This document shows, piece by piece, positions 1 to 64,000 of a DNA stretch of 64,000 bases (position 1 is the stretch's first letter; each line of letters opens with the position of its first letter). Below the pieces are notes generated by a model. It ran no database searches and was not told the origin of the DNA. It saw only the letters and a list, made by a program, of their open reading frames with translations. A program made the position numbers and the translations under genes. Source of the stretch: a virus (Duplodnaviria > Caudoviricetes); IMG/VR virus record IMGVR_UViG_3300028805_000037, positions 64,001 to 128,000 of that record; one strand, given 5' to 3'.

Positions 1-2469
1 AGTACCTGTTCTTACATCAACAGTGTATAAAATATTTGAAATCTCTTGTGTTAAATTTTTGTCTGCATAAACTTTAAAACTTGGATCTGGATATATTACA
101 TTTTGATTATTTAATTTAATTTTGTTTCCATATACTAAATATTTTTCTCCATTAGCTGGTTTTGTCCAACTATTAAATGTTACTTGATATGTATTTAATA
201 TATATTGATACGTATAACTTATAGGATCTGTAACTTCATCTGTGATATATTCATCATAATTTTTAAATATATAATCTTTTTCTATTACAGGTTCCTCTAA
301 CGATATTAAATAATATTCATTCCCTACTAATTGATAGATTGCATTTATATCTAAAGGAATTGCACCAAATTTTAAAGCATTACAAATATAATCTATTTTT
401 CTTAAACTAGTTTGATCTACAAGAGTTGTTTCATTATATTGGTATAATTTACCAGTTAACTTATCCAAATAAATTGCATCTGTAATTAAATCAGTTGTAT
501 CTATTTCCCAAGAGCCATTTACTAATATATATAAATTACTATTCATTGTATTAAAATACATCGCACCGTCTGATAATCCGTAAGCAACAGGCTCTGTATC
601 AGTTACTGTAACTAAATCATAATATGCATTTATTTGGTTCCTTACTTCATAATAGTGATCATTTATATTTAATAACTCATATTTATCATAAGTTTCAATA
701 CTTTTTTCTGTAAGACTAATTATAGTTAAAGGCTCTTCTTCTGTATAACTTTTCTTAAATAAAATATCTCTATATTGATCATTTACAGACTTTAATATAC
801 TTACATCATTAAGCGATGAAAACATATCTGCTGTAATTGTTCCTGCTTGTAACACTTCATAAAAGTTATTATTATATAGGATGATATCTCCTATATCATA
901 ACTTACACTATTGTCATATAATTTAATTTCAGGTAAATTAAGACCTGTTCCTTCTATATTAAAATATGTATTATAAGCTGTTAAATACTCAGCATCAGAC
1001 AATGACTCAAATGTTGCTGTTCCTTCTGATAAAGCATTAACTACTTGTCTAATTCCTAATTGTGTTCCTCCATTCATAGCTGCTTGCCACAATCCAGCAG
1101 TACCATTATCTTGATTTCCTAAAACACAGTTTCTATAATTAATATTACCCATCCACGCAGGTTGTCTGAAATCAAAATATGAGGCAAAATTTTTATAAAC
1201 AAAATTATCACTGACATCTTCTACATAAAGATTTCCTTTTGACTCACGTAAATCAATTTGTATTTTATTAAATATTTTACCAAATGTACTTGCAAAAATT
1301 AAATGGTTGTATGTTTTAAATGTAATCTCATTTATTTTTTCTTCGGAACCTTCTTCTAATATATAAGTTTGTAATACTTTACTGTTATAAATATAAGGCA
1401 CTCTAAAATAAACGTATCCTACTGAACTAAAATCAACTGAAATAATGTTATGTTCTTGTGGTGTACCTTCAAATGTTATTCCAAAATCTTCTAAATTAAC
1501 TTCTTCAGAATCATATTGCCAATAATCATATATACTATTCCAATAAAAATCATACACACCTGATCCACTTACTTTATCACTAAATACAAATTTATTGATA
1601 GATAAATTTTTTAAATTATCAAAACTATCATTTTCGTAAATATCTGCAGTTATAGATTTACTGGAAAGATTTGAAGCAATTGCTTTACCATCCATATAAA
1701 GAGTATATTTTTTTGGAGTTATATCGTCTAATGTAGTAACATATAAATAATTACAATTAACTTTTGATGGTATATTTTTTGGCACCAATGGAACTTGTGT
1801 ATATTCTGTATATACATATCCTGGTTGTATATTTTTATTCGGATTTAAATTTCCAGACTCAATTGAAACTTCACTCGTTAAATACATACTTGGCAAATCA
1901 CCTGGAACCATTTGTTGTGAATATACATAACCTCTATCTCTATATGGTACTATATTTCTATCAGTATCAATGTTACCTAACTGTTTATATAAATCAATTA
2001 TAGACCAGTATGTTTGTGTTAGTTGATCTGTATACAAATATTTAACTTGTGTGTATGAGTTATCAATTAACATATCAGCTGTCCAATTAGAAAGGAAGCT
2101 AAAGAAATTTGCATTATTTAATGCTGCAACTGCATAATAATATTGCGTAGTTAATTCATTATCTGTTAAATAATCAATATAACAAGTCTGTGTATTTTCA
2201 TTTTCATCTTTATTTAGAACCATTGCAATTAAAGTTGCATCATTATGCCCAATCGTAGTTGACCTATATACATAATAGCCTTTCATATCTGTAAGAGACG
2301 AATTTTTCCAACTTATTATATTATAATTTCTTTCATGTAAAACATATAAATCTTTTGGGATACCTATATTAGCACTTGGTAATTTTGCACCATAAAGCCA
2401 AGTATCCCCATAAAGTATAAGTGGATCTAAATTTCTATAGTAAGATATATCTTCAAAATGATTTGTCAT
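1..2469 (-). CDS. Baseplate wedge / tail-fibre attachment protein (gp7/gpI-like), 3' end outside window
   Basis: Absent from the ORF track because it runs off the edge. ATG at 2469 (MTNHFEDISYYRNLDPLILYG...), same frame open at the start, middle and position 1 where spot-checked. Contains NFASYFDFRQP...NYRNCVLG...AMNGGTQLGIRQVV, typical of wedge proteins downstream of baseplate J. Confidence 0.65.
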   Translation of the reverse strand, partial: MTNHFEDISYYRNLDPLILYGDTWLYGAKLPSANIGIPKDLYVLHERNYNIISWKNSSLTDMKGYYVYRSTTIGHNDATLIAMVLNKDENENTQTCYIDYLTDNELTTQYYYAVAALNNANFFSFLSNWTADMLIDNSYTQVKYLYTDQLTQTYWSIIDLYKQLGNIDTDRNIVPYRDRGYVYSQQMVPGDLPSMYLTSEVSIESGNLNPNKNIQPGYVYTEYTQVPLVPKNIPSKVNCNYLYVTTLDDITPKKYTLYMDGKAIASNLSSKSITADIYENDSFDNLKNLSINKFVFSDKVSGSGVYDFYWNSIYDYWQYDSEEVNLEDFGITFEGTPQEHNIISVDFSSVGYVYFRVPYIYNSKVLQTYILEEGSEEKINEITFKTYNHLIFASTFGKIFNKIQIDLRESKGNLYVEDVSDNFVYKNFASYFDFRQPAWMGNINYRNCVLGNQDNGTAGLWQAAMNGGTQLGIRQVVNALSEGTATFESLSDAEYLTAYNTYFNIEGTGLNLPEIKLYDNSVSYDIGDIILYNNNFYEVLQAGTITADMFSSLNDVSILKSVNDQYRDILFKKSYTEEEPLTIISLTEKSIETYDKYELLNINDHYYEVRNQINAYYDLVTVTDTEPVAYGLSDGAMYFNTMNSNLYILVNGSWEIDTTDLITDAIYLDKLTGKLYQYNETTLVDQTSLRKIDYICNALKFGAIPLDINAIYQLVGNEYYLISLEEPVIEKDYIFKNYDEYITDEVTDPISYTYQYILNTYQVTFNSWTKPANGEKYLVYGNKIKLNNQNVIYPDPSFKVYADKNLTQEISNILYTVDVRTGT

Positions 2470-2478
2470 TTTTTAATC

Positions 2479-3774
2479 CTATGTTTTAATTATAAACATC
2501 ATTTGAATTGCAGGTGGTTGAACTGTTTCAGATTTACCATATACATCATTTCTAAAAGTATCTACATCATTTACTTTATGTAATTCACCTTTTGAGGCAT
2601 CAAATCTAAATTCAACTGAAGAACCACCACCATCTGCCGAGCCACGATTATTTAAATTACCAGCATTATATATTGCTCCGCTTCCTGTCCAAGCATTACT
2701 ATCTTCTCTCCAGCTACCTTTAATATTTGGTAATCCAGCTTCTATATCTGTTCCAACATTTGAAGAATCGCCACCCCAAAATGTTTTACCTCTAAAATCT
2801 GGAACTTTAAATACAGAACCACTTCCACCGTATCTATATCCAATTACATTAAATAATTTTATATATTCATTTGTGTTATAACTTGTACCGTCACAAAGCA
2901 GCCATCCTGCAGGTGCAACTGCTCCTGCAAAAGGAACAACTACTCCTGTTAAATTTACAATAATTGGAACTTGCATTACGCCACCACTATATACAATAGA
3001 TGAATTATCAATATTTGTTTGTAATATAGAATTAGCTACGCCACCAGCAGTCGTACGTTTTAAACCATTTCCAATCATACTACTATTAAATTTTTCAGCA
3101 GTTATAGTCTCGGTTCTAATTTTATCATTTGTAACTGCAGAATTAATTATCTTAACATTTGTTACAGCATTATTTGCAATCTTACTTTCTATAATTGCAC
3201 CATTTTCTATACCAGCTGTTGGTATTAAACTGCCGTTAGTATTTCCTGTATGATTATGTGCAGATACATCAATACCATCAACTAAATTAACGTTAACTAT
3301 ACTTCTATAAGGATTTTCAGATGTACCTTCTCCCATCTTTAAATCACCTATCATAAAATTACTACCGTCAGTATAAACTGTATTTGCGTCCATATCAGTT
3401 ACAACTTTCTGTATATCTTTAACATCCTCTACCCAAACTATACTCCCGCCACCTTTATAATGACAATATAAATTTTTACCTATAGGACTATAACCATTAT
3501 CAAATGTAATAACTGCGCTTGTTGCATTAACCGTATATTCAGAAATTTCAATTGCAGTTTCACCTGACATATAATATACACGTAAATCTGATGTATCTTC
3601 ATTATAAATACATTCATTTAATACATAACAATATTGTGTTTCTGAAATTGGTATGTATCTATCATTTAATAAAGGTTCATCTAATTCAGCATAATCTGGA
3701 TCGGAACGTTTATTTACGATATCTCTTCTAAAAGAACCTAATGAAACAAACTTATTTGCCATCATTTCCTCCAA
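2479..3774 (-). CDS. Tail fibre protein with tail-collar domain (likely start MANKF at 3762)
   Basis: Collar motif GVVVPFAGAVAPAGWLLCDG...F.VPD.RG; AVTxxKI decapeptide repeats; C-terminal GLPNIKG...FDAS...VYGKSETVQPPA. Confidence 0.9.
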   Translation of the reverse strand: MEEMMANKFVSLGSFRRDIVNKRSDPDYAELDEPLLNDRYIPISETQYCYVLNECIYNEDTSDLRVYYMSGETAIEISEYTVNATSAVITFDNGYSPIGKNLYCHYKGGGSIVWVEDVKDIQKVVTDMDANTVYTDGSNFMIGDLKMGEGTSENPYRSIVNVNLVDGIDVSAHNHTGNTNGSLIPTAGIENGAIIESKIANNAVTNVKIINSAVTNDKIRTETITAEKFNSSMIGNGLKRTTAGGVANSILQTNIDNSSIVYSGGVMQVPIIVNLTGVVVPFAGAVAPAGWLLCDGTSYNTNEYIKLFNVIGYRYGGSGSVFKVPDFRGKTFWGGDSSNVGTDIEAGLPNIKGSWREDSNAWTGSGAIYNAGNLNNRGSADGGGSSVEFRFDASKGELHKVNDVDTFRNDVYGKSETVQPPAIQMMFIIKT

Positions 3775-3784
3775 TAACTTTTAC

Positions 3785-5257
3785 TTAAATTGTTATAGAC
3801 AAATTACCTAATGTGATATATTGTGTTTTATTAACTGTTATAATATCGTTAACAGCTGGTTGTGTATCTGACGTTTTCTTAAAATAAGTTAGAGGTAATA
3901 CAACACGCTCTACACCGTCTATATAACATAGATTTACTATATCTGATTGCTCAATACTTTCGCCAACTTTTAATGTAGATATATAAGAACTAATAACTGT
4001 TATTAATTTATTAACAATATTATTTTTTTCGTCTGCATCTGTAGTTGTACTAACTACTTGTAAGAATATATCAATAGGAATATTTTGTGCTTCTTTTACT
4101 AAAATATTTGCTCCTGTATTGTATTGTTCCTGAGATAAAAAATTAGCTACGTCTGTAATTAATTTATTATAACTATACTGTAATCCATGTGTTCCTGCAG
4201 GAACAGTTTCAGAAAATATAATTTTATCTAATGATTTTTGAGAACCTGAATAAATACTTGATTGATCAGGTACTGCAATAGCTGTGATATCTGTATCTGT
4301 TAAAGCAGCTGTACCTGCTACAATTGGTCTAGGCATATTTCCTGTAAGCTCAATACTTGTTGTAGGTGCATTAAATACTATCTCATCATTTTTATATTGT
4401 GCTATTGTTGAACCTTTTAAATAAATATCATAACATCCACCTTCACTTCTTACAGGTGCCATTAAATCGTCACCAGCAGTTATAACTTCTACAGAAGTAG
4501 CTGCTGGAAAATTTTGTAAAATTAAACTCTTTATTCCATTAACTGTTCCGATATTTATACCAGATACCTCGTACTTCATACGTGCAATAAAATTAGCATT
4601 TGTTTCTGTATCTGTTCCATTAGATATTTCAGTTTTATTTGTAACATTTGGGAACCCTGTAACTGTTGAAATACAAATTGAAATATCACCTATAACTGTA
4701 TTTCCAATAGTTCCTGTAACAACAGCTTGAACAGGAACATCTAACATATAACCATTTGTTCCAAAAGTTGAATCATAATAAGCATTACTAAACGTAACCT
4801 CTTGAGTCGTTTGGTATTGTATACCTTTTGAAGCAGATGCTACTACAGTACCTAACGGAATTACTGTGCTTTCTTCGTCAGCTCCTACTGGATCAGGTCT
4901 CCAAAAATTTACTATACCTGTAGCAACTGTTGCTTGTTTTCTTGATTTACCATAATTTGCTGCTAATTTTTCAACAGATTCAGATATATATGAAATAACA
5001 GTATCTGTATCTGTATTTAAAGCGTCTGCAATTTTTTGTAATTGAGATGGAGAATTTAATAATTCTCCACAAGAATCAAAACTTTGAAGAGCATTAATGT
5101 ATTGTAAAAGTATCTCAACTTTAGCTACTTGTGTTGCACAAGGAATCAGAAATAAATCTTCTACAGCTGACCTAGGTGTAGTATTTACGTTTCTGTTTTC
5201 TAAAATTGTATTTTTTAATTCTGTATACGCCTTTGTAATATCAATAGCCATATGCAC
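3785..5257 (-). CDS. Baseplate J-like wedge protein
   Basis: A..YG..RKQATVATG.V.F, IPLGTVV, VPVQAV.TG..GN, NGTDTET...F..R motifs; synteny. Confidence 0.9.
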   Translation of the reverse strand: MHMAIDITKAYTELKNTILENRNVNTTPRSAVEDLFLIPCATQVAKVEILLQYINALQSFDSCGELLNSPSQLQKIADALNTDTDTVISYISESVEKLAANYGKSRKQATVATGIVNFWRPDPVGADEESTVIPLGTVVASASKGIQYQTTQEVTFSNAYYDSTFGTNGYMLDVPVQAVVTGTIGNTVIGDISICISTVTGFPNVTNKTEISNGTDTETNANFIARMKYEVSGINIGTVNGIKSLILQNFPAATSVEVITAGDDLMAPVRSEGGCYDIYLKGSTIAQYKNDEIVFNAPTTSIELTGNMPRPIVAGTAALTDTDITAIAVPDQSSIYSGSQKSLDKIIFSETVPAGTHGLQYSYNKLITDVANFLSQEQYNTGANILVKEAQNIPIDIFLQVVSTTTDADEKNNIVNKLITVISSYISTLKVGESIEQSDIVNLCYIDGVERVVLPLTYFKKTSDTQPAVNDIITVNKTQYITLGNLSITI

Positions 5258-5259
5258 TC

Positions 5260-5694
5260 CTATATAGTAACTTTTACTATTTGACCAGCTGCAGTAACTA
5301 CATCCATAGATACACTAACAGCTTTATTTACTTTTTCTACAGTTTCTGTGTCTATTACAATATTGTTTAATCCTGTAATTTGTTCACTTGAACTCGGTGA
5401 TTCTTCTAATGCTCTTATATAAGCAATAGCTCCTACTATAGTTTCTTGTACTGCACTTTCTACTAAACTATTTCCAATTGGATTTTTTCTAATAACATTT
5501 AATGTAGTACCATAATTTGGAAAATAATCAGAACTGTATTGATCCGTTTTTAATACTTTCGCAACTTCCTGAGCAACATAGTCTGAATTATAAACTAAAT
5601 CAATATCATTATTTGATAAAAATTCAATGTCATTATAAGTTTGAACATTAAATATATTATTTTTTGTATTAATATTTATAAATTTTATATCCAT
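5260..5694 (-). CDS. Baseplate wedge gp25/GPW-like protein
   Basis: Q.VAKVL.T...S.YFPNYGT.L motif; immediately upstream of baseplate J. Confidence 0.75.
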   Translation of the reverse strand: MDIKFININTKNNIFNVQTYNDIEFLSNNDIDLVYNSDYVAQEVAKVLKTDQYSSDYFPNYGTTLNVIRKNPIGNSLVESAVQETIVGAIAYIRALEESPSSSEQITGLNNIVIDTETVEKVNKAVSVSMDVVTAAGQIVKVTI

Positions 5695-5717
5695 AAAAAC
5701 CTCTAAAAAAAGTATAA

Positions 5718-5736
5718 TATGATAGTTCTGTCAAGG
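5718..5736 (-). promoter_or_regulatory. Conserved upstream element, copy 1 (CCTTGACA-GAAC-TATCATA)
   Basis: One of 8 intergenic, same-orientation copies. Confidence 0.75.
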
Positions 5737-5739
5737 GCA

Positions 5740-6297
5740 TTATTTAACTAAATCGTTTGCTTGTTTAGTTGTTACAACTGTAGTAGTTGTAGTTTCACCT
5801 TTACTTACTTTCTTTGTTATTAATTTTTGTGCACCTGTAGTAATAGTATTTAAAGCACTTGTAGCTTGTTTAACAACATAATTTTTAGCTTTTTGTGCAT
5901 ACTCTTCAGCTTGTTTATTTAATTCATCTAATCTTTTTTCTAATTTTTGTTGCCATCCTTCCAGTGTATCTATAGTATCTTCTAAATCAGTAATTCTATC
6001 TTCCATTTTATTTTTTAAATTTTGTAAACTAACTGTCTTAGCAGTACTTGCAGCTTCAGTACCGCTACTAGTAGATTTACCAAATAAACTTTTTGGTAAC
6101 GGTAATTGATCAGGTAGTGTTTGTACTTGACTTTTAGCATCATTCACCATTTGTCTAGCATCTGCTAATTTAGATGTAGCGTTATTATAAGCAACTTTAT
6201 AACTAGTCAATGTAGCTTTATAAGTAGTTACTTGAGTTTTTATTAATGTAATTGTATTTTGTATATCTGAAATTCCCATACTATTTAAATCTAACAT
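5740..6297 (-). CDS. Coiled-coil hypothetical protein (baseplate region)
   Basis: 185-aa ORF with heptad pattern, between spike and gp25-like gene. Confidence 0.6.
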   Translation of the reverse strand: MLDLNSMGISDIQNTITLIKTQVTTYKATLTSYKVAYNNATSKLADARQMVNDAKSQVQTLPDQLPLPKSLFGKSTSSGTEAASTAKTVSLQNLKNKMEDRITDLEDTIDTLEGWQQKLEKRLDELNKQAEEYAQKAKNYVVKQATSALNTITTGAQKLITKKVSKGETTTTTVVTTKQANDLVK

Positions 6298-6299
6298 TA

Positions 6300-7082
6300 T
6301 TACTCCTTAACTAATAATGTATTTTGTGCTGGAGTTGTAACTGCAACTGTATTTCCTGTACCTGTACCTGTATTAACTTGTACAGAATGCTGATGCTGAT
6401 TCAACCATTGTAATAATGATTGACCTTTAACTGTATTTTCTCCACCAACAATAACATTTTTAGAATCTACATTAACAGTACTTTTTCCACTTACATTAAC
6501 TTCTTTTGCGTTCAAATTAATTGTATTACCGGTAGAAATTGTTATTTTATCATCACTAATTGTAATAGTAGTATTTCCTTTAGAAACTGTTAATTGATGT
6601 GAGTCTTGTTCTTGTTTAATAATAAACCCATCTGTACCTGTAATCTCTAAAGAATCATAATCGATTGTCATTTTGCTTCCATCACAATTCAATTGTATTG
6701 ATTGAGAACCTGAAGTTAATGATGCGACCATAGACTGTAGTAAAAGTGTAGATACTCCAGAAGAAAATAACTGATCTCCTTCTTCTGTTAATGTTGTAGA
6801 AAGTGATTCCTTTTCACTACCTTCAACATCTCCTTCAATTGTTGATGCAAAATATTTAATAGGTAAAACCATATCCTGTCTATTTGGTATTGATGAAATA
6901 ACCGCAAACAATAAATAATAACCAACTTTAGGTATCTCTTGATGAGCTAGTGTATCTGGATAATAAATATTTTGATAATTCTCACTTGTTAAATTTCCAG
7001 ACGTTAAATCAACAATATTCATTTTTTTGCTTTGTGCATCAACAGAAGTAATTAATCCTAATTTTAATCCGATTCTATACAT
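6300..7082 (-). CDS. Baseplate central spike (gpV/gp5-like)
   Basis: OB-fold-like N-terminus, beta-helix-like repeats, C-terminal WLNQHQH metal-binding motif. Confidence 0.8.
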   Translation of the reverse strand: MYRIGLKLGLITSVDAQSKKMNIVDLTSGNLTSENYQNIYYPDTLAHQEIPKVGYYLLFAVISSIPNRQDMVLPIKYFASTIEGDVEGSEKESLSTTLTEEGDQLFSSGVSTLLLQSMVASLTSGSQSIQLNCDGSKMTIDYDSLEITGTDGFIIKQEQDSHQLTVSKGNTTITISDDKITISTGNTINLNAKEVNVSGKSTVNVDSKNVIVGGENTVKGQSLLQWLNQHQHSVQVNTGTGTGNTVAVTTPAQNTLLVKE

Positions 7083-7098
7083 TATAAAGCCTCAACTG

Positions 7099-10000
7099 TT
7101 AAATAATTGTTATTTCTATAATAGGGCATCCTGCATTTACTATTAAATTCCCTAATTCTTCAGTATATTTACTATTAGCTGTAAATGTTCCATGTATGTC
7201 ACCACTAAAATCACCTACTAAAATACAGCCGTCTGTATGTTGCACACTAGATCCTGTATGTATTCTTATATCTGTAAAAAACGGAACATTTAAAAGTTCT
7301 GGATAATTTCCTCCAAATTTAGGTGACCAAGACACACGTGTTAAATATATGCCATTTGGTATAGCGGTTTCATTATCAATTTTTATATTTGTTAAATCTT
7401 GTCCTCTATAAGTATCCTCTAATGTATAACAAAAAGGTTTCTCTGTAACAGTATTTATATATAACTTGCCGATAGTTCTTGAACTATCTAAAAGATATCT
7501 ATGAAGAATAATTTTTAATGGTCTAGCTGAAGAATTATACTTATCTAATACATATTTATTAGGATCTAAATTAACATCTGGTAACTGTAATTTTTGTATT
7601 TTATATGGATACCAATCTTTCGAATTTAATTTCATATAAGAATTATCTGCATTATAAAGATTTACTTGTATTTGTTCTTTTAGTTCAACACTCTTAATAA
7701 ATTCTGACTTTTCAGAGTTTAAAGTTATATTTTTTGTATAAGAACTACTTCTATCATTTGAAACAACATTAATACCTCCTGCATTTGTTACTGTAACAGC
7801 ACCGCCATCAAGTCTACAAACTAAAGCACTGCTATTCTTATATTCTACATTATAAGTTCCGTTATCATTTATATAAGTTTTATCTTGTATATATAAATAT
7901 CCTTTTTCAAAATCATCTATTTTATAAGCCACATCAACAACATTATTTTTAAACTTATCTATAATTTGTTTTTGTGTATCATTATTAATCGTAATATCTT
8001 TTTGTAAGTTTATTATTAAAGATGTATTGTAAACACATGGTACTTTCCTAAACACTCCTTCTCCTGATTTAATTAAACTTCCCCAAGATACTATATTATT
8101 TATTTTTAAATTTAATTCTTTATCAAGTCTTTCATTGCAAAAAAGAAACGAGCCAAATTGATTACCATTTATCGACTCAATTAAGTTATATATAGTTACA
8201 TTATATAAATTTTCAAAATCACTATTATTCCAAACATACAGTACTGATGGATCAAAAACAGCTTTAAAATCATTTACTGTTGATACTCTACCGTCTGTAT
8301 ATTTATCAATCCCTACATATAAACCACCTTTATTATAAATTTGTTGAATAGTAGGAATTTTATCTTCTGGAATTTCATTATATCCTACACGAATTACACA
8401 AGGTAAAAATTTATTATCACACTTTCCTGTATTAATAAATTGATTTATTTCACTTTCAGTTGTTATATAATGTTTTTCTAATATTGTAACATCGTAACCA
8501 TATAAATCTTTTACTTTTTCATAATCAAATTTTATTACTGGATAATAATATAGTAAACCTGTTTTTGAATATAATGTTACATCTAAAATTAATTTTGTAA
8601 ACTCACCTAATATTTCACCCATTGAATTTCTTAAAGACATATCTTTCAGTTTTACTTGATTATTTTTTCCAATATTAGGCGTTATAATAGTTTCATTAAA
8701 TTCAATTAAATCTGTTTTATAATTTATAGGGCTTACACCAGCAATATAAGCCCCACGGTTATACAATGATTGTACTAATGGAAATTGTTCACTATCTTTA
8801 TATACATAAGCTGGTACACCTACATTAATTGTTTCATTATGATATAAATCTTTAAAAAGGTTAAATAATTTTTTATACCATGTAAAATATATTCCTGGAG
8901 TTGAATTAGAAAATAATTTTTTAAATTTATTAATTAATATATTTCCTTCTTTCTCATTTACATATTCTAAAAGTATTGAAACGTCTTTACCAGCATAATC
9001 ATAGGCTAATTCGAATTCATAATAAGCAAATTTACTATTACAAAATTTATTATATTTATTAACCATATTAGTTAATCTATCATAATGATCAAAATATTGA
9101 TACTCAGTATTTTTTTTCTGCTCAATATACCAAACTTTATATGACTGTGTATACCTATCATTTTTTAAATATCTATTATATGCTTGTAAAATCTCATTCA
9201 TTATAATCTGAAAATCTTTTAAGTCACCTGCTGCAAATCCAGAAAGTATATTAGGTACTATAGAGTCTGTAACAAAAAACTTATTATTTACAGTAGCATA
9301 CGGTGCTGATAAATTTGAAATATTAATATCTGTAATATAATCTAAAGAATTGTATTTACCTCCAAAAGTAGCATCTTTATTTAAATATTCTAAAAATTTT
9401 TGTTCATTTGCTTTAGTACGTATTTCTCTAGAATAGTAAGCAGTAGCATTTAAGTCGTGAGTTTTTGAACTATTTGTTCGCATCAACAGATCTGTAAACC
9501 ATATAGCATTTATTAATTGTTGTTTAGGTGTAAATGCACTAGATAAAATATCTTCATAACTTTTAAAATCTTTAACTCTAATATTTGTCGGCGCCATTGT
9601 TTTATATAAAGATCTTGTTTCATTTGTGCTAACATAGCTATTTCTATTTATATATGTATCAAATTTATTTTTATTTGGTGCTTCAAAACTAGCCCAATAA
9701 TATCTATTATTTGCACATAAATTATTTACTTTATCTTCTATACGTTTTTGTTGTTTTTCTGTAAGCATATTAGGAGTAATACTTGACTGGTACATACTTA
9801 ACTCTGGAAGTCTTTTAAAATTTAAAATATATGCTCCTGATTTTTGTATATCAGCTAAATTATTACGTCCTCTCATATTATCTATTAACTCAGCAACACG
9901 CATATATTTAAATGTTAATCTATGTATATCTACATTTCCAGGAGAAATAGTTGTAGAAATTGTAGTTAAATATCCTACAAATCCTGTAGATAATATATTA

Positions 10001-12003
10001 CCAGTAATACTTTTATTAATAGGAAAATAATACAATCTACCTAAAATATAATCCTGTGTTAATGGAACTGTTAACTCAAAAGTTCTTGTATTACTATTTG
10101 ATTTTGTAACATCTAATGCAGAATAAACAGCTGCATCAATTTCAGATTGTACACTGGGAGAGTTTTTAGGTGAGTCTATTCTAAAACCATATTTTAATAA
10201 TGCAGGAATATCTTGATAATATCCTCCACAAAATTCATTCTGAACACCTATAGCTGGAATGGACCATTGATAATCAGATCTACTTTTTAAAGTGGAATCA
10301 TCTATAGACTGAGTCCATTCAATAAAATCATTTTCATCAATAACATCATCATTAATCCAAACATTATAACGTGGAGGTCTTAAAATTAAAATTCCATTTC
10401 TATCTTCAAAGATTTCTAAAAAAGTGTTATTTGCTAACGTTTGTAAAATAGATAAAGGTGTTGTCATGTTAGACCAAAATAAATCAAAATGACTTCTAAG
10501 CATTAAAAGATATGCTTGTAATTTTTCTTGATTAACATTATTTTCTACCTTTGCTAAAACAATATGTGTTGACTTTCCTACCTCACGTATAGTAGATGTT
10601 GTTACTGCTAAATGATAAAGAATAATTAAAGGTTTAGCATATTGATAAGGTAACTTTTTTAATTTAGCTGGGTCACTTATTAAACGTAATACATAACTAG
10701 TTTTATCTTCTTCTACAGGAGACACAGCCAAAACATCACTTAGTAATTTAGTAAATAAATCAAAAGCATTTAACCCATCAAAGAATGTTGAAAATACATT
10801 AGTAACTGCAGCACTTGAAGTTTTCTGTTGTTTATCAGTACCTGCAATAAAGTCTATAACACTGTTAAACTGAGGTGCTATTGCATTACTACTAATGGTA
10901 GGATTTAATGAAAGTACTTTTGAAATACCTTCACAAGATACATTTAATAATGAAACACCACCAAATCTTTGAGATAAACTTACTTTTGTAACAAAGCCTA
11001 TAAATTGTGTATTTCTGTTTATAGTATTATTTATATTCTGTTCTGACGATATAGTCTTAGATATTAATTTATTTTGATTTAAATTTACAATCTCAATTAT
11101 ATCATTTGCTTCAATATTAATATTATGCTTTAACAATATATCTTGTCTTAAATTAAAGTTTGTCATATTAGACAAACCTTCCAAAGTAGTTGTGATTACT
11201 CCTACAGAATCTACTGAATTTTCTTTATTGTCATTACTAAAATCACCACGAGAAGTATTTAAAGCAATAAAATTATCATTTGTATATTTTGTACGTTCTG
11301 TAATAACTTCATCAATAACACCACAAGAACTTAGGTCGGTTAGTTCTATAACATGTACGTATTTAGATTTTTCAAGTTTACCTTCTTGTATTGCTTGTAT
11401 ATCTTCTATAACAGGATCAAATAATTTATTTAATAAATTTGTACTTAAATCTAAAGCTTTCTTAATGTAATTATCATAAGCTTCTTTTTTCTCCATAGTA
11501 TTAAGCCAGTTAATCTTTATTTCATTATTCTCAACTGACATCATACTATTTTCATAATCACGTTGTAACATCTGTAAAGCATAGTTCTGTGCTAAAGCTT
11601 TTTGTACTAAGTCATCTTCACCTGAAATTGTAGCACGGTTATACTTTAATAAAACATCTGTATTCTCTTTACCTAACGGTTTATACTCAAGAGTTTGTGA
11701 CTCACCTATTTGTTTACTTTGGTTTGTTTGACTTGTACTCAAATTTGATTTTTTATTGTAATAATCATTAACATATTCATCATACTTACTTTTTATTTTT
11801 TCTGCATCACTACTTTTTGATGACAATGCTTTTATAATATTATCACTAGGTACACCTAATGTATATAAATCTGTTACAAAACTTTCAAATAAAAATTGAT
11901 TTGCAGAATTGTTATTCATTAAATCTGCTATACTATTTTGTAAAGCAGAATAATTATACTTATATAAATATATTTTATAATTATTTTTAAATAAACTTGT
12001 CAT
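7099..12003 (-). CDS. Baseplate hub protein fused to C-terminal DUF5675/YkuD-like peptidoglycan peptidase
   Basis: Hub-like FIGFVTKV, EIFEDRNG.LILRPPRY, LLKYGFR; C-terminal CYTLED...ETAIPNG.Y...SPKF...P.LLNVP.F..IRIHTG....TDGCILVG. Confidence 0.75.
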   Translation of the reverse strand: MTSLFKNNYKIYLYKYNYSALQNSIADLMNNNSANQFLFESFVTDLYTLGVPSDNIIKALSSKSSDAEKIKSKYDEYVNDYYNKKSNLSTSQTNQSKQIGESQTLEYKPLGKENTDVLLKYNRATISGEDDLVQKALAQNYALQMLQRDYENSMMSVENNEIKINWLNTMEKKEAYDNYIKKALDLSTNLLNKLFDPVIEDIQAIQEGKLEKSKYVHVIELTDLSSCGVIDEVITERTKYTNDNFIALNTSRGDFSNDNKENSVDSVGVITTTLEGLSNMTNFNLRQDILLKHNINIEANDIIEIVNLNQNKLISKTISSEQNINNTINRNTQFIGFVTKVSLSQRFGGVSLLNVSCEGISKVLSLNPTISSNAIAPQFNSVIDFIAGTDKQQKTSSAAVTNVFSTFFDGLNAFDLFTKLLSDVLAVSPVEEDKTSYVLRLISDPAKLKKLPYQYAKPLIILYHLAVTTSTIREVGKSTHIVLAKVENNVNQEKLQAYLLMLRSHFDLFWSNMTTPLSILQTLANNTFLEIFEDRNGILILRPPRYNVWINDDVIDENDFIEWTQSIDDSTLKSRSDYQWSIPAIGVQNEFCGGYYQDIPALLKYGFRIDSPKNSPSVQSEIDAAVYSALDVTKSNSNTRTFELTVPLTQDYILGRLYYFPINKSITGNILSTGFVGYLTTISTTISPGNVDIHRLTFKYMRVAELIDNMRGRNNLADIQKSGAYILNFKRLPELSMYQSSITPNMLTEKQQKRIEDKVNNLCANNRYYWASFEAPNKNKFDTYINRNSYVSTNETRSLYKTMAPTNIRVKDFKSYEDILSSAFTPKQQLINAIWFTDLLMRTNSSKTHDLNATAYYSREIRTKANEQKFLEYLNKDATFGGKYNSLDYITDINISNLSAPYATVNNKFFVTDSIVPNILSGFAAGDLKDFQIIMNEILQAYNRYLKNDRYTQSYKVWYIEQKKNTEYQYFDHYDRLTNMVNKYNKFCNSKFAYYEFELAYDYAGKDVSILLEYVNEKEGNILINKFKKLFSNSTPGIYFTWYKKLFNLFKDLYHNETINVGVPAYVYKDSEQFPLVQSLYNRGAYIAGVSPINYKTDLIEFNETIITPNIGKNNQVKLKDMSLRNSMGEILGEFTKLILDVTLYSKTGLLYYYPVIKFDYEKVKDLYGYDVTILEKHYITTESEINQFINTGKCDNKFLPCVIRVGYNEIPEDKIPTIQQIYNKGGLYVGIDKYTDGRVSTVNDFKAVFDPSVLYVWNNSDFENLYNVTIYNLIESINGNQFGSFLFCNERLDKELNLKINNIVSWGSLIKSGEGVFRKVPCVYNTSLIINLQKDITINNDTQKQIIDKFKNNVVDVAYKIDDFEKGYLYIQDKTYINDNGTYNVEYKNSSALVCRLDGGAVTVTNAGGINVVSNDRSSSYTKNITLNSEKSEFIKSVELKEQIQVNLYNADNSYMKLNSKDWYPYKIQKLQLPDVNLDPNKYVLDKYNSSARPLKIILHRYLLDSSRTIGKLYINTVTEKPFCYTLEDTYRGQDLTNIKIDNETAIPNGIYLTRVSWSPKFGGNYPELLNVPFFTDIRIHTGSSVQHTDGCILVGDFSGDIHGTFTANSKYTEELGNLIVNAGCPIIEITII

Positions 12004-12006
12004 TAA

Positions 12007-13005
12007 TTACCACCCGTATCCTAAGCTATATCCTGAATCAGAAGCAACAACAGTTAACTTTATGGAATTAGAATCGTTCTTTGCAGCAATTTCTGCTTTT
12101 GAAGTTCTTGCTTCTATAACTGGCTCCCCAACAAACTGTACAGTATAGTCATATAAAAAAGGTTTATCAGAACGTTCTGAATATGTAAAGTTTTTTATAT
12201 GTCCTACAAATGTAACAAATCCATCTTTAAAACTATCTGAACCAGCTACACTTCCAGAATTTTCCATAAGTAAATATATATAAGGTGATTTATTTTCTAC
12301 ATTTCTTGTAAATAAACCTTCACCATAATAAGATAATAAGTCGTTAATTTTTTTAACATCTGTATCAACTACAGTATCAAACTTACCTTCAGTATCTGCA
12401 CCAGTCCAATCATTGTTTGAAACTTCTTGTAGTTTATGCATAAACGTTGATATACTACCTGTGATACTGGAAACATTTGCATTTAACTGCTTTATCATAT
12501 TTGAATTACTTTCATTTAAATTTCCAACAGTTTTACCACCAAAAGCACCCATATAAGAAATACCTTTAAAACTTATTACAACTGGCTTATTATGCCATGA
12601 CTGTAAAAAATTTGAGCTTATACCATATGACTCACCTATTGGATTATCCCAAGTTACATCAACTGATTGTAATGCTGTTATTTTAAATGGGTCTGTAAAA
12701 GTACTAGATGTAATATTTCTTGATTGAAGAGATGTATTAATCATATTAGAATTTTTAATTTCAGCTTCAACTTTATTAAGCTCTTCTTGAACAGATTTCA
12801 AATTTTCTTGTAATGCTAATGCTCCTTCTGATTGTCCTTTATTTTGTTTATTTAAATTTACTAATTCTTCTGAAAGAATAGACTTTTCTCGCTCTAAATC
12901 TGCACGTTTAGTTAAAAGCTGATCGCGATAATTCAGAACAGATGCAGGCTGAACAATTTCACCCCATAACCATAAGTTTCTAGATTTCACAGCTTGTAGT
13001 AACAT
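12007..13005 (-). CDS. Putative tail-tube initiator / baseplate protein
   Basis: Between tape measure and hub; C-terminal F.GHIKNFTYSE....PF.YDY...F tube-like strand pattern. Confidence 0.55.
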   Translation of the reverse strand: MLLQAVKSRNLWLWGEIVQPASVLNYRDQLLTKRADLEREKSILSEELVNLNKQNKGQSEGALALQENLKSVQEELNKVEAEIKNSNMINTSLQSRNITSSTFTDPFKITALQSVDVTWDNPIGESYGISSNFLQSWHNKPVVISFKGISYMGAFGGKTVGNLNESNSNMIKQLNANVSSITGSISTFMHKLQEVSNNDWTGADTEGKFDTVVDTDVKKINDLLSYYGEGLFTRNVENKSPYIYLLMENSGSVAGSDSFKDGFVTFVGHIKNFTYSERSDKPFLYDYTVQFVGEPVIEARTSKAEIAAKNDSNSIKLTVVASDSGYSLGYGW

Positions 13006-14618
13006 TAAGCACCTCCCATATAAGAAGAATTATCTGAACCACTAAATTTATTTATATCGTTTAATTGCCCCATAGATTCATTTAATATTTCATATGCAGA
13101 TTTTCTAGTACCAAACCCTGCTACAGAAGCAATTTGAACTACACTTTGTAACATAGATACAAGTAACCCTATAATAGTTTGTAAAGGTTGTTCAAAGAAC
13201 ATTTGTTGTTGTGCATAAAATTGTATCTGAGCTGCATCCTTTCCAGTTACCTGTTCTTGAGAAAATTTATGAACTGCTTGTGCAAATGTTAAATTTTTAT
13301 AATCATCTGACTGAAATACATCTTTACGCTCCATCATTAAATTTGCTAAATATTCTCCAGTCTCTCCTTGTAAACCACCAAAATATCCAGGAGCAAGTGT
13401 CATTAAAGTTTTTGTATCTAAATTAGTGGCATTCTTTAAAGTTGTCCACATACTTGTAAGTTTATCAAATTGTTTTGTTGTTCTATAGCTATCTACTAAA
13501 CCGGATAGATCTCCTCTACCAAAAGACCTGAGCCCTTGAGTTAAAGCTATAAATTGATTAAACGGTATATTCATACCAACTATAGATTGTATTTGTGATG
13601 CTAATTGTTGTGGTGATGCTTTGTCTAAAATTCCATCTGTATTTTTACCAATTAATTTAACTAATCCTACTATATCAGTTAAAGCCATAAAAATACCATT
13701 ATTACTAAGTGCATTTAACTTACTGTAGTTTGTTAGCATATTTACAATATTAGAATCGTTAAACCCTGCTAAACGTCCTTGTTGCAAAGCTTCATGTAGA
13801 AATCTAACGTTCTTTAATCCAGCATCACCACGCCCCATAAAATACTGAGAACCTACAGTACTAATCAGTTGTGCTGTTTCTTGGAATGATCTACCTAATA
13901 CCATTCCTTGTGCAGCTACATAATCAAAGCTTTTAATTAATTCAGAAACTGCTGCATCTGCACTCATACCTTCTGATTGTCTTGCAAATACTGCAGATTC
14001 TAACATTGCTCTATAAGCATTTTTATAATCTTGGCTAGCTGCAAATAAAGGAGAAGAATGCATAAAGGGATTATTTACATAACTTGCGTGTAATGTTGCA
14101 GCTCTAAACATTGCTTTAGGATCTTCCAAAGAGCCTCTATTGGAAAGCATACTTGTAGCTTTTAAATATTTTCCTCGCTCACCAATCATTTGTAGGATAC
14201 TATTTAAAATGTTTACTATCAATCCAACAGCAGGAACTATTTTAGTAAGAATTACACCAAATCCTTTACTACCAGAAATAAGTAATCTTCGTGCTGTTTG
14301 ATTAATAACTGCATCACTTTTACCAGGATAAGCTTTTTTTAAAGCAGACTTTGTTAGCGCTAACCGAAACTGGTTACCTATACGATTTCCAAAATCTTTC
14401 CAACTACGTGCTGTAAGAAGATTCAATCTACCATATTTATCTTGAGTTTTTTTAATGTCACGTAATAATCTATCAGATTCTTTGGTTTTCTTACGATCTT
14501 CTCTTTCTTCTTTACTTTCAGATAGAATCTGCTTTAAAGCATCTAACTGCTCCATATCCAATTGAAGCATACTTTTTATCTGTTCAACAATATTAGAGTC
14601 TTTATTATCTTCTGCCAT
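13005..14618 (-). CDS. Putative tape measure protein (short, 537 aa)
   Basis: Directly follows the frameshifting tail chaperone; helical, Ala/Gly/Leu-rich. Confidence 0.6.
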   Translation of the reverse strand: MAEDNKDSNIVEQIKSMLQLDMEQLDALKQILSESKEEREDRKKTKESDRLLRDIKKTQDKYGRLNLLTARSWKDFGNRIGNQFRLALTKSALKKAYPGKSDAVINQTARRLLISGSKGFGVILTKIVPAVGLIVNILNSILQMIGERGKYLKATSMLSNRGSLEDPKAMFRAATLHASYVNNPFMHSSPLFAASQDYKNAYRAMLESAVFARQSEGMSADAAVSELIKSFDYVAAQGMVLGRSFQETAQLISTVGSQYFMGRGDAGLKNVRFLHEALQQGRLAGFNDSNIVNMLTNYSKLNALSNNGIFMALTDIVGLVKLIGKNTDGILDKASPQQLASQIQSIVGMNIPFNQFIALTQGLRSFGRGDLSGLVDSYRTTKQFDKLTSMWTTLKNATNLDTKTLMTLAPGYFGGLQGETGEYLANLMMERKDVFQSDDYKNLTFAQAVHKFSQEQVTGKDAAQIQFYAQQQMFFEQPLQTIIGLLVSMLQSVVQIASVAGFGTRKSAYEILNESMGQLNDINKFSGSDNSSYMGGA

Positions 14619-14620
14619 AA

Positions 14621-15315
14621 TTATTTACCTACTGTTTTTTTAGATTTTTTTATTTTACTTAATTGACTCTGTACCATTTTTTCAAAATCTTTATCACTTG
14701 TACTTGCTTGAACTACAGACGTACCTGGTTTTTTACCAAGCTTATCTATTTCTTTTTTCATTAATTCAGAATCATTCTGTATATTAGTTAGTATCCAATT
14801 TATTTGTATTGTAGATAAATCTTTCACCAATGGATCGTTTGGCAATACATGAAAAGTTTTACATATTTGCCATAAAGAAATGCTTATATTGCTAGAAATT
14901 AATTTTTTTTTATAGTATCATCGTTGAAAAGATTATTAATACTCTGTTCATTTTCAACATAAGCATTATAGGCTTTATCTATAAAAAGAGGGGGGAGTTG
15001 TAAAAGCAGTTTATGTAATGTAGTTTTAGATTCCATTGAACTGAAATCTGTATCATTTATTTTTGTAATTGCATATACTAAAATAGGAACTTTACTAGCT
15101 TCCATTAAAAGATAAAGTGAGTTATTTAAATCTTCTTCATTAACCTTATCATCTATTTTAGGTAATTTAATTAATTTAGAATACTTTTCTCTATCATCTT
15201 GGGTTAAATTTTTTAAAGTAATTTTTATACCATCAATAATTTGTACTTCTTTTTCAACTGTACCTTGTTTAATTAAATTTAAAATTGCAGTGTCTGTTAA
15301 TTCAAACTTTTCCAT
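14621..15315 (-). CDS. Tail assembly chaperone, -1 frameshift fusion product (G-T type)
   Basis: A9 run (ATA AAA AAA AAT TAA) near 14903-14911; the -1 frame is open into ORF 14621..14845 (KLISSNISISLWQICKTFHVLPNDPLVKDL...). Confidence 0.85.
14899..15315 (-). CDS. Tail assembly chaperone (short form)
   Basis: Between tube genes and tape measure; ends IKKN* at the slippery site. Confidence 0.85.
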   Translation of the reverse strand: MEKFELTDTAILNLIKQGTVEKEVQIIDGIKITLKNLTQDDREKYSKLIKLPKIDDKVNEEDLNNSLYLLMEASKVPILVYAITKINDTDFSSMESKTTLHKLLLQLPPLFIDKAYNAYVENEQSINNLFNDDTIKKN

Positions 15316-15338
15316 TTTTTTCTCCTTTTCATTTTTCT

Positions 15339-16028
15339 TTAAAATGTTATTGATGTTGGTAAAACAGAAGCAACTGAAGATGTTAACATTCTACTTAGGT
15401 TTGGCTCAAATGTTTCTACTCTACCTACATCTACGTTTACATCTTGTTTAACTAATATATTTCCTGCATTTTGTAAATTATAAGAAATTGGATTATCTTT
15501 AATCCAACAGTTCCAATAATATGTTATTGATGTAACTTGTTTTCCTGATGTATCCCAGCCATCTACTCCGCTATGATCATAATTAATAACTTGAATATGT
15601 ATTGGTTTTTGTTGGTATAAAACATTTCCGCTAGTCATTCCAAATAAACCTAAGAACTCACCATTTGTTTCCAAAGTCTTTGTAATTTCTGCAATCTGTG
15701 AAGATTTAATTCCAAAAGATTCTAACTGTTGTGTCATTGGAAAACCGTAAGTATCTTTATATAATACAATCTTTGTAAGTGTTAATGTAGTTTCTATTTG
15801 ACCAGGAATAATATCTAAAGGTTCGAATGCGTGTTTACCTAAACTATAACGCCTTGTATTACGTCTATCGTTTCTTCTTTCTAAACGTTCAATTGTCCCT
15901 ATTGCTGCAGTTAGAGGAACTGTAAGATCTACACCTGCAATTTTTGTAGCAATAGGTAATACTACAAATATATCTGTTGCTGTAGCTAACATTCCTTCTG
16001 TATATGGTAAAGAACTTCTATCTGCCAT
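15339..16028 (-). CDS. Tail tube protein paralog 3
   Basis: IGTIERL...NDR...R.Y.LG....P.DIIPG......LT..KIVLY and NCWI motifs shared with the other tube paralogs. Confidence 0.75.
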   Translation of the reverse strand: MADRSSLPYTEGMLATATDIFVVLPIATKIAGVDLTVPLTAAIGTIERLERRNDRRNTRRYSLGKHAFEPLDIIPGQIETTLTLTKIVLYKDTYGFPMTQQLESFGIKSSQIAEITKTLETNGEFLGLFGMTSGNVLYQQKPIHIQVINYDHSGVDGWDTSGKQVTSITYYWNCWIKDNPISYNLQNAGNILVKQDVNVDVGRVETFEPNLSRMLTSSVASVLPTSITF

Positions 16029-16040
16029 TTAACACCTCAA

Positions 16041-16643
16041 TTATATTCTGGTATCTGTTTCAATCAAACCTGTTTTTGTTGAAATAACACCTGTAGCTAT
16101 ACAATTTACTCTCTGTATAATCATCATATCATTTGCTCTCTCAATAGAGAAATCCATATTATTATTGTCAAACCATACACCATAAATCATTATTGTTTTC
16201 GCACCTGTAGTTAAAGTCTTTCCGCCTTCACCCGCTCTTTCAACACCAGGAACATTTACATAAATCATTAACGGGGAATTTTGTTTCATAATATCATATG
16301 ATTTACTATAGCCAAATGCTTGTGCAATTGTTGATTCATATAAAACTACTCTCTCTAATTCCAATGAATACTCTGGTAAACCAGGAACAACTTCAACAGG
16401 TCTACCTGCAGTATCTATATTCAATTCTCTTCTATATTCTGCTTCTCTTTTTGTAATAATTTTAATTCTTTGTATCGCACCTACAGGTTTGTTCACATCT
16501 ATTTTACTAACTAAATTATTAATTATATTCTCTTGAGTTTTAAAAGTTGATCTCATTATAGTCCATGGAGCTGCATAAAGAGTAGCATATATCCTCGGGC
16601 GCATCTCTAGATCACGAAGTATATCATCTTGTTCTGCTGCCAT
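16041..16643 (-). CDS. Tail tube protein paralog 2
   Basis: VGAIQRI.I...R....RRELN..TAGRPVE..PGLP.Y.L.LERVVLY; IYGVWF. Confidence 0.75.
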   Translation of the reverse strand: MAAEQDDILRDLEMRPRIYATLYAAPWTIMRSTFKTQENIINNLVSKIDVNKPVGAIQRIKIITKREAEYRRELNIDTAGRPVEVVPGLPEYSLELERVVLYESTIAQAFGYSKSYDIMKQNSPLMIYVNVPGVERAGEGGKTLTTGAKTIMIYGVWFDNNNMDFSIERANDMMIIQRVNCIATGVISTKTGLIETDTRI

Positions 16644-16655
16644 ATGTTTATCCTC

Positions 16656-17900
16656 CTAATTAATTTTATTTATAAAGTCTTCTACTTCTTTTAAATTCCA
16701 AAATACTTTATAATTTAAGCTATTTTCTCTAGCTATTTTTAATTTTTGTGGATCTAATATAGTCCACACATATATTGCATTTATGTAAAATTGTATACCC
16801 TTACTTTTCCAAAACTCTAATATCTTCTGATGTTCTAAATTATCTTTATCGAATGACTCAGGACCGTGTGTAAAGTGTCCATTATACTCAATATATAAGT
16901 CTTTTGATTTAATATAAAAGTCACAACGATATGGATAAACTTTTGACCTATATTGACGTTCTATATCATCTTTAGTGAATTTAGTTAAGAGAAGTTGGTA
17001 AACTTTTTCTTCTGGTTCTGATGTACTAAATGTATTATTCCGTTTCTTTGTATTATATATTCTCTCTTGAATTTCATTAATTCGTAATCTATAATCTTTA
17101 GACTTCATATAACTACTTACACCATAACGTTTTAAACAAGTTTGCTTAGATTTTTGTTTATTCTCTTCCAATTGCAAATTTGTCTCTACACCATACTTTT
17201 CTAAATAACTTTGCCTAACTTTATTTTTAAAATCTTCAGATTTATTTTTATGTATATTTGCACAACTAATACAACAAAATTTTCCATACCCATTTATATC
17301 TGAAAACTTAATTTGCTTTCCACACTGCTTACAAGTAAAAACTTTATCTAGAGGAATATTTTTATGTAGCCTATAACGTAATTCAGATTTTGTTAAGTTA
17401 TATCTATTAAGAATATCTTTTACTTCCTGAACTGTAAAATACTTCTCCAAGTCTTGTAACTTCACTTTTCTATGTTTACGTATATAATCTTTCAATCCTT
17501 GAAAATTTAACTGTATTGGTTTTTTATTAAGACGTTTTTGCTTACGTGTTTCTAATAATTTATCTTTACAAACTTGTGTTTTTAAATAATTATCTACACC
17601 ATATTTCTTTAAACAAGTTTGTTTGCATCTATCTTTATAAACTTCTGTTTTACTATAATTGTCAACACCATATTTCTCTAAGCAGGCTTGCTTTACCTTA
17701 TCTCTATGTTCCAGGGACTTATTTATTATTGTCAAAGTACAAACTTTTGAACAAGCTGTAATAATATTCTTACCAACTTTTAAATACTTTATACGCGTTT
17801 TAATTTGCTTATCTGTATAATGAAATATTTTACCACAACATTGACAGACCTGTTCTTTAAATAATTCTGGAAATTGTTCTTTGACTTCCTGTTTACACAT
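16656..17900 (-). CDS. Free-standing Zn-ribbon / 23-aa-repeat / Vsr-EDxHD-like endonuclease (copy A)
   Basis: Two CxxCGK...CxxxC modules, 4 KQxCLxKYGV-type repeats, C-terminal S..E...RQY.S..YPY.CDFYI...DLYIEYNGHFTH...W...D..K. Confidence 0.8.
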   Translation of the reverse strand: MCKQEVKEQFPELFKEQVCQCCGKIFHYTDKQIKTRIKYLKVGKNIITACSKVCTLTIINKSLEHRDKVKQACLEKYGVDNYSKTEVYKDRCKQTCLKKYGVDNYLKTQVCKDKLLETRKQKRLNKKPIQLNFQGLKDYIRKHRKVKLQDLEKYFTVQEVKDILNRYNLTKSELRYRLHKNIPLDKVFTCKQCGKQIKFSDINGYGKFCCISCANIHKNKSEDFKNKVRQSYLEKYGVETNLQLEENKQKSKQTCLKRYGVSSYMKSKDYRLRINEIQERIYNTKKRNNTFSTSEPEEKVYQLLLTKFTKDDIERQYRSKVYPYRCDFYIKSKDLYIEYNGHFTHGPESFDKDNLEHQKILEFWKSKGIQFYINAIYVWTILDPQKLKIARENSLNYKVFWNLKEVEDFINKIN

Positions 17901-17990
17901 ATTATTTATCCTCCGATAAATAACTCAAAACAAAATATGGCAGGAGTGTGAGTTGCACTCTTTTCCCGTTGCAATCGGTAGCCATATAAA
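17901..17990 (-). ncRNA. Structured RNA leader (3-way junction + pseudoknot + SD hairpin), copy 1
   Basis: AUAUGGC-UA-CCG[7]CGG-GAAAA-GAGUG[CAACUCA]CACUC-CU-GCCAUAU...UGAGUUA-UUUAUC[GGAG]GAUAAA; covaries with copy 2. Confidence 0.8.
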
Positions 17991-18008
17991 CCTTATATTA
18001 AGTATGAT

Positions 18009-18027
18009 TATGATTATTTTGTCAAGG
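18009..18027 (-). promoter_or_regulatory. Conserved upstream element, copy 2 (CCTTGACA-AAAT-AATCATA)
   Basis: One mismatch to the consensus; lies just upstream of RNA leader copy 1. Confidence 0.7.
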
Positions 18028-18050
18028 ATGGTTTTTGAAGATTTACAATA

Positions 18051-18635
18051 TCATCTGTTTCCAACAATTCCTGCAGCACGAGCTCTGCAATTCTGTATTA
18101 TTTTAATATCATCAACATTATCGACACCAAATTCAATGTTGGAATCCAAAAACCAAACACCGTAAATATACCAGGTTTTTGTTAATAACTGATCGCTACT
18201 TGTTTTATCTTCATCATCAGGGCAAATTAAATTTATTTTTATTAATAAAGGTCTTGTCTGTTTCGATATATCTAAACTATCATCTACATCTGAATAAAAT
18301 TCATCTGATACCATTGAATCATAAAGAACAATTCTATCTAAAGACAAATCATAGCCAGGTAACCCAGGATAAGATTCTACCGGTCTACCTGCAGTTTTAT
18401 AATCAAGTTCTCTCCAAATATTTAATTGTCTTTCATTTGTAATCTCTAAATTTTGGATTGCACCAATCTGTTTTCCATTAGCAGCAGCTTCAACAAGTCT
18501 ATTATATAATTCTGTAGGTTTTGTAAAATCTGTACCTGTAAAATTAAATGGCACACTATATATTTCTATATAGGCTTTGTATGCTGTTTTTAAACCCTTT
18601 ATTAGACTGTTTTTATAATCTCCAGTAACTGCCAT
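18051..18635 (-). CDS. Tail tube protein paralog 1
   Basis: IGAIQNL.I...RQL..WRELD..TAGRPVE.YPGLP.Y.L.LDRIVLY; IYGVWF; first tube gene after the sheath. Confidence 0.8.
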   Translation of the reverse strand: MAVTGDYKNSLIKGLKTAYKAYIEIYSVPFNFTGTDFTKPTELYNRLVEAAANGKQIGAIQNLEITNERQLNIWRELDYKTAGRPVESYPGLPGYDLSLDRIVLYDSMVSDEFYSDVDDSLDISKQTRPLLIKINLICPDDEDKTSSDQLLTKTWYIYGVWFLDSNIEFGVDNVDDIKIIQNCRARAAGIVGNR

Positions 18636-18647
18636 ATATTATCCTCC

Positions 18648-19901
18648 TTAATTAATTTTTCTAATCCAATCTTCAACTTCCTCTATATTCCAAAATATCT
18701 TGTAATTCAATTTATTCTTTTTAAATGTTTCTAATTTTCTCGCATCTAAATCTGTCCAAACATAGATTGCAGTTCGAAAGAACTTGCTTTTTTTAGATTT
18801 AACTTGCCAACTGCTCAATATATTAAGATGTTCTAAATTATTCTTATCAAAAGATTCTTTTCCGTGTGTCCAATGCCCATTATATTCAATATATAAATCT
18901 AGGCTCTTAATATAAAAATCACATTGATAAGGATATAATTCATTTTTATATTGTCTAATAATATCTTCTTTACCAAACTTAGTTAATAATAGTTGATACG
19001 TTTTTTCTTCAAATTTAGATTTATTATATGTATTATTTTGCTTCTTAGTACTCCATTGTTTCTCTAAGATTATAGCTTTATGTTCTTTATAGAAATCCCT
19101 ATATTCTTGAGTTTGTGTATAATTTTCTACACCATATCTTTCTAGGTTTGTTTTGCGCTGCTTTTCATTAATCTTTTCCACATCTAATTTATATTTCTTT
19201 GATTTCTGAAAACTCGTTGCTCCAAACTTATCTAAACAGGTCTGCTTTACCTTATCTTTATATTCTTTGGTTTGTGAATAATAATCTACACCATACTTAT
19301 CTTTACATGTCTGGTTTGATTTTTTAATATAGTCGTCTGTCTGCGTGTAATGTTTTTTTCCGAAATTCTCCAAGTTTGTTAATTCTCTTTGCTGTTGAAT
19401 CAAATATTTATTGTCCTGCATATATTTTCTATGCTGATCTGATTGAGAATAATATTCAGTTCCATACTTCTCTAAGCATGTCTGTTTATATTTATCTTTA
19501 TAATCTTGTGTTTTTAAATAACTATCTACACCATATTTATTTAAACATGTTTGTTTTATTTTATCTCGACATTCTTTTGTTTTTGCATAACTTGTAGTAT
19601 TATATTTTCTTAAACAAGTTTGTTTAACTTTATTTACATGTTCTTGTGATTTATTCATACAACTCATTGAACAATATGTTTGATATCCACCATGCGTACG
19701 TTTAAATTTAATAATCTTTCCACAAGTTTTACATTTGAATACTTTATCAAAAGAAATATCATGTTTAATTCTATAACATAATTCTTTTATGGATAACTTA
19801 TAAAAAATTGCTGTAGCTTCAACTTCTTTCGTTATGTATTTTTTTATAACTTTGTTATAAAATTGTTTATGACTTTTTATATACTTAACTAATTCTTCCA
19901 T
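18648..19901 (-). CDS. Free-standing Zn-ribbon / 23-aa-repeat / Vsr-EDxHD-like endonuclease (copy B)
   Basis: CKTCGK...YCSMSC, about 7 KQTCLxKYG-type repeats, CDFYI...DLYIEYNGHWTH...WTDLD..K. Confidence 0.8.
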   Translation of the reverse strand: MEELVKYIKSHKQFYNKVIKKYITKEVEATAIFYKLSIKELCYRIKHDISFDKVFKCKTCGKIIKFKRTHGGYQTYCSMSCMNKSQEHVNKVKQTCLRKYNTTSYAKTKECRDKIKQTCLNKYGVDSYLKTQDYKDKYKQTCLEKYGTEYYSQSDQHRKYMQDNKYLIQQQRELTNLENFGKKHYTQTDDYIKKSNQTCKDKYGVDYYSQTKEYKDKVKQTCLDKFGATSFQKSKKYKLDVEKINEKQRKTNLERYGVENYTQTQEYRDFYKEHKAIILEKQWSTKKQNNTYNKSKFEEKTYQLLLTKFGKEDIIRQYKNELYPYQCDFYIKSLDLYIEYNGHWTHGKESFDKNNLEHLNILSSWQVKSKKSKFFRTAIYVWTDLDARKLETFKKNKLNYKIFWNIEEVEDWIRKIN

Positions 19902-19990
19902 CTCTATACTCCTATAGATTAACTCAATTTTTATATTTACGGCAGGGTAGTGAGTTGCTACCTTTTCGGTTGATCTGACCTAGCCGTATT
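19902..19990 (-). ncRNA. Structured RNA leader, copy 2
   Basis: UACGGC-UA-GGU[7]ACC-GAAAA-GGUAG[CAACUCA]CUACC-CU-GCCGUA...UGAGUUA-A-UCUAUA[GGAG]UAUAGA-G-AUG. Confidence 0.8.
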
Positions 19991-20001
19991 TATTTTTAAT
20001 A

Positions 20002-22056
20002 TTAAGCGTTTTGGAAAGTTACTCCGAATGTTACTAAAATGTAGTTAACATCAGGTGTTGGATATATTCTAAATGATACATTAATTTGATTTGGATAATT
20101 TTGATCTTGCGCAATTACTAAGTTCGTATACGAATAAATATCGTTGTTTGCTAGGAAACTTGAAAGTATAGTATTAACTGTAGCTGTCATTTCTGATATT
20201 GTAGCTGCTCCAACAAATCTTGTATTTATATATGCTTTATCTAAAGCAAGTCTTAATGTATTTGATATAACGTCTTTTATTTTTGTAATCTTAATTTCAG
20301 ATTTTACATAATCACCTGTAGATGTTGAGAGTGCATGTCTTATTTTTGCTACTGATGTTCCTTCTGCGCCTTCAAGAACTAAACATCCATAAGATGCTAA
20401 TACATTCTTTTCTTCTCTTGTATACCTATCATTTACAGTAACATTCGATAATGTTTTACCTGTTATAGGTTCACCACAAGTAAAGTTATTATTACAGATA
20501 ATACCAGCAATAGCTGCTGCAGCATACATACCATTAGCAACTGCTACTGTTCCTGTATCTAACGTAACCGATACTTGACCTGGTGTTACATAAACAACTC
20601 TTGCAGAATTTGCAGACGCAGCATCTTTTTTATAAGTTTCAATTGCGGTATCATAATCTTCCGTTTCAATTAAAGCGTTATTTGAAACAATCGCAATTCT
20701 TTCTTTTCTTTCAAGAGTTGAACTCATATTCTCAACATGTGTTTTGCACATACTTATAATCTGAGCCATCGTTATACTGTTATCAGGATCGTTCTCAATT
20801 TCAAACGGTGATATCATAGGCAATATACAATATGCATTTATTTTAGTAGCTTGTCTAAGAGCAGTAGATAATCCAGCTGCATCTATAAGTCCAGTTGTTT
20901 CATTAACTTCAGGCTGAATACAATAGAAAACTCTTGCACCATTATCATAAGCAACTTGTGCACCTGCAGAAATTGTATTCTCAGCAGAAGGCTCACCATA
21001 AACAGAATAAATACTTGAGAGTCTTGTATAAGATTTTGGTTCTCTATCTGCAGTATTTTTTGCTACTGTATAACTAACTGTGATTTTATACTTCCCATCT
21101 GGACCTTCAACTGGCATATCCCCATCTGGAGCTTTCCATAATAATACAGAATTTTCTACTGCAAAAAAATCTTTCTCTGAATTATCATAAACTCTACTAC
21201 TTATTGCATCTACAGCTTCAGAAGGTGCTACTACAATTTCTGGTTGCAATTGTGCAGAATAATAAGTAGCATTAGGATCTACAATTTTCCAATTCGTATT
21301 TAAATAATTTATATTTGCTTCACTAGGTGAAGTATGATCTTTTATACATTCATAAAATAAAGCATTTAAATATATAAAATCTCCAACAACATAATCTGTT
21401 TCAGGAGTCCATACTTTATAATGTATCGTTGTTTCTTCTGTATCAGTACTTATCCAATAATCAAATATAGCTTCATCTACTCCGTCTTCTAAAACACTAG
21501 CATTTTCATCTAACCATGGAGTTACTAAACTACTTACTGCTACATCTTCTGTAATCTCAGAAGCGTTAGCTTCTAACCAATCAGCAACAGGTTCGGTAAC
21601 TGTACCTGCAGTTGTAACACTATAATATTTATCATTATAAAATAATATATCACCTACTTCACAAGTAGTTCCATCTTCAGGATCTATTGCTGCTGGGATA
21701 GTTCCTTCTGAATTAACAATATAATAACTTTCTCCAAAACTTATTACTTGTGATTGACTATAAAACTCTCCTGGTATAGCTTGTGCAGCTTCAGGTGTAC
21801 TCGTTGTTGTAACTTTATAATAAGTATCATTGTAATAAACTATAGAACCTGCTTCATATTCTGTACCAATTACAGGTACAGTAGGTCTTTCAATTGGAGG
21901 TAATAACTCCAATAGTTCATTACTTATTGATTTTGTTTCTTTACCTTTACCGATAATACATACAGATAATAAACCTGTATTAACGTCTGTAGATATATCG
22001 TCATTGATTACGACATATGTACCTGGCTCTGTGTAATTATTTGTAAATGATGGCAT
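20002..22056 (-). CDS. Tail sheath protein with inserted CBM5/12-like repeats
   Basis: N-terminal YTEPGTYV; C-terminal ERIAIV, AAAAIAG, IRHALST, I.VSFRIYP...VNYI.VTF sheath motifs; four Y..GD.(I/V).Y....Y-like repeats. Confidence 0.9.
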   Translation of the reverse strand: MPSFTNNYTEPGTYVVINDDISTDVNTGLLSVCIIGKGKETKSISNELLELLPPIERPTVPVIGTEYEAGSIVYYNDTYYKVTTTSTPEAAQAIPGEFYSQSQVISFGESYYIVNSEGTIPAAIDPEDGTTCEVGDILFYNDKYYSVTTAGTVTEPVADWLEANASEITEDVAVSSLVTPWLDENASVLEDGVDEAIFDYWISTDTEETTIHYKVWTPETDYVVGDFIYLNALFYECIKDHTSPSEANINYLNTNWKIVDPNATYYSAQLQPEIVVAPSEAVDAISSRVYDNSEKDFFAVENSVLLWKAPDGDMPVEGPDGKYKITVSYTVAKNTADREPKSYTRLSSIYSVYGEPSAENTISAGAQVAYDNGARVFYCIQPEVNETTGLIDAAGLSTALRQATKINAYCILPMISPFEIENDPDNSITMAQIISMCKTHVENMSSTLERKERIAIVSNNALIETEDYDTAIETYKKDAASANSARVVYVTPGQVSVTLDTGTVAVANGMYAAAAIAGIICNNNFTCGEPITGKTLSNVTVNDRYTREEKNVLASYGCLVLEGAEGTSVAKIRHALSTSTGDYVKSEIKITKIKDVISNTLRLALDKAYINTRFVGAATISEMTATVNTILSSFLANNDIYSYTNLVIAQDQNYPNQINVSFRIYPTPDVNYILVTFGVTFQNA

Positions 22057-22071
22057 TTATATATCCTCCAA

Positions 22072-22278
22072 TTAATAAATTTTTATTATTCTAATTAATT
22101 TTTTTCCTGCATATTCTTTAACTTGCTTTGTATAAGCTACAACCTTGATCTCATTTGTTTTCAAATTAAAGTCTTTATAACATAAATCTCCAAACGTAAT
22201 ATTTTGTATTAACGCTTGTTTAACAGTAGGTTGTATTGTAGAAACAGACTCAACCACTTTACTTTTCCTTCTAACCAT
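22072..22278 (-). CDS. Small hypothetical protein (start MVRRK)
   Basis: GGAGG SD upstream of ATG at 22278. Confidence 0.6.
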   Translation of the reverse strand: MVRRKSKVVESVSTIQPTVKQALIQNITFGDLCYKDFNLKTNEIKVVAYTKQVKEYAGKKLIRIIKIY

Positions 22279-23533
22279 TACTCTCCTCCGTATAAAAATT
22301 GCCAAAATTAAAATATTTATTTACCAATTTTAAACTGCATTCTTTTCGTTTATTGTTTTCCTTCACTACAACATACTTTAAATGACTCATTGTTATTGCA
22401 TTGTATCTCTTATTATTTATTACTACTAAATCTTTTGGTTGTATTTTATATCTTTGCTTTCTAATACCTGGCTTAAAACCTCTCCTGTTACACTGTAAAG
22501 ATCTATTGTTTCTATGTTTTTGTTTTAATTCTATAGGTTTCACTCTGTTTTGAACACTACCACCTGCTATACAAAAAGCATCGTTATAATGTGTTTTCTT
22601 TAACCCTAATTCTAGTCTTTGCTGCTTCGTTATATATCCAAATGTTTCGTACATATCAGGTATATCTTTTTGAAATCTTTTATGTATAATTGACATAAAT
22701 GTATTTGATTTATACTCTTTACTACTTTTTCTGATACTAAATTTATTTTTATGTAAATCTTTATGACATTTACTGCATAAAGTTATTAGATTGTCTGGTC
22801 TATCAGTACCACCCTGACTTCTAAATTTTATGTGATGAACTTCTAATCTTGTGTTTTGTTTACCGCAATGCTGACAAGTTCTTTTATCTCTTGTTAATAC
22901 ATATTGTTTTACATTCTCAAACTCCAATTGTTTTCCTTGTTGATATTCTTTACCTTTAATATTAAGATTTTGTATTTTTTGTATATCAAAATTTGCTGTT
23001 TCTATTATCACATTATTGGTAGGAAGTATTAATTTAATTCGTTTTATAAGCTCTAAATGTGTTTGATAACGTCTCTCTATAGAAGGTGGTAACCAACCAA
23101 CATGTCTTTTCCTATTATTAAATCTAGATTCTCTATACCAATGATGCCTACATCTTCTTCCTTTTCTATACAACTTTCTCTCTAATAATCTCATTTTAGT
23201 TTTATTATCCAAAACCAAAGTACCACTTATTAGCTCTTTCTTACTACTTACCGCACTAAACCCAATGTTCTCATAACCGCTATCAATACCTAGTGTAACT
23301 TCTTGTTTACAGTCTCTCGTTTGAACCAACATCTGAATAACAAAGAAAGGATATGTTTTAACTATTCTTGCTAAACCTTTCTTTATCAATCGTTTAGCTT
23401 TACAAGGTGTTGTTGGCATTAAAGGTTGCCCTTTTACATTGAGGACGAAAACATAAGTTTTCCTCTCAATCCTGTTAGGCTCAGGTAGATTCACATCGGA
23501 GTTGTTACAAGTCAGAGTATCTCTTCTACACAC
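22271..23533 (-). CDS. iscB: IscB RNA-guided endonuclease (PLMP, split RuvC, HNH); start codon uncertain
   Basis: GQPLMPT; RuvC-I LGIDSG; Arg-rich bridge helix; RuvC-II IIETANFD; HNH CQHCG..LEVHHI....GGTD...NL.TLC..CH; RuvC-III HYNDAFCI. Confidence 0.95.
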   Translation of the reverse strand: MCRRDTLTCNNSDVNLPEPNRIERKTYVFVLNVKGQPLMPTTPCKAKRLIKKGLARIVKTYPFFVIQMLVQTRDCKQEVTLGIDSGYENIGFSAVSSKKELISGTLVLDNKTKMRLLERKLYRKGRRCRHHWYRESRFNNRKRHVGWLPPSIERRYQTHLELIKRIKLILPTNNVIIETANFDIQKIQNLNIKGKEYQQGKQLEFENVKQYVLTRDKRTCQHCGKQNTRLEVHHIKFRSQGGTDRPDNLITLCSKCHKDLHKNKFSIRKSSKEYKSNTFMSIIHKRFQKDIPDMYETFGYITKQQRLELGLKKTHYNDAFCIAGGSVQNRVKPIELKQKHRNNRSLQCNRRGFKPGIRKQRYKIQPKDLVVINNKRYNAITMSHLKYVVVKENNKRKECSLKLVNKYFNFGNFYTEESNG

Positions 23534-23714
23534 TGTGCCTTTAGGCTCGTTTTAATGTAGAAGTTATAAAGCTACGAACTTGTGAAGCATCCGTAGGTAT
23601 GTTCTTTTTCTTTCCTTGTAACTGCTGTTTTAACATTACTGTTATAACCTCCTAATCAGCTCTTTCGTTGTAATTCTCATTACAAACCGATAACTTTAAT
23701 TATCGGTAGCTGAC
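22290..23714 (-). mobile_element. Non-autonomous IS200/IS605-family IscB (OMEGA) element; right end approximate
   Basis: omegaRNA + iscB with no tnpA; left end overlaps the last codons of the upstream gene. Confidence 0.75.
23460..23714 (-). ncRNA. omegaRNA / HEARO-type RNA of IscB
   Basis: 5' GTCAGCTACC...AGCTGATTAG closing stem, internal hairpin ACCGATAAT/GTTATCGGT, HEARO-like ACCTACGGATGCTTCACAAGT and CCGATGTGAA segments. Confidence 0.85.
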
Positions 23715-24760
23715 ACGTCCAGTTCAACTGGAATATTTTTAATTAATGCATAGATTGATTTATCAATATAAAAAGAATAATTTGTGACACAAGGAACAGT
23801 TACTGTATTTTTATAAATAACTTTATTATCAAACATTTCTTGTGACTCACCTGAAACATTTTCACCTGAATATGTAAAGTATTTTATTAATTCAGGTTTT
23901 ACTACATGTCGAATATACAAAACAAGTAAGTCTGTAATCCTTTCTCTATCTTGACTACTTCTTGCAAATACTTCAAATTTAATTTCAACATTTAGAGGTG
24001 CTTGAACAAAATCACCTGTATAAATACAATCACTTCTATTTGCTATATATGATACAAAATAATTATTAGGTTCTTCTATATTCCAAACTAAAGTTCTATC
24101 ATTAGGTGTTATATATACTTCTTGCTTATTAAAGTATTGTTTTATAAACTTTGTATTATCATTAGGGTCAACTATATAATTATAAACTTCAGTTAAACCA
24201 CTTGAAGTTGCATTAAACTCTAATTGTGTAGGTGTATCACCTTTTATTTTATATTCTGATATTATAGGTGTTGTTGGTGTACCATCATCAAACGTTGTAT
24301 AAGTGGCATAATATAAATCTGGTTTTACACCTTCATTCCAAGTAAAAATACCTGTTGTATAATTAAACTCAAACTCAGAACCAACATTATAATTTATAAC
24401 TTGATAAGATACTTCACCGTTTTCATATATAGGATTTAAAGTATAAACATTTTCTAAACTACCATTTAATATTTTATATCTAACTTTATCATTTTGTATA
24501 CATTCATTATATACTTTATTAACCTGCTTAACAACTTCTTGCCCTAAGTATCTCAGACTCGCATCACCATTACCTGCAGAAATGGTTATCATAGGAACAT
24601 TATAAACTCTATTAGGAGTTTCTTTATATATCCTTATTTTACTCTTTCTTTCATCTGAATTATATCTATATTCTTTAGGAGTAATATCTGCACTAAAAAT
24701 AACTCTTAAATACTTTTCCCAAAGAGCTTTAATAGTATTTGTATATCTAATAACTGCCAT
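23696..24760 (-). CDS. Putative tail terminator / tail completion protein
   Basis: Y.Y.SD...SKI.I....P.....P.ITI and FEVFARS..DRERITD motifs; upstream of the sheath. Confidence 0.65.
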   Translation of the reverse strand: MAVIRYTNTIKALWEKYLRVIFSADITPKEYRYNSDERKSKIRIYKETPNRVYNVPMITISAGNGDASLRYLGQEVVKQVNKVYNECIQNDKVRYKILNGSLENVYTLNPIYENGEVSYQVINYNVGSEFEFNYTTGIFTWNEGVKPDLYYATYTTFDDGTPTTPIISEYKIKGDTPTQLEFNATSSGLTEVYNYIVDPNDNTKFIKQYFNKQEVYITPNDRTLVWNIEEPNNYFVSYIANRSDCIYTGDFVQAPLNVEIKFEVFARSSQDRERITDLLVLYIRHVVKPELIKYFTYSGENVSGESQEMFDNKVIYKNTVTVPCVTNYSFYIDKSIYALIKNIPVELDVSATDN

Positions 24761-24762
24761 AA

Positions 24763-26499
24763 TTACTCCTTCATTTTAGCAGCGATTTGTTGTATAAAAT
24801 CTAAAGGTTGCTCCTCAATAACTTCAGGTGAATCTGACACCATAACAACCATTATTCCATCACCTGATAAGTCTTGTATTTTATCTTCTATCGTTTTAAC
24901 TTTATCATGACATTTACAATTTCCACCACAAGAACCATCACAGACATGGTCTGAATCTTCTGGTTGTGGACTTACTGTTTTTAAATCCATATTCTCTGGT
25001 TCCATTAAAGGTTTAACCGCAACATTTTCATCTGGAAATAAAGATTCCATGTTTTCTAAATGTGTATAATAATCAGGAGCTTCTGTTAAATGGTCTCTAG
25101 CAATTTCCTTTGCAATTTCTAAATTATCTGTATGCTCCTGTTCAACAATAGAACCTGCTTGTTCTTGAGTTTTTAGTACATCTAACATTTGTTCATAAGG
25201 AATATTGTATAATGGTGCCCATTTTTTTGCAATGTCTTCGATATTCATACCATCTGCTGCACCATCTTCAAGTAAATCACCTTTAGATATCTTCTCTACT
25301 GCATTTTCAACATCATTAAATATCTGTTTCTTTGCTTCAGGATTCTGTATCTCACTCAAATTTTCAGGATGTTTTATTGAATCTCCATACATTAAATCCT
25401 GAATTTCATCTGTGCTTACTTTTATTACTTGAGGTAAGACTTCTGGATTATTATTTGCTTTTACTTTATAAGCTAATATGTTTTTAATATAATATCTTGT
25501 ATATGCTTTTGACAATCTAAACATTTTTTTACCTCTTAAATTACTTTCTTTTTTGTTTGCAAATTTAGATTTTAAAGTTTTTAAAAACTTTGCAAATTTT
25601 TCACCATCATTTGAATTTGCAATATTTATATAATAATTTAAATCTATTTTATCTAACAAAGTTTTTAACTCTTCTTTATTCTCTACATTAGCTAAATACG
25701 TATCAACTGTTATTTCAGAAACATCAGGTAAAGTTAAAACACCGTTACCATAGTCATTCAAATCATTAAATAAGTCAATAAAATCTTTATTATCTATAGT
25801 ATTAAAGTTTAAACCAAATACATTATCTCTTTCAGTTTTTTTAATCTTTTTAGAATCACTTGTCCCAATTTGAGAGTGTTTAACATCTGTTAAAAAACCT
25901 TCTGCTAAATTTTTTACATTTATATTCTTATATTGTTCTTCTAATTTTCCATGCTTTTGTAATGCTATAAAAAAATCTTTAATTAAGTCTGTATTTTCTT
26001 TACGTGCTTCTAAAGAACCGTATGTAGCAACAAACTGTTCAACTAATTTTTGATCTATATCCCCTGTAATATACATATAAGCAGGAATTAAATTTACATT
26101 CTTTTCCTCTAATAATTCCTTTAACGCTGTAATAAAAGTCTGATTTTTTGTAGTATCATTACCTAATACTTTATCTATGTAATATAATGCAAAATTAATA
26201 TCTGACAAATAAGGTTCAGCAAAACGTGAATTAAACAGAATAACACTATCATGTTTATCTGGATTTTTGCCTAAATACTGTAAAGTTGCTGTACTATTAC
26301 GAAATAAATATTCCATTAAATTAACATTAGGTTTTTTATTACCATCTATAATATCCTTAATGTCTTGTGTTATATTATTACCATCACCATCTATTATACT
26401 AAAATCTGCATTTTCTACTACATCTTCATACTTCATATATTGTGCAAGATTTGCTGTAATTTTTTTTATAAATTCATTATACATATTTATTATCCCCAA
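24763..26499 (-). CDS. Hypothetical protein with DUF5661-like domain (likely start MYNEF)
   Basis: G..VEQEHTD...IAKEIARDHLTE.PDYY..L motif; Cys-rich CDGSCGGNCKCH near the C-terminus. Confidence 0.7.
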   Translation of the reverse strand: MGIINMYNEFIKKITANLAQYMKYEDVVENADFSIIDGDGNNITQDIKDIIDGNKKPNVNLMEYLFRNSTATLQYLGKNPDKHDSVILFNSRFAEPYLSDINFALYYIDKVLGNDTTKNQTFITALKELLEEKNVNLIPAYMYITGDIDQKLVEQFVATYGSLEARKENTDLIKDFFIALQKHGKLEEQYKNINVKNLAEGFLTDVKHSQIGTSDSKKIKKTERDNVFGLNFNTIDNKDFIDLFNDLNDYGNGVLTLPDVSEITVDTYLANVENKEELKTLLDKIDLNYYINIANSNDGEKFAKFLKTLKSKFANKKESNLRGKKMFRLSKAYTRYYIKNILAYKVKANNNPEVLPQVIKVSTDEIQDLMYGDSIKHPENLSEIQNPEAKKQIFNDVENAVEKISKGDLLEDGAADGMNIEDIAKKWAPLYNIPYEQMLDVLKTQEQAGSIVEQEHTDNLEIAKEIARDHLTEAPDYYTHLENMESLFPDENVAVKPLMEPENMDLKTVSPQPEDSDHVCDGSCGGNCKCHDKVKTIEDKIQDLSGDGIMVVMVSDSPEVIEEQPLDFIQQIAAKMKE

Positions 26500-27671
26500 A
26501 TTGTATCAACTGGTTTTTCTTTTGCTTCATAATAAGACTCAAAAGCATTTTCTATAGACTCATCTGTAACATGGTAAACAATTTCACTTCTTTGACATAA
26601 TGCATTATTAAACTGCTGATCCATAATATAACTTTTAAATAATGTTCTGGAAACATCTTGTATATAAAATCTATCGCCTGTGGAACATTGAACAAGTAAA
26701 TCATGTGCTCTTAATAACGGAGTCCATAAAGTCCAAGATTGTAACTGCTGTGTCGTTTGTATACCCTGAGGAGTATGTTTTATTACTCTTGCTGGATTTG
26801 AATTATATCTAGCCATTATTTTTATCTTCTTATAATAACCACCAACAAAACCTGTTCCAAAACAAATATTACAATTTGTATGTGTATTATAATCTAAATC
26901 TGGTTTATCCTCATCTATAGAACCTCTATGGTCACAACGAGGACAAGCTATACCTTCCCAACGTCTTAAATATAAATCCCACATTTCACCATCAGATTGT
27001 AAAATAGCCATCTTATCTGCACGATTTTTTTGTACTGCAAAATCAAGATAATCTGTATCTATTATATTCCCAGTACCGTTTGTAGGATAATTTATAGGAG
27101 CTATTATCTGTTGGTTCTTTGGTATTGTCCAATCTCTCTCAGAATTATAAACATGTGCTCCTTTAGTTGAAACTAATCCACCTAAACCATTTTGACAAGG
27201 AAATCCTTGTACCCAAAAACTCCATTGTATTTCTGTACTTGCAAATGGGACCGGAACATTAAACTCTACTTTCATTTTATTATTATCTATTTCTTCTGCT
27301 ACAAAATCATTTGTTGATAATAATAACTGTGGCAATATTGGTGAAGGGCTCCCCCAAAGTTCGTATTTCTTTGCAAAACCTTCAACAGTTTTTACTTTAG
27401 GAAACTCTATAACATATGTATATTGTGTACCTTCTTTATGATAAACCTTAAGTAAACTAATACCTGAGTAATTAATGTCTGAAGGAGTTGTTATTTCTGT
27501 ATCACCTTCTGTAAGGATTTGTCCAGTACCATTTGTTGAACCATCTGGGTTTAACCCTGAACCATCTGTTTGTACACTATTCATCCAGCAAGGTCCTGAT
27601 TGGTTGCAATTACACTTATTTGGATCTGTACTTGGATTTAATGTTAATAACTCCTGTATATTTATAGGCAT
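26490..27671 (-). CDS. Neck / head-completion protein (start revised to MPINIQ)
   Basis: GE...LYLRR..G..CP.C...C..CFGTGFVGGY, SWTLWTP.L...DLLV; the ORF-track extension overlaps the conserved upstream element. Confidence 0.7.
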   Translation of the reverse strand: MPINIQELLTLNPSTDPNKCNCNQSGPCWMNSVQTDGSGLNPDGSTNGTGQILTEGDTEITTPSDINYSGISLLKVYHKEGTQYTYVIEFPKVKTVEGFAKKYELWGSPSPILPQLLLSTNDFVAEEIDNNKMKVEFNVPVPFASTEIQWSFWVQGFPCQNGLGGLVSTKGAHVYNSERDWTIPKNQQIIAPINYPTNGTGNIIDTDYLDFAVQKNRADKMAILQSDGEMWDLYLRRWEGIACPRCDHRGSIDEDKPDLDYNTHTNCNICFGTGFVGGYYKKIKIMARYNSNPARVIKHTPQGIQTTQQLQSWTLWTPLLRAHDLLVQCSTGDRFYIQDVSRTLFKSYIMDQQFNNALCQRSEIVYHVTDESIENAFESYYEAKEKPVDTIWG

Positions 27672-27701
27672 ACTATCACCACTATTTAAATTTAGAATAA
27701 T

Positions 27702-27720
27702 TATGATAAAATTGTCAAGG
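27702..27720 (-). promoter_or_regulatory. Conserved upstream element, copy 3 (CCTTGACA-ATTT-TATCATA)
   Basis: Exact consensus. Confidence 0.75.
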
Positions 27721-28119
27721 GACAATATTAAACTTCTTTTTAATAATAGCTGTGCACTTATTTGCTATTTGTGTGCACAGCTTTTCTTCTTGAATATCAG
27801 CTTCATCTTGGTTGTTTAATTGTTCCACGTCTTTACCTTTTTCAAAAGTAATATCTACTTTCTTACAGTCCTCTGTAACCTTAAAGAATTTACTATAATT
27901 ACCTTCATTTAAAACTATATCTACTATAAAATGAGTAAACTCATGATAAAAAGTATTAATTAAATCAAGCTGGTCAGTATGATTAATATCTATATAAAGG
28001 TCTGTTACATTCTTTCTTTTGCGTAATCTATAGTATAATCCATAAGCATTCTGTTTATCTACTAAATCTGAAACGAAGTGTATTTTTAAATTTAATACCT
28101 TTTCTTTAGATTTTCGCAT
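27715..28119 (-). CDS. Small HExxH zinc metallopeptidase-like protein
   Basis: TFYHEFTH plus downstream EE.LC. Confidence 0.6.
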   Translation of the reverse strand: MRKSKEKVLNLKIHFVSDLVDKQNAYGLYYRLRKRKNVTDLYIDINHTDQLDLINTFYHEFTHFIVDIVLNEGNYSKFFKVTEDCKKVDITFEKGKDVEQLNNQDEADIQEEKLCTQIANKCTAIIKKKFNIVP

Positions 28120-28129
28120 TTAATTTACC

Positions 28130-29269
28130 TTAAAAAAGATTATCTATATTATCTATATTATTATTTACACTTTCCACATCTTTAAAATTTTCTGATAACT
28201 GCCCTTTAATTGAAGCATAAATCTTTACTACATCACCATCATATCCTAATTTAGCAGAAATCTTAATAGAATCTAAATCTTTTTCATATTCAGGAAAAAT
28301 ATCATTCGAAGCTAATTTCATAACGTCATAAGATTTAGCTATACCGTTCTCATCAAGAACAATAGAACTCGGTTCAACATCAAAACCAATCTTATTTAAC
28401 TGTGCTTTTATTTCTGATAAATAAACGAGCTTTCTTTCTTCTGATAATTGTGCCATTTTCTTTAAAACTTTTTCAGCGTCAACTTTAATTAATGTATCTT
28501 CTACAGAAGCTTTCTTTTTAAAGAACTCATTAATAGGTTTAACAAATTTCTTTTTTAATTTTTCTTGAACTTCTTTTATTTTGCACCAAATACTAGCATC
28601 AGAATCCTTTTCAATTTCTTCCTTAGTAACAACTGTTTTTTTACAAGGACACTCTGCTTCTTCTTGATTTTTCCAAGTAACTTCAAATGCGTTAGATGCT
28701 ACTATATTTGAAATAACACCTTTTGTTCCTGTAACTTTATGCTGAACATACAAAGCTTTATTTTCTGCAGTAATACCTTCTGGTGCAGGTCCTAATACAT
28801 CTTCAAACTTGGCTTCTTTTAACAACTTATTAAGAAGTTTTTTAATTTGATTAACTGCATCTAATTTATCTTTAGAAAATTTTGCTTCTCTTTTTATAGC
28901 TTCTTTTTCTTCAGAAGCAATTCTCTGCATTTCAGACTCATAAATACAGGAACTTTCTTTCTTTTCTAAATTTACTTTAAAATAATCACAAGCATGAATA
29001 CCATCTTTTATACAAGCACATCTTTCTGCTAGAATATCTGTATCTGTTATAGGACACTTAAAAGCTTCTATATCAAGTACACTGGTAGGTTGAACTTGTG
29101 CAGTAATATCAAAACCATATTCAACATGCCCATCTGCAAATTGGATATCAGCAATACCATCGTAAGGATATACAGAAATAACTTGTCCTTTTCCGTATAA
29201 CTCATGATTAATTTCTGTTCCAGCTTTTACATCATAAACAGCAACTTTCTTAATATATCTGTTTGACAT
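28130..29269 (-). CDS. Hypothetical (putative head-internal) protein with SH3-like N-terminus
   Basis: H..YG.G.V motif; repeated K/R-x-A/S motifs. Confidence 0.55.
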   Translation of the reverse strand: MSNRYIKKVAVYDVKAGTEINHELYGKGQVISVYPYDGIADIQFADGHVEYGFDITAQVQPTSVLDIEAFKCPITDTDILAERCACIKDGIHACDYFKVNLEKKESSCIYESEMQRIASEEKEAIKREAKFSKDKLDAVNQIKKLLNKLLKEAKFEDVLGPAPEGITAENKALYVQHKVTGTKGVISNIVASNAFEVTWKNQEEAECPCKKTVVTKEEIEKDSDASIWCKIKEVQEKLKKKFVKPINEFFKKKASVEDTLIKVDAEKVLKKMAQLSEERKLVYLSEIKAQLNKIGFDVEPSSIVLDENGIAKSYDVMKLASNDIFPEYEKDLDSIKISAKLGYDGDVVKIYASIKGQLSENFKDVESVNNNIDNIDNLF

Positions 29270-29291
29270 CTACTCCTCCTAGTAAATCTTA

Positions 29292-31538
29292 TTATAAATT
29301 ATTTATCTCTAAACTTATAGCATCTAATTTACTATTTAAATCTTTTATGCCTGAATTAGTTAATATCTCATCTATACTATTAAATAAAGTTTTTGTAATA
29401 GAATTGTCTCTTACAACAATATCTATAGGTTCTAAAGTTAAACTTCTTTGTGTAAAAATATCCTCAAACTTTAAATCAGTATTATTCATTTTATTAAAAT
29501 CATCTAGTAATTTTCGTAACTCATTATTTATACTATTAAGCTTTTCTTGATCTACCTTACCATCTTTATCTAATATATCTGATAATGTACCTTTATAAAA
29601 AACTTCTCTTCTTGCATTATATCTCCAACCTAATTTATTTAAATACATACGAAATTTCTTTGCTAATAAATATGGACGGTCTTTTGTATCTTTCACTACT
29701 TTATCTATATCTTGAGACGTACTAAAACTCTCTACTTGCTTACTAAAATATCTTGATAAATCTCTATACTCATTTAATATAGCATTAACACGCCCTCTTG
29801 CTGATTTATAATCTGTATCTTCTACAAAAATCTTTATAATTTGAATTTGAACATCTAATACCATTTGTAATTGTTCTAATCCAACACGCCTATTAGAAAC
29901 GTATAAGGCAGATAACAACGATTTTTGTATACCTTTAGGCAACTCAACAGCATTAATTATAAATTTTAAAACTTTATTATAAATATCTTGAATACCTTTT
30001 GAGTCATTAACACTTTCAATATCTTGTGTATAAGCTAATAAATTTTTATTAATATTTAATAACTGTGCTAATATTACTGAAGCCTTATTTTGGAACTGCG
30101 AATATGACTCTGGTTTTAAATACGTATCATAAATAGAAGTTGATACATAAGACTCCTCTTCTTTAGTATCCTCGATATTATATTCTCTTTTTATCATTGT
30201 CATAAAGTCTGTAATATTTACTGAATTTCCATCTTCATCAATTACTTTACTCGGTTTATTAGTTCCTTCTTTATATTCTACTGTATAACCAGAATTATCA
30301 GCAAAGTCTTTTATTGCCTCTTCTAAAGATAAGCTTTCTCCATTATCATTTACTTGTTCCGATAATAAAGATTTATCAATATCTTCTTTTTTATTTGTAT
30401 CAGATACAGCTTCTGATTGTGTTTCTTGAACTGTTTTTATATCTTGTAAAGATTGTTTCTCTTCATCTGATAAAAAATCTTCTAACTTTACAAATTCTTT
30501 TTCAGCTCTTTGCCTATTTTTTAATTCTTCTATTTGTTCTTTTGTAATAGCTATACGTGAAAAAAATTCTTTATAAAGATTTGCTTCTCTTTTAGTAAAT
30601 ACTTTATCTATAAAATCATTAATATAAGATTTAATTTCGTTCTGTACCTCAGGAACAAATGCAAAACTTATTAAAGGATATTCATTAATTCCAAAATTTC
30701 CTGTTTGTTTAATAGAGTTAATGTATTCATCAAGATTAGGTGTAAAAGAAGTTAATTGTAATAACTTATCTTCTAAATTAGTAATAAACTTAGCGTCATC
30801 TTTATTTAAATTTAACTCATAAATATAGGAATTAACTTTTGCTTTAAACTCCTCTGACTCAAAATAAGCGTCAGATACGGTTGAATACTCCTTATTTATT
30901 ACAGATTCATACTTTTTAAAACCAATTAATGTACATATATTAGCTGCAATTAAACGATCCTTTACACTATTTATAAAATTCATTCTACAAAAGGATTGTA
31001 TCTTTTCTAAAATTTTATATATACCTGAATCATATTCTGTACCTTTCCATTTTTTATTAACTTGTTTTACTTCTTTACTAATATCAAATGGTTTCTTATA
31101 AGTTACTACATATTTTCCTTTAAGTAAATCTTGTAAACTTTTTACAATATAATTTAAAATATCTTTTGCAAAATTAAAAGTTTCTTTATCTACAGCATCT
31201 AAATAACCTTCAACTGCAATTAACCCTAAAATATCAGACTCAACAACAGAATCTTTTATTTTGCTAGTATCTACTAAAATCTTCCCTAATTGTATCTTTT
31301 CAGGTACAGAAGTAACTGAAATATCTTTTACAGAATTATTTATTAAATCTAAAGTTGAAACACCCGGTATATACCTAAAGTATATTGTATATATTTCATT
31401 TGATTCCTTGCTAAAAGTACATAAATTTATAGAACTCTCATCAGGTAATTCTATACGTAACTCAGACTGAATTTTAAATAAAGCATCATCAATTAAAGAG
31501 TCTGCTGCATAAATTGTAGTTAAAAATTTATTATACAT
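29292..31538 (-). CDS. Hypothetical large protein
   Basis: 748-aa ORF with SD; no recognised domain. Confidence 0.6.
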   Translation of the reverse strand: MYNKFLTTIYAADSLIDDALFKIQSELRIELPDESSINLCTFSKESNEIYTIYFRYIPGVSTLDLINNSVKDISVTSVPEKIQLGKILVDTSKIKDSVVESDILGLIAVEGYLDAVDKETFNFAKDILNYIVKSLQDLLKGKYVVTYKKPFDISKEVKQVNKKWKGTEYDSGIYKILEKIQSFCRMNFINSVKDRLIAANICTLIGFKKYESVINKEYSTVSDAYFESEEFKAKVNSYIYELNLNKDDAKFITNLEDKLLQLTSFTPNLDEYINSIKQTGNFGINEYPLISFAFVPEVQNEIKSYINDFIDKVFTKREANLYKEFFSRIAITKEQIEELKNRQRAEKEFVKLEDFLSDEEKQSLQDIKTVQETQSEAVSDTNKKEDIDKSLLSEQVNDNGESLSLEEAIKDFADNSGYTVEYKEGTNKPSKVIDEDGNSVNITDFMTMIKREYNIEDTKEEESYVSTSIYDTYLKPESYSQFQNKASVILAQLLNINKNLLAYTQDIESVNDSKGIQDIYNKVLKFIINAVELPKGIQKSLLSALYVSNRRVGLEQLQMVLDVQIQIIKIFVEDTDYKSARGRVNAILNEYRDLSRYFSKQVESFSTSQDIDKVVKDTKDRPYLLAKKFRMYLNKLGWRYNARREVFYKGTLSDILDKDGKVDQEKLNSINNELRKLLDDFNKMNNTDLKFEDIFTQRSLTLEPIDIVVRDNSITKTLFNSIDEILTNSGIKDLNSKLDAISLEINNL

Positions 31539-31558
31539 ATAAACCTCAAAAATTTAAT

Positions 31559-34500
31559 TTATACTAATAAAGTTTTCGTTTTCTCGATTTTTAAATTTAC
31601 ATCTGATAAAAGTGTACTTAACTTATCTGTTAAATCAAAACACTCATCTGATTTTTTAGAAACAGTCATTAACTTAGCTTCTAAACCATCTTTTAAATTT
31701 TGAACATGACTCTCAACAATGTCATTTGTTATTAAAGTTTTGCCAGTCTTAGAGCTTATTTTATTATTTAATTGATTTTTAATAAGCTCTGTTTTATGGA
31801 GTAATAACTGTGCTGAATTAATTTTGCTATCACTTAAATTTTTAGCCATTGCATTATAAAAAGTCTTACTTAATACATCATAAACTGTGTCTAATTTATT
31901 TATAATCTCAGACACTTTCTTTTTATCTTCATCTGTAAAATTAGCTAATTGTTTATTTTGTTCAGACTGTATTAATGCCTTATCTATCATAACTTCAACA
32001 GGTAAAATATTTGTACTTGAATCTTCAATTAAAGAATACTTATCTGACAACTTATCATATTTTAATTTAATACTTGTATATTTTTGCAATATAGGATCAT
32101 TAGATACAGTTTCACTTATAAAAGATTTTATATCAGGAATATCTTGCTTTAATTGTGCATCAGCAATATTATAGATCTTCTGTATACAAGTTTCTATATC
32201 TGTAACTTGTGTTTTTAATTCAGAATCAATAGCTTTTAATTCATTAGCTAAATTTACATCTAAAGTTTTATCGCCTAATTTATCGTTTATACTCTTAGTA
32301 ATATAATTATAAGCAGACTTAATCGATCCTTTTTGATATACAACACTACTAATTAATCTTGCGGCAGCAACTGCATTTTTTCTTAAAGAATATTTATTTA
32401 AATCTTTTAATTTATTAAATATACTTCTAAAAATATTATCTGAAGTATTTAAATATCTATACTCTAAAGGTTTAACTATATTTGCTCTTACTTCAGTCAA
32501 TAAATCAGAAGAATTTTGTGTATCAATAACATTACCTTTTACATCAAATAACACACAATTTGGTAATACATTACTAATTAATTTATCACTAAAATCCCAA
32601 GCTTCACAATCATCTAACAATTGCTTTAGTATAGATGAGTTTTGTATTTGATTATATAAAGAAATATTTATATAATCTAAAACTTTATAATTTGCCATAG
32701 CTTTAATTACATTATCTGGAACTGTACGATAAAGTCTTTGATTTTTTAACCTACTAAAAACTGTCTCAGCATTCATAAAATATTTTTGATCTATAGCATC
32801 TAGCTGTAAAGACTTTAAAGTATTACTAAAAGAACCATTACTAAAATTATCTGCTACATCTAAAGCTAAATTAAATTTTTGATAATCTAAATACTCTATG
32901 AAACTTGTCTTTGCTACGTCTTTATCTCCACCTAAAGATTGTCTGTACTTATAAAACAACTTATTAGCTACATACCCTACTATAGAATTTGCATTTAAAT
33001 CTAAATTGTTTTTAGTACCAGCTTCTATAATTGACTGTAATATATCCGAATTAAATACTTCTACTTTTAATTCTTGGAATATATTAAATAAACCTGGATT
33101 TTGTATATCCACCGGATCAATTTTTACTTTAAATAAATCTTTATTTTCTTCTAAAATATTTTTTAATATACTATTATAAGAATAACGCGTATCCTTTTCA
33201 GTTAATATATCTTCAATTATATTTACAATCTCATTAAAATTTAACTTTATAAAATCAATATCAATATCACTTGGATAAATATCTTTATATTTTTCTGCTT
33301 GTGCAATCAAATCTTGTACTGACTGTCTTATTTTTGCAATATCAGATAAATTTAATAAAGAAACTATACTACGTGCTGTAGTATATAATAAAGACATATC
33401 CTTATTTAATTCCTGAGCTAATGCATTTTTATTAGCTATCATTACATTATCTTTCTGTTGTAAATTTTTTAAAAAATCTTCTACATCATTAGCGTTAACT
33501 TCTTTTAAAGCATATCTTAATAATCCTACAAATTTATTATATGTACCTAACGACTGTAACATTGTATCTAATTCTTTCTGAGCTTCTTCAAGTTCAGTAT
33601 CTTCTTTAACTAATTTAGTTTTAGATTGCTTATCTCCTAAAACATTCATAACTGCACGCTCTATATAAGATACTAAATCACTTGCTTTATCCTTTGCTTC
33701 TTGAATAAACATTGGAGGTAATTGTTTAAGTGTTTTCTGATCTGTAATATTTTCTAAATTAATTTCATCAATATTATTAAATTTAGCTAATAATTGTGTT
33801 AATTTCTCGAAGTTATCAGTTAATTCGCCTTTCAATAAATTTACTAATCCAACATAATTAATAACAAATAAATTATTAATTTCAGGATTTGATTTCATTT
33901 CAGAAACTAAATCACTAAATGAAATATCTTCTAATTTATTATTTTTATAATCTTTAATATATGTTCCTAAAGAATCTAAACAAAATCTAATATTCTTTAA
34001 CATATCTCTAGAGTGTAATTCAGTAACACTAACATCTGAAACTTGCAATTGTTCATCAATAGGTCTATTTTGTTTTTGTGATACTACAGCATCAACTAAA
34101 GCCTGAGCACGCTGTACTATAGGTTTAGTTTCCTTAACTAAATCAGTTACTTTTTCTAATTCGTTATAAAGATTATCTTTATAATTTATTATATAGTCAT
34201 AATCTTTATCTTCTAATTTTACACCTTTCTCTTTTAGATAATCTTTCATATATGAAGACGTATAATATTTATTTAAAGCATCTATAACATATTCATTACG
34301 TAATGATTCAGCAACAGATGCTAACGTACCTTCGTCTAAAGCTTCTAGTCTTTGATCTACACGAGATCTATCAACTTCTGCTTCTGGAATAAGTAAATAT
34401 TTCCAAGCATCTGTATCTACAACATCTAAAGTTTTAGGTATTATTAATTTCTTATCTTCTATTAATTCATTATTACGTGTTCTATACATGTTTGGATTAA

Positions 34501-35812
34501 CTTTTAAATCTGCTCTAGAATCATATCCAGAAAACCCAAATTTATTTATTAAACTTTTTAACTTCTTTAAATTATTTAACTTTTCTTTTGAATTTGCAAA
34601 AACAACGTAACTAGATTTTAATGAACTCTCAATCTCTTCTGAATCTAATGATTCACGTTTTTGTTGTACATTAATATCTGTAGCTTCTTCCATCAAACGT
34701 TCTACTAAAAATATTAAAGAATCTGGATTATAATCTTTTATTATAACTTCTAAATCTTTTATTACATCATCACTTTCTGAAACTTCTTCTATATTTTTAA
34801 CAAGTAAATCATCATATAATGTTTTTAAACTTGTATAAAAATTCCAACAATTAATATCTTTTTGATTTAACTGTGACAACTTCACACCATAATTTTGTTT
34901 AATAAAATCATTATTATCTAATTTATTTAACAAACTATTTTTATTAATTAAATTAAACCAAGATGTGGTTAACTGACTCATAATTAATTGATTAAAAGGA
35001 ACTGTTGAACCTCTACCATTAGAAATACCAAAGGTATCACTTGCAAAATCATGATTAATAATATTTCTTAATACTATATCTTTCTTACTTGAATATAGAT
35101 ATTCTTGTGAACGTAACTTTTCTAAAATATCTTTAAGTGAATAACTATTATCTATTCCTTTAATATTTATATTAAAATCTGTATTTAAAAATTCACCTAA
35201 TAATTTATCATAACCTACTGTGCTATCTGATAGCTTACCACTTAATGATAAACTATTACATAAAACAACAGCAAAGTCACGTAAATCTTCTGTAGAAACT
35301 TCTTTATCTGTTATAACATTATCTTTTATAAAACCACGCTGAATTAACCAATCATTAATTTCTCTTTGACCTTGTCTATAACTAAAATTACTTTTATCAA
35401 TATAAGCTTTATAATTATCTAAAATAATAGGTAATAAAATTTCCATTGATGAAAATGTTACATTATTATCTTTAAATATATTTGCAGTTTTAGGAGAGTA
35501 ATTTTTTAAGAAATACCCAATAATATTCTTTTCTGTATCTTTATCTAACGTTTTTGTATCAGATACATCTTGAAGTTCTACTCTTTGTAGTCCTAAGTCA
35601 TCGTTAACTTTAAGCAATGAATTACCTAAAGATTTTACTCTATAATACTCTCCTGGATTAATTGAGCGTAACTCTATCCAATCATTATTTTCTAAAATAT
35701 ATAATTTTGAATCAGCAATATTAATAAATTGTGATCCTTCTTTAAAGTTTGTTACAGGTGGAAATTTATTTGCAATAGTATCAACTACTATATCTGCCAT
35801 ATTACACCTCAC
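31559..35812 (-). CDS. Very large hypothetical helical protein (likely start MADIV)
   Basis: About 1410-aa ORF; no recognised domain. Confidence 0.6.
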   Translation of the reverse strand: MRCNMADIVVDTIANKFPPVTNFKEGSQFINIADSKLYILENNDWIELRSINPGEYYRVKSLGNSLLKVNDDLGLQRVELQDVSDTKTLDKDTEKNIIGYFLKNYSPKTANIFKDNNVTFSSMEILLPIILDNYKAYIDKSNFSYRQGQREINDWLIQRGFIKDNVITDKEVSTEDLRDFAVVLCNSLSLSGKLSDSTVGYDKLLGEFLNTDFNINIKGIDNSYSLKDILEKLRSQEYLYSSKKDIVLRNIINHDFASDTFGISNGRGSTVPFNQLIMSQLTTSWFNLINKNSLLNKLDNNDFIKQNYGVKLSQLNQKDINCWNFYTSLKTLYDDLLVKNIEEVSESDDVIKDLEVIIKDYNPDSLIFLVERLMEEATDINVQQKRESLDSEEIESSLKSSYVVFANSKEKLNNLKKLKSLINKFGFSGYDSRADLKVNPNMYRTRNNELIEDKKLIIPKTLDVVDTDAWKYLLIPEAEVDRSRVDQRLEALDEGTLASVAESLRNEYVIDALNKYYTSSYMKDYLKEKGVKLEDKDYDYIINYKDNLYNELEKVTDLVKETKPIVQRAQALVDAVVSQKQNRPIDEQLQVSDVSVTELHSRDMLKNIRFCLDSLGTYIKDYKNNKLEDISFSDLVSEMKSNPEINNLFVINYVGLVNLLKGELTDNFEKLTQLLAKFNNIDEINLENITDQKTLKQLPPMFIQEAKDKASDLVSYIERAVMNVLGDKQSKTKLVKEDTELEEAQKELDTMLQSLGTYNKFVGLLRYALKEVNANDVEDFLKNLQQKDNVMIANKNALAQELNKDMSLLYTTARSIVSLLNLSDIAKIRQSVQDLIAQAEKYKDIYPSDIDIDFIKLNFNEIVNIIEDILTEKDTRYSYNSILKNILEENKDLFKVKIDPVDIQNPGLFNIFQELKVEVFNSDILQSIIEAGTKNNLDLNANSIVGYVANKLFYKYRQSLGGDKDVAKTSFIEYLDYQKFNLALDVADNFSNGSFSNTLKSLQLDAIDQKYFMNAETVFSRLKNQRLYRTVPDNVIKAMANYKVLDYINISLYNQIQNSSILKQLLDDCEAWDFSDKLISNVLPNCVLFDVKGNVIDTQNSSDLLTEVRANIVKPLEYRYLNTSDNIFRSIFNKLKDLNKYSLRKNAVAAARLISSVVYQKGSIKSAYNYITKSINDKLGDKTLDVNLANELKAIDSELKTQVTDIETCIQKIYNIADAQLKQDIPDIKSFISETVSNDPILQKYTSIKLKYDKLSDKYSLIEDSSTNILPVEVMIDKALIQSEQNKQLANFTDEDKKKVSEIINKLDTVYDVLSKTFYNAMAKNLSDSKINSAQLLLHKTELIKNQLNNKISSKTGKTLITNDIVESHVQNLKDGLEAKLMTVSKKSDECFDLTDKLSTLLSDVNLKIEKTKTLLV

Positions 35813-36104
35813 CGTTTAAATTAATTATCGGATTTTTTACTTGATCATCTTTTATAGGATCTTCAACTTCATCAATTACTGGAATTGAGTTTATCATCTT
35901 AGTTTGTTTATCGTTTTCACCTGTCATAATAGTTACAGTTTTATCTGCATCAAGACTTGATGTATCTAATGCATTTATATTTTTTAAAAATGAACTATAT
36001 GCACTAACTTTAACATTTGATTCTTCCAAAAAATTATCAAAATCATTGTTTATAACGTTAAACTCAGTATTTAATTTACTTAACAATTCATCTATATTAT
36101 CCAT
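35802..36104 (-). CDS. Hypothetical protein
   Basis: ORF with SD, in operon. Confidence 0.55.
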   Translation of the reverse strand: MDNIDELLSKLNTEFNVINNDFDNFLEESNVKVSAYSSFLKNINALDTSSLDADKTVTIMTGENDKQTKMINSIPVIDEVEDPIKDDQVKNPIINLNGEV

Positions 36105-36117
36105 TGAAACCCTCTTT

Positions 36118-37122
36118 TTATTTAAGAATTTCTTCTGCGTCTGCTTCTACTTCACTTTTAAAACTTTCTAAATCTTCTGATTCTGCGTTTCTATTAAATA
36201 CAGTTTGCATTACTTGATTATAAATTGAACTTTCTTTCTTAGCTACACCTGTTTCTTCAACAACTTGTTTTATTTTTGTAGGGTCCCCAGATTCTATTGC
36301 TTCACCAACTTCTTTCTTAACTTCTTCTGGTTTCGTTTGTAATACAGCAGTATCAATATCTACATCTTGACTTGCTTTCAAAACTACTTTATCACCTTTC
36401 GGAAATTTAATATTTTTTTCTGGAAATAATTTTTCAAACTCACCGTCATCTCTAATTATTTTAATTTTAACATTCTCAACAACTATATCTGGCTTAACTG
36501 TTTCTTCTTTTACTTTTACAATTGTACTTTTATCACCTGGAGTAATAACACCTTTTGTATTATCGCCTATATTTTGAATCTTATTATCAGATTTAATTGC
36601 AACTTCTTTATTAATTTCAAGAAGTTTTTCCTTTATACCTTCGGCTCTATATTTAGAACTTGCTGGATTTGTATCTGCAGCAGATCTTACAATAGATTCT
36701 TTATCAATGTTTGCTACTTTACCTAAATCTCCACCTAAATCTAAAGTATCATCCTTCTTAGGTTCCTCCTTAGACTCTTCTTTTTTAGGTTCTTCCTTCT
36801 TTTCTTCTTTTGGTTTAGGGACAGAAGTTTCATCATCTAAACTTTTTTGAACTTCTTTTGCTTTTTTTGTACTTACTGCATCAACAATTTTTACAATCAT
36901 CTTTAAAAACTCTTTTGAAATATTTCCATGATCAATACTAGATTTTGTATAATCGATCAAATCTTTAATATAGTTTTCCGGTAAAGCCTCCAATGCTTTT
37001 AAAGCTTCCTCTGCAGCCTTATTTATATCTGCAGCAGTAACTAACTTTTCCATTCCATTCTCCTGTGTAACTGTATAAGATTTTTTCTTAAAGAAATCAA
37101 ACATATATACACTCCTATTCAA
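36118..37122 (-). CDS. Hypothetical acidic/Lys-rich protein (likely start MFDFF)
   Basis: KEE repeats; K-x-S/A motifs. Confidence 0.55.
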   Translation of the reverse strand: MNRSVYMFDFFKKKSYTVTQENGMEKLVTAADINKAAEEALKALEALPENYIKDLIDYTKSSIDHGNISKEFLKMIVKIVDAVSTKKAKEVQKSLDDETSVPKPKEEKKEEPKKEESKEEPKKDDTLDLGGDLGKVANIDKESIVRSAADTNPASSKYRAEGIKEKLLEINKEVAIKSDNKIQNIGDNTKGVITPGDKSTIVKVKEETVKPDIVVENVKIKIIRDDGEFEKLFPEKNIKFPKGDKVVLKASQDVDIDTAVLQTKPEEVKKEVGEAIESGDPTKIKQVVEETGVAKKESSIYNQVMQTVFNRNAESEDLESFKSEVEADAEEILK

Positions 37123-37621
37123 AAAGTTTATTTGGATCTTCTATAACTACTTTTATTGTTTTTTTATTTTGATTATTTGTTTCTTGTGTGTGTCTTTTTG
37201 CTTTATCTTCTACATCTGTATCAATACTCATATGTTCCGGTTCACCAAAACTTCCAGGAACATCTTTATTACTTGTAGGAAAATCTTCACCACAAGCCTC
37301 CCTATTCAACTGACCTAATCTTCTTGTCAATGGTTCAGGTAATTGAGGGATTGTCTTAACAACAATTGAACCTTTATCAACTGTACCATCTGGATTGGCT
37401 TTCTCAACTTCTCTGAGAAGTTTATAAAGCAAATAACGCGGTCCAAAACCTAATTCTACGTCTCCGATAGAAGTTACATACCAATCAATATGTCCTGGAT
37501 AGTATATAACGTAATCGCGATACATTTCATTGAATGATACTGTCAACGACTTTAATGAAAGCTCACCTTTAGGTAATTCTATCTTTTTTGATTGTATTTT
37601 GAATGTAGAAATACGCAACAT
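37115..37621 (-). CDS. Hypothetical protein
   Basis: ORF with AGGAG SD, downstream of the conserved element. Confidence 0.6.
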   Translation of the reverse strand: MLRISTFKIQSKKIELPKGELSLKSLTVSFNEMYRDYVIYYPGHIDWYVTSIGDVELGFGPRYLLYKLLREVEKANPDGTVDKGSIVVKTIPQLPEPLTRRLGQLNREACGEDFPTSNKDVPGSFGEPEHMSIDTDVEDKAKRHTQETNNQNKKTIKVVIEDPNKLFE

Positions 37622-37651
37622 ATATAAAAACTCCTATTGTTTTACTCATAT

Positions 37652-37670
37652 TATGATATAAATGTCAAGG
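37652..37670 (-). promoter_or_regulatory. Conserved upstream element, copy 4 (CCTTGACA-TTTA-TATCATA)
   Basis: Exact consensus. Confidence 0.75.
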
Positions 37671-37672
37671 GT

Positions 37673-38677
37673 TTATTCAGTAATATATTTCCATTTATAA
37701 CCATAAGCAGATTTTCTTTTATTTTGACAACATAATGATATTTTACCACAACAATTTTTTGCGTTAATACCTAAAGCATTGCACGCTTCTTTTAAAGAAT
37801 TGTACTTAGCTTTAACTTCACCATCTATTGTATATTGTACCACTGCTTTTCTGTAAGGGGATTGCATCTTATTATTTATAAAATCTAAGCGTTCTTGAAT
37901 ACTATTTCCCTTATATAACCAAATATATTTATATGCAGATGATTGACTACCTTCGCAACTTGCACTTATGCAGCGCCTAACAGTCATTAAGTTCTTGTTT
38001 AATTTTGAGTTAAAAACTTTTGCAGCTTCTGTTATTGTAGAATATATCTTAACTAACTTACCGTCTAAAGTATACTGTGCTACTTCTCTTGTAATAGAAC
38101 TTAAATGTAAATCATGAACTTTATGTACTCGTTTAAGTCTATCTTCTATATTATTATCATACAACCAAATATAACCACCAGCTGTAGTGTATTCTCCGCG
38201 ACAACACAAGTCTATTGCTTTTACTCCAGTAGCTCTTCTGGCGTCAGACATACTATACCAAGTCTTTATAAAATTTCCTTGAAGATCATATTGAAATACT
38301 TTCTTTGCAACTGGACTTTTAAAACCTTTATTTACTCCAATATTAATATCACTTAATTTTTTACGTGTCTCATATGAAACTTCTCGGCTATTTGCAATTC
38401 CGCCATGATCTATATTATAACCAAACTCTCTTTGATCACTTTTATATAACTTTATTAACTCCTTTTCTTTCTGTGAAGCTTCATCATAAGATAAATTACT
38501 AAATAAAATTTCATGTTTTATGTTATTCCAACCATATTTATTAATCGCATATGTTAAATAAGAGTTAGTTTTATATGCACGCCCTTTACGCCAACGTCTT
38601 TCAACGTTTTGTCTTGTAACACCTATATAAATCTTATTTGATGGAGTTGTAAATTTATATACTTTATAATTATTCAT
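37673..38677 (-). CDS. GIY-YIG homing endonuclease with three NUMOD1/IENR1-like repeats
   Basis: YKVY....PSNKIYIG.T.....RRW..G; E..LI...GYN; 3x V.QY..DG...K.Y.S..EA.........I...C.......GY.W.Y. Confidence 0.9.
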   Translation of the reverse strand: MNNYKVYKFTTPSNKIYIGVTRQNVERRWRKGRAYKTNSYLTYAINKYGWNNIKHEILFSNLSYDEASQKEKELIKLYKSDQREFGYNIDHGGIANSREVSYETRKKLSDINIGVNKGFKSPVAKKVFQYDLQGNFIKTWYSMSDARRATGVKAIDLCCRGEYTTAGGYIWLYDNNIEDRLKRVHKVHDLHLSSITREVAQYTLDGKLVKIYSTITEAAKVFNSKLNKNLMTVRRCISASCEGSQSSAYKYIWLYKGNSIQERLDFINNKMQSPYRKAVVQYTIDGEVKAKYNSLKEACNALGINAKNCCGKISLCCQNKRKSAYGYKWKYITE

Positions 38678-38683
38678 TTTTAT

Positions 38684-38712
38684 ATTATATCAAATTTATA
38701 TTGAAAAGTCAA
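38684..38712 (-). promoter_or_regulatory. Sigma70-type promoter, leaderless (TTGACT-17-TATAAT-6-ATG)
   Basis: Near-consensus hexamers, extended -10 TG, no SD before the ATG. Confidence 0.75.
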
Positions 38713-38719
38713 CGAAATT

Positions 38720-39919
38720 TTAACGTCCAATGGCATTAAAAAGGTTACTGATAGCTCCTAATATATTTCCTGAAAGTCTTCCTGAAAGTGAAATATTTAA
38801 AGGTACTGAGCCTACAGCCGCGCCACTTTGTATATAATGTAGTTTCGCTACATCAATTAATTTATCATAGTAAGCAGTAGCTTTATCTATTGCATTCTGT
38901 ATCTTCGCACCTCTATCAATTGTAATAGATACACCAGAATCAGTGTAGCTAACATCTGTAAATGCAATACCTAAATAATGAACCATTAAAGTATATATAG
39001 CACTTCCTACCATAAGAACAGATTCTAATATTTCAGGTAATGTTTCTATTGTAAAATATGTAACCGGAGATTTTATATTTAAAGATTCCAATGCAAATTT
39101 AATACCCGCACGAATTTCATCATCAGTTGCACAATTTGTTATCCAATTTGATAACCATATCTTTAAATAATTTACAAGTCTTTGTTCTTTCGGAGTCAAT
39201 GACTTTCTAGGTAAAAAGAATCTAGACTCATATGTTTTATCTGCATTTACATATTTTATAATATAATAATAGGAATCTTTACATCTAATATCAATTGTCG
39301 GATCTGTCCATTTATTAACCCAATAACCATTAATCTGTGAATTAATTTCAGATATAACTTGGTTTTTAACATAAGGATTCTTAGAATCATAATTAACACT
39401 ATTGCTTATAACATCTGTAGAAAGCTCAGAACTTACATAAACAATAGGTAATTCAGTCATATTGAGAATTAAATCACCTACATTAAAATTCATTCTATGC
39501 CAACCTGGTTTTAATTGACCATACTGAACATTATTATAAATAACTTTATCATCTAAACAAAGTCTATAATTTCCGTTCTCATCTACAATTGAAAAAAGTT
39601 CTACCTTCTCTGGTTCTTGTGCTCCCAAAGTAAGTAAAACAGATTTACCACCTGTATATGTCAATCCTTGTAAGTATGCATCTATATCTGCATTCTTATT
39701 AAAACTTATATCCCTACATAACTCATCTTGTACAAAAGGAATCGGATGTAGATTTGTTGAAATCTCTACATCTGTTCTTACTAGATCATAACCAAAAGTC
39801 TCATGTCTAGATCTATATATTCTAACATAAGGATAAAGTATATTACCATTATCATCCAATGCAGATGTAATTGTATCGTCTGGACACCATGATATTTCAA
39901 CTGGTAACCTGAGTGTCAT
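38720..39919 (-). CDS. Head-tail adaptor / neck protein
   Basis: C-terminal D.EI...I..AL..LN..SP.TYF, F.D.SYTDSGVSITIDR typical of large-phage adaptors. Confidence 0.65.
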   Translation of the reverse strand: MTLRLPVEISWCPDDTITSALDDNGNILYPYVRIYRSRHETFGYDLVRTDVEISTNLHPIPFVQDELCRDISFNKNADIDAYLQGLTYTGGKSVLLTLGAQEPEKVELFSIVDENGNYRLCLDDKVIYNNVQYGQLKPGWHRMNFNVGDLILNMTELPIVYVSSELSTDVISNSVNYDSKNPYVKNQVISEINSQINGYWVNKWTDPTIDIRCKDSYYYIIKYVNADKTYESRFFLPRKSLTPKEQRLVNYLKIWLSNWITNCATDDEIRAGIKFALESLNIKSPVTYFTIETLPEILESVLMVGSAIYTLMVHYLGIAFTDVSYTDSGVSITIDRGAKIQNAIDKATAYYDKLIDVAKLHYIQSGAAVGSVPLNISLSGRLSGNILGAISNLFNAIGR

Positions 39920-39928
39920 TAAAACCTC

Positions 39929-40402
39929 CTACTTATTAAGTGACTCTAAATAATAAAATATTTTTATAGATAAAGCTTCTACCAATGTATTAAATTCAGA
40001 AATATCATATAACTTTGTCTGACTAACAAAAGGACATATTAGATATCTTTTTTCTGTGTTTTCTTTTATACTATGATAATTATCTTTATCTACTTCACTA
40101 ATAGTTACATCATATACTTTATAGTTATTATCTGCATATATTTTTGCAAATTTTTTAAAAGCACCTTCTATCAAATCTGCTTTTATAACATCATAAAATC
40201 TATCAGAAACTTTATTATTTGATACGTCATTTAAACAGTCATATATTACTTTTTGTATATACTGTACATTCTTATCTTTTAGCTTCTGTAATTTATCTTT
40301 AAAACTAATCTCTCTAACTAAAGTAGGGTAATAAACATTTAGGTCTTCTGTACCTAAAGGTAAGTCTAATTGAGTTTCAGCTTTAATAAACCACCTAGTC
40401 AT
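39929..40402 (-). CDS. Hypothetical protein, N-terminus MTRWFIKA
   Basis: ORF; shared N-terminal tag. Confidence 0.6.
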   Translation of the reverse strand: MTRWFIKAETQLDLPLGTEDLNVYYPTLVREISFKDKLQKLKDKNVQYIQKVIYDCLNDVSNNKVSDRFYDVIKADLIEGAFKKFAKIYADNNYKVYDVTISEVDKDNYHSIKENTEKRYLICPFVSQTKLYDISEFNTLVEALSIKIFYYLESLNK

Positions 40403-40420
40403 TTTTATTTTCCTATAAAT

Positions 40421-40609
40421 TTATTTTACTTCTTCAGCTATTATTGTATTTATATCTGTATTTGGAAATCTATAACAAAATATACTTTTAGCTTCTTGTT
40501 CATTATCTGCTTCAATAGGATGTATTTTAGGTCTAACATAATGACCATTAGCTAATTGAACTTTTATTATATACTTTTTTAAAGCAGACGCTTTTAACCA
40601 TCTAGTCAT
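40421..40609 (-). CDS. Small hypothetical protein, N-terminus MTRWLKAS
   Basis: ORF with AGGAG SD; shared N-terminal tag. Confidence 0.6.
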   Translation of the reverse strand: MTRWLKASALKKYIIKVQLANGHYVRPKIHPIEADNEQEAKSIFCYRFPNTDINTIIAEEVK

Positions 40610-40618
40610 TATCAACTC

Positions 40619-41050
40619 CTATTTAACAGTTTTAACTGCCAATACATAATCTCCATTGGAATCTTTAACTGCTTTAAGTTTTACCCACCTTCTAGTATAC
40701 TCATCCCACCCGTAAATGTGCTGGTTCTTTCCGACAGAATCTTTCTCAAACAAAGGTAATACTTCTGAAGGATATACTTTTATATTTACATCAAACGTTT
40801 TAAAATCAAAAACAAATATATATGTTTTATTTGCATCTAGCTTATTTATCTGGTGATCAAGCACAACTTGAACTGTCTGCGTTACTTGATCTACTCCAAT
40901 TGTATAAACTAAAGGGTTTTTCTTTTCCTTATCTTCTAAATTATAAATCTTCAAATCTTCAAGTTTAATACCTGACACCGCATTATCATTAAATAAAAAT
41001 GAGATATTATTACTTGTCCTTCTAAAAATTCTTAAATTAATTCCTTTCAT
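40619..41050 (-). CDS. Hypothetical protein
   Basis: ORF with AAGGAG SD. Confidence 0.55.
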   Translation of the reverse strand: MKGINLRIFRRTSNNISFLFNDNAVSGIKLEDLKIYNLEDKEKKNPLVYTIGVDQVTQTVQVVLDHQINKLDANKTYIFVFDFKTFDVNIKVYPSEVLPLFEKDSVGKNQHIYGWDEYTRRWVKLKAVKDSNGDYVLAVKTVK

Positions 41051-41068
41051 TTTTCATTTTCTCCTTTA

Positions 41069-41785
41069 TTATTTCAACTCCTCTAATCTTTGATTAATTA
41101 TATTTAATATAGTTTTGACTTTTGTATACTTACTTATCTTAAGTAATAGTTCTTTATCTTCAAGTTTAGCTATAAATAACTTTCTATCATTAGCTTTCAT
41201 CTTTAATATCTTAGCAACGTCTTCTGGAACTTCCTCTATAACTTCTTCTTTCTTATTTAGTTCCTCTAAATCTTTTGCTTCATCTTTCAATACATCTGTA
41301 ATCTCATCTGTTTTTTCTTTTATAATCTCATTAACAGATTTTAATTGTCCTTCACCTGGTTTTTTACCTGGAAGAACTACAAACCCTGCTTCTATAGAAG
41401 CTTCATCTTTTATATTACCTTCTTTAACTACAACTTCAGATTGTTTTTCTGCTTCTATTTTTACAGATACGGGTTCTACATTACCTTCGTTTAATATATC
41501 TGCAGGAATTTCATCTTTAAATGTTCCACCTTTAGTAACTACAACTATATCTTCTTGAGTTTCTTTTTTAATTACTTGTGGTTGTTCAACCTTTGTAATT
41601 GAAGCTGGTTTGAAATAGTCATCCTGCTCAACTACCGTTATATTACCTTTTCTAATTTCTTCAACTACTGCCTTTACTTGTCTTAAGTCATTACACTTCA
41701 AAATATCAAATGTAACAATCATTCCTGGCTCAAATCTAATTCCTGCCAAACTCCAAACTCTGTTCATGTTTGATCTAATTTTCAT
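41069..41785 (-). CDS. Hypothetical protein
   Basis: ORF with AAGGAG SD. Confidence 0.55.
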   Translation of the reverse strand: MKIRSNMNRVWSLAGIRFEPGMIVTFDILKCNDLRQVKAVVEEIRKGNITVVEQDDYFKPASITKVEQPQVIKKETQEDIVVVTKGGTFKDEIPADILNEGNVEPVSVKIEAEKQSEVVVKEGNIKDEASIEAGFVVLPGKKPGEGQLKSVNEIIKEKTDEITDVLKDEAKDLEELNKKEEVIEEVPEDVAKILKMKANDRKLFIAKLEDKELLLKISKYTKVKTILNIINQRLEELK

Positions 41786-41807
41786 TTTTTCATTTTTCTC
41801 CTTTATT

Positions 41808-42275
41808 CTATTTTACTTCTGTATATTTTTTCCCATCTATTGTTGTTAAATTCTGCAAATACTTATCTTTAAGTTTAAATGGTATCTTGACCATCCCTAT
41901 ATGAATCCAGAACTTTCCAGATATTTTCTCCTTAATCAGCTGCCGATAACAAATATCAATCTTACCTTTTCTAATATCATCAAATACTTCATCAACTGTC
42001 TTACCTTTAACTATAAAGTCTACTGCTTCACCTAAACAATGTTGGCTGGTTTTATTTCCGCCAACTCTTTCATTTAATGCCTTTCCTCTAAATCCACTTG
42101 TAACTGTTATAGGTACTTTATAGTAATTACGAATTGGCTGAAGTATATAATTGGCAAGTATATATAAGTTATTCACATAAGGTTTCACTTCCTCATTTTG
42201 TTTGGGAAGTAAATCCTTATGTGAAGTTGTTAGTAGTTCATCGAGAGTGAAATTGGGTGAGAGTTGTGTTGTCAT
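41808..42275 (-). CDS. Endolysin, peptidase M15A family
   Basis: LSPNFTLDEL; SGFR...LN..VGG..TSQH..GEAVD; WIH zinc ligands. Confidence 0.9.
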   Translation of the reverse strand: MTTQLSPNFTLDELLTTSHKDLLPKQNEEVKPYVNNLYILANYILQPIRNYYKVPITVTSGFRGKALNERVGGNKTSQHCLGEAVDFIVKGKTVDEVFDDIRKGKIDICYRQLIKEKISGKFWIHIGMVKIPFKLKDKYLQNLTTIDGKKYTEVK

Positions 42276-42283
42276 TTAATACT

Positions 42284-42646
42284 CTATATATTCTTAAGGA
42301 TGTACTTAACATCTCTATTTATCTCATCTAAAGCTGCTCTTGTTTCTTTTTGATTATCTGAAAGTTGTTGCTTTATTTCTTTTAATTCTGTTTGCATCAC
42401 GCTTAAGTCTTTATTTATAATAAGTTTTTCAGTTTCAAGATCAGCTACCCGATACTTTATTTCCTCTACATCTTTCTCCATTGCATATACTTTTGTTGGT
42501 ACTGTTTCTGAAACTTTAAGATATGTTCCATATATAAATATTAAAACAGTTCCACTTATTACGATTGCCCAAACAATTGTCTTAACATCTTTTAAAAATT
42601 TTACGGTTTTCTTAAGCATGATATACTCCAAAAAGTTAAAGTTCAA
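42284..42646 (-). CDS. Single-TM + coiled-coil protein, putative holin/lysis protein
   Basis: TM segment IVWAIVISGTVLIFIYG; adjacent to the endolysin. Confidence 0.55.
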   Translation of the reverse strand: MNFNFLEYIMLKKTVKFLKDVKTIVWAIVISGTVLIFIYGTYLKVSETVPTKVYAMEKDVEEIKYRVADLETEKLIINKDLSVMQTELKEIKQQLSDNQKETRAALDEINRDVKYILKNI

Positions 42647-43058
42647 GTTTCCCTAAATTCTCATTTAATTTATTTGCTCTTATATTGACCTCTTCTAATG
42701 TAGGTATTATATTTTCCTGATATAAATACTGTGCCAATGACTCTAATTGAAACATATTATCAAATGAGTCAACTAAATCTTCTATATATTTAAGCTTGTC
42801 ACCTTTCATTTGAGGTTCAAGATCTGCTTTTTTACAAGCTTTCTCTTCTTCTTCTACTGCTTTATATAGCTCTTTTAAAAATAAGTCTTTTAATTTAAGA
42901 AATGCTTCCTTTCTATATTCACCTGTTATTAAAGGAATTCTATTTTGTTGGTAATATTCAGACTGTGTTGTGTCTACAATTGCTTCATTAATTGCTTCTT
43001 GTGATACTGTTCCTGTGTCTTTAATATCTTTTTCATTATTCATATTTTCATTCTCCAT
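42636..43058 (-). CDS. Hypothetical protein
   Basis: ORF downstream of the conserved element. Confidence 0.5.
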   Translation of the reverse strand: MENENMNNEKDIKDTGTVSQEAINEAIVDTTQSEYYQQNRIPLITGEYRKEAFLKLKDLFLKELYKAVEEEEKACKKADLEPQMKGDKLKYIEDLVDSFDNMFQLESLAQYLYQENIIPTLEEVNIRANKLNENLGKLEL

Positions 43059-43094
43059 AATAAATTAAATCTTATATCTATAACCTAGATATAA

Positions 43095-43113
43095 TATGAT
43101 AAAAATGTCAAGG
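43095..43113 (-). promoter_or_regulatory. Conserved upstream element, copy 5 (CCTTGACA-TTTT-TATCATA)
   Basis: Exact consensus; upstream of lysis genes. Confidence 0.75.
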
Positions 43114-43146
43114 GAAATTATTAGTATATTATTGTGGAATGCTTAT

Positions 43147-44073
43147 TTATAATGAATACTCTTTATACCATTTTGTACCATTACCTTCTCTATGTACAAA
43201 TAGTCCTGAGTTCTTTGCACCGCTTTTATATTTACTTTTTTTCATATCTACTTTATCTGGACCAAGAAATATATAATTTGAAGCTTCAATGTATTCTTTA
43301 ATAAGTTTACACCATGTATGAAAATCTAAATAATTTGTTTTATATTTATCATGTCTTTTATCTGGAGTACCTTCCCACTGTTCAGTATATGCAAACGGTG
43401 GACAACAGATAACAATTTTATCTGTTTTAACCTTCTGCGCAAGAACATCTCTTTGTGTCCAACCATAATATTTACAGAAATTTGAATTTATATCATAAGC
43501 TTCAATCTTTGGTTCCAAGTTGTGTTTCTTAAACCAACGTTTAGCTGCCTCTACAATTCCACCAAAACCTGCCATTGGAACATAAACGCCACAGCTTAAA
43601 TCAATTCCGCTTTCTTTTATAACTTTCTCAACATGACTTGGTTGCATTGCTCCAACTTTCGGGGCAATTTTTGCAATTGTAAATCTCATTAATATTTCTT
43701 TTGCCAATGCAGAAGGATCTGGTTCTTCACCTTTAAGGTAATCTATATCGTATATCTTTCCAAATGCACTATATACTCTTGCTACAAAATCCTGCTCTTT
43801 ACCATTTGCTTCAAGTTTATGCATTATATAGTAAAGATTATCAATAGCTTTCATCATTGATTTCCAATCATACCATGCTTGCTTCGGAGAAAATTTACCT
43901 TCAGTATGGCAATCCCAGATTGGATGGTTGGGAGGATATTTTTTTGTTCCAGGGAATTCCATACCATTAAAATAAGTTTCATATAAATCAGTGCTGTTAA
44001 CTCCCCAAAGAAACTCTTCTGGATGTTCCTTCTCATACTCTTCTAACCATTTTCTATCTTCATATATTCCCAT
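43147..44073 (-). CDS. SAM-dependent (amino) DNA methyltransferase-like protein
   Basis: Motif I-like VYVPMAGFGG, motif II AYDIN, motif IV-like CCPPF. Confidence 0.65.
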   Translation of the reverse strand: MGIYEDRKWLEEYEKEHPEEFLWGVNSTDLYETYFNGMEFPGTKKYPPNHPIWDCHTEGKFSPKQAWYDWKSMMKAIDNLYYIMHKLEANGKEQDFVARVYSAFGKIYDIDYLKGEEPDPSALAKEILMRFTIAKIAPKVGAMQPSHVEKVIKESGIDLSCGVYVPMAGFGGIVEAAKRWFKKHNLEPKIEAYDINSNFCKYYGWTQRDVLAQKVKTDKIVICCPPFAYTEQWEGTPDKRHDKYKTNYLDFHTWCKLIKEYIEASNYIFLGPDKVDMKKSKYKSGAKNSGLFVHREGNGTKWYKEYSL

Positions 44074-44104
44074 ACTACTTTCTCCTTCTCTTTATTCTAT
44101 TCCT

Positions 44105-44133
44105 ATTATAGTAAATTAAACTTAAGAAGTCAA
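44105..44133 (-). promoter_or_regulatory. Sigma70-type promoter (TTGACT-17-TATAAT) for the methyltransferase
   Basis: Near-consensus hexamers overlapping the end of the nuclease gene. Confidence 0.7.
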
Positions 44134-45357
44134 CCAATCTTTAAGTTCGTCTAGCGTATAAAATATCTTATAATTTAAATTATTTTTCTTAAAACATTCC
44201 AACTTTCTTACGTCTAAATCTGTCCAAGTGTAAATAAGTTGCTTGTATTTATTATTCCTTTTAAATTTATTAGCATGTAATTTAATATCTTCAAGTTCTT
44301 TTAAATGCTCAATATTATTTTTGTCAAAAGGCTTCCCATTATGAAAAAATCCAAAATGACATTCTATATAAAGATCTTTTTCGGGTATATAAAAGTCACA
44401 CTTAAATGGATACTTCTCAGATTTATACTGAAATATTACTTCTTTAAATTTTTGTTGTAACATTTTATATGCGTGCTTCTCAAGTTTAGAACTATTAAAT
44501 GTATGATTACGTTTTTGAGTTTGATAACGTTTTTCTTGTATCTCTGGTAATCTAGCTTTATACTCAGCACTTTCGCTATAACTCTCAACACCATATTTCT
44601 TTTTAAAAGTTTCTTTTCTTTTTGCTAAAATTTTATTAAATTTCTTTTTATAAACATCACTCTGTTCATAATATTCTGTACCATATTTCTCTAAACACGT
44701 CTGTTTATATTTATCTTTAAAATCTTTAAGTCTGTCTCTATAATCTTTACTTTTAGTATAATGATCTACTCCATACTTTTCTAAACAAGTCTGCTTCACT
44801 CTATTTTTATATTCATCTGTCTGTGTATAACTTTCCTTACCAAACTTCTTTATATTGGTTTGTTTAACTTTTTCTTTAAATTCTTTAGTTTTACTATAAT
44901 TATCAACCCTAAATTTCTTCAAGTACGCTTGTTTCTTTTTATCTTTCACAACACCGCTTTGATTTGGACTATCTGTATTATATTTCTGTTTCCAAGTTTC
45001 TAAAACTTTCTGATGTACGTTTTTATCCTGTAAAGTACAACTTACACCATAACGTTCTATATTCGTTGCTATTCTTTTCTTTATAGACTCACTTTGTGCA
45101 GAATGCTTTCCAGAACACTCACGACTACAGAAATCTTTATAATGATGTTTTCTATCAAAAACAATTTTTGTTCCACACTGTTTACAAAAAAACTGTTTAT
45201 CTAAGTCTATATTATTCTTTAAACGGAAGCATAACTCGTGAATTGTTAAATTATATTTAAATAATACTTCTTTAACATCACCTGTTAAGAAATTTTGTTC
45301 TATATACTTTAAATTATATTTTTTAGTTTGTTTTAAAAATTCAATCAATTTTTTCAT
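44122..45357 (-). CDS. Free-standing Zn-ribbon / 23-aa-repeat / Vsr-EDxHD-like endonuclease (copy C)
   Basis: CKQCG...FCSREC, about 7 repeats, QYKSEKYPFKCDFYIPEKDLYIECHFGFFH...WTDLD..K. Confidence 0.8.
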   Translation of the reverse strand: MKKLIEFLKQTKKYNLKYIEQNFLTGDVKEVLFKYNLTIHELCFRLKNNIDLDKQFFCKQCGTKIVFDRKHHYKDFCSRECSGKHSAQSESIKKRIATNIERYGVSCTLQDKNVHQKVLETWKQKYNTDSPNQSGVVKDKKKQAYLKKFRVDNYSKTKEFKEKVKQTNIKKFGKESYTQTDEYKNRVKQTCLEKYGVDHYTKSKDYRDRLKDFKDKYKQTCLEKYGTEYYEQSDVYKKKFNKILAKRKETFKKKYGVESYSESAEYKARLPEIQEKRYQTQKRNHTFNSSKLEKHAYKMLQQKFKEVIFQYKSEKYPFKCDFYIPEKDLYIECHFGFFHNGKPFDKNNIEHLKELEDIKLHANKFKRNNKYKQLIYTWTDLDVRKLECFKKNNLNYKIFYTLDELKDWLTS

Positions 45358-45363
45358 ATTTAA

Positions 45364-45392
45364 ATTTTAACACACTATAATTAATTTGTCAA
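45364..45392 (-). promoter_or_regulatory. Sigma70-type promoter, leaderless (TTGACA-17-TAAAAT-6-ATG)
   Basis: Consensus -35, extended -10 TG, no SD. Confidence 0.75.
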
Positions 45393-45399
45393 TAGAAAT

Positions 45400-45437
45400 A
45401 AAAAAAAAAGCTACCGAGGAATCCTCGGTAGCTTTTT
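45400..45437 (-). terminator. Intrinsic (bidirectional) terminator after major capsid gene
   Basis: AAAAAGCTACCGAGGA-A-TCCTCGGTAGCTTTTT perfect inverted repeat with a long U-tract on the minus strand. Confidence 0.9.
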
Positions 45438-45450
45438 AATACTAAACTAA

Positions 45451-46428
45451 TTAAGCTAAGTTTCTTACTCTTCCAGATACACCAGCACAGTTATAAATTC
45501 CCATGCCGATTATTTCGTAAGGAATTATATCATACTGAAGTAAAGGAATGTTATCAAATATAGAAACTTCAACAGCTTTTCTTTCCGGCAATCTTCCGAG
45601 TTTATCTGGAGTTGTCAATGTAAATACTGGCTGTTGGTTTTTACCATTTGCATCATAACCATAGTTTTTATCAAGTCTTGTAGAAGCAATAGCTCTGACA
45701 CCAAATATAGAACCAAAGTTTCCTGTTTCCAATTGGATGTTCAAAGATACTGGATCCAAATCTTGAGAATCCCATTTCAATATATCTGCATATGTTTTTG
45801 CACCTAGCAAATACGTTTTAGCAATCAACTGTCTTTCAGTTATATCACCAAACATTTCTGCAAAATCTGCTTTTGCAATTGTAGTTGTAGTAGAACCATA
45901 TGTAGCCATTGCAGCTGGGTTAGGATTTTTAACTGCTGCTGATTTAACCAAATCAAATATCATGTCATCTTCAGCTATAGCCATAGATATTGCAGCTCTT
46001 TCTTTTGCTCTGTCGAATACAGGATATTTTCTTACAGCTAATTCTTGTTTCTTAATAACTTCATTTACTGTAACTTCAAACGTAGGAATACCAATTCTCT
46101 TGATGCCTTGTTCAAATACTGGAGCTTGTCCTCTAGCAGCCATTTTAACAGCACCAAATTCTGGCATATCCATATCGTATACAGGAATATCTCCAGTAGG
46201 TATTGTGTCAACCATCAAAAGTTTTCTACCAACACCAACATAATCCAATCTCGTTTTCAACGGACCAGACAAAGCGAAAGCTATTCTTTGATATCCGCCT
46301 GGTGCATTCCAGTACATGTTAAATTTTTGTTCTTTTGCTTCCATTGATACAGGAGCAGCTGCATTAACTGAAGCTTTTCTTGCTAATGCTGTATCGCCCC
46401 ATAATGATATATTATCTATTGTACCCAT
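45451..46428 (-). CDS. Major capsid protein (HK97 fold)
   Basis: PLKTRLDYVGVGRKLLMVD.IP.G..PVYD, IPTFEV, AIAED..IF; follows protease/scaffold/decoration; followed by a strong terminator. Confidence 0.9.
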   Translation of the reverse strand: MGTIDNISLWGDTALARKASVNAAAPVSMEAKEQKFNMYWNAPGGYQRIAFALSGPLKTRLDYVGVGRKLLMVDTIPTGDIPVYDMDMPEFGAVKMAARGQAPVFEQGIKRIGIPTFEVTVNEVIKKQELAVRKYPVFDRAKERAAISMAIAEDDMIFDLVKSAAVKNPNPAAMATYGSTTTTIAKADFAEMFGDITERQLIAKTYLLGAKTYADILKWDSQDLDPVSLNIQLETGNFGSIFGVRAIASTRLDKNYGYDANGKNQQPVFTLTTPDKLGRLPERKAVEVSIFDNIPLLQYDIIPYEIIGMGIYNCAGVSGRVRNLA

Positions 46429-46999
46429 GATTTATTATCTCCTTTTAAAATTTTTAAATTATTACTTTATGAAAACTTGTATTTCTTTTCCGTCTGCAGA
46501 TACAGCAAGCAACGTACCGAATCCAGAACCTTCTCCTGCTACAGTTATGTTTCCACTTGCATCAGAAGCTAAAGCTACGCCTAATGTAGTATCTGGAGTT
46601 ATTGCACTTGTATCAATAGCTGTGAATGCAACAACGTCTCCATCACCTTTCGTATATTCAAAGTTTTTAACACTGTATACACCAAACATACAAGCTGTTA
46701 TTTTCTTTGAACCGAAAATACCCCATCCGTTATCAGAAACTTCATTTACATTTGCTTCAACATTTATAGATTCTTTTGCCAATCCATAAACTGTAGAAGA
46801 AGCATTTGCCAATACCAAACCTACTGAAGTATTTTCCAAGCATTGACCTGCGATTACTGCTGTTCCGTTGAAAACTTTAGTACCATCTTCTATCGTATTA
46901 GGAAATAAAGGTGATATACCAAAGTCGGTTGTTAAATTATCTTCTTGAACTGAATACATTATACCCATGATTTATTTTCTCCTTTTAAATTTTTAAATT
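46422..46999 (-). repeat. Near-identical ~38-nt translation-initiation regions at 46422-46460 and 46962-46999
   Basis: AATTTAAAAATTT(T)AAAAGGAGA(T/A)AATAAATCATGGGTA precedes both MCP and the decoration gene. Confidence 0.8.
46462..46968 (-). CDS. Head decoration / capsid cement protein
   Basis: Small Gly-rich beta protein directly upstream of MCP. Confidence 0.65.
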   Translation of the reverse strand: MGIMYSVQEDNLTTDFGISPLFPNTIEDGTKVFNGTAVIAGQCLENTSVGLVLANASSTVYGLAKESINVEANVNEVSDNGWGIFGSKKITACMFGVYSVKNFEYTKGDGDVVAFTAIDTSAITPDTTLGVALASDASGNITVAGEGSGFGTLLAVSADGKEIQVFIK

Positions 47000-47001
47000 G
47001 C

Positions 47002-48207
47002 TTATTCAAACAATTTATCTAAACCTGTATCTGTTCCACCACTATATTGGGAAAATATTTGTGGAATGTTTTGTCCAGGCATTCTTTTTGATGCTTTTAC
47101 TTCTGTGAAATCTACAACTTCTTCTTTTTTATTATCTTTCTTTGCTTCTCCACCGAAAAGACCTGCTACATCTTTATCAGCTTTTTCTCCATCAGAAAGT
47201 TTTACAATTTCTTTTACAACATCTAATACAACTTTCAAAGCTTTTTCATCTGCTTTTACAAGTTTATCTTTGAAAACATTTTCTTTTTGTACTTTAACTA
47301 CTTTCTTGATTTCAGAGATAATTGCATTGATGTCTTTATCTTTGTTACCATTTGAAATTTCTTCTTTCATGTTCTTATTTTCATCTTCAAGTTTCTTTAC
47401 TTCTTTATCAGCATTTTCTTTTTCTTTTTTCATTTCATCTAATTCAGCTGACAATTTAAGAAATTGTTCTTTCAATGAAGATTGTCTATTAATAGATTCT
47501 ACTGCGTCTCCACCACCATTTCCTGGCAATCTACCAAAATATGATTTAACTGGGGAAGAAACCGCACCAGCATCTTTAACACCTTTACCAGCATCTGCTT
47601 TAGCTTCTTTTTCATTTACTGAAACTATTGCACCTTCAGTTGCTTTTGCTGGTTTATTTTTACCATCTTCTTCTTTATTAAATGTAAATACCGTTTCATC
47701 TTCTTTTGCTGCTTCTTTCTTTATAGAAGCTTTTTTAACCATTTCTGCATGACTTGCAGAAGCTTCTTTACAGAATTGTTTAAAACCTTCAAAATCTTTA
47801 CATACAGAAGCAATCTGTTTTGCAATAACTTCTGGCGTAGGTACACCTGCTTTTTTATAAATTGCGTCTACGTCAACTTTTGCAAATTCAATTTTATCTT
47901 CTACTTTTTCTTCTACTTTTTCCATCTCTTCATGACCTTTAGCTTCTTGAATATCTTCTTTAACACTATCTAATTTAGCTTCTGCTTCATTTAAATTTTC
48001 AATAGCTTTATCTTCAGTTACTGGAGTACCTTCAACTTTATTTTCAGCTTCAACTTTATTTATTTCTTCCTCAGCTGCTTCAATTTTCTTTTGCATATCC
48101 AAAGGCAAAACTTCTGAAGCACTTATAACTTTAACATCTTTACCTTCTCTTCCAATAAAGAAAGAATCAGCAAATGACTTACCTGCTTTATAAAATAACT
48201 CAAACAT
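47002..48207 (-). CDS. Prohead scaffolding protein
   Basis: Highly charged coiled-coil protein between protease and decoration/MCP. Confidence 0.65.
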   Translation of the reverse strand: MFELFYKAGKSFADSFFIGREGKDVKVISASEVLPLDMQKKIEAAEEEINKVEAENKVEGTPVTEDKAIENLNEAEAKLDSVKEDIQEAKGHEEMEKVEEKVEDKIEFAKVDVDAIYKKAGVPTPEVIAKQIASVCKDFEGFKQFCKEASASHAEMVKKASIKKEAAKEDETVFTFNKEEDGKNKPAKATEGAIVSVNEKEAKADAGKGVKDAGAVSSPVKSYFGRLPGNGGGDAVESINRQSSLKEQFLKLSAELDEMKKEKENADKEVKKLEDENKNMKEEISNGNKDKDINAIISEIKKVVKVQKENVFKDKLVKADEKALKVVLDVVKEIVKLSDGEKADKDVAGLFGGEAKKDNKKEEVVDFTEVKASKRMPGQNIPQIFSQYSGGTDTGLDKLFE

Positions 48208-48324
48208 TATTATTCTCCTATTTTAATTAAATTTTAATATAATTTAGACCATATAAAATAATTTCTATTACCTTTCTACTATTCTCTGTTCTTTTTTCTT
48301 CTTTGTTCTAGATTTTCTATTATT

Positions 48325-49020
48325 TTATAATGATTCAAATGTATTTTGTAATTCTTCTATATATTCTTTTTTAGAATTTGTTTTTGGTAAATTAACAACA
48401 TAACTCATTTTTTGTAATGAACCATTGTCTTTCACAAATACTTCCCCAACGGTTTCATCTTCTTTAGAAGCCTTTACATAAATTCCTGGAAATACTTCTA
48501 CAGAAGCTTTCTTATCAACTATTTCTTCATCAACTTCATCTAATACGCCTTCTGTAAATGAAGTAGGAGCTTTATTACCTCCACCCTTACCTACATCTGG
48601 TGATACTGTTTTTAAACCTTCCAATACTTTAGGTGATATACTTTTTACCTTCTCTTGAATCTTAGTTGCCATTGATTTTTCAAATAAAGAAAAATCATTA
48701 CTAAATTCAGAACGAAGTTTATCATCTATTATTCTATCTAAAATTCTTTTTACTTTATTTTCAACTGCCTTTTCAATCATATCATCAACATCTGCAAACA
48801 TACCTACAAGGTTCAAACCTTTTTCTTTTGGTTTGCTCGCACCTTTATCTGCTACATTTGTTTCTTTATTTGGTGCATCACCTTCAGCAGCAGATATAAA
48901 AGACTTCTCAGCAGTCCTTTCTATTTGTTTTGTATCAAAATTTATATTAGGTGCTTTTTCACCTTTATCTTTCCAATAATTTGAATAATGTTGCGCTAAT
49001 CTATTAAATTGATCAGCCAT
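48325..49020 (-). CDS. Hypothetical head-region protein
   Basis: GGAGG SD; KAS motifs. Confidence 0.55.
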   Translation of the reverse strand: MADQFNRLAQHYSNYWKDKGEKAPNINFDTKQIERTAEKSFISAAEGDAPNKETNVADKGASKPKEKGLNLVGMFADVDDMIEKAVENKVKRILDRIIDDKLRSEFSNDFSLFEKSMATKIQEKVKSISPKVLEGLKTVSPDVGKGGGNKAPTSFTEGVLDEVDEEIVDKKASVEVFPGIYVKASKEDETVGEVFVKDNGSLQKMSYVVNLPKTNSKKEYIEELQNTFESL

Positions 49021-49058
49021 AGTTCCTCCAAAAAAGATACTTATATATAAGTACTCAA

Positions 49059-49077
49059 TATGATATTTTTGTCAAGG
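49059..49077 (-). promoter_or_regulatory. Conserved upstream element, copy 6 (CCTTGACA-AAAA-TATCATA)
   Basis: Exact consensus; upstream of the scaffold/capsid operon. Confidence 0.75.
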
Positions 49078-49086
49078 GTACTTAAT

Positions 49087-49851
49087 TTATTTCATATTTT
49101 TTGCCATAACATTTAAAGCTTGAATTAATGTATTGATTACTTCTTTATCGTAATGTCCTTCTTTTATTTTATCTTTATTTTGTGCATAAACTTGGAATAT
49201 TCTAGCTGTATCATCGGCGGGAGTTTCTACTATACTATCTTCACAGAAACATAAACCATAATTAATCTCTGCACCATACTCATTAGTTGAAGCATTTATA
49301 AGTTTACCTTTACAGTAATGCATATCATTTGGATTCATATGTTCACATAACCCTTCAAGTGTAGTTGTATAATTACCACAAATACAACATTTAGCAGCTC
49401 CTGCAAATGTACCCATTGAAGTACCTGAAACCAAACCTGACTCTACTCTATGTAATAAACCAGGATACTTTTGTTCTGCTAACTGCCTATCTACTGCACA
49501 TAACAATTCAACATATGCGTGTTTTTGTGCAGGCTCAACAAAATTAGCATCTAAAATTATTCCCATAGAATTGTTTGGATCGTCTGAATTATGATTATAA
49601 AATACACCTTTACCAATAAATGAAGAATATGCTTTTTTAACTTCATCGTATGGAAATATATCACCATTAGCATTTCTTTCATCACACGTAATTGCTCTGT
49701 TGCGGTAGTACAAATAATTTTCAGGGTCAAATTCAAATGCTTTTATTACATTCTTTGATGCTTGTCTATTAAAACCATACCAACCTTCAAGCATATCGTT
49801 GGCTGATTTATAAACTTCAATCGGTTCCATCATACATAATCTTTTAAACAT
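49087..49851 (-). CDS. Prohead (capsid maturation) serine protease
   Basis: N.NGD.F, F.NH (His), GTSMG (Ser), C.ICGN, E.S.V..PAD..A. Confidence 0.85.
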   Translation of the reverse strand: MFKRLCMMEPIEVYKSANDMLEGWYGFNRQASKNVIKAFEFDPENYLYYRNRAITCDERNANGDIFPYDEVKKAYSSFIGKGVFYNHNSDDPNNSMGIILDANFVEPAQKHAYVELLCAVDRQLAEQKYPGLLHRVESGLVSGTSMGTFAGAAKCCICGNYTTTLEGLCEHMNPNDMHYCKGKLINASTNEYGAEINYGLCFCEDSIVETPADDTARIFQVYAQNKDKIKEGHYDKEVINTLIQALNVMAKNMK

Positions 49852-50203
49852 TATCTTCTCCTATACTAAAATCTGGATATTTTTCATTAAACATATCTAT
49901 TAATTGTTTATCTTCTTTAGCTAACTGTTTTGCATTTTTAGGTAAAGTTAAATCTTCTTCCAAACAAACTTTTAAATATTCTTTTAACAATTCTTTATTC
50001 GTAATCTTATCTAACAATGCCTGATCTACATCAAGTCTATGTTTTATACACATACTTAAATAATCTTCAAGTAACTTCTGATCACTTACCTTTTCAATTA
50101 AATAATCAATTGAACTATAAAAAGGTTGATCTTCTTTTATACTATTATTTAACAATTGTTCTGCTTCATTATATTGATTAGATTTTATAAACCATCCAGA
50201 CAT
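49844..50203 (-). CDS. Hypothetical protein, N-terminus MSGWFIKS
   Basis: ORF; shared N-terminal tag. Confidence 0.6.
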   Translation of the reverse strand: MSGWFIKSNQYNEAEQLLNNSIKEDQPFYSSIDYLIEKVSDQKLLEDYLSMCIKHRLDVDQALLDKITNKELLKEYLKVCLEEDLTLPKNAKQLAKEDKQLIDMFNEKYPDFSIGEDNV

Positions 50204-50338
50204 TTATTTATCCTTACATTCTTTAGACTTTTTTTCTTCCTCTTCTTCTTTTTTAACTTTATCTATATCAACAACTGCTTTAACTTTTTTTAACACATTC
50301 ATTGGTGTTACTACACCAGATCTTTTAAACATATTCAT
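50204..50338 (-). CDS. Small 44-aa protein (MNMFKRSG...), not in ORF track
   Basis: AAGGAG SD; stop abuts the next ATG. Confidence 0.55.
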   Translation of the reverse strand: MNMFKRSGVVTPMNVLKKVKAVVDIDKVKKEEEEEKKSKECKDK

Positions 50339-50350
50339 TTCTCCTTTATT

Positions 50351-50735
50351 TTATTGTCCAAGTCCACTAAGTGCATCTCCAATATCTACACCACCTTCTT
50401 CCATATAAGAATTAAGCCACTGTAAAAATTGTGTTTTTGTATAAAAAAACCTTATAATTTAAATTATTTTTCTTCGCAATTTCAAGCTTTAATGGATCTC
50501 TAACTGTCCAAATCTTAATCGCATCAATATACGATGACTTCTTCTCACCTTTAAAATTAATTTCTTCTGATTCTTTATCTAAAGATATATTGTGCTTTAA
50601 TCTATAACAAAGTTCTTCAAATGTAAATTTATATTTTCTTAAAATTTCTTGTATATCTTGTGATAAATACTTCGGTAGCATAGCAGATATTCTTAGTGAT
50701 TTATGTGATTTTATATATTGTAATAATTTCTGCAT
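50351..50735 (-). pseudogene. Internally deleted, frameshifted remnant of the repeat/Vsr-like endonuclease (copy D)
   Basis: N-terminal ELCYRLKHNISLDK joined directly to C-terminal AIKIWTVRDPLKL..KNNLNYKVF; one extra base in the A7 run at 50443-50449. Confidence 0.8.
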
Positions 50736-52465
50736 TATACTTCACCTACTAATTCTTCTAAACCCTCTGGTACACTTGGTTTTAAATCCTCACCACCTTC
50801 TGAAAATTTAGATCTAGGACTTAAATCACCTTCACCGTTAGGTAATATTGCTGGCTCTTCAGTCTTTAATTCATCTTCTGGTAAAGGTGGTCTTCCGCCA
50901 CCATTGGTTGCTCCACCCATTTCTCTTCCTGCTTTACCTTGCGGATTTTCTTTTGTTTTATTTAAATCTTTATAATTATTATTTTTAAATTCACCATTTA
51001 AAATTCTATTTCTCAACGCTTTTTCTTTTGCCAAATCATCTTTTGCGGCTTTATAAATTGGATCAAATACTGTATCTGCTTCTCTATTAAATTTCTCTTG
51101 TAACTGATCCATATCCCAACCAAACATATCTGCAACAAGCTCAAATGGAATTTCTTTTTTATCTCTAAGTCTAAGTAACATCTCTTGTTCTGATTGTGAA
51201 CTTAAAAGATTTACTCTTTCTTTATAGAAAAATTTTGGTAGTATATAATTATTATATGAAGAACTTAATCTTAATTTATGTTGTACTTCTGCTTGAGTTC
51301 TCTTTATTAAGCCATGCTCTCTTGCAATTGGTAAAAATACTTTCTCTCTAATAAGTCTTTCAAGTAAATTTCTATTCATTAAGTATCTATGCATAACAAC
51401 TTTCATATTAATCATATCTTTTGCATAGGGTCCAGCTTCGCCACCAAGCATTGCATCATTACAGAATAATCCAATCATAACTCTTTTTTGTGCAAAATCA
51501 AATTCCGTTTTTAAATCCTGCCAATTTCCATGTTGATCTTTTATTTCGAGATTAACAAACGGATGTGTTATTAAATTATAATCTGGATCATTTATTCCAG
51601 CCATAATCAATGCTTTTGTTTCATTAAAATGTTTCTTATCTGGGAACCAGCCCTTTGTTTCGGAACCAACTTTCCAATGTTTAATCGGATACATTGCTCT
51701 ATCTGCGAAAGTAAACTGCAATAACCTTAATTTATCTTCATACATTAAATCTTTTAAACATGATTTTAGTATAGATTCACCTTGCAAAGAATATTGAGCA
51801 GGTCTATTTGCAAAGTGAATCACTCTTTCATTCGCCAATTGATAAGGTGTACCTGTTAATATAGCATTTCTAAATTCTGTAGGAATTGTAGAAGCTACTG
51901 CCTGATCAGCAGCACTGCTAGACTGTAAAACTTTCTTTGTTGATTCATCCGGTTTAAGAAAATATACTGCATTTCCACCAGCATAAGATCTATGTATCTC
52001 AATATTTTCTGGAGGGAATTGATTAAATCTTACCCACTCGGCATTTGTTTCATCCCAATCACCATACATATAAGCATTGCCTAATAACCAAAAATCTCTA
52101 TTAAGATTAATCATCATAGTTAAAATATCTAATCTATCTTTTATATCATTATAATATTGTTCAATTTCTCTATCATCACATCTTAATTCAAAATCACTTA
52201 AAGCATAAGAGGAATGTAAATCGATTACAGAATGTACTAAAGGATTATATGTATAATAATGTCTTAACCTTGCATTTAGCTGTGTGTCATTTTCACGAGG
52301 AAACATCATTAATACTGGATCCATTAAAGGATCTACATACATCATAGGAACACGGTTGATGGAACTATTTGGGTTACCCATCATTCCCATTCCACCATCC
52401 ATCATAATAGTATTGGCACGCCTATTAAAACCCTTACTGCTTTTTATCTCTTTTATATTTGGCAT
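50735..52465 (-). CDS. Portal protein
   Basis: RHYY..NPLV.SVID.H....LSDF, D.WLLGNAY, IHF......GESIL; between terminase and protease. Confidence 0.9.
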   Translation of the reverse strand: MPNIKEIKSSKGFNRRANTIMMDGGMGMMGNPNSSINRVPMMYVDPLMDPVLMMFPRENDTQLNARLRHYYTYNPLVHSVIDLHSSYALSDFELRCDDREIEQYYNDIKDRLDILTMMINLNRDFWLLGNAYMYGDWDETNAEWVRFNQFPPENIEIHRSYAGGNAVYFLKPDESTKKVLQSSSAADQAVASTIPTEFRNAILTGTPYQLANERVIHFANRPAQYSLQGESILKSCLKDLMYEDKLRLLQFTFADRAMYPIKHWKVGSETKGWFPDKKHFNETKALIMAGINDPDYNLITHPFVNLEIKDQHGNWQDLKTEFDFAQKRVMIGLFCNDAMLGGEAGPYAKDMINMKVVMHRYLMNRNLLERLIREKVFLPIAREHGLIKRTQAEVQHKLRLSSSYNNYILPKFFYKERVNLLSSQSEQEMLLRLRDKKEIPFELVADMFGWDMDQLQEKFNREADTVFDPIYKAAKDDLAKEKALRNRILNGEFKNNNYKDLNKTKENPQGKAGREMGGATNGGGRPPLPEDELKTEEPAILPNGEGDLSPRSKFSEGGEDLKPSVPEGLEELVGEV

Positions 52466-52482
52466 TTTAAATCTTCCTTAAT

Positions 52483-52674
52483 TTAATTTTCATTTTCTAA
52501 TTTTTTCATTTTTTCAATATATTCATTTACCTTAGGTTTTATACCGTTTAATAAAGCATATTGTATATTACTTATATCTATATTTGCATCGATATTATTT
52601 TTATTTAATTCCTGAGATAAGTAGTATACACGCTTTTCAATATCATCTATTATATATAGTAAATCATTTTGCAT
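52483..52674 (-). CDS. Small hypothetical protein (start MQNDL)
   Basis: ATG overlapping the end of the upstream ORF. Confidence 0.5.
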   Translation of the reverse strand: MQNDLLYIIDDIEKRVYYLSQELNKNNIDANIDISNIQYALLNGIKPKVNEYIEKMKKLENEN

Positions 52675-52846
52675 TATTCTTTTCCTGTTCTTCTTTCCAA
52701 AGATTCTCATTACCTTCAAATGTACCATTTCCTAATTCACCTGTTGGTAATACTTCCATTACTTGATTATCTTCTAAACTTTTGTTAGAACTATTATCTA
52801 TCTCATTTGATTTATTAACTTCTGAAAAAATCAACCATCTAGACAT
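52664..52846 (-). CDS. Small protein, N-terminus MSRWLIFS
   Basis: Translationally coupled; shared N-terminal tag. Confidence 0.6.
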   Translation of the reverse strand: MSRWLIFSEVNKSNEIDNSSNKSLEDNQVMEVLPTGELGNGTFEGNENLWKEEQEKNNAK

Positions 52847-54150
52847 TATTCTTCTTCCTTTACTTCATCTTTAACACTTCCTGATTTATCTAACTCTTCA
52901 AGTTTTGAAAAATAATTCTCAAGACCAGATGCATTTAAAGGGTAAATTTCTTCATCAACACCTTTAAAGTTACCATCTGTTTCAACATTACCTTTATCAT
53001 CTATAGCAAACATTGCTAAAACATATTGTTGCCCCAAGTTAGCTTTTTCATTTAAAGTAATACCTAAAACTACAGAAAGTTTTGCAGCTTTATTAAAATA
53101 TTGAATTGGGTTTTGTCCTGGAACTTCTGGAGTTTTTTCAATTGAATTATCTGAATTCTTATTAACATATTTTACTTCCTTAACTTCAATCAATGCCTTC
53201 GTTAATAATTCAGATAAATTATCTTCAAAATATTTGTTTATTTCTTTTATATAAAAAGAAATTTTATCTAAATTAAATCCAATTTTATTGTCATTAACTA
53301 CTTCTTTCTGTAAATCTTTATCTGTTTGATTTATTTTAATTTCTTCTTTCTCAAGTTCTTTCGTTATATCAGAAGATTCATCTTCTTCTGCATATCTCTT
53401 AATATAATAATTATATAAGTCTTTGTGCTCTTGAGCAGTAATTTCACCATTATCATAAGACATTCTTAACATTCCTCTAATTTCATGAGGTTGCATATTT
53501 CCAGAGTCGATGCTCTTTGCAAGAGAAGCTGTTCTACCTTTAAACATAACCTTTTGTGTTATAGGTGCATCTGTACAAAGGTAAGGAACTTCTAAACCTT
53601 TATTAATATCTTTCTCGGGAACAGATATAATAGATTTACAAGTTTTTATATCTTTTGCATTTTTATTTAAAACATTCAATGCTTCCTCAAGGTCTAATGT
53701 ATACTGTATAAGCTCTCTAGCTAAATCATCAATCTGACCAAACACACCAAACCCAAGTTTATAACTTATAATAAATACATATTTATATTTACTACCTTTG
53801 CCTTCACCCCAACCATAATTAAAACCGGGAATACATCCAGGCATGTTCAATAAATAGTCTGTAGAATTAACTCTCTCTGGATCTAATCCTGTAAGATGCT
53901 TATAAATTTCTTTTATCATTGGAACTTGATAGCCCCAACCAATAAAATAATTTTCAATATCAGAGTAAGAATATTGATGCTGACTTAACATCTGTATCAT
54001 ATTATTCTGTAACTCTGTAAACTCTTCCTTTGAATTTGTTCCTGCAAAATTAACATTAAATAGCATCTGTGTAATTTCTTGTATACCTGCTTCTTTTTTA
54101 TTTAAATCTGACATATTCTCACTCCTATTAAAATAAATTTTCATCAACAT
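52846..54150 (-). CDS. Hypothetical head-region protein (likely start MSDLN)
   Basis: ORF of about 420 aa; AGGAG SD before MSDLN. Confidence 0.6.
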   Translation of the reverse strand: MLMKIYFNRSENMSDLNKKEAGIQEITQMLFNVNFAGTNSKEEFTELQNNMIQMLSQHQYSYSDIENYFIGWGYQVPMIKEIYKHLTGLDPERVNSTDYLLNMPGCIPGFNYGWGEGKGSKYKYVFIISYKLGFGVFGQIDDLARELIQYTLDLEEALNVLNKNAKDIKTCKSIISVPEKDINKGLEVPYLCTDAPITQKVMFKGRTASLAKSIDSGNMQPHEIRGMLRMSYDNGEITAQEHKDLYNYYIKRYAEEDESSDITKELEKEEIKINQTDKDLQKEVVNDNKIGFNLDKISFYIKEINKYFEDNLSELLTKALIEVKEVKYVNKNSDNSIEKTPEVPGQNPIQYFNKAAKLSVVLGITLNEKANLGQQYVLAMFAIDDKGNVETDGNFKGVDEEIYPLNASGLENYFSKLEELDKSGSVKDEVKEEE

Positions 54151-54472
54151 CTATGATATCTGCTTCATCAATTTCATGTATCATAGAACTACCTTGACAA
54201 ACAACACCATATTTTAAATTTGCCCTTCTTTCCATAATTGTTGCTTGGTGAAGCATTGTATCACCTGTATCTATATAAACATTGTCACCTTCTTTATATG
54301 CCCAAGCTCCTCCAGCTTCTAATGCATCTCTTACGGATACTTCTCTAGCAGAAGCAACTCTACCTAAAACTTTATTACCGTTCTCATCTTCTACAACTTC
54401 CCAAGTATTATCTCCTGCTTCATCAAATTCTGCAAATAAATTAAATCTCGCTTCCTTTTTTATATCTTCCAT
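54128..54472 (-). CDS. Hypothetical protein with SH3/Tudor-like C-terminus
   Basis: YKEGDNVY.D.G.....ATI......KYGV. Confidence 0.55.
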   Translation of the reverse strand: MEDIKKEARFNLFAEFDEAGDNTWEVVEDENGNKVLGRVASAREVSVRDALEAGGAWAYKEGDNVYIDTGDTMLHQATIMERRANLKYGVVCQGSSMIHEIDEADIIDVDENLF

Positions 54473-54482
54473 AATTCCTCTC

Positions 54483-56129
54483 CTATAAATTTCCTATATA
54501 TTTATTATACTCATCAAACGTATTTTTAAAACCATTATAAAAGTTTTTATAATACCATTCATATAACTTTATAATAGTTGTCTTTACATCTATTATTTCT
54601 GAATCTTCTAAAATACTTTCTTCTTTAGAAACATCTGGTATTTCATTTAATACATTTATTTGCTGAATAACTTCAGTATTAACTTTATTTAAAAACGATA
54701 ATGCTTCTTCTGTATTAAAAACAAAATCAATTGAACCATTATTTGTTAAATCTATTTCTTTATTAGGTATAGTCTTTAATTCAGAATCGCATATTATTGC
54801 TGGACTAATTAACTTAATTATACCACTATATAAACTTGTTAAAGGCTTTTGAACTTTATCTCTAATATCTGCTTTTGTTGCTGAATTTTTTGTATAATAA
54901 TCTAATGCTTGTAATAAATCAAATACTTCTTTTGAATTAATAAATCTATCTGTACCTGACAAAGCAATAGATAAAATACCAAAATTGATAATATCTTTAA
55001 CCTTGCTTTCATAATTTTCAGGTAGCTCACTTCTAAGCTTAAATTGTGATAAATAATTACTTAAATTTTTTAAAATATTATTAATATTTTTATCACAATA
55101 CTTTGACATGTTTCCTAATCCAAAATTATTATAAATAGTTTCTAATAAAAATTGCCTTGCAGACTGATTATCCCCTGACATATCTTCAGTCATTTTATAT
55201 TTCTTAAAAAATTCTTTACTGGCTATAGTATCTAAAAGATCCTTATAAAACTCTTTTGTTATTTCTGTATCATCACTAATATCTTCTTTACTAGTGGATT
55301 TAAATAAATTTAAAATTGTATTTTTTAATTCAAATAATAATGTATATAAACTAATTAATACATCAAAATTTACTTGAAATTTATCCTCATCATCCCTTAC
55401 AGATTTAAATATATTTCCTAAATAACTACTTAAATCCTGATTACTTCTAAAACTTTCTTCATAATCTTGAAAACTTTTTTGATCATTTAACTTACTAATT
55501 ATTTGTGTATTAATAATATTCATATAGTTAGTTAAGTTATCTGAAAGTTTCTCATCAATTAAAGATTCTTTTTTAAATGTATTTTCTATAATATTTCTAA
55601 TTGATCTTATAAAATCACTATATAAAATATTAAAATCTTTAATTAAATTAATATCTTCATTACTACTTAATGCAGAATTTTGTAAGTACTCGTACATTGA
55701 AAAATACTTATAAAGTACATCACTAGCTTTTAATTTATCTAATAAGTAATTAACGTTATCTACTGATTTAACTTGTGACGACTCTTTAAGTTTAATTAAC
55801 CCTTCTATCAATTTATTCAAAATCTCATCAGATTTATCACTATCTTTACTTACATCCTTTAATTTTTTATCTATAGATGTTAACAAGCTATTAACTGTTT
55901 CACAATCATTTTCTAAATCACGTAATGTATTAGATTTTTTAATATACTCTAATAATCTAAAGCATGCATCTATATCTTTTAAAATATCTTTTCTTATAGC
56001 TTTATTACGTTTTTCAGTAAACTCTTTAATAGATTCTTGTTCCTTTTCTCTTTCTTCACGTTCTTCTTCAGACTCATTTAAAATATCTGCTATTATAAAC
56101 TTATTTAAAAAATTATTAAATAAACCCAT
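54483..56129 (-). CDS. Hypothetical helical protein
   Basis: 548-aa ORF with AGGAG SD. Confidence 0.6.
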   Translation of the reverse strand: MGLFNNFLNKFIIADILNESEEEREEREKEQESIKEFTEKRNKAIRKDILKDIDACFRLLEYIKKSNTLRDLENDCETVNSLLTSIDKKLKDVSKDSDKSDEILNKLIEGLIKLKESSQVKSVDNVNYLLDKLKASDVLYKYFSMYEYLQNSALSSNEDINLIKDFNILYSDFIRSIRNIIENTFKKESLIDEKLSDNLTNYMNIINTQIISKLNDQKSFQDYEESFRSNQDLSSYLGNIFKSVRDDEDKFQVNFDVLISLYTLLFELKNTILNLFKSTSKEDISDDTEITKEFYKDLLDTIASKEFFKKYKMTEDMSGDNQSARQFLLETIYNNFGLGNMSKYCDKNINNILKNLSNYLSQFKLRSELPENYESKVKDIINFGILSIALSGTDRFINSKEVFDLLQALDYYTKNSATKADIRDKVQKPLTSLYSGIIKLISPAIICDSELKTIPNKEIDLTNNGSIDFVFNTEEALSFLNKVNTEVIQQINVLNEIPDVSKEESILEDSEIIDVKTTIIKLYEWYYKNFYNGFKNTFDEYNKYIGNL

Positions 56130-56167
56130 ATAAAAAACTCCTAATAAATATTTAAAAATCTAGATAT

Positions 56168-56186
56168 TATGATAAAAATGTCAAGG
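56168..56186 (-). promoter_or_regulatory. Conserved upstream element, copy 7 (CCTTGACA-TTTT-TATCATA)
   Basis: Exact consensus. Confidence 0.75.
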
Positions 56187-56438
56187 CTATACAATTGCGT
56201 TTTTAGTATGTCCTTGTCCGTTTTCTAAAGGCTTAAAGTTAGTTTTATCACTAACTTCACTTACAGGATTTTTACCATCACCTTCAAAACCTTGGTGATT
56301 TAATTGAACACCTTTTCCTTCAGTAGGATGTTCTGATGTACTATTCTGCTTTTGCTCAACAATCTTTACTTCATTTTGAAATGTATTTGGATCTTGATCT
56401 ACACCTTTCATATCATTTGCAATTAACCATCTAGACAT
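56187..56438 (-). CDS. Small protein, N-terminus MSRWLIAN
   Basis: Follows terminase; shared N-terminal tag. Confidence 0.6.
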   Translation of the reverse strand: MSRWLIANDMKGVDQDPNTFQNEVKIVEQKQNSTSEHPTEGKGVQLNHQGFEGDGKNPVSEVSDKTNFKPLENGQGHTKNAIV

Positions 56439-56441
56439 TTT

Positions 56442-59400
56442 CTACCCCTGTTGACCTATTATTGTTCCACCTATAGAACTTAGATTATCTTGTATATAAA
56501 TTCCACCTTCCATATTAATATTATTATTCAACGCTTTCTTTGTAAGTAAAATCTTTATCGCACCTACTACTGTATCAGCTAAATCTTTTGAATTATGTAC
56601 AAATACTCCCGAAGCTAAAGCAAAATTATTAAATCCAGGAACTGTTATATCGTATACTGGTGTATCTGAAACCTGAATTAATTCTACACTTATAACTTTA
56701 TGATTGTAATCTTTCATATTTTTATGTAATAAATAATCTAAATTATATTTATGTATATAATATTTGAGCGTCTGAACTGGACATTTAAATAACTTAGATA
56801 TATCGCTTATATTTAACCCTTCTTTAAAACTTTCCACTAAATTCTGTTTAAAATTTATATCTACATATCTTTCAGAAAGAGCATGCACAACCCTATTATT
56901 ATTACCTTTTGGCTTAATCCCTAATTGCTGTGCTAAATTTTTATAAGAAACACAGTGTTTAAAATCTAAATTTTTATCTTTTAATAGTGTGTTTAAGTCA
57001 TTATGTCTTAATTGTTTAGCCTGTTCATAATATATTTTACTTGCATCACGTAGCTGTGTTTTTGATAATTCAAGTCTTCTTGTTTTACCTTCTTTTGATT
57101 TCCAATATATATCATTTGTGGAAATTTTTTTATGTAAACCTAACTCTTTATTCTTTCTAAATGTTTCTTTCCCTTTGTCTATAATTTGTTGTTTCTCTTC
57201 AACTGTACGCGCGTTCCAAATTGCTTTACGCTTTTCTACTCCAATAAAAGCATTTAATTTACCTTCTTCTGAATTTCTTTTTATCATAGATTTCTGTACA
57301 GCTAATTTACGAGAATTTTTACCTTCTTCTGTTTGGTAAAAAACTTTTAATGCTTCAGCTCTTTTCTGTATACGTTCTGGATTTAAGTTATCACGTTTCA
57401 ATCTAGTTAATGTACGCTGTTTAACTTTCTGCAAACTTAATTTGCATAACTGTTTGTGTCGCTCTGCATGCTCACTTCTAGTTAATAATTCTAAATTTTC
57501 AGGTGTATTGTTTCTTGGATTTAAATCATAGTGATGTATAACTTCATTAGTAATATCATAATCACCATTAAAATATTTATAAACCATTTTATGTGTTGCC
57601 TGTGATTTATTTGTTTTATTATCTTTTAAAATCTCATAGTTTCCCCAATAACTACATCTTAACGGCATTATTGAATCATCTTTCTTTAAATCTTTAGCTT
57701 GTATATATGTACCATTACGTAACATAATTAGATGATTTGGTGTACATGTAAAACTTTTATTATTATCTAAAATTACTTTACATAATGTATTAACTTTTTT
57801 AGTTTCATGTGCATTATATGCTTTAGCTGGCACTATTGTGCCATCAGACTTGCATGCGTATACCCAAAATTCTTTATCTGAACCTGCATCTGCAAGTTCT
57901 TTCATAGTTTTACATGTACCATTTAATAGTTTAATTTGAGTATCACCTGTAAAACAACCGTCACTTGGATGATCTACACGTTTTGCTCTTGTTAATATTA
58001 ATCTTCTAAACTCTTCCTGAAGTCTTTCACTAGGTTGTAAAGAAACTCTACCTTCATACATCATTTCTTTTGCATGTTTATAATCTGCAAAATTAAGTCT
58101 ATATTCTTCAGAAGGTATATGTAATTCATTTAACTGTTCAATAAGTAATGCACTATTCCATTGGTCAAAATAAACTCTATTTATATGTATATGCTTACTT
58201 ATATCAACTAAAAACTGTTTCACATTGTGCATTGAAACTTCTAATTTCTTTTCTGGATTTGGTACCCAAGATAACATTAAATCTTGTATTGCTTTCAATC
58301 CTGTAGTTGTAGACTCTGTATGGAATATAGATAAAGCTGCAGAGTCACTTCTTAATCCTAAATCGATTGTTATTGTATAATCTATATCTGTTCTACTTAT
58401 ATTATAATTAGTAATTAATTTTTTTACATAACCATCTTCTTCATAATCTTGTGTGTCTACTAATGGTAGTCTGTTTGGATCTATACAAGCCCTAATCTTT
58501 TCAGGTTTCTCAATAAAGATACTTGATATAGATGACGGCATACACATATACTTCGTCTTAGCATTTTCTGGATCTGCTTTAAACTCAGACTGGTATTCCA
58601 GCGGAATCTTATGTCCTTGAAACTCAAAATACTTTTGAGGGTAATCTTTAAAACAATGTGCTGGTTTTACTTCCCAAGTACATGCTTTATCACAAAACCA
58701 ATGTAACTCTGACTGTCCTTGCTCATAAAGCTTAAGTATTGCATCACCTTCATAACGTGTGAAACTTAATGCTACTCCTTTATGTCTATTTCCAAAACGA
58801 GAAATTGCAGAAGATTTCATCATATTAAATATTGTTATACCTTTATTTGTAGCAGGGGTTTCATCAAAACCTGCAATTTCATCACAAACAAAAAACAATA
58901 TATTCTTACCTTCCTGTGAGTTAGCCCCTGAATGTCCTGAAATAGCTCTTATATTATTTGGAAATATCGCTGCATTCTGTGTTATTGTAACTGTATTTAA
59001 TATATCATCTATTCTTGCCTGTCCAAGAAATGACCCAGAAAACTTTACAGGATATTTATCTCGCAACCATTGCCAACGTATTAATCTTTGTTTAAACTTC
59101 TCAAAGAAAACACCTGAAGCCTGTTGAGCATTAACTGCTACATTAAGTAAGTCTATAGCTTCACCTTCAGGTAAATTAAGAAACTTCTGCGGTGACCTTA
59201 AACAAAGTAATACATATACTGCATAACACATTAATAATGATGTTATTGTATCTTTACCTGCACCTTTTCCATATGCTAAAATCGCTGTTGTATTCCCATT
59301 ATCAAATATCTTTTTTGGGTCATTACCAAATAAAAAATCAGATGGAGCATATTGACGCTCGCTAAGAGGAACAAAATTCATGTGATTTTTTGAAATTACA

Positions 59401-59525
59401 AAGTCTCTAAAAGAAATTGGATCTTCGTTCCAAACTTTATTATCTGTTTTAAAAATTTTATCTATATCACCGAGTGCAGAATTACATAACTGCTGCCTAA
59501 TCGATGCAGAACTTCTATTTGTCAT
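56442..59525 (-). CDS. terL: Terminase large subunit containing an intein
   Basis: Walker A GKGAGKD, Walker B FFVCDE, RNase H-like IDLG..SD, FDQWNS, VDHP..G|SKD.AD. Confidence 0.92.
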   Translation of the reverse strand: MTNRSSASIRQQLCNSALGDIDKIFKTDNKVWNEDPISFRDFVISKNHMNFVPLSERQYAPSDFLFGNDPKKIFDNGNTTAILAYGKGAGKDTITSLLMCYAVYVLLCLRSPQKFLNLPEGEAIDLLNVAVNAQQASGVFFEKFKQRLIRWQWLRDKYPVKFSGSFLGQARIDDILNTVTITQNAAIFPNNIRAISGHSGANSQEGKNILFFVCDEIAGFDETPATNKGITIFNMMKSSAISRFGNRHKGVALSFTRYEGDAILKLYEQGQSELHWFCDKACTWEVKPAHCFKDYPQKYFEFQGHKIPLEYQSEFKADPENAKTKYMCMPSSISSIFIEKPEKIRACIDPNRLPLVDTQDYEEDGYVKKLITNYNISRTDIDYTITIDLGLRSDSAALSIFHTESTTTGLKAIQDLMLSWVPNPEKKLEVSMHNVKQFLVDISKHIHINRVYFDQWNSALLIEQLNELHIPSEEYRLNFADYKHAKEMMYEGRVSLQPSERLQEEFRRLILTRAKRVDHPSDGCFTGDTQIKLLNGTCKTMKELADAGSDKEFWVYACKSDGTIVPAKAYNAHETKKVNTLCKVILDNNKSFTCTPNHLIMLRNGTYIQAKDLKKDDSIMPLRCSYWGNYEILKDNKTNKSQATHKMVYKYFNGDYDITNEVIHHYDLNPRNNTPENLELLTRSEHAERHKQLCKLSLQKVKQRTLTRLKRDNLNPERIQKRAEALKVFYQTEEGKNSRKLAVQKSMIKRNSEEGKLNAFIGVEKRKAIWNARTVEEKQQIIDKGKETFRKNKELGLHKKISTNDIYWKSKEGKTRRLELSKTQLRDASKIYYEQAKQLRHNDLNTLLKDKNLDFKHCVSYKNLAQQLGIKPKGNNNRVVHALSERYVDINFKQNLVESFKEGLNISDISKLFKCPVQTLKYYIHKYNLDYLLHKNMKDYNHKVISVELIQVSDTPVYDITVPGFNNFALASGVFVHNSKDLADTVVGAIKILLTKKALNNNINMEGGIYIQDNLSSIGGTIIGQQG
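56592..57956 (-). mobile_element. Intein (455 aa) with HNH homing endonuclease
   Basis: CFTGDT start, CTPNH block B, VYDITV...NNF...GVFVHN|S end; internal HH.D.NPRNN...NL......EH...H. Confidence 0.92.
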
Positions 59526-60214
59526 TATTCGTTTTCCTTTATTATTTTTTCATCATTCATTGACTCTTCTTGTGCTACTTCCATATTTAAACTACTTGAT
59601 TCATTCATTAAAGCTTGTTTAAATAGTCTACTAAATTGTTCATACCTATCTGGACAAATTTGTAAAACAATATTAGAAACGGTTTGTAACAGAAACTTTG
59701 TTTCTTTTTTTACAAGCTCATCAAGTTTAGCTTGCTGTGAAGCTAAATCTGCTGTAAGCTGTACAATTGTCTTAACATAATTTCTCGCTTCAGATATATA
59801 AGCAAGTATTTGTTTTTCAACCATCATATCAGGAACTCTATTACTTGCTTGCTGATGTTCTAATGCAGATTCTCTTAATAAACACTTACCCATTAAACCT
59901 TGTAATACTTTTACATTACTATAATTAAGCTCTTGTCTACCTTTAATTTGTGTAAGTAATCTATCAAGCTCTGTCAATCCTTCATTAAACTCTCTGCTAA
60001 TTTCTGTTTTATTTGTCTGTAAAGTAATTGCAGTATTTTTTGATTGATACTGTTTTCTATATAAAGATATTGCGTCTAACGATGGTACTGTTACCACGTT
60101 ACTGTAATTATCTTTTATAAATTGTTGTATAACACGTACAGATGCTCCACTATCAATCTTTTGATTAAGTGCTTCTAAAACATCTGCAGGGTATTGAAAT
60201 ATATGTGAAGCCAT
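59525..60214 (-). CDS. Putative terminase small subunit
   Basis: Coupled upstream of terL; HTH-like N-terminus followed by helices. Confidence 0.5.
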   Translation of the reverse strand: MASHIFQYPADVLEALNQKIDSGASVRVIQQFIKDNYSNVVTVPSLDAISLYRKQYQSKNTAITLQTNKTEISREFNEGLTELDRLLTQIKGRQELNYSNVKVLQGLMGKCLLRESALEHQQASNRVPDMMVEKQILAYISEARNYVKTIVQLTADLASQQAKLDELVKKETKFLLQTVSNIVLQICPDRYEQFSRLFKQALMNESSSLNMEVAQEESMNDEKIIKENE

Positions 60215-60217
60215 AAA

Positions 60218-61009
60218 TTAAAAATTTCCTCCAATAATTCCTGGATGTCCTTTTCCTCTTGTTTTAAATTGTTGTTTAGCGTCTTTAACACAATAGTTTA
60301 AACGTTGTAAGAAATCATTATCACTATACTTTTTTAAAAACAAATTAATTTTATCAACAAATTCAGATTTTTTTTCATCAGTAATGTCTGAATATGGAGT
60401 ACTTAAAAAATAATTATATAGTTTTCTTATATCAAAAGCATCGTTTAAAAATTCGTTAGGATCAACTAAAAGTTCTTCAATAAATGCAATCATAGCAGTT
60501 GGACTTTGTCTATAAATTTGTATAAAATTTGTTAAAAAAGTTGAAAACGTATATAAGTCATTTAAATCAGGATTGATTGAATCTATAAAACTATTAATAT
60601 TCCCTGAATTTCTAATCATTTGTACAAGAGCTGTAGCTATTTCAGATTTTAATAAACTTAAATTGTTATATTCATCAAGCGCACCTTGTGGAATTTTTTC
60701 AATAATCGTATCTGTAACTATATTAATTGCATTTAATAAGTCCTGTGTATCGATAGGATTCTTATAAATTTCTATTAAATCTTCAATAGAATCTTTCACT
60801 TCAGTATCTTTAGTTAATAACTCTTTATAAAAATCAACCCACTTAAATCTAGATTGAAATTCTTTTTGTTCCTTTTCTTCTAATTCTTTTTCAATATTTG
60901 TTTCATCTTTAGCCTGTTCTTCTGAAATCTCTGTTAATGATTTTGTCTCACCAAAAGAATCATCACTTCCTGAGCTAAAAATTTTTTTGAATTTATCAAA
61001 TATAGACAT
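60218..61009 (-). CDS. Hypothetical protein
   Basis: First gene after conserved element copy 8. Confidence 0.55.
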   Translation of the reverse strand: MSIFDKFKKIFSSGSDDSFGETKSLTEISEEQAKDETNIEKELEEKEQKEFQSRFKWVDFYKELLTKDTEVKDSIEDLIEIYKNPIDTQDLLNAINIVTDTIIEKIPQGALDEYNNLSLLKSEIATALVQMIRNSGNINSFIDSINPDLNDLYTFSTFLTNFIQIYRQSPTAMIAFIEELLVDPNEFLNDAFDIRKLYNYFLSTPYSDITDEKKSEFVDKINLFLKKYSDNDFLQRLNYCVKDAKQQFKTRGKGHPGIIGGNF

Positions 61010-61052
61010 AAAATACTCTCCTTATATTAAAAACTATCTTAAAAACTGTAAT

Positions 61053-61071
61053 TATGATAGTTTTGTCAAGG
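61053..61071 (-). promoter_or_regulatory. Conserved upstream element, copy 8 (CCTTGACA-AAAC-TATCATA)
   Basis: Exact consensus; marks the start of the morphogenesis region. Confidence 0.75.
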
Positions 61072-61076
61072 GGAAA

Positions 61077-61568
61077 TTATATTTCAATGCCTAATAACTT
61101 TTTATATTGATTTTTGAATAAAATTGATTCTTGGTCAGTTTGCTTTGATATTTTATGATAAAAACTAGACACACAACAATGGACTGCCTGTCTACTTACA
61201 CCTAATAACTTTGCAATTTGACTATATGATTTCCTTTGAATTATATATGATAACACTAACTTTTGATGTTCATTAGTATATTTATCTATATAATTTAAAA
61301 TATTTATTAGTAAATATCTATTTCTATCTAGATCTGTCATATATTTTTTTATTTTCATTTGTACTTTCTGAAGCTCTCTACATATAAAACTTTGCTCCAT
61401 ATCATATAATATACCTAATTGTGTTTGATTTTTTTGAGAAGTTCTGTTATCTATTAAATGTTTATACCATGTAAATGTTTTTTTATCAAAGTAAAATAAA
61501 AACATTACTTCAAGTATATCAGAACTATTAGAAATATTCTCAACAGCTTGTTTGAACTCAGAAAACAT
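61077..61568 (-). CDS. Sigma70 region-4-like double HTH protein
   Basis: TQLGILYDMEQSFI.R and KSYSQIAKLLGVSRQAV helix-turn-helix motifs. Confidence 0.65.
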   Translation of the reverse strand: MFSEFKQAVENISNSSDILEVMFLFYFDKKTFTWYKHLIDNRTSQKNQTQLGILYDMEQSFICRELQKVQMKIKKYMTDLDRNRYLLINILNYIDKYTNEHQKLVLSYIIQRKSYSQIAKLLGVSRQAVHCCVSSFYHKISKQTDQESILFKNQYKKLLGIEI

Positions 61569-61577
61569 AAGCTCTCC

Positions 61578-62138
61578 TTACTCATCAATGTTTTGAATAT
61601 CTAATATACTTGTTTTAATTTGGATTGTGTTTTGCCCCATATCAACTTCTAATGATACACGAGTACCGCTGACATCTACTACTTTAGCATTTAACCCATA
61701 GAAAGCACCAGAATTTATACGGACAGTTGCTCCTTGTTGAAATACTACTTCTTTCTTTTTAGCATTATACTTATAAGCAACTTCTAAAGCTTGCTTAACT
61801 TCATGCTCAAAAACCATACCTTTTAAAATTTGAGCACCATAAATATAATTAATTCTACTTTCTATTTCTTTTATATTTGTACTTTGTGGTCTAATTGCTA
61901 TAAAGCCATATGTAAAATAGTTTGGTTTATCAATTGTTATTATTTGATTACTTCTTTCTTGCAAACGCTTCTTCTCTAAATGTGTTGGAAGCCACAAAAA
62001 ATTATCATTATCATATGCCTTCAATAAAGTGTTTATTTGACTTAACTTAACAAACGAATAAAAGTTTATAATATACCAACGATAATCTGAAACAGTTACT
62101 TGAGGGATTCTTTTAAATACTTCTGCGATAGTCCACAT
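61578..62138 (-). CDS. NusG/RfaH-like transcription factor (NGN + KOW)
   Basis: WYII...WLPT...P.YF.YGFI; KOW FQQGATVRINSGAFYGLNAKV.DV...RV.LEV. Confidence 0.75.
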   Translation of the reverse strand: MWTIAEVFKRIPQVTVSDYRWYIINFYSFVKLSQINTLLKAYDNDNFLWLPTHLEKKRLQERSNQIITIDKPNYFTYGFIAIRPQSTNIKEIESRINYIYGAQILKGMVFEHEVKQALEVAYKYNAKKKEVVFQQGATVRINSGAFYGLNAKVVDVSGTRVSLEVDMGQNTIQIKTSILDIQNIDE

Positions 62139-62785
62139 TTTTGTACAAACTCCTCTTTATTATTTTTTGCTAAAAATTCATCAATATCGACATTTGATTG
62201 TAACTGTAAAATTTCTGTATTACCACCAAAACTATTTATAGTTTTAGCAACTCTTTCACTACCTTCCATTCCAGCTTTATCTGGATCTAAAAGTATTTTA
62301 AAATTCTTTGTAAATCTCATTAGATAAGATACTTGTATATCTTTAATTGAACACCCACATAATGCAACAACATTTTTTATACCTACTTTATTTAAAGCAA
62401 TTACTTCCCAATAACCTTCAACAAGAATAACCTCATCCATTTCAATTATTGAGCTATAAGCTAAATTTAAACCAAATAATAATAAAGACTTTTTAAATCC
62501 TTTAACACCAATAAATTTTTGTTTTGCGTTTGGAGATAAATGTCTTGCTGCAAACGAAACAATATTATTATATAAATCAAAAATAGGTATAAGTATACAG
62601 TTATCATATATACTTATATCTATTTTTTCTTCAAATAATTTATGCATAAACTGACAAAGCTTTTCAAATGTAGGTGAATTATTTACACCATATAATTGAT
62701 TATTATAAAAATAACCTAAACCAAATAAGGCTATTTGTGTATCATCTATATTTCTTTGGTGTAAATAATTCATCCCATAAGTCAT
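62096..62785 (-). CDS. DnaG-like primase catalytic core (TOPRIM) lacking the Zn-binding domain
   Basis: YL..R.I......FGLGY, IPIFD....IV.F.AR, LFGLN, LVEGY, VALCG, LDPD.AG, DIDE. Confidence 0.85.
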   Translation of the reverse strand: MTYGMNYLHQRNIDDTQIALFGLGYFYNNQLYGVNNSPTFEKLCQFMHKLFEEKIDISIYDNCILIPIFDLYNNIVSFAARHLSPNAKQKFIGVKGFKKSLLLFGLNLAYSSIIEMDEVILVEGYWEVIALNKVGIKNVVALCGCSIKDIQVSYLMRFTKNFKILLDPDKAGMEGSERVAKTINSFGGNTEILQLQSNVDIDEFLAKNNKEEFVQKCGLSQKYLKESLK

Positions 62786-63999
62786 TATACTGTAACCTCT
62801 TTCTGTTCAACTAATGGAACTTCATCTACCATAACTGCTTCAGTTGTTAATATCAATCCTGCGATTGATATTGCATTATTTACAACAGACTTTGTAACTT
62901 TAACTGGATCAATTACACCTTTCTCATATAAATCACATAATGTATCTGTCTTTGCATTATATCCATAATTTTCATTTTTATCTTCTATTATATCATTTAT
63001 TGTAGACTCTAAAATAACACCTGCGTTCATTAATATTTGTTTCATTGGTGCTTCTAATGCTTCAGCTACAATTTTAAACCCTGGTAAATTTGCATCACTA
63101 TGTTTCTTAAGTTCTTGAGCTGCATTAAATAGCACCTTACCACCACCAACTACAACACCTTCAGAAATAGCTGCTCTTGTAGCATTAACTGCGTCTTCAA
63201 TTTTGTATCTCTTTGCAGTTAACTCTGACTCTGTTGGAGCACCTATATAAATAATACCTACACCATTAGATAACTGAGCAAGTTGCTCTTTCAATCTACT
63301 TTTATCAAATGTTGAATTGGAGTCTTCTAATTGTGCCTTTAACTGTTTAATCCTCAAATCAATTGCTTCTCTTCTACTTTCATCTGCAGTAATAGTAGTA
63401 ACATATTTTGTAGAAACTAATTTTTTTACTTTACCTAAATCTGCCTTTGTTACTTGTGATAATGGAATGTTTAAATCATCTGATATAAACTTTGCTCCTG
63501 TAACTACAGCTAAATTCTCTAAGATATCTTTTTTCTTTGAACCGTAGCCTGGTGCTTTTAAATAAATTACATCTAGCCCTAATTTACTTCTATTTTGTAT
63601 TAATTGACCTAATGATATAGGAGTTATATCATCTGCAATAATAACTAACTTTTCTCTCTTTTGTAATACTTCATTTAAAATGTCTTTTAAATCTACAAGA
63701 TTATTTAATTTAAGATTTGTTATTAATATATATGCATCTTCAAAAACAGATGTCATTGTTTCTGCATCATTTATAAAATATTGTGAAGATGAGCCCCAAC
63801 CTCTATCAAACTGTACTCCATCAACTTTATCTAAATAAGTTTCATAAGAACTTTTATTTGCTTCTAATGTTAACGTTCCGTCTTTACCAACTTGCTTTAC
63901 AGCATTTGCTACAAACTTACCAATCTCTTCATCTGAAGCAGATATTGTAGCAACCTTTTCTATGTCATCATCTTTTAATTCTTTTGTATGTTTTGTTAA
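62785..63999 (-). CDS. groEL: Phage-encoded GroEL-like chaperonin (5' end outside window)
   Basis: VATISA, G.QFDRGW, KAPGYG, IEDAVNATRAAISEGVVVGGG, GVIDP.KV; frame continues upstream of the ORF-track start to the window edge. Confidence 0.92.
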   Translation of the reverse strand, partial: LTKHTKELKDDDIEKVATISASDEEIGKFVANAVKQVGKDGTLTLEANKSSYETYLDKVDGVQFDRGWGSSSQYFINDAETMTSVFEDAYILITNLKLNNLVDLKDILNEVLQKREKLVIIADDITPISLGQLIQNRSKLGLDVIYLKAPGYGSKKKDILENLAVVTGAKFISDDLNIPLSQVTKADLGKVKKLVSTKYVTTITADESRREAIDLRIKQLKAQLEDSNSTFDKSRLKEQLAQLSNGVGIIYIGAPTESELTAKRYKIEDAVNATRAAISEGVVVGGGKVLFNAAQELKKHSDANLPGFKIVAEALEAPMKQILMNAGVILESTINDIIEDKNENYGYNAKTDTLCDLYEKGVIDPVKVTKSVVNNAISIAGLILTTEAVMVDEVPLVEQKEVTV

Positions 64000-64000
64000 A

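Follow-up and report, generated by a model that had tools for sequence, protein, structure and literature searches.

A putative family of free-standing homing endonucleases with tandem 23-residue repeats and a Vsr-like nuclease domain in a gut phage genome

Three genes of a 300-kb gut phage genome, here called A, B and C, are, judging by their sequences and insertion sites, free-standing homing endonuclease genes, whose products would join DNA-binding modules to a single Vsr-like nuclease domain and would spread by homing. We give this reading, together with the mechanism sketched below, a probability of about 70%. The three genes lie in the stretch of 64,000 nucleotides that was analysed, called the window hereafter.

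Copies of the family and their modular architecture

Nine family loci are found in the genome: six short-form paralogs, two long Hef-like ones (G and H) and one internally deleted remnant (R). The first-pass annotation had reported three intact paralogs in the window, and described them as modular proteins made of an ELxxRLxxxIxxDK and zinc-ribbon module, repeats and a nuclease. The three ORFs were found as reported (Table 1), and the modular description holds, with the helical EL..R...I..DK motif and the Cys4 ribbon present in all copies. The N-terminal domain of B may be HTH-like; its helices span residues 2-10, 16-22, 25-33 and 38-46 in the AF2 model (pLDDT >94), and the domain is conserved across all paralogs. 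Residues C57, C60, C77 and C81 of the B ribbon are nearly invariant, and Foldseek returned weak matches of this module to MYND, YacG and FCS zinc modules.

Repeat numbers had been estimated at about four, seven and seven. We counted four (2+2) in A and seven in B, whereas C has five strong and two degenerate units. The 17-residue stretch described as common to B and C lies in unit 3 of B and unit 6 of C, and these units are 91% identical in amino acids and 81% in nucleotides. As had been noticed, A contains an extra N-terminal zinc ribbon and two repeats, which precede the usual helical domain, zinc ribbon and two repeats; this is not, however, the trace of a recent duplication. The same architecture is kept in four relatives at 55-84% identity, so that the extra block must be old and stable in the lineage.

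Remnant R was located by tblastn fragments. Its first 55 residues are 100% identical, and its last 49 residues 88% identical, to the ends of an intact 450-aa protein (P0054) encoded at the same locus in a relative, behind a 576-aa gene, and R is on this comparison a family member with an internal deletion.

Table 1. Positions of the family members and associated features in the window
Feature	Coordinates	Strand	Description
Copy A	16656..17900	-	414 aa; between tube-2 and tube-1; ORF and DUF7487 match
A, zinc ribbon	17739..17846	-	
A, repeats 1-2	17574..17711	-	
A, helical domain	17343..17519	-	
A, zinc ribbon	17262..17333	-	
A, repeats 3-4	17097..17234	-	
A, nuclease	16659..17024	-	
Leader of A	17901..18050	-	Promoter-proximal region and structured leader; alignment, fold
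Copy B	18648..19901	-	417 aa; putative free-standing homing endonuclease gene, sheath/tube-2 junction
B, residues 1-52	19746..19901	-	Small four-helix N-terminal domain with EL..R...I..DK motif
B, residues 57-81	19659..19733	-	Cys4 zinc ribbon
B, residues 87-265	19107..19643	-	Seven 23-aa repeats; spacings 23, 23, 34, 23, 23, 30
B, residues 294-417	18651..19022	-	Vsr-like nuclease domain (fold match and invariant columns)
Leader of B	19902..20001	-	Structured leader, aligned to A leader and L009 solo leader; fold
308-aa ORF	43147..44073	-	Co-inserted with C; methyltransferase-like motifs
Copy C	44122..45357	-	411 aa; 3' of major-capsid-gene terminator
C, helical domain	45196..45357	-	
C, zinc ribbon	45112..45186	-	
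C, repeats	44569..45090	-	Two degenerate and five clear units
C, nuclease	44125..44493	-	
Remnant R	50412..50735	-	107 aa; N-terminal helical domain joined to nuclease C-terminal tail

Two kinds of sequence accompany some of the copies. A structured leader is conserved in A and B, and the predicted fold of the B leader places the Shine-Dalgarno sequence GGAG in a hairpin loop just 5' of the start codon; C and most relatives are without such a leader. One relative, L009, keeps a solo leader. The 308-aa ORF next to C is a recurrent neighbour of the nuclease family: it is missing together with C from relative G001, and L013, L016 and L018 each have a homolog (79-81% identical) immediately upstream of an A-type nuclease. 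It matched nothing in Pfam, PHROG or the PDB, and an Atlas feature search pointed to N6-methylase-like clusters with a score of 0.87, a lead only.

The family is very large: 3,967 cluster representatives match at E<=1e-3, so that clustering at 50% identity gives about 4,000 clusters. Lak, Dickeya, Campylobacter, Klebsiella and Acinetobacter phages encode related proteins, and fold matches suggest that the range may extend to giant eukaryotic viruses. Pfam and PHROGs list the family without function (DUF7487; 3339/12131), and its members are loosely annotated as 'Hef-like'. A scan of NCBIfam was empty, and literature searches with DUF7487, Hef-like plus repeat, and EDxHD found neither a description of the repeat nor an experiment on DUF7487.

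The nuclease domain and its insertion sites

The C-terminal domain had been proposed to be Vsr/EDxHD-like, and both its fold and its invariant residues bear this out. The AF2 model of the B nuclease has a pLDDT of 94, and its top structural matches among PDB chains, aligned with VIA-align, cover the whole domain: Vsr (1cw0_A; Z 8.8, 105 residues aligned, rmsd 3.2), I-Bth0305I (3r3p_B; Z 7.6, 87/98 aligned, rmsd 2.8) and VRR_NUC (Z 7.4). This re-alignment was needed because all rows obtained with Foldseek for the full B model in the PDB were weak (E>1), even though Vsr and 3R3P stood among the first three. The relationship is remote in sequence. PDB searches detected neither Vsr nor I-Bth0305I with full-length B, and neither Vsr, 3R3P nor any other credible match with a profile of 51 nuclease-domain sequences; PDB matches to nitrophorin (E 0.003) were discarded as spurious. 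One of the 51 nuclease domains touched Pfam Vsr (E 0.017) and DUF559 (E 0.021), Vsr or DUF559 is carried by 11-14% of one Atlas DUF7487 cluster, and the nuclease core aligns with Hef-like paralog H (hhalign, E 5.6e-5).

The family-invariant nuclease residues of B are E298, D328, E339, H346, D386 and K389, and E298, D328, E339, H346 and D386 were found unchanged across 99 aligned relatives. In the EDxHD class the reference residues are D196, N208, H213 and D222 for I-Bth0305I, and D51, H64, H69 and D97 for Vsr (PMC3239194). Residues E298, D328, H346 and D386 make up a composite Glu...Asp...His...Asp motif in the order of the reference, which makes them putative equivalents. The genes A, B and C look active, and their nucleases would be expected to cleave. 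Prediction of a nuclease-domain homodimer gave a score of 0.00, which bears neither way on dimerisation.

The sites at which these genes lie are polymorphic among close relatives. Relatives with structural proteins 88-97% identical have sheath, tube-2 and tube-1 contiguous, separated by spacers of 19 and 17 nt, and nothing inserted between the capsid gene and its next neighbour. At the sheath/tube-2 site B is missing from L004, L011, L009, L013 and L018, while L012 has an ortholog (94%) at the identical site. A orthologs with the same architecture and the same site are found in L012, L013, L016 and L018; this site is empty in L004 and L011, and holds a stub in L009. In G001 (L006) the capsid gene runs straight into a 135-aa ORF, with neither C nor the 308-aa ORF between them. 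In other relatives, family members occupy sites that have no insert here, or only stubs are left. The site of P0004, the closest relative of B found on a long contig, is empty in this window, and the nuclease domain nearest to that of B (77%, among the located relatives compared) sits at another site. The site of B has a different occupant in L016, a protein of 455 aa with three helical-plus-zinc units and about three repeats, which adjoins diverged tube-2 sequence; the A-lineage site adjoins a well conserved tube-1 5' end. Decay by internal deletion has produced both remnant R and the L009 stub. Apart from the ribosome-binding site and start codon, no common target motif was found in the flanks of 14 insertions.

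Presence or absence at exact intergenic sites among near-identical relatives, varied occupants and deletion remnants point to selfish turnover. They make it unlikely that the genes have been domesticated, being kept for exclusion of competing phages or degradation of host DNA rather than for homing, even though nine loci in one genome, the regulated leaders of some copies and a tight integration, in which the structural gene that follows takes its ribosome-binding site from the 3' end of the inserted gene, would all suit such a role. Marker exclusion, moreover, would be a by-product of homing anyway.

The repeat array and its possible contacts with DNA

Repeat units were counted with a single-unit HMM built from 16 clear copies. 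Units match it with E-values of 1e-10 to 1e-15 (3e-10 to 1e-13 in B), and their dominant spacing is exactly 23 residues. The arrays of A-C match Pfam DUF7487 (PF24308) at E 4e-17 to 9e-33 (B alone 2e-30), with scores of 63 (A), 107 (B) and 114 bits (C) against a curated cut-off of 27 bits; this model covers about five repeats and the first half of the nuclease domain. Each unit is predicted in the B model (pLDDT 97) to form a 15-residue helix, a 4-residue loop and a 3-residue helix, and the array model as a whole has a pLDDT of 97 and a pTM of 0.66. Seven positions per unit are hydrophobic, which suggests that the array packs as a folded rod. Among 257 sampled relatives the number of units ranges from 0 to 13. 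With the repeat-only model, Foldseek matched the zinc ribbon alone, and in a VIA-wide search of 48,161 chains none reached Z 5 (best Z 3.4), and matches covering more than about 90 residues had an rmsd >20 A; a missing match does not exclude a superhelical alpha-solenoid fold.

Several observations argue that the array binds DNA. Its net charge in B is +14, and the best-conserved unit residues are Lys, Thr and Gln, a set that would be typical of backbone contacts (Lys5, Lys7, Thr9, Lys13, Tyr14-Gly15 and Gln21 are conserved in every unit). Furthermore, in fold clusters of the Atlas DUF7487 stands beside Vsr/DUF559, beside Mom/acetyltransferase in the long Hef form, and beside N6_N4 DNA methylase. 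Fusion of the array elsewhere to two nuclease types and to DNA methylases makes it likely to be a portable DNA-binding module. It is improbable, on the same evidence, that the array serves instead as a rigid spacer, an oligomerisation rod or a binder of RNA or of a host protein. The confidently predicted helical rod with its hydrophobic stripe, and changes of helix length by whole turns (+7, +11, -4 residues), are what a strut would show, and the conserved leader of A and B could be an autoregulatory target; but the conserved Lys, Thr and Gln lie on the surface of a strongly basic array, a DNA substrate is the sole feature shared by its fusion partners, and C and most relatives have no such leader.

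The first-pass annotation had gone further, proposing that the array is a modular DNA reader retargeted by repeat shuffling. A DNA-binding module is plausible given the charge and the fusions, and that part of the proposal survives; the retargeting finds no support. In this genome the identity of units averages about 36% in amino acids and 56% in nucleotides and is the same within as between proteins, so that nothing suggests that units were recently shuffled here or have evolved in concert. Nor are there one or two hypervariable positions: in statistics on 789 units, variation is greatest at positions 6, 20, 2, 23, 18 and 19, which are scattered and partly hydrophobic.

In a TALE-like reader each 23-aa unit would read one or a few base pairs through the variable residues that follow Tyr-Gly-Val; the order of repeats would spell the target, and gain, loss or exchange of units would change it. 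Units do combine a conserved scaffold that contains basic residues with three variable positions (18-20) after Tyr-Gly-Val, and this triplet could still read bases. Close relatives at different sites differ by gain or loss of whole units, and in the A lineage neither the array architecture nor the site changes across its 55-84% identity. We nevertheless consider such a reader very unlikely. Besides the equal divergence of units within and between proteins, entropy is distributed across six or more positions, of which several belong to the hydrophobic core; position 19 is mostly Tyr or Pro, and so structural; irregular spacings (30, 34 and 19 alongside 23) break any fixed register; and some nuclease domains of the family go with an ordinary HTH_3 domain instead, or with hardly any units that can be detected or none at all. 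The model resembles neither TALE nor any other solved alpha-solenoid, although this absence is weak evidence. Were the reader real, the DUF7487 unit would be a third natural kind of tandem repeat that reads DNA module by module, joining zinc fingers and TALE/PUF-type arrays, a status that we hold to be just as unlikely. Variable residues 18-20, and perhaps 23/1, would then be set on a fixed number of base pairs per unit, and these phage enzymes, like the methylases that carry the array, would be naturally programmable, their specificity rewritable by unit exchange.

We favour a homing endonuclease with an array of low information content. The basic repeat array would lie along the DNA, with Lys5, Lys7, Thr9, Lys13, Tyr14-Gly15 and Gln21 of each unit touching the backbone and the variable residues of some units adding contacts, in the manner of the NUMOD3 helices that I-TevI, I-BmoI and I-HmuI place in tandem in the minor groove, although a folded rod may bind differently from isolated NUMOD3 helices. 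Affinity, reach and positioning along an extended footprint would thereby come from the array. In a genome without the gene, the nuclease domain, with the help of the helical and zinc modules, would cut a sequence close to the insertion point, and repair from the nuclease-bearing genome would copy the gene into the cut site.

Significance and relation to known systems

To our knowledge, I-Bth0305I is the sole EDxHD homing endonuclease studied in depth, and for Hef only cleavage of nrdB has been reported. The family described here is very large and uncharacterised, and its roughly 4,000 clusters, spread from gut megaphages to culturable phages, place it probably among the commonest phage homing nucleases. 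Its array is confidently predicted, lacks a counterpart among solved structures and recurs in both nucleases and methylases; to establish its mode of DNA binding would give a new DNA-binding module associated with nucleases and, if the array reads sequence, a compact and tunable scaffold. Occupied, empty and decayed sites among near-identical phages are ready-made substrates for mapping cleavage.

TALE arrays resemble the proteins described here in being tandem helical arrays of variable number joined to a nuclease (naturally here, by engineering in TALENs), with a conserved scaffold and variable positions in each unit. TALE units have 33-35 aa and are near-identical save for two residues, whereas the units here have 23 aa, are only about 36% identical and irregularly spaced, and have no hypervariable pair; nor did the fold search detect any structural resemblance to TALE.

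A functional parallel is NUMOD3 of I-TevI, I-BmoI and I-HmuI, likewise a short, basic, tandem helical module, which is tethered to a phage homing nuclease (three copies in I-BmoI) and makes extended contacts of low specificity (PMC3664794). Unlike NUMOD3, the units here are 23 aa long, far more numerous, carry a hydrophobic stripe and lie N-terminal of the nuclease. The Pfam NUMOD3 model (PF07460) finds nothing in the 300-kb genome at E<=1 or in the Pfam scans of A-C, so that the analogy is functional and not a family assignment.

I-Bth0305I is also phage-borne, and its layout is that of A-C, with modules for DNA binding at the N-terminus and a Vsr-like nuclease at the C-terminus. Most of its specificity comes from the nuclease domains, its N-terminal modules binding largely non-specifically (PMC3239194). 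It is intron-encoded and uses two NUMOD2/HTH motifs (PMC3239194), whereas A-C are free-standing and the proteins here rely on 2-13 DUF7487 repeats together with a helical domain and a zinc ribbon; the spacing from the His to the last Asp is 40 residues here and 9 in I-Bth0305I.

Also related are Hef (phage U5) and the 'Hef-like' group, which includes proteins of Acj9, the Campylobacter CP220 group and Dickeya LIMEstone1 (F-LimIII, VII, VIII, X) (PMC3296691, PMC2988022); Hef-type enzymes were placed in the EDxHD family by Taylor et al. (PMC3239194). Against phrog_3339, annotated 'homing endonuclease', A, B and C align only to about positions 14-317 of 536 (E 2e-19, 2e-22 and 7e-18), while paralog H aligns to positions 13-533 (E 8e-98) and G to 110-451. 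A-C are, on these alignments, a short-form sister group without the Hef C-terminal part: they lack the C-terminal extension of about 200 residues, which is Mom/acetyltransferase-like in the Atlas, and their nuclease domain closes in a helical tail of another kind. G and H are full-length Hef-like members, as indicated by phrog_3339 and by tblastn to annotated Hef-like genes, and have zinc ribbon, repeats and nuclease core in common with A-F. Furthermore, a Hef-like gene of LIMEstone1 also lies upstream of the tail tube gene of that phage.

Paralogs A, B and C and their nuclease domain

The three reading frames A, B and C, which the first-pass annotation had taken for nuclease paralogs, are present as described (table), and so are the 17 residues common to B and C, the extra zinc-ribbon-plus-repeat block of A and the variation in the residues after Tyr-Gly or Phe-Gly. 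All three match Pfam DUF7487 at 63-114 bits (cut-off 27), and PHROGs labels their family 'homing endonuclease' (phrog_3339 and phrog_12131). A Vsr-like nuclease had also been proposed at the C terminus and, although sequence methods scarcely detect this relationship, fold comparison upheld it. Residues 294-417 of B aligned with Vsr (1cw0_A; Z 8.8, 105 residues, rmsd 3.2), with the catalytic domain of I-Bth0305I (3r3p_B; Z 7.6, 87/98 residues, rmsd 2.8) and with a VRR_NUC domain (Z 7.4). The AlphaFold2 model of B, which used 99 homologs, had a mean pLDDT of 94 and a pTM of only 0.45, a value that would fit modules lacking a fixed mutual arrangement. Ten residues are invariant across 99 relatives (S295, E298, Y323, C327, D328, E339, H346, W382, D386 and K389), and, judged from sequence, they appear to run in the same order as the active-site residues of I-Bth0305I (D196, N208, H213, D222) and Vsr (D51, H64, H69, D97) (PMC3239194).

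A tblastn search of the whole genome found three more short-form paralogs (D, E and F) and two long ones, G (622 aa) and H (558 aa), both of which contain the same zinc ribbon, repeats and nuclease core as the short forms and have a longer C-terminal region. The match of H to phrog_3339 is full-length (E 8e-98), and G matches annotated Hef-like endonucleases of Acinetobacter phage Acj9, Campylobacter phages and Dickeya phage F-LimIII. The nuclease core of the short forms aligns with that of H (hhalign E 5.6e-5), and Taylor et al. count Hef-type enzymes in the EDxHD family (PMC3239194). Given this placement, the fold matches and the residue order, A, B and C are filed beside the Hef-like enzymes, as their short-form relatives within the Vsr-like superfamily and not as full Hef members. 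The window also holds a 107-aa frame in which the N-terminal domain of a family member (its first 55 residues) is fused to the C-terminal tail (its last 49). Since a related phage (L014) has an intact 450-aa member (P0054) at this locus, the frame is the remnant of an internal deletion.

Insertion sites, expression signals and neighbouring genes

The window comprises bases 64001-128000 of one 300,445-bp contig with a GC content of about 28%, and its minus strand carries all the long ORFs. Phage structural genes, including baseplate genes, surround the paralogs.

Features of the window and of relative phages (L numbers denote stretches of relatives)
Feature	Position	Strand	Remarks
Tube-like protein tube-1	16041-16643	minus	paralog of tube-2, 36% identical
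GGAGG region, 3' end of A	16644-16670
Nuclease paralog A	16656-17900	minus	414 aa
Structured leader of A	17901-18050	minus	
Tube-like protein tube-2	18051-18635	minus	paralog of tube-1
GGAGG region, 3' end of B	18636-18660
Nuclease paralog B	18648-19901	minus	417 aa
Structured leader of B	19902-20001	minus	
Tail sheath	20002-22056	minus	phrog_2839
IscB-type protein with HEARO RNA	22271-23714	minus	420 aa; RRXRR and HNH
ORF with three NUMOD1 domains	37673-38677	minus	334 aa
308-aa ORF	43147-44073	minus	inserted together with C
Nuclease paralog C	44122-45357	minus	411 aa
Major head (capsid) protein	45451-46428	minus	phrog_2522
Remnant of a family member	50412-50735	minus	107 aa
Remains of an A-type gene	L009:3914-4037		between tube-2 and tube-1
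Homologs of the 308-aa ORF	L013:1950-2846; L016:2069-3004; L018:2087-3004		

One relative, IMG/VR contig UViG_3300032007_000095 (ODAI014804127.1), encodes a tube-2 protein and a capsid protein that are 88% and 97% identical to their counterparts in the window. It lacks A, B, C and the 308-aa neighbour of C: only 19 and 17 nt lie between sheath, tube-2 and tube-1, and the next gene directly follows the capsid gene. Other relatives carry genes of the same architecture, 55-84% identical to A, at A's site. In L009 such an A-type gene is reduced to its leader, a start codon and its ten final codons. B has a 94% ortholog in one relative, and in another its site holds a very different member of the family. 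Sites empty in the window are occupied in relatives, between a 144-aa ORF and Baseplate_J and between tube-1 and a 229-aa ORF. Occupied, decayed and empty sites among relatives thus make invasion, residence, decay and loss all visible, and A, B and C, ordinary in kind, are predicted to be Vsr-like homing endonucleases of the free-standing type.

The structural gene downstream has its ribosome-binding site, GGAGG, in the 3' end of the nuclease gene, so that insertion need not disturb its expression. This motif lies within or abuts the last codons and stop of A, B and the family members in L007, L012 and L014, and the Gly-Gly end codons of several members spell it out. At the other end of A and B lies a conserved structured leader, common to both, with the Shine-Dalgarno sequence in a hairpin loop; C has almost no leader, and a terminator and its own promoter instead.

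The 308-aa ORF beside C had no match in Pfam, PHROG or PDB. Three relatives have homologs of it (79-81% identity) immediately upstream of A-type nucleases, at another site than in the window. The protein has glycine-rich and Pro-Pro-Phe motifs as in N6-adenine methyltransferases, to which an Atlas feature search also points (score 0.87, a lead only); with its nuclease it may form a nuclease-methylase pairing, or it may be a second mobile gene.

Among the neighbouring genes, the tail sheath has a CBM_5_12 carbohydrate-binding module in its N-terminal half (E 1e-8). Just upstream of it, the 5' end of the IscB-type gene overlaps a HEARO RNA (RF02033, 87 bits), and its product is a putative RNA-guided nuclease within the same structural module. 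The ORF with three NUMOD1 domains is a predicted classical modular homing endonuclease, unrelated to A, B and C.

The 23-residue repeat array

A profile HMM built from 16 clear units recovered the repeats with per-unit E-values down to 1e-15 and a main spacing of exactly 23 residues. The counts of four units in A (as two pairs) and seven in B were recovered, and the seven attributed to C became five strong and two degenerate units. The consensus of 789 units, taken from 128 proteins, is EIKEKIKQTCLEKYGVENYSQSK; K5, K7, T9, L11, K13, Y14 and G15 are best conserved, and positions 6, 20, 2, 23, 18 and 19 vary most. In each modelled unit a helix of 15 residues is joined to one of three residues by a four-residue loop at Tyr-Gly-Val, and units spaced at 30 or 34 have two or three extra turns in the long helix. 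Across the family, deviations from a spacing of 23 residues cluster at +7, +11 and -4 residues, which are whole helical turns: the long helix varies in length and the unit ends hold phase.

The array by itself (B 52-275) was predicted at pLDDT 97 and pTM 0.66, and has a net charge of +14. A Foldseek search of this model against the PDB matched the zinc ribbon alone, and with VIA, run exhaustively on 48,161 chains, no chain scored above Z 3.4. In the ESM Atlas the fold is confined to DUF7487 clusters, which variously add Vsr/DUF559, Mom/acetyltransferase or N6_N4 DNA-methylase domains. Acting on DNA is all that these partners have in common, which provides the strongest indirect argument for the likely binding of DNA by the array.

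The nuclease-domain profile matched 3,967 representatives of 50%-identity clusters at E<=1e-3 (2,340 at E<=1e-30), and a word-based search with B gave at least 5,633 significant matches among the 8,000 candidates listed. All Lak megaphage records match the family, at 5-9 places each, as do phages of Dickeya, Campylobacter, Klebsiella, Lactococcus, Vibrio and Tenacibaculum. Homologs from culturable phages include the Hef-like F-Lim enzymes of Dickeya phage LIMEstone1 and DUF7487 proteins in Klebsiella phage RaK2 and Acinetobacter phage KARL-1. Furthermore, the model of B matched folds of zinc-ribbon and nuclease proteins from Klosneuvirus, Marseillevirus and invertebrate iridescent virus 30 in BFVD (E 1e-10 to 1e-12), and these model comparisons suggest that the architecture extends to giant viruses of eukaryotes. 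The repeat module is widespread and structurally unprecedented, and apparently has never been characterised.

The first-pass annotation had further suggested that the array is a modular DNA reader, retargeted like a TALE protein by repeat shuffling. DNA binding is the part of this suggestion that remains likely, whereas TALE-like reading and a programmable code are unlikely. Repeat number does range from 0 to 13 units among 257 relatives, whole-unit insertions or deletions separate close relatives of B, and coarser modules are shuffled, as in A with its two zinc ribbons and in one relative with three helical-plus-zinc units and only about three repeats. However, units are 36% identical in amino acids both within one protein and between proteins (56% in nucleotides overall), and such equal divergence indicates neither concerted evolution nor recent shuffling in this genome. 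Furthermore, the variation is spread out instead of being concentrated at a single position or a pair, hydrophobic residues occupy several of the variable positions, position 19 of the 'variable triplet' usually holds Tyr or Pro, and the helix extensions disrupt the repeat register.

Insertion sites fit targeting set by either the nuclease or the array, the cases being too few. Among the located relatives compared, the nuclease domain closest to that of B (77%) belongs to a gene at a different site, and the other occupant of B's site has a 72% identical nuclease domain and adjoins a diverged tube-2 sequence; the A lineage keeps both array and site, adjoining the conserved 5' end of tube-1.

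By analogy, the variation in modules would be consistent with the beads-on-a-string logic of nuclease-associated modular domains, by which the array may be likened to the tandem helices of NUMOD3, which follow the minor groove with little specificity (PMC3664794). In I-Bth0305I most of the specificity is given by the nuclease dimer (PMC3239194).

What the first reader, a model, noticed from the sequence alone, without database searches (positions are those of the whole stretch)
17901..19990. Covarying structured RNA leader coupled to repeat-array nucleases (candidate new cis-regulatory RNA-nuclease module)
Seen: two ~90-nt leaders (17901-17990, 19902-19990, minus strand) sit directly before nuclease copies A and B. 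Unpaired nucleotides are identical (UA, GAAAA, loop CAACUCA, CU, UGAGUUA, SD loop GGAG), while every stem differs yet stays paired: P1 UAUGGC/GCCAUA vs UACGGC/GCCGUA; P2 CCG/CGG vs GGU/ACC (7-nt loops); P3 GAGUG/CACUC vs GGUAG/CUACC; SD hairpin UUUAUC/GAUAAA vs UCUAUA/UAUAGA. The P3 loop AACUCA is complementary to downstream UGAGUU, which overlaps (copy 1) or abuts (copy 2) the base of the SD hairpin. Inference: a three-way junction plus pseudoknot that gates translation of a toxic nuclease (autoregulation, a protein/ligand sensor, or a processed RNA that works with the nuclease). I cannot assign it to a named Rfam family.
Basis: partly seen in the sequence, partly recalled or inferred. Interest (0 to 1): 0.9.

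Follow-up and report, generated by a model that had tools for sequence, protein, structure and literature searches.

The report
Known int-alpA leader on homing-endonuclease cassettes
Two real, covarying folded RNA leaders sit in front of two selfish DNA-cutting-enzyme genes inserted in a giant phage's tail operon; they are divergent members of the already catalogued but functionally unexplained RNA family int-alpA, and their anatomy points to control of translation start.

Summary
Both ~90-nt leaders exist as described: a three-way junction, a P3-loop pseudoknot, and a hairpin with GGAG in its loop just before the start codon.

The RNA is not a new class. Copy B matches Rfam int-alpA (RF02996) at 34.8 bits against a cut-off of 35.8. 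The orthologous leader in a related phage passes at 37.3. A model built from 96 relatives scores both window copies at 55-56 bits.

The family is large: more than 120 viral contigs, and prophages in at least five phyla. Stems P1-P3, the pseudoknot and the SD hairpin all covary.

A related phage has the same sheath, tube1 and tube2 genes without either insert, so leader plus nuclease gene is one mobile cassette.

The leader is not specific to these nucleases. It precedes at least six unrelated endonuclease families, and also methylases, primases, an integrase and small ORFs. This argues against autoregulation by the nuclease or a guide-RNA role.

Family-wide, the P3 loop matches both a "parking" site and the SD region. 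Most likely this is a portable, cis-acting leader that limits or gates translation initiation; no function has been tested.

This scan has already reported int-alpA-type leaders before endonuclease genes in other genomes.

The parts
19935..19991 (-). Leader B core: three-way junction. P1 19988-19983/19943-19938; UA; P2 19980-19978/19970-19968; GAAAA 19967-19963; P3 19962-19958/19950-19946 with loop CAACUCA 19957-19951; CU.
   Evidence: Sequence. Rfam int-alpA 34.8 bits, E 1e-4. Own model R1 55.2 bits.
19920..19926 (-). Leader B site 1 (UGAGUUA), the pseudoknot partner of the P3 loop.
   Evidence: Sequence. Family-wide loop/site-1 covariation.
19903..19918 (-). Leader B SD hairpin UCUAUA-GGAG-UAUAGA. 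SD GGAG is at 19912-19909; the start codon is at 19901-19899.
   Evidence: Covariation in the subfamily.
18648..19901 (-). Homing endonuclease B, 417 aa, DUF7487 / phrog_3339.
17933..17989 (-). Leader A core: P1 17987-17981/17941-17935; UA; P2 17978-17976/17968-17966; GAAAA 17965-17961; P3 17960-17956/17948-17944 with loop CAACUCA 17955-17949; CU.
   Evidence: Sequence. R1 56.3 bits. MFE equals this fold. No Rfam hit reported.
17921..17927 (-). Leader A site 1 (UGAGUUA). Its last 4 nt can instead join the extended SD hairpin.
17901..17924 (-). Leader A SD hairpin. The core is 17920-17905 (UUUAUC-GGAG-GAUAAA) and it can extend to 10 bp (17924-17901). SD is at 17914-17911; the start codon is at 17900-17898.
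   Evidence: Most structured RBS of 48 genes in the window.
16656..17900 (-). Homing endonuclease A, 414 aa, DUF7487 / phrog_3339, 42% identical to B.
18007..18025 (-). Phage-type promoter-like motif TTGACA-N7-CATAAT, 20 nt upstream of leader A. It lies inside the inserted segment.
   Evidence: 5 copies on the minus strand of the window against 0.05 expected. Absent from the empty site in L249.
18648..20001 (-). Insert 1 (leader B + HEG B), between the tail-sheath stop (20004-20002) and the SD of tube gene 1.
   Evidence: Related phage L249 has 19 nt here.
16656..18050 (-). Insert 2 (promoter-like motif + leader A + HEG A), between the tube gene 1 stop (18053-18051) and the SD of tube gene 2.
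   Evidence: Related phage L249 has 17 nt here.

Best explanation
The two elements are divergent, AT-rich members of the Rfam family int-alpA (RF02996). Each is the 5' leader of a free-standing homing-endonuclease gene, and leader plus gene form one mobile cassette that has been inserted into the short spacers between the tail-sheath, tube-1 and tube-2 genes. The leader acts in cis on translation start. A compact three-way junction holds out the P3 loop, which pairs with a 'parking' site (site 1) in the 3' tail. Directly after site 1, a short hairpin carries the Shine-Dalgarno sequence in its loop and ends 1-4 nt before the AUG in these two copies (mostly 2-6 nt family-wide). The result is an unusually structured ribosome-binding site that does not depend on its surroundings. 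It most likely keeps production of the nuclease low. In many relatives, where the P3 loop also matches the SD region, it could toggle between an SD-free and an SD-masked state. Shown here: family membership, the fold, the pseudoknot, the SD hairpin, and cassette mobility. Inferred: the effect on translation and its direction.
For: Identity: copy B scores 34.8 bits against int-alpA. Relatives L118 (the leader of a nuclease 54% identical to B) and L121 pass the cut-off at 37.3 and 42.3 bits. Model R1, built from 96 sequences, scores A and B at 56.3 and 55.2 bits. Fold: 14 of 15 core pairs change on both sides; 90% of cells pair against 71% in shuffles, 0/500. Pseudoknot: among 49 distinct P3 loops, the own site 1 pairs over 5.1 bp on average against 3.3 bp for permuted loops (p 2e-18). 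The own SD region pairs over 5.1 against 3.9 bp (p 1e-12). The two duplexes are nearly iso-energetic, -5.6 and -6.2 kcal/mol. SD hairpin: it is present in 72 of 73 distinct tails and starts 0-1 nt after site 1. In the CAACUCA subfamily, 94% of cells pair against 53% in shuffles, and 6/6 pairs have double changes. RBS structure in the window: HEG A ranks 1st and HEG B 8th of 48 genes, at -8.6 and -4.0 kcal/mol against a median of -0.8. Cis position: the start codon lies 35-44 nt after the junction in 76 of 97 cases. The same tail occurs in Rfam-defined Enterobacteriaceae members. Mobility: L249 lacks both inserts. L129 carries a leader+HEG cassette where the window has overlapping genes. Precedent: T-even HEGs are held down by RNA structures at the RBS (PMC2988022).
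Against: Window copy A gets no Rfam hit, and copy B falls 1 bit below the curated cut-off. In the window's own subfamily the SD loop is only 4 nt and matches the P3 loop over 3-4 bp, so a two-state switch is doubtful for these two copies. An SD shown in a loop could in principle help ribosome capture rather than hinder it. The family sample was drawn with sequence patterns that fix the junction and much of P1. Junction invariance in my alignments is therefore partly by construction. Independent support comes only from the Rfam consensus and a few unselected hits.
Confidence: 0.6

Rival explanations
1. A sensor switch (riboswitch-like, or binding a protein or the ribosome). The conserved junction binds a universal factor, and binding decides whether the P3 loop parks on site 1 or masks the SD.
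For: The junction bases UA / GAAAA / CU are highly conserved in the independent Rfam consensus. The motif is found in five or more phyla. The loop:site-1 and loop:SD duplexes are near iso-energetic.
Against: The junction has only 9 unpaired nt. Unselected hits vary GAAAA to GAAGA, GAAAC or GAAUA. Downstream genes are selfish or accessory genes with no shared metabolite logic. No rRNA-like match to the model was found in a bacterial genome. In the window's subfamily the alternative SD pairing is weak.
Confidence: 0.12
2. An mRNA end-protection, insulation or processing element with no direct effect on initiation. A base-paired 5' end stabilises the transcript, or the fold marks a cut that frees the cassette mRNA from the operon transcript (possibly self-cleavage).
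For: A -10-like box ends 5-9 nt before P1 in 52 of 96 upstream regions, peaking at -7, so many RNAs would start at the first P1 base. Upstream ORFs usually end 5-26 nt before P1.
Against: This does not explain why the P3 loop covaries with a tail site and with the SD region, nor the fixed spacing to the start codon. The hammerhead CUGAUGA core is absent. No ribozyme family was hit. The window copies lack a good -10 box at the usual distance.
Confidence: 0.12
3. A trans-acting small RNA, as Rfam types int-alpA, whose anti-SD-like loop targets other mRNAs.
For: Rfam labels the family 'Gene; sRNA'. A few Enterobacteriaceae copies have no ORF of 40 aa or more behind them.
Against: The loop covaries with its own tail. 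No terminator lies between the fold and the start codon. The orientation and distance to the next gene are constant.
Confidence: 0.05
4. A nuclease-specific partner: an operator bound by the encoded nuclease, or an RNA cofactor or guide.
For: In the CAACUCA subfamily all 13 distinct copies (two in the window, 11 in other phages) precede endonuclease genes.
Against: Those endonucleases belong to three unrelated families. Family-wide, the leader also precedes methylases, primases, an integrase, a TnpB-like transposase, DUF551 and small unknown ORFs. Other DUF7487 paralogues in the same genome lack this RNA.
Confidence: 0.03
5. A DNA-level element, such as an endonuclease target, a recombination site or a single-strand DNA hairpin.
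For: The reverse strand folds about as well.
Against: G-U pairs outnumber A-C mismatches 79 to 42 on the gene's sense strand. The pairing involves the SD of the next gene. The empty sites in L249 and in the window contain no trace of the element.
Confidence: 0.02

Closest known systems
Rfam RF02996, int-alpA RNA motif (typed sRNA; from my own recollection it comes from Weinberg et al. 2017, PMC5737381, whose main text does not name it and whose supplement was not readable here)
   Same: A three-way junction with UA / GAAAA / CU strands, a short P2, and a P3 whose loop pairs with the 3' tail. Phage or prophage setting. The near-threshold Rfam score of copy B, the passing orthologue and the own-model scores are given under membership.
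   Different: AT-rich stems and a 7-nt CAACUCA loop. The window copies fall at or below the curated cut-off. Here the next genes are homing endonucleases rather than int or alpA neighbours. My data indicate a cis leader rather than an sRNA.
RBS-sequestering hairpins of T-even homing endonucleases (I-TevI, I-TevII, I-TevIII, segB, Aeh1 mobE; reviewed in PMC2988022)
   Same: An RNA structure at the ribosome-binding site of a selfish endonuclease gene placed inside a phage operon. The presumed purpose is to keep the enzyme scarce.
   Different: No sequence or fold relationship. Those are simple hairpins with the SD in the stem, relieved by a late promoter inside the hairpin. Here the SD is in a loop, a junction and a pseudoknot lie upstream, and any -10 box lies upstream of the whole fold.
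Pseudoknotted translational operators such as E. coli rpsO (S15) and T4 gene 32 leaders (from general knowledge, not tested here)
   Same: A hairpin loop pairs with sequence next to the SD and forms a pseudoknot at the initiation region.
   Different: Those bind the encoded protein. Here the encoded proteins are too diverse for that.
The other ~125-nt pseudoknotted endonuclease leader in this same genome (scan notes e1-5525391, e1-5525370)
   Same: A leader RNA in front of DUF7487/Hef-type endonuclease cassettes in the same phage.
   Different: It is a different RNA. Model R1 finds only the two copies at 17933-17989 and 19935-19991 in the whole 300-kb record.

Membership tests
Rfam RF02996 int-alpA | Covariance-model score at or above the curated gathering score (35.8 bits). 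| tested here: inconclusive
   Copy B scores 34.8 bits, E 1e-4. Copy A gives no hit even in a 141-nt search. The orthologous leaders L118 and L121 score 37.3 and 42.3 bits, and 10 of the 12 int-alpA hits in the 20 related loci pass.
Rfam RF02996 int-alpA | Three-way junction with conserved strands UA, GAAAA and CU, and helices P1, P2 and P3. | tested here: met
   Sequence. Alignment to the Rfam consensus. 14 of 15 pairs covary across 99 distinct sequences.
Rfam RF02996 int-alpA | Homology link to sequences that pass the Rfam threshold. | tested here: met
   One model (R1) scores the window copies at 55-56 bits, and scores Rfam-passing loci such as L121, L118, L144 and L165 at 62-66 bits.
Rfam RF02996 int-alpA | P3 loop paired to the 3' tail next to the start of the following gene. 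| tested here: met
   Window: AACUCA/UGAGUU. Family. The same holds in Rfam-defined Enterobacteriaceae members.
Rfam RF02996 int-alpA | Neighbourhood of integrase or alpA genes (the source of the name). | tested here: not met
   The next genes here are DUF7487 endonucleases in a tail operon. This is a context feature, not a structural one. In my sample only 1 of 77 downstream genes is an integrase.
T-even type HEG RBS hairpin control | SD enclosed by a hairpin, plus an internal late promoter that yields transcripts lacking the inhibitory arm. | tested here: not met
   The SD hairpin is present. No promoter lies inside the fold, and the family's -10 box lies upstream of P1. It works alike in outline but is not a member.
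Hammerhead ribozyme | CUGAUGA and GAAA core strands around a three-way junction. | tested here: not met
   GAAAA is present but the J1/2 strand is only UA. No Rfam ribozyme hit.
tRNA / tRNA-like RNA | Cloverleaf recognised by ARAGORN or the Rfam tRNA model. | tested here: not met
   No gene found in 16000-21000. No Rfam tRNA hit.
HEARO / omega RNA of IscB (guide RNA of a nuclease) | Match to RF02033 next to an IscB gene. | tested here: not met
   HEARO is found at 23485-23714 beside an IscB ORF, not at the two leaders.
Riboswitch | Specific ligand binding that changes the expression platform. | not testable with these tools
   Only indirect evidence is available: a conserved junction, but no coherent gene set.

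The most novel reading that the evidence does not exclude
int-alpA is not an sRNA. It is a host-independent, portable translation governor. An intramolecular anti-SD-like loop can sit on a parking site (SD free) or on the SD itself (SD masked). Selfish phage genes (homing endonucleases, methylases, TnpB) carry it with them across bacterial phyla. It may work as a timer, or as a sensor of ribosome or cell state.
Probability: 0.3. Interest if true: 0.7.

Novelty: new member of a known kind. Interest (0 to 1): 0.4.

Why it matters
int-alpA is an orphan Rfam motif with no assigned function. This locus and its relatives show three things. The motif travels with homing-endonuclease genes as one insertable unit. 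It always sits at a fixed distance before a start codon. Its variable loop covaries with a parking site and, in many members, with the SD region. Together these give a concrete, mutable model for what the motif does, testable with simple reporter constructs. They also suggest a natural context-independent expression module that selfish genes use when they land inside essential phage operons. For this window taken alone, the result is mainly a re-assignment: a presumed new RNA class turns out to be a divergent member of a catalogued one.

Tried and rejected
- Group I intron: no Rfam intron hit in the window, and the flanking genes are intact in the insert-free relative.
- Hammerhead, tRNA-like and HEARO: see the membership rows.
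- rRNA mimicry: model R1 finds only noise outside the prophage copy in a Citrobacter genome.
- A second pseudoknot from the P2 loop: no consistent complement seen by eye.
- The CTTAATAT box shared by both copies as a promoter: it is not enriched in the window, 7 copies against 12 expected, and matches TATAAT at only 4/6.
- The CAACUCA-loop pattern in bacterial genomes: 4 hits, none confirmed by R1, so chance.
- The first loose pattern scan: 116 or more hits, nearly all chance; only L047 was real.
- megablast of the region against GenBank phages: no match.
- PDB sequence search with nuclease B: no match.
- Supplement of Weinberg et al. 2017: not held, so I could not read the original description of int-alpA.
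- Literature searches found no functional study.
Full report
**Observation.** On the minus strand, two ~90-nt stretches end at the start codons of two ORFs, 16656-17900 and 18648-19901. Each has a closing helix P1, the bases UA, a 3-bp P2 with a 7-nt loop, GAAAA, a 5-bp P3 with loop CAACUCA, CU, and the 3' strand of P1. A linker follows, then UGAGUUA, a 6-bp hairpin with GGAG as its loop, and the AUG.
- Between the two copies the unpaired bases are identical, while 7 of 14 core pairs and 2 of 6 hairpin pairs are changed on both sides.
- A pattern of the junction bases finds exactly these two sites in the window, with 0 expected.
- The minimum-energy fold of copy A is the proposed fold (z -3.05). 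It has a 10-bp SD hairpin that competes for the last 4 nt of UGAGUUA.
- Copy B folds less distinctly on its own.

**What the genes are.** Both ORFs carry DUF7487 repeats and match the PHROG 'homing endonuclease' family phrog_3339. They are 42% identical to each other.
- They lie between the tail sheath gene (20002-22056, phrog_2839) and two paralogous 194-aa and 200-aa genes (18051-18635 and 16041-16643, 37% identical). From their position I take these to be tail-tube genes.
- The window is part of a 300-kb IMG/VR phage record.

**The RNA is a catalogued family.**
- cmscan gives one hit in the region: copy B against int-alpA (RF02996), 34.8 bits, E 1e-4, with a gathering score of 35.8. The junction bases CUAG, CGAAAAG and CCUG align exactly. 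Copy A is not reported.
- Pattern scans of IMG/VR, using the junction bases with free stems, gave 12 loci with the same CAACUCA loop.
- Among 20 short loci, int-alpA gave 12 hits, 10 above its gathering score. These include L121 (42.3 bits) and L118 (37.3 bits). L118 is the leader of a DUF7487 nuclease 54% identical to nuclease B.
- A covariance model built from 96 of these sequences (R1) scores window copies A and B at 56.3 and 55.2 bits. It finds no third copy in the 300-kb record.
- I therefore file both as divergent AT-rich members of int-alpA.
- No paper in the searchable library assigns this motif a function. I could not read the supplement of the discovery paper.

**Anatomy across the family.**
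- Core helices: on the model-based alignment of 99 distinct sequences, 14 of 15 core pairs show changes on both sides. 90% of cells pair, against 71% in shuffles and 36-57% with slid partners.
- P1 caveat: P1 and the junction were partly fixed by my search patterns. Four unselected hits show P1 variants (GCGGC, GUGCC, AUGGC) and J2/3 variants (GAAGA, GAAAC, GAAUA) with the same overall design.
- Pseudoknot: the P3 loop is variable, with 49 distinct loops. It pairs with a site in the linker ('site 1') over 5.1 bp on average, against 3.3 bp for loops swapped between unrelated members (p 2e-18).
- SD region: the same loop also matches the SD region of its own gene better than swapped loops do, 5.1 against 3.9 bp (p 1e-12). 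The two duplexes are about equally strong, -5.6 and -6.2 kcal/mol.
- Site 1 resembles the SD region but is a poor partner for the 16S 3' end, -2.2 against -6.6 kcal/mol.
- SD hairpin: a hairpin starts 0-1 nt after site 1. It holds the SD in its loop or partly in its stem and, family-wide, mostly ends 2-6 nt before the start codon. It is predicted in 72 of 73 distinct tails.
- In the CAACUCA subfamily this hairpin pairs in 94% of cells, against 53% in shuffles. All six pairs have double changes and the GGAG loop is invariant.
- The start codon lies 35-44 nt after the junction in 76 of 97 cases.
- The same tail design is seen in members found with the Rfam model alone, in 17 of 151 Enterobacteriaceae genomes. 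These include the top scorers at 57-67 bits.
- Strand: G-U pairs outnumber A-C mismatches 79 to 42, which favours an RNA on the gene's sense strand.

**Upstream.**
- A -10-like hexamer (at least 5/6 matches, with A2 and T6) ends 5-9 nt before the first base of GUGGC in 52 of 96 distinct upstream regions. It peaks sharply at -7. It is equally frequent whether or not an upstream ORF ends nearby. Many family members therefore probably start transcription at P1.
- The window copies differ. Leader A lies 20 nt behind a phage-specific motif TTGACA-N7-CATAAT, of which there are five minus-strand copies against 0.05 expected. Leader B has no evident promoter and starts 13 nt after the sheath stop codon, so it may be read through from the sheath transcript.

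**Mobility.**
- A related phage contig, L249 (75-88% nucleotide identity), has sheath, tube-1 and tube-2 genes separated by 19 and 17 nt, with neither leader nor nuclease.
- The window therefore carries two precise intergenic inserts, 20001-18648 and 18050-16656. Each ends with the nuclease stop codon abutting or overlapping the SD of the next tail gene.
- Conversely, contig L129 carries a leader+DUF7487 cassette where the window has two genes overlapping in TAATG at 59525.
- L126 carries such a cassette at a site that the window fills with a GIY-YIG endonuclease gene.
- Leader and nuclease gene therefore move together.

**What lies downstream elsewhere.**
- All 11 distinct loci with the CAACUCA loop outside the window (L129 duplicates L118) precede endonucleases of three unrelated families: DUF7487/phrog_3339, NUMOD4+HNH_3, and phrog_374/3377.
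- Of 77 non-redundant downstream proteins in the wider sample, at least 41 are endonucleases of six or more families.
- The rest include DUF551 proteins, two primases, a C5 methylase, another methyltransferase, an integrase, a TnpB-like transposase and many small unknown ORFs.
- In Enterobacteriaceae the top Rfam scorers precede ~310-aa proteins of unknown family.
- Confirmed copies occur in Proteobacteria, Firmicutes, Bacteroidota, Planctomycetota and a Marinimicrobia MAG.

**How it most likely works.**
- The fixed position before a start codon, the pairing of the variable loop with the gene's own tail, and the SD hairpin all point to control of translation initiation in cis.
- In this window the two nuclease RBS regions are among the most structured of 48 genes: rank 1 and rank 8, at -8.6 and -4.0 kcal/mol against a median of -0.8. 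This fits the known need to keep homing endonucleases scarce (PMC2988022).
- I therefore favour a portable leader that gives a low, context-independent initiation rate.
- In many relatives the loop can pair equally well with site 1 or with the SD region. This suggests a toggle in which site 1 keeps the loop away from the SD.
- For the two window copies that alternative is weak: 3-4 bp, with a 4-nt SD loop. In copy A the competition is instead between the pseudoknot and a longer SD hairpin that reaches the base before the AUG.
- These functional steps are inference. No expression data could be obtained.

**Rivals.**
- A ligand- or factor-sensing switch remains possible because the junction is so conserved across phyla. 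However, the junction is tiny and the gene set has no common logic.
- A pure stabiliser, insulator or processing role fits the promoter position but not the loop/tail covariation.
- A trans-acting sRNA (Rfam's label) fits poorly with the constant cis arrangement.
- Autoregulation by the nuclease, or a guide-like role, is contradicted by the variety of downstream proteins and by DUF7487 paralogues in the same genome that lack this RNA.
- A DNA-level role is disfavoured by the strand asymmetry and the clean empty sites.

**Novelty and standing.**
- What is new for this locus is the assignment, the cassette structure shown by insert-free relatives, and two further covarying members that help define an AT-rich subfamily tied to homing endonucleases.
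- After I had reached this reading, a look-up showed that this scan had already reported int-alpA-type leaders before endonuclease genes, with the same 'parking site or SD' idea, in several other genomes. My analysis agrees with those notes, but they are not independent evidence.

**Limits.**
- The family sample was gathered with sequence patterns and is therefore biased towards particular P1 and junction sequences.
- Gene calls downstream are heuristic.
- E-values from model R1 are rough.
- The pseudoknot tests are my own permutation tests, not R-scape.

Noticed in passing
window 22271-23714 (-): An IscB gene (RRXRR + HNH, 420 aa, 22271-23533) with a HEARO/omega RNA (RF02033, 87.2 bits, 23485-23714). 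It is embedded between structural genes just upstream of the tail sheath gene.
   Followed up: partly
window 18007-18025, 27700-27718, 37650-37668, 56166-56184, 61051-61069 (all -): The motif TTGACA-N7-CATAAT occurs five times on the minus strand (0.05 expected). It is probably a phage-specific promoter with non-sigma70 spacing. One copy lies inside insert 2.
   Followed up: partly
window 37673-38677 (-): A 334-aa ORF that begins with a GIY-YIG-like motif (KIYIGVT...) followed by repeats; I read it as a GIY-YIG homing endonuclease from the sequence alone. It occupies the intergenic site where the related contig L126 carries an int-alpA leader plus a DUF7487 endonuclease. Two different selfish genes therefore sit at the same site.
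   Followed up: partly
window 59525-59565: An empty site. Two genes overlap in TAATG here, whereas the related contig L129 (2875-3953) has a leader+DUF7487 cassette inserted exactly between them.
   Followed up: yes
window 16041-16643 and 18051-18635 (-): Two paralogous putative tail-tube genes (37% identity) sit in tandem. They are also tandem in the insert-free relative L249.
   Followed up: partly
G000 141806-142195, 263464-263839, 297036-298034 (outside the window): Further DUF7487-type endonuclease paralogues in the same 300-kb record have no int-alpA-type leader. Earlier scan notes describe a different ~125-nt leader there.
   Followed up: no
window 20002-22056 (-): The tail sheath protein carries a CBM_5_12 carbohydrate-binding module at residues 216-246 (E 1e-8).
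   Followed up: no
L318, L321, L328, L330, L331 (Enterobacteriaceae genomes): An int-alpA subfamily with CUAU instead of CUAG at the junction. It has no ORF of 40 aa or more behind it, and one genome holds several copies. It may lead a very small ORF, or be a stand-alone or decayed form.
   Followed up: no
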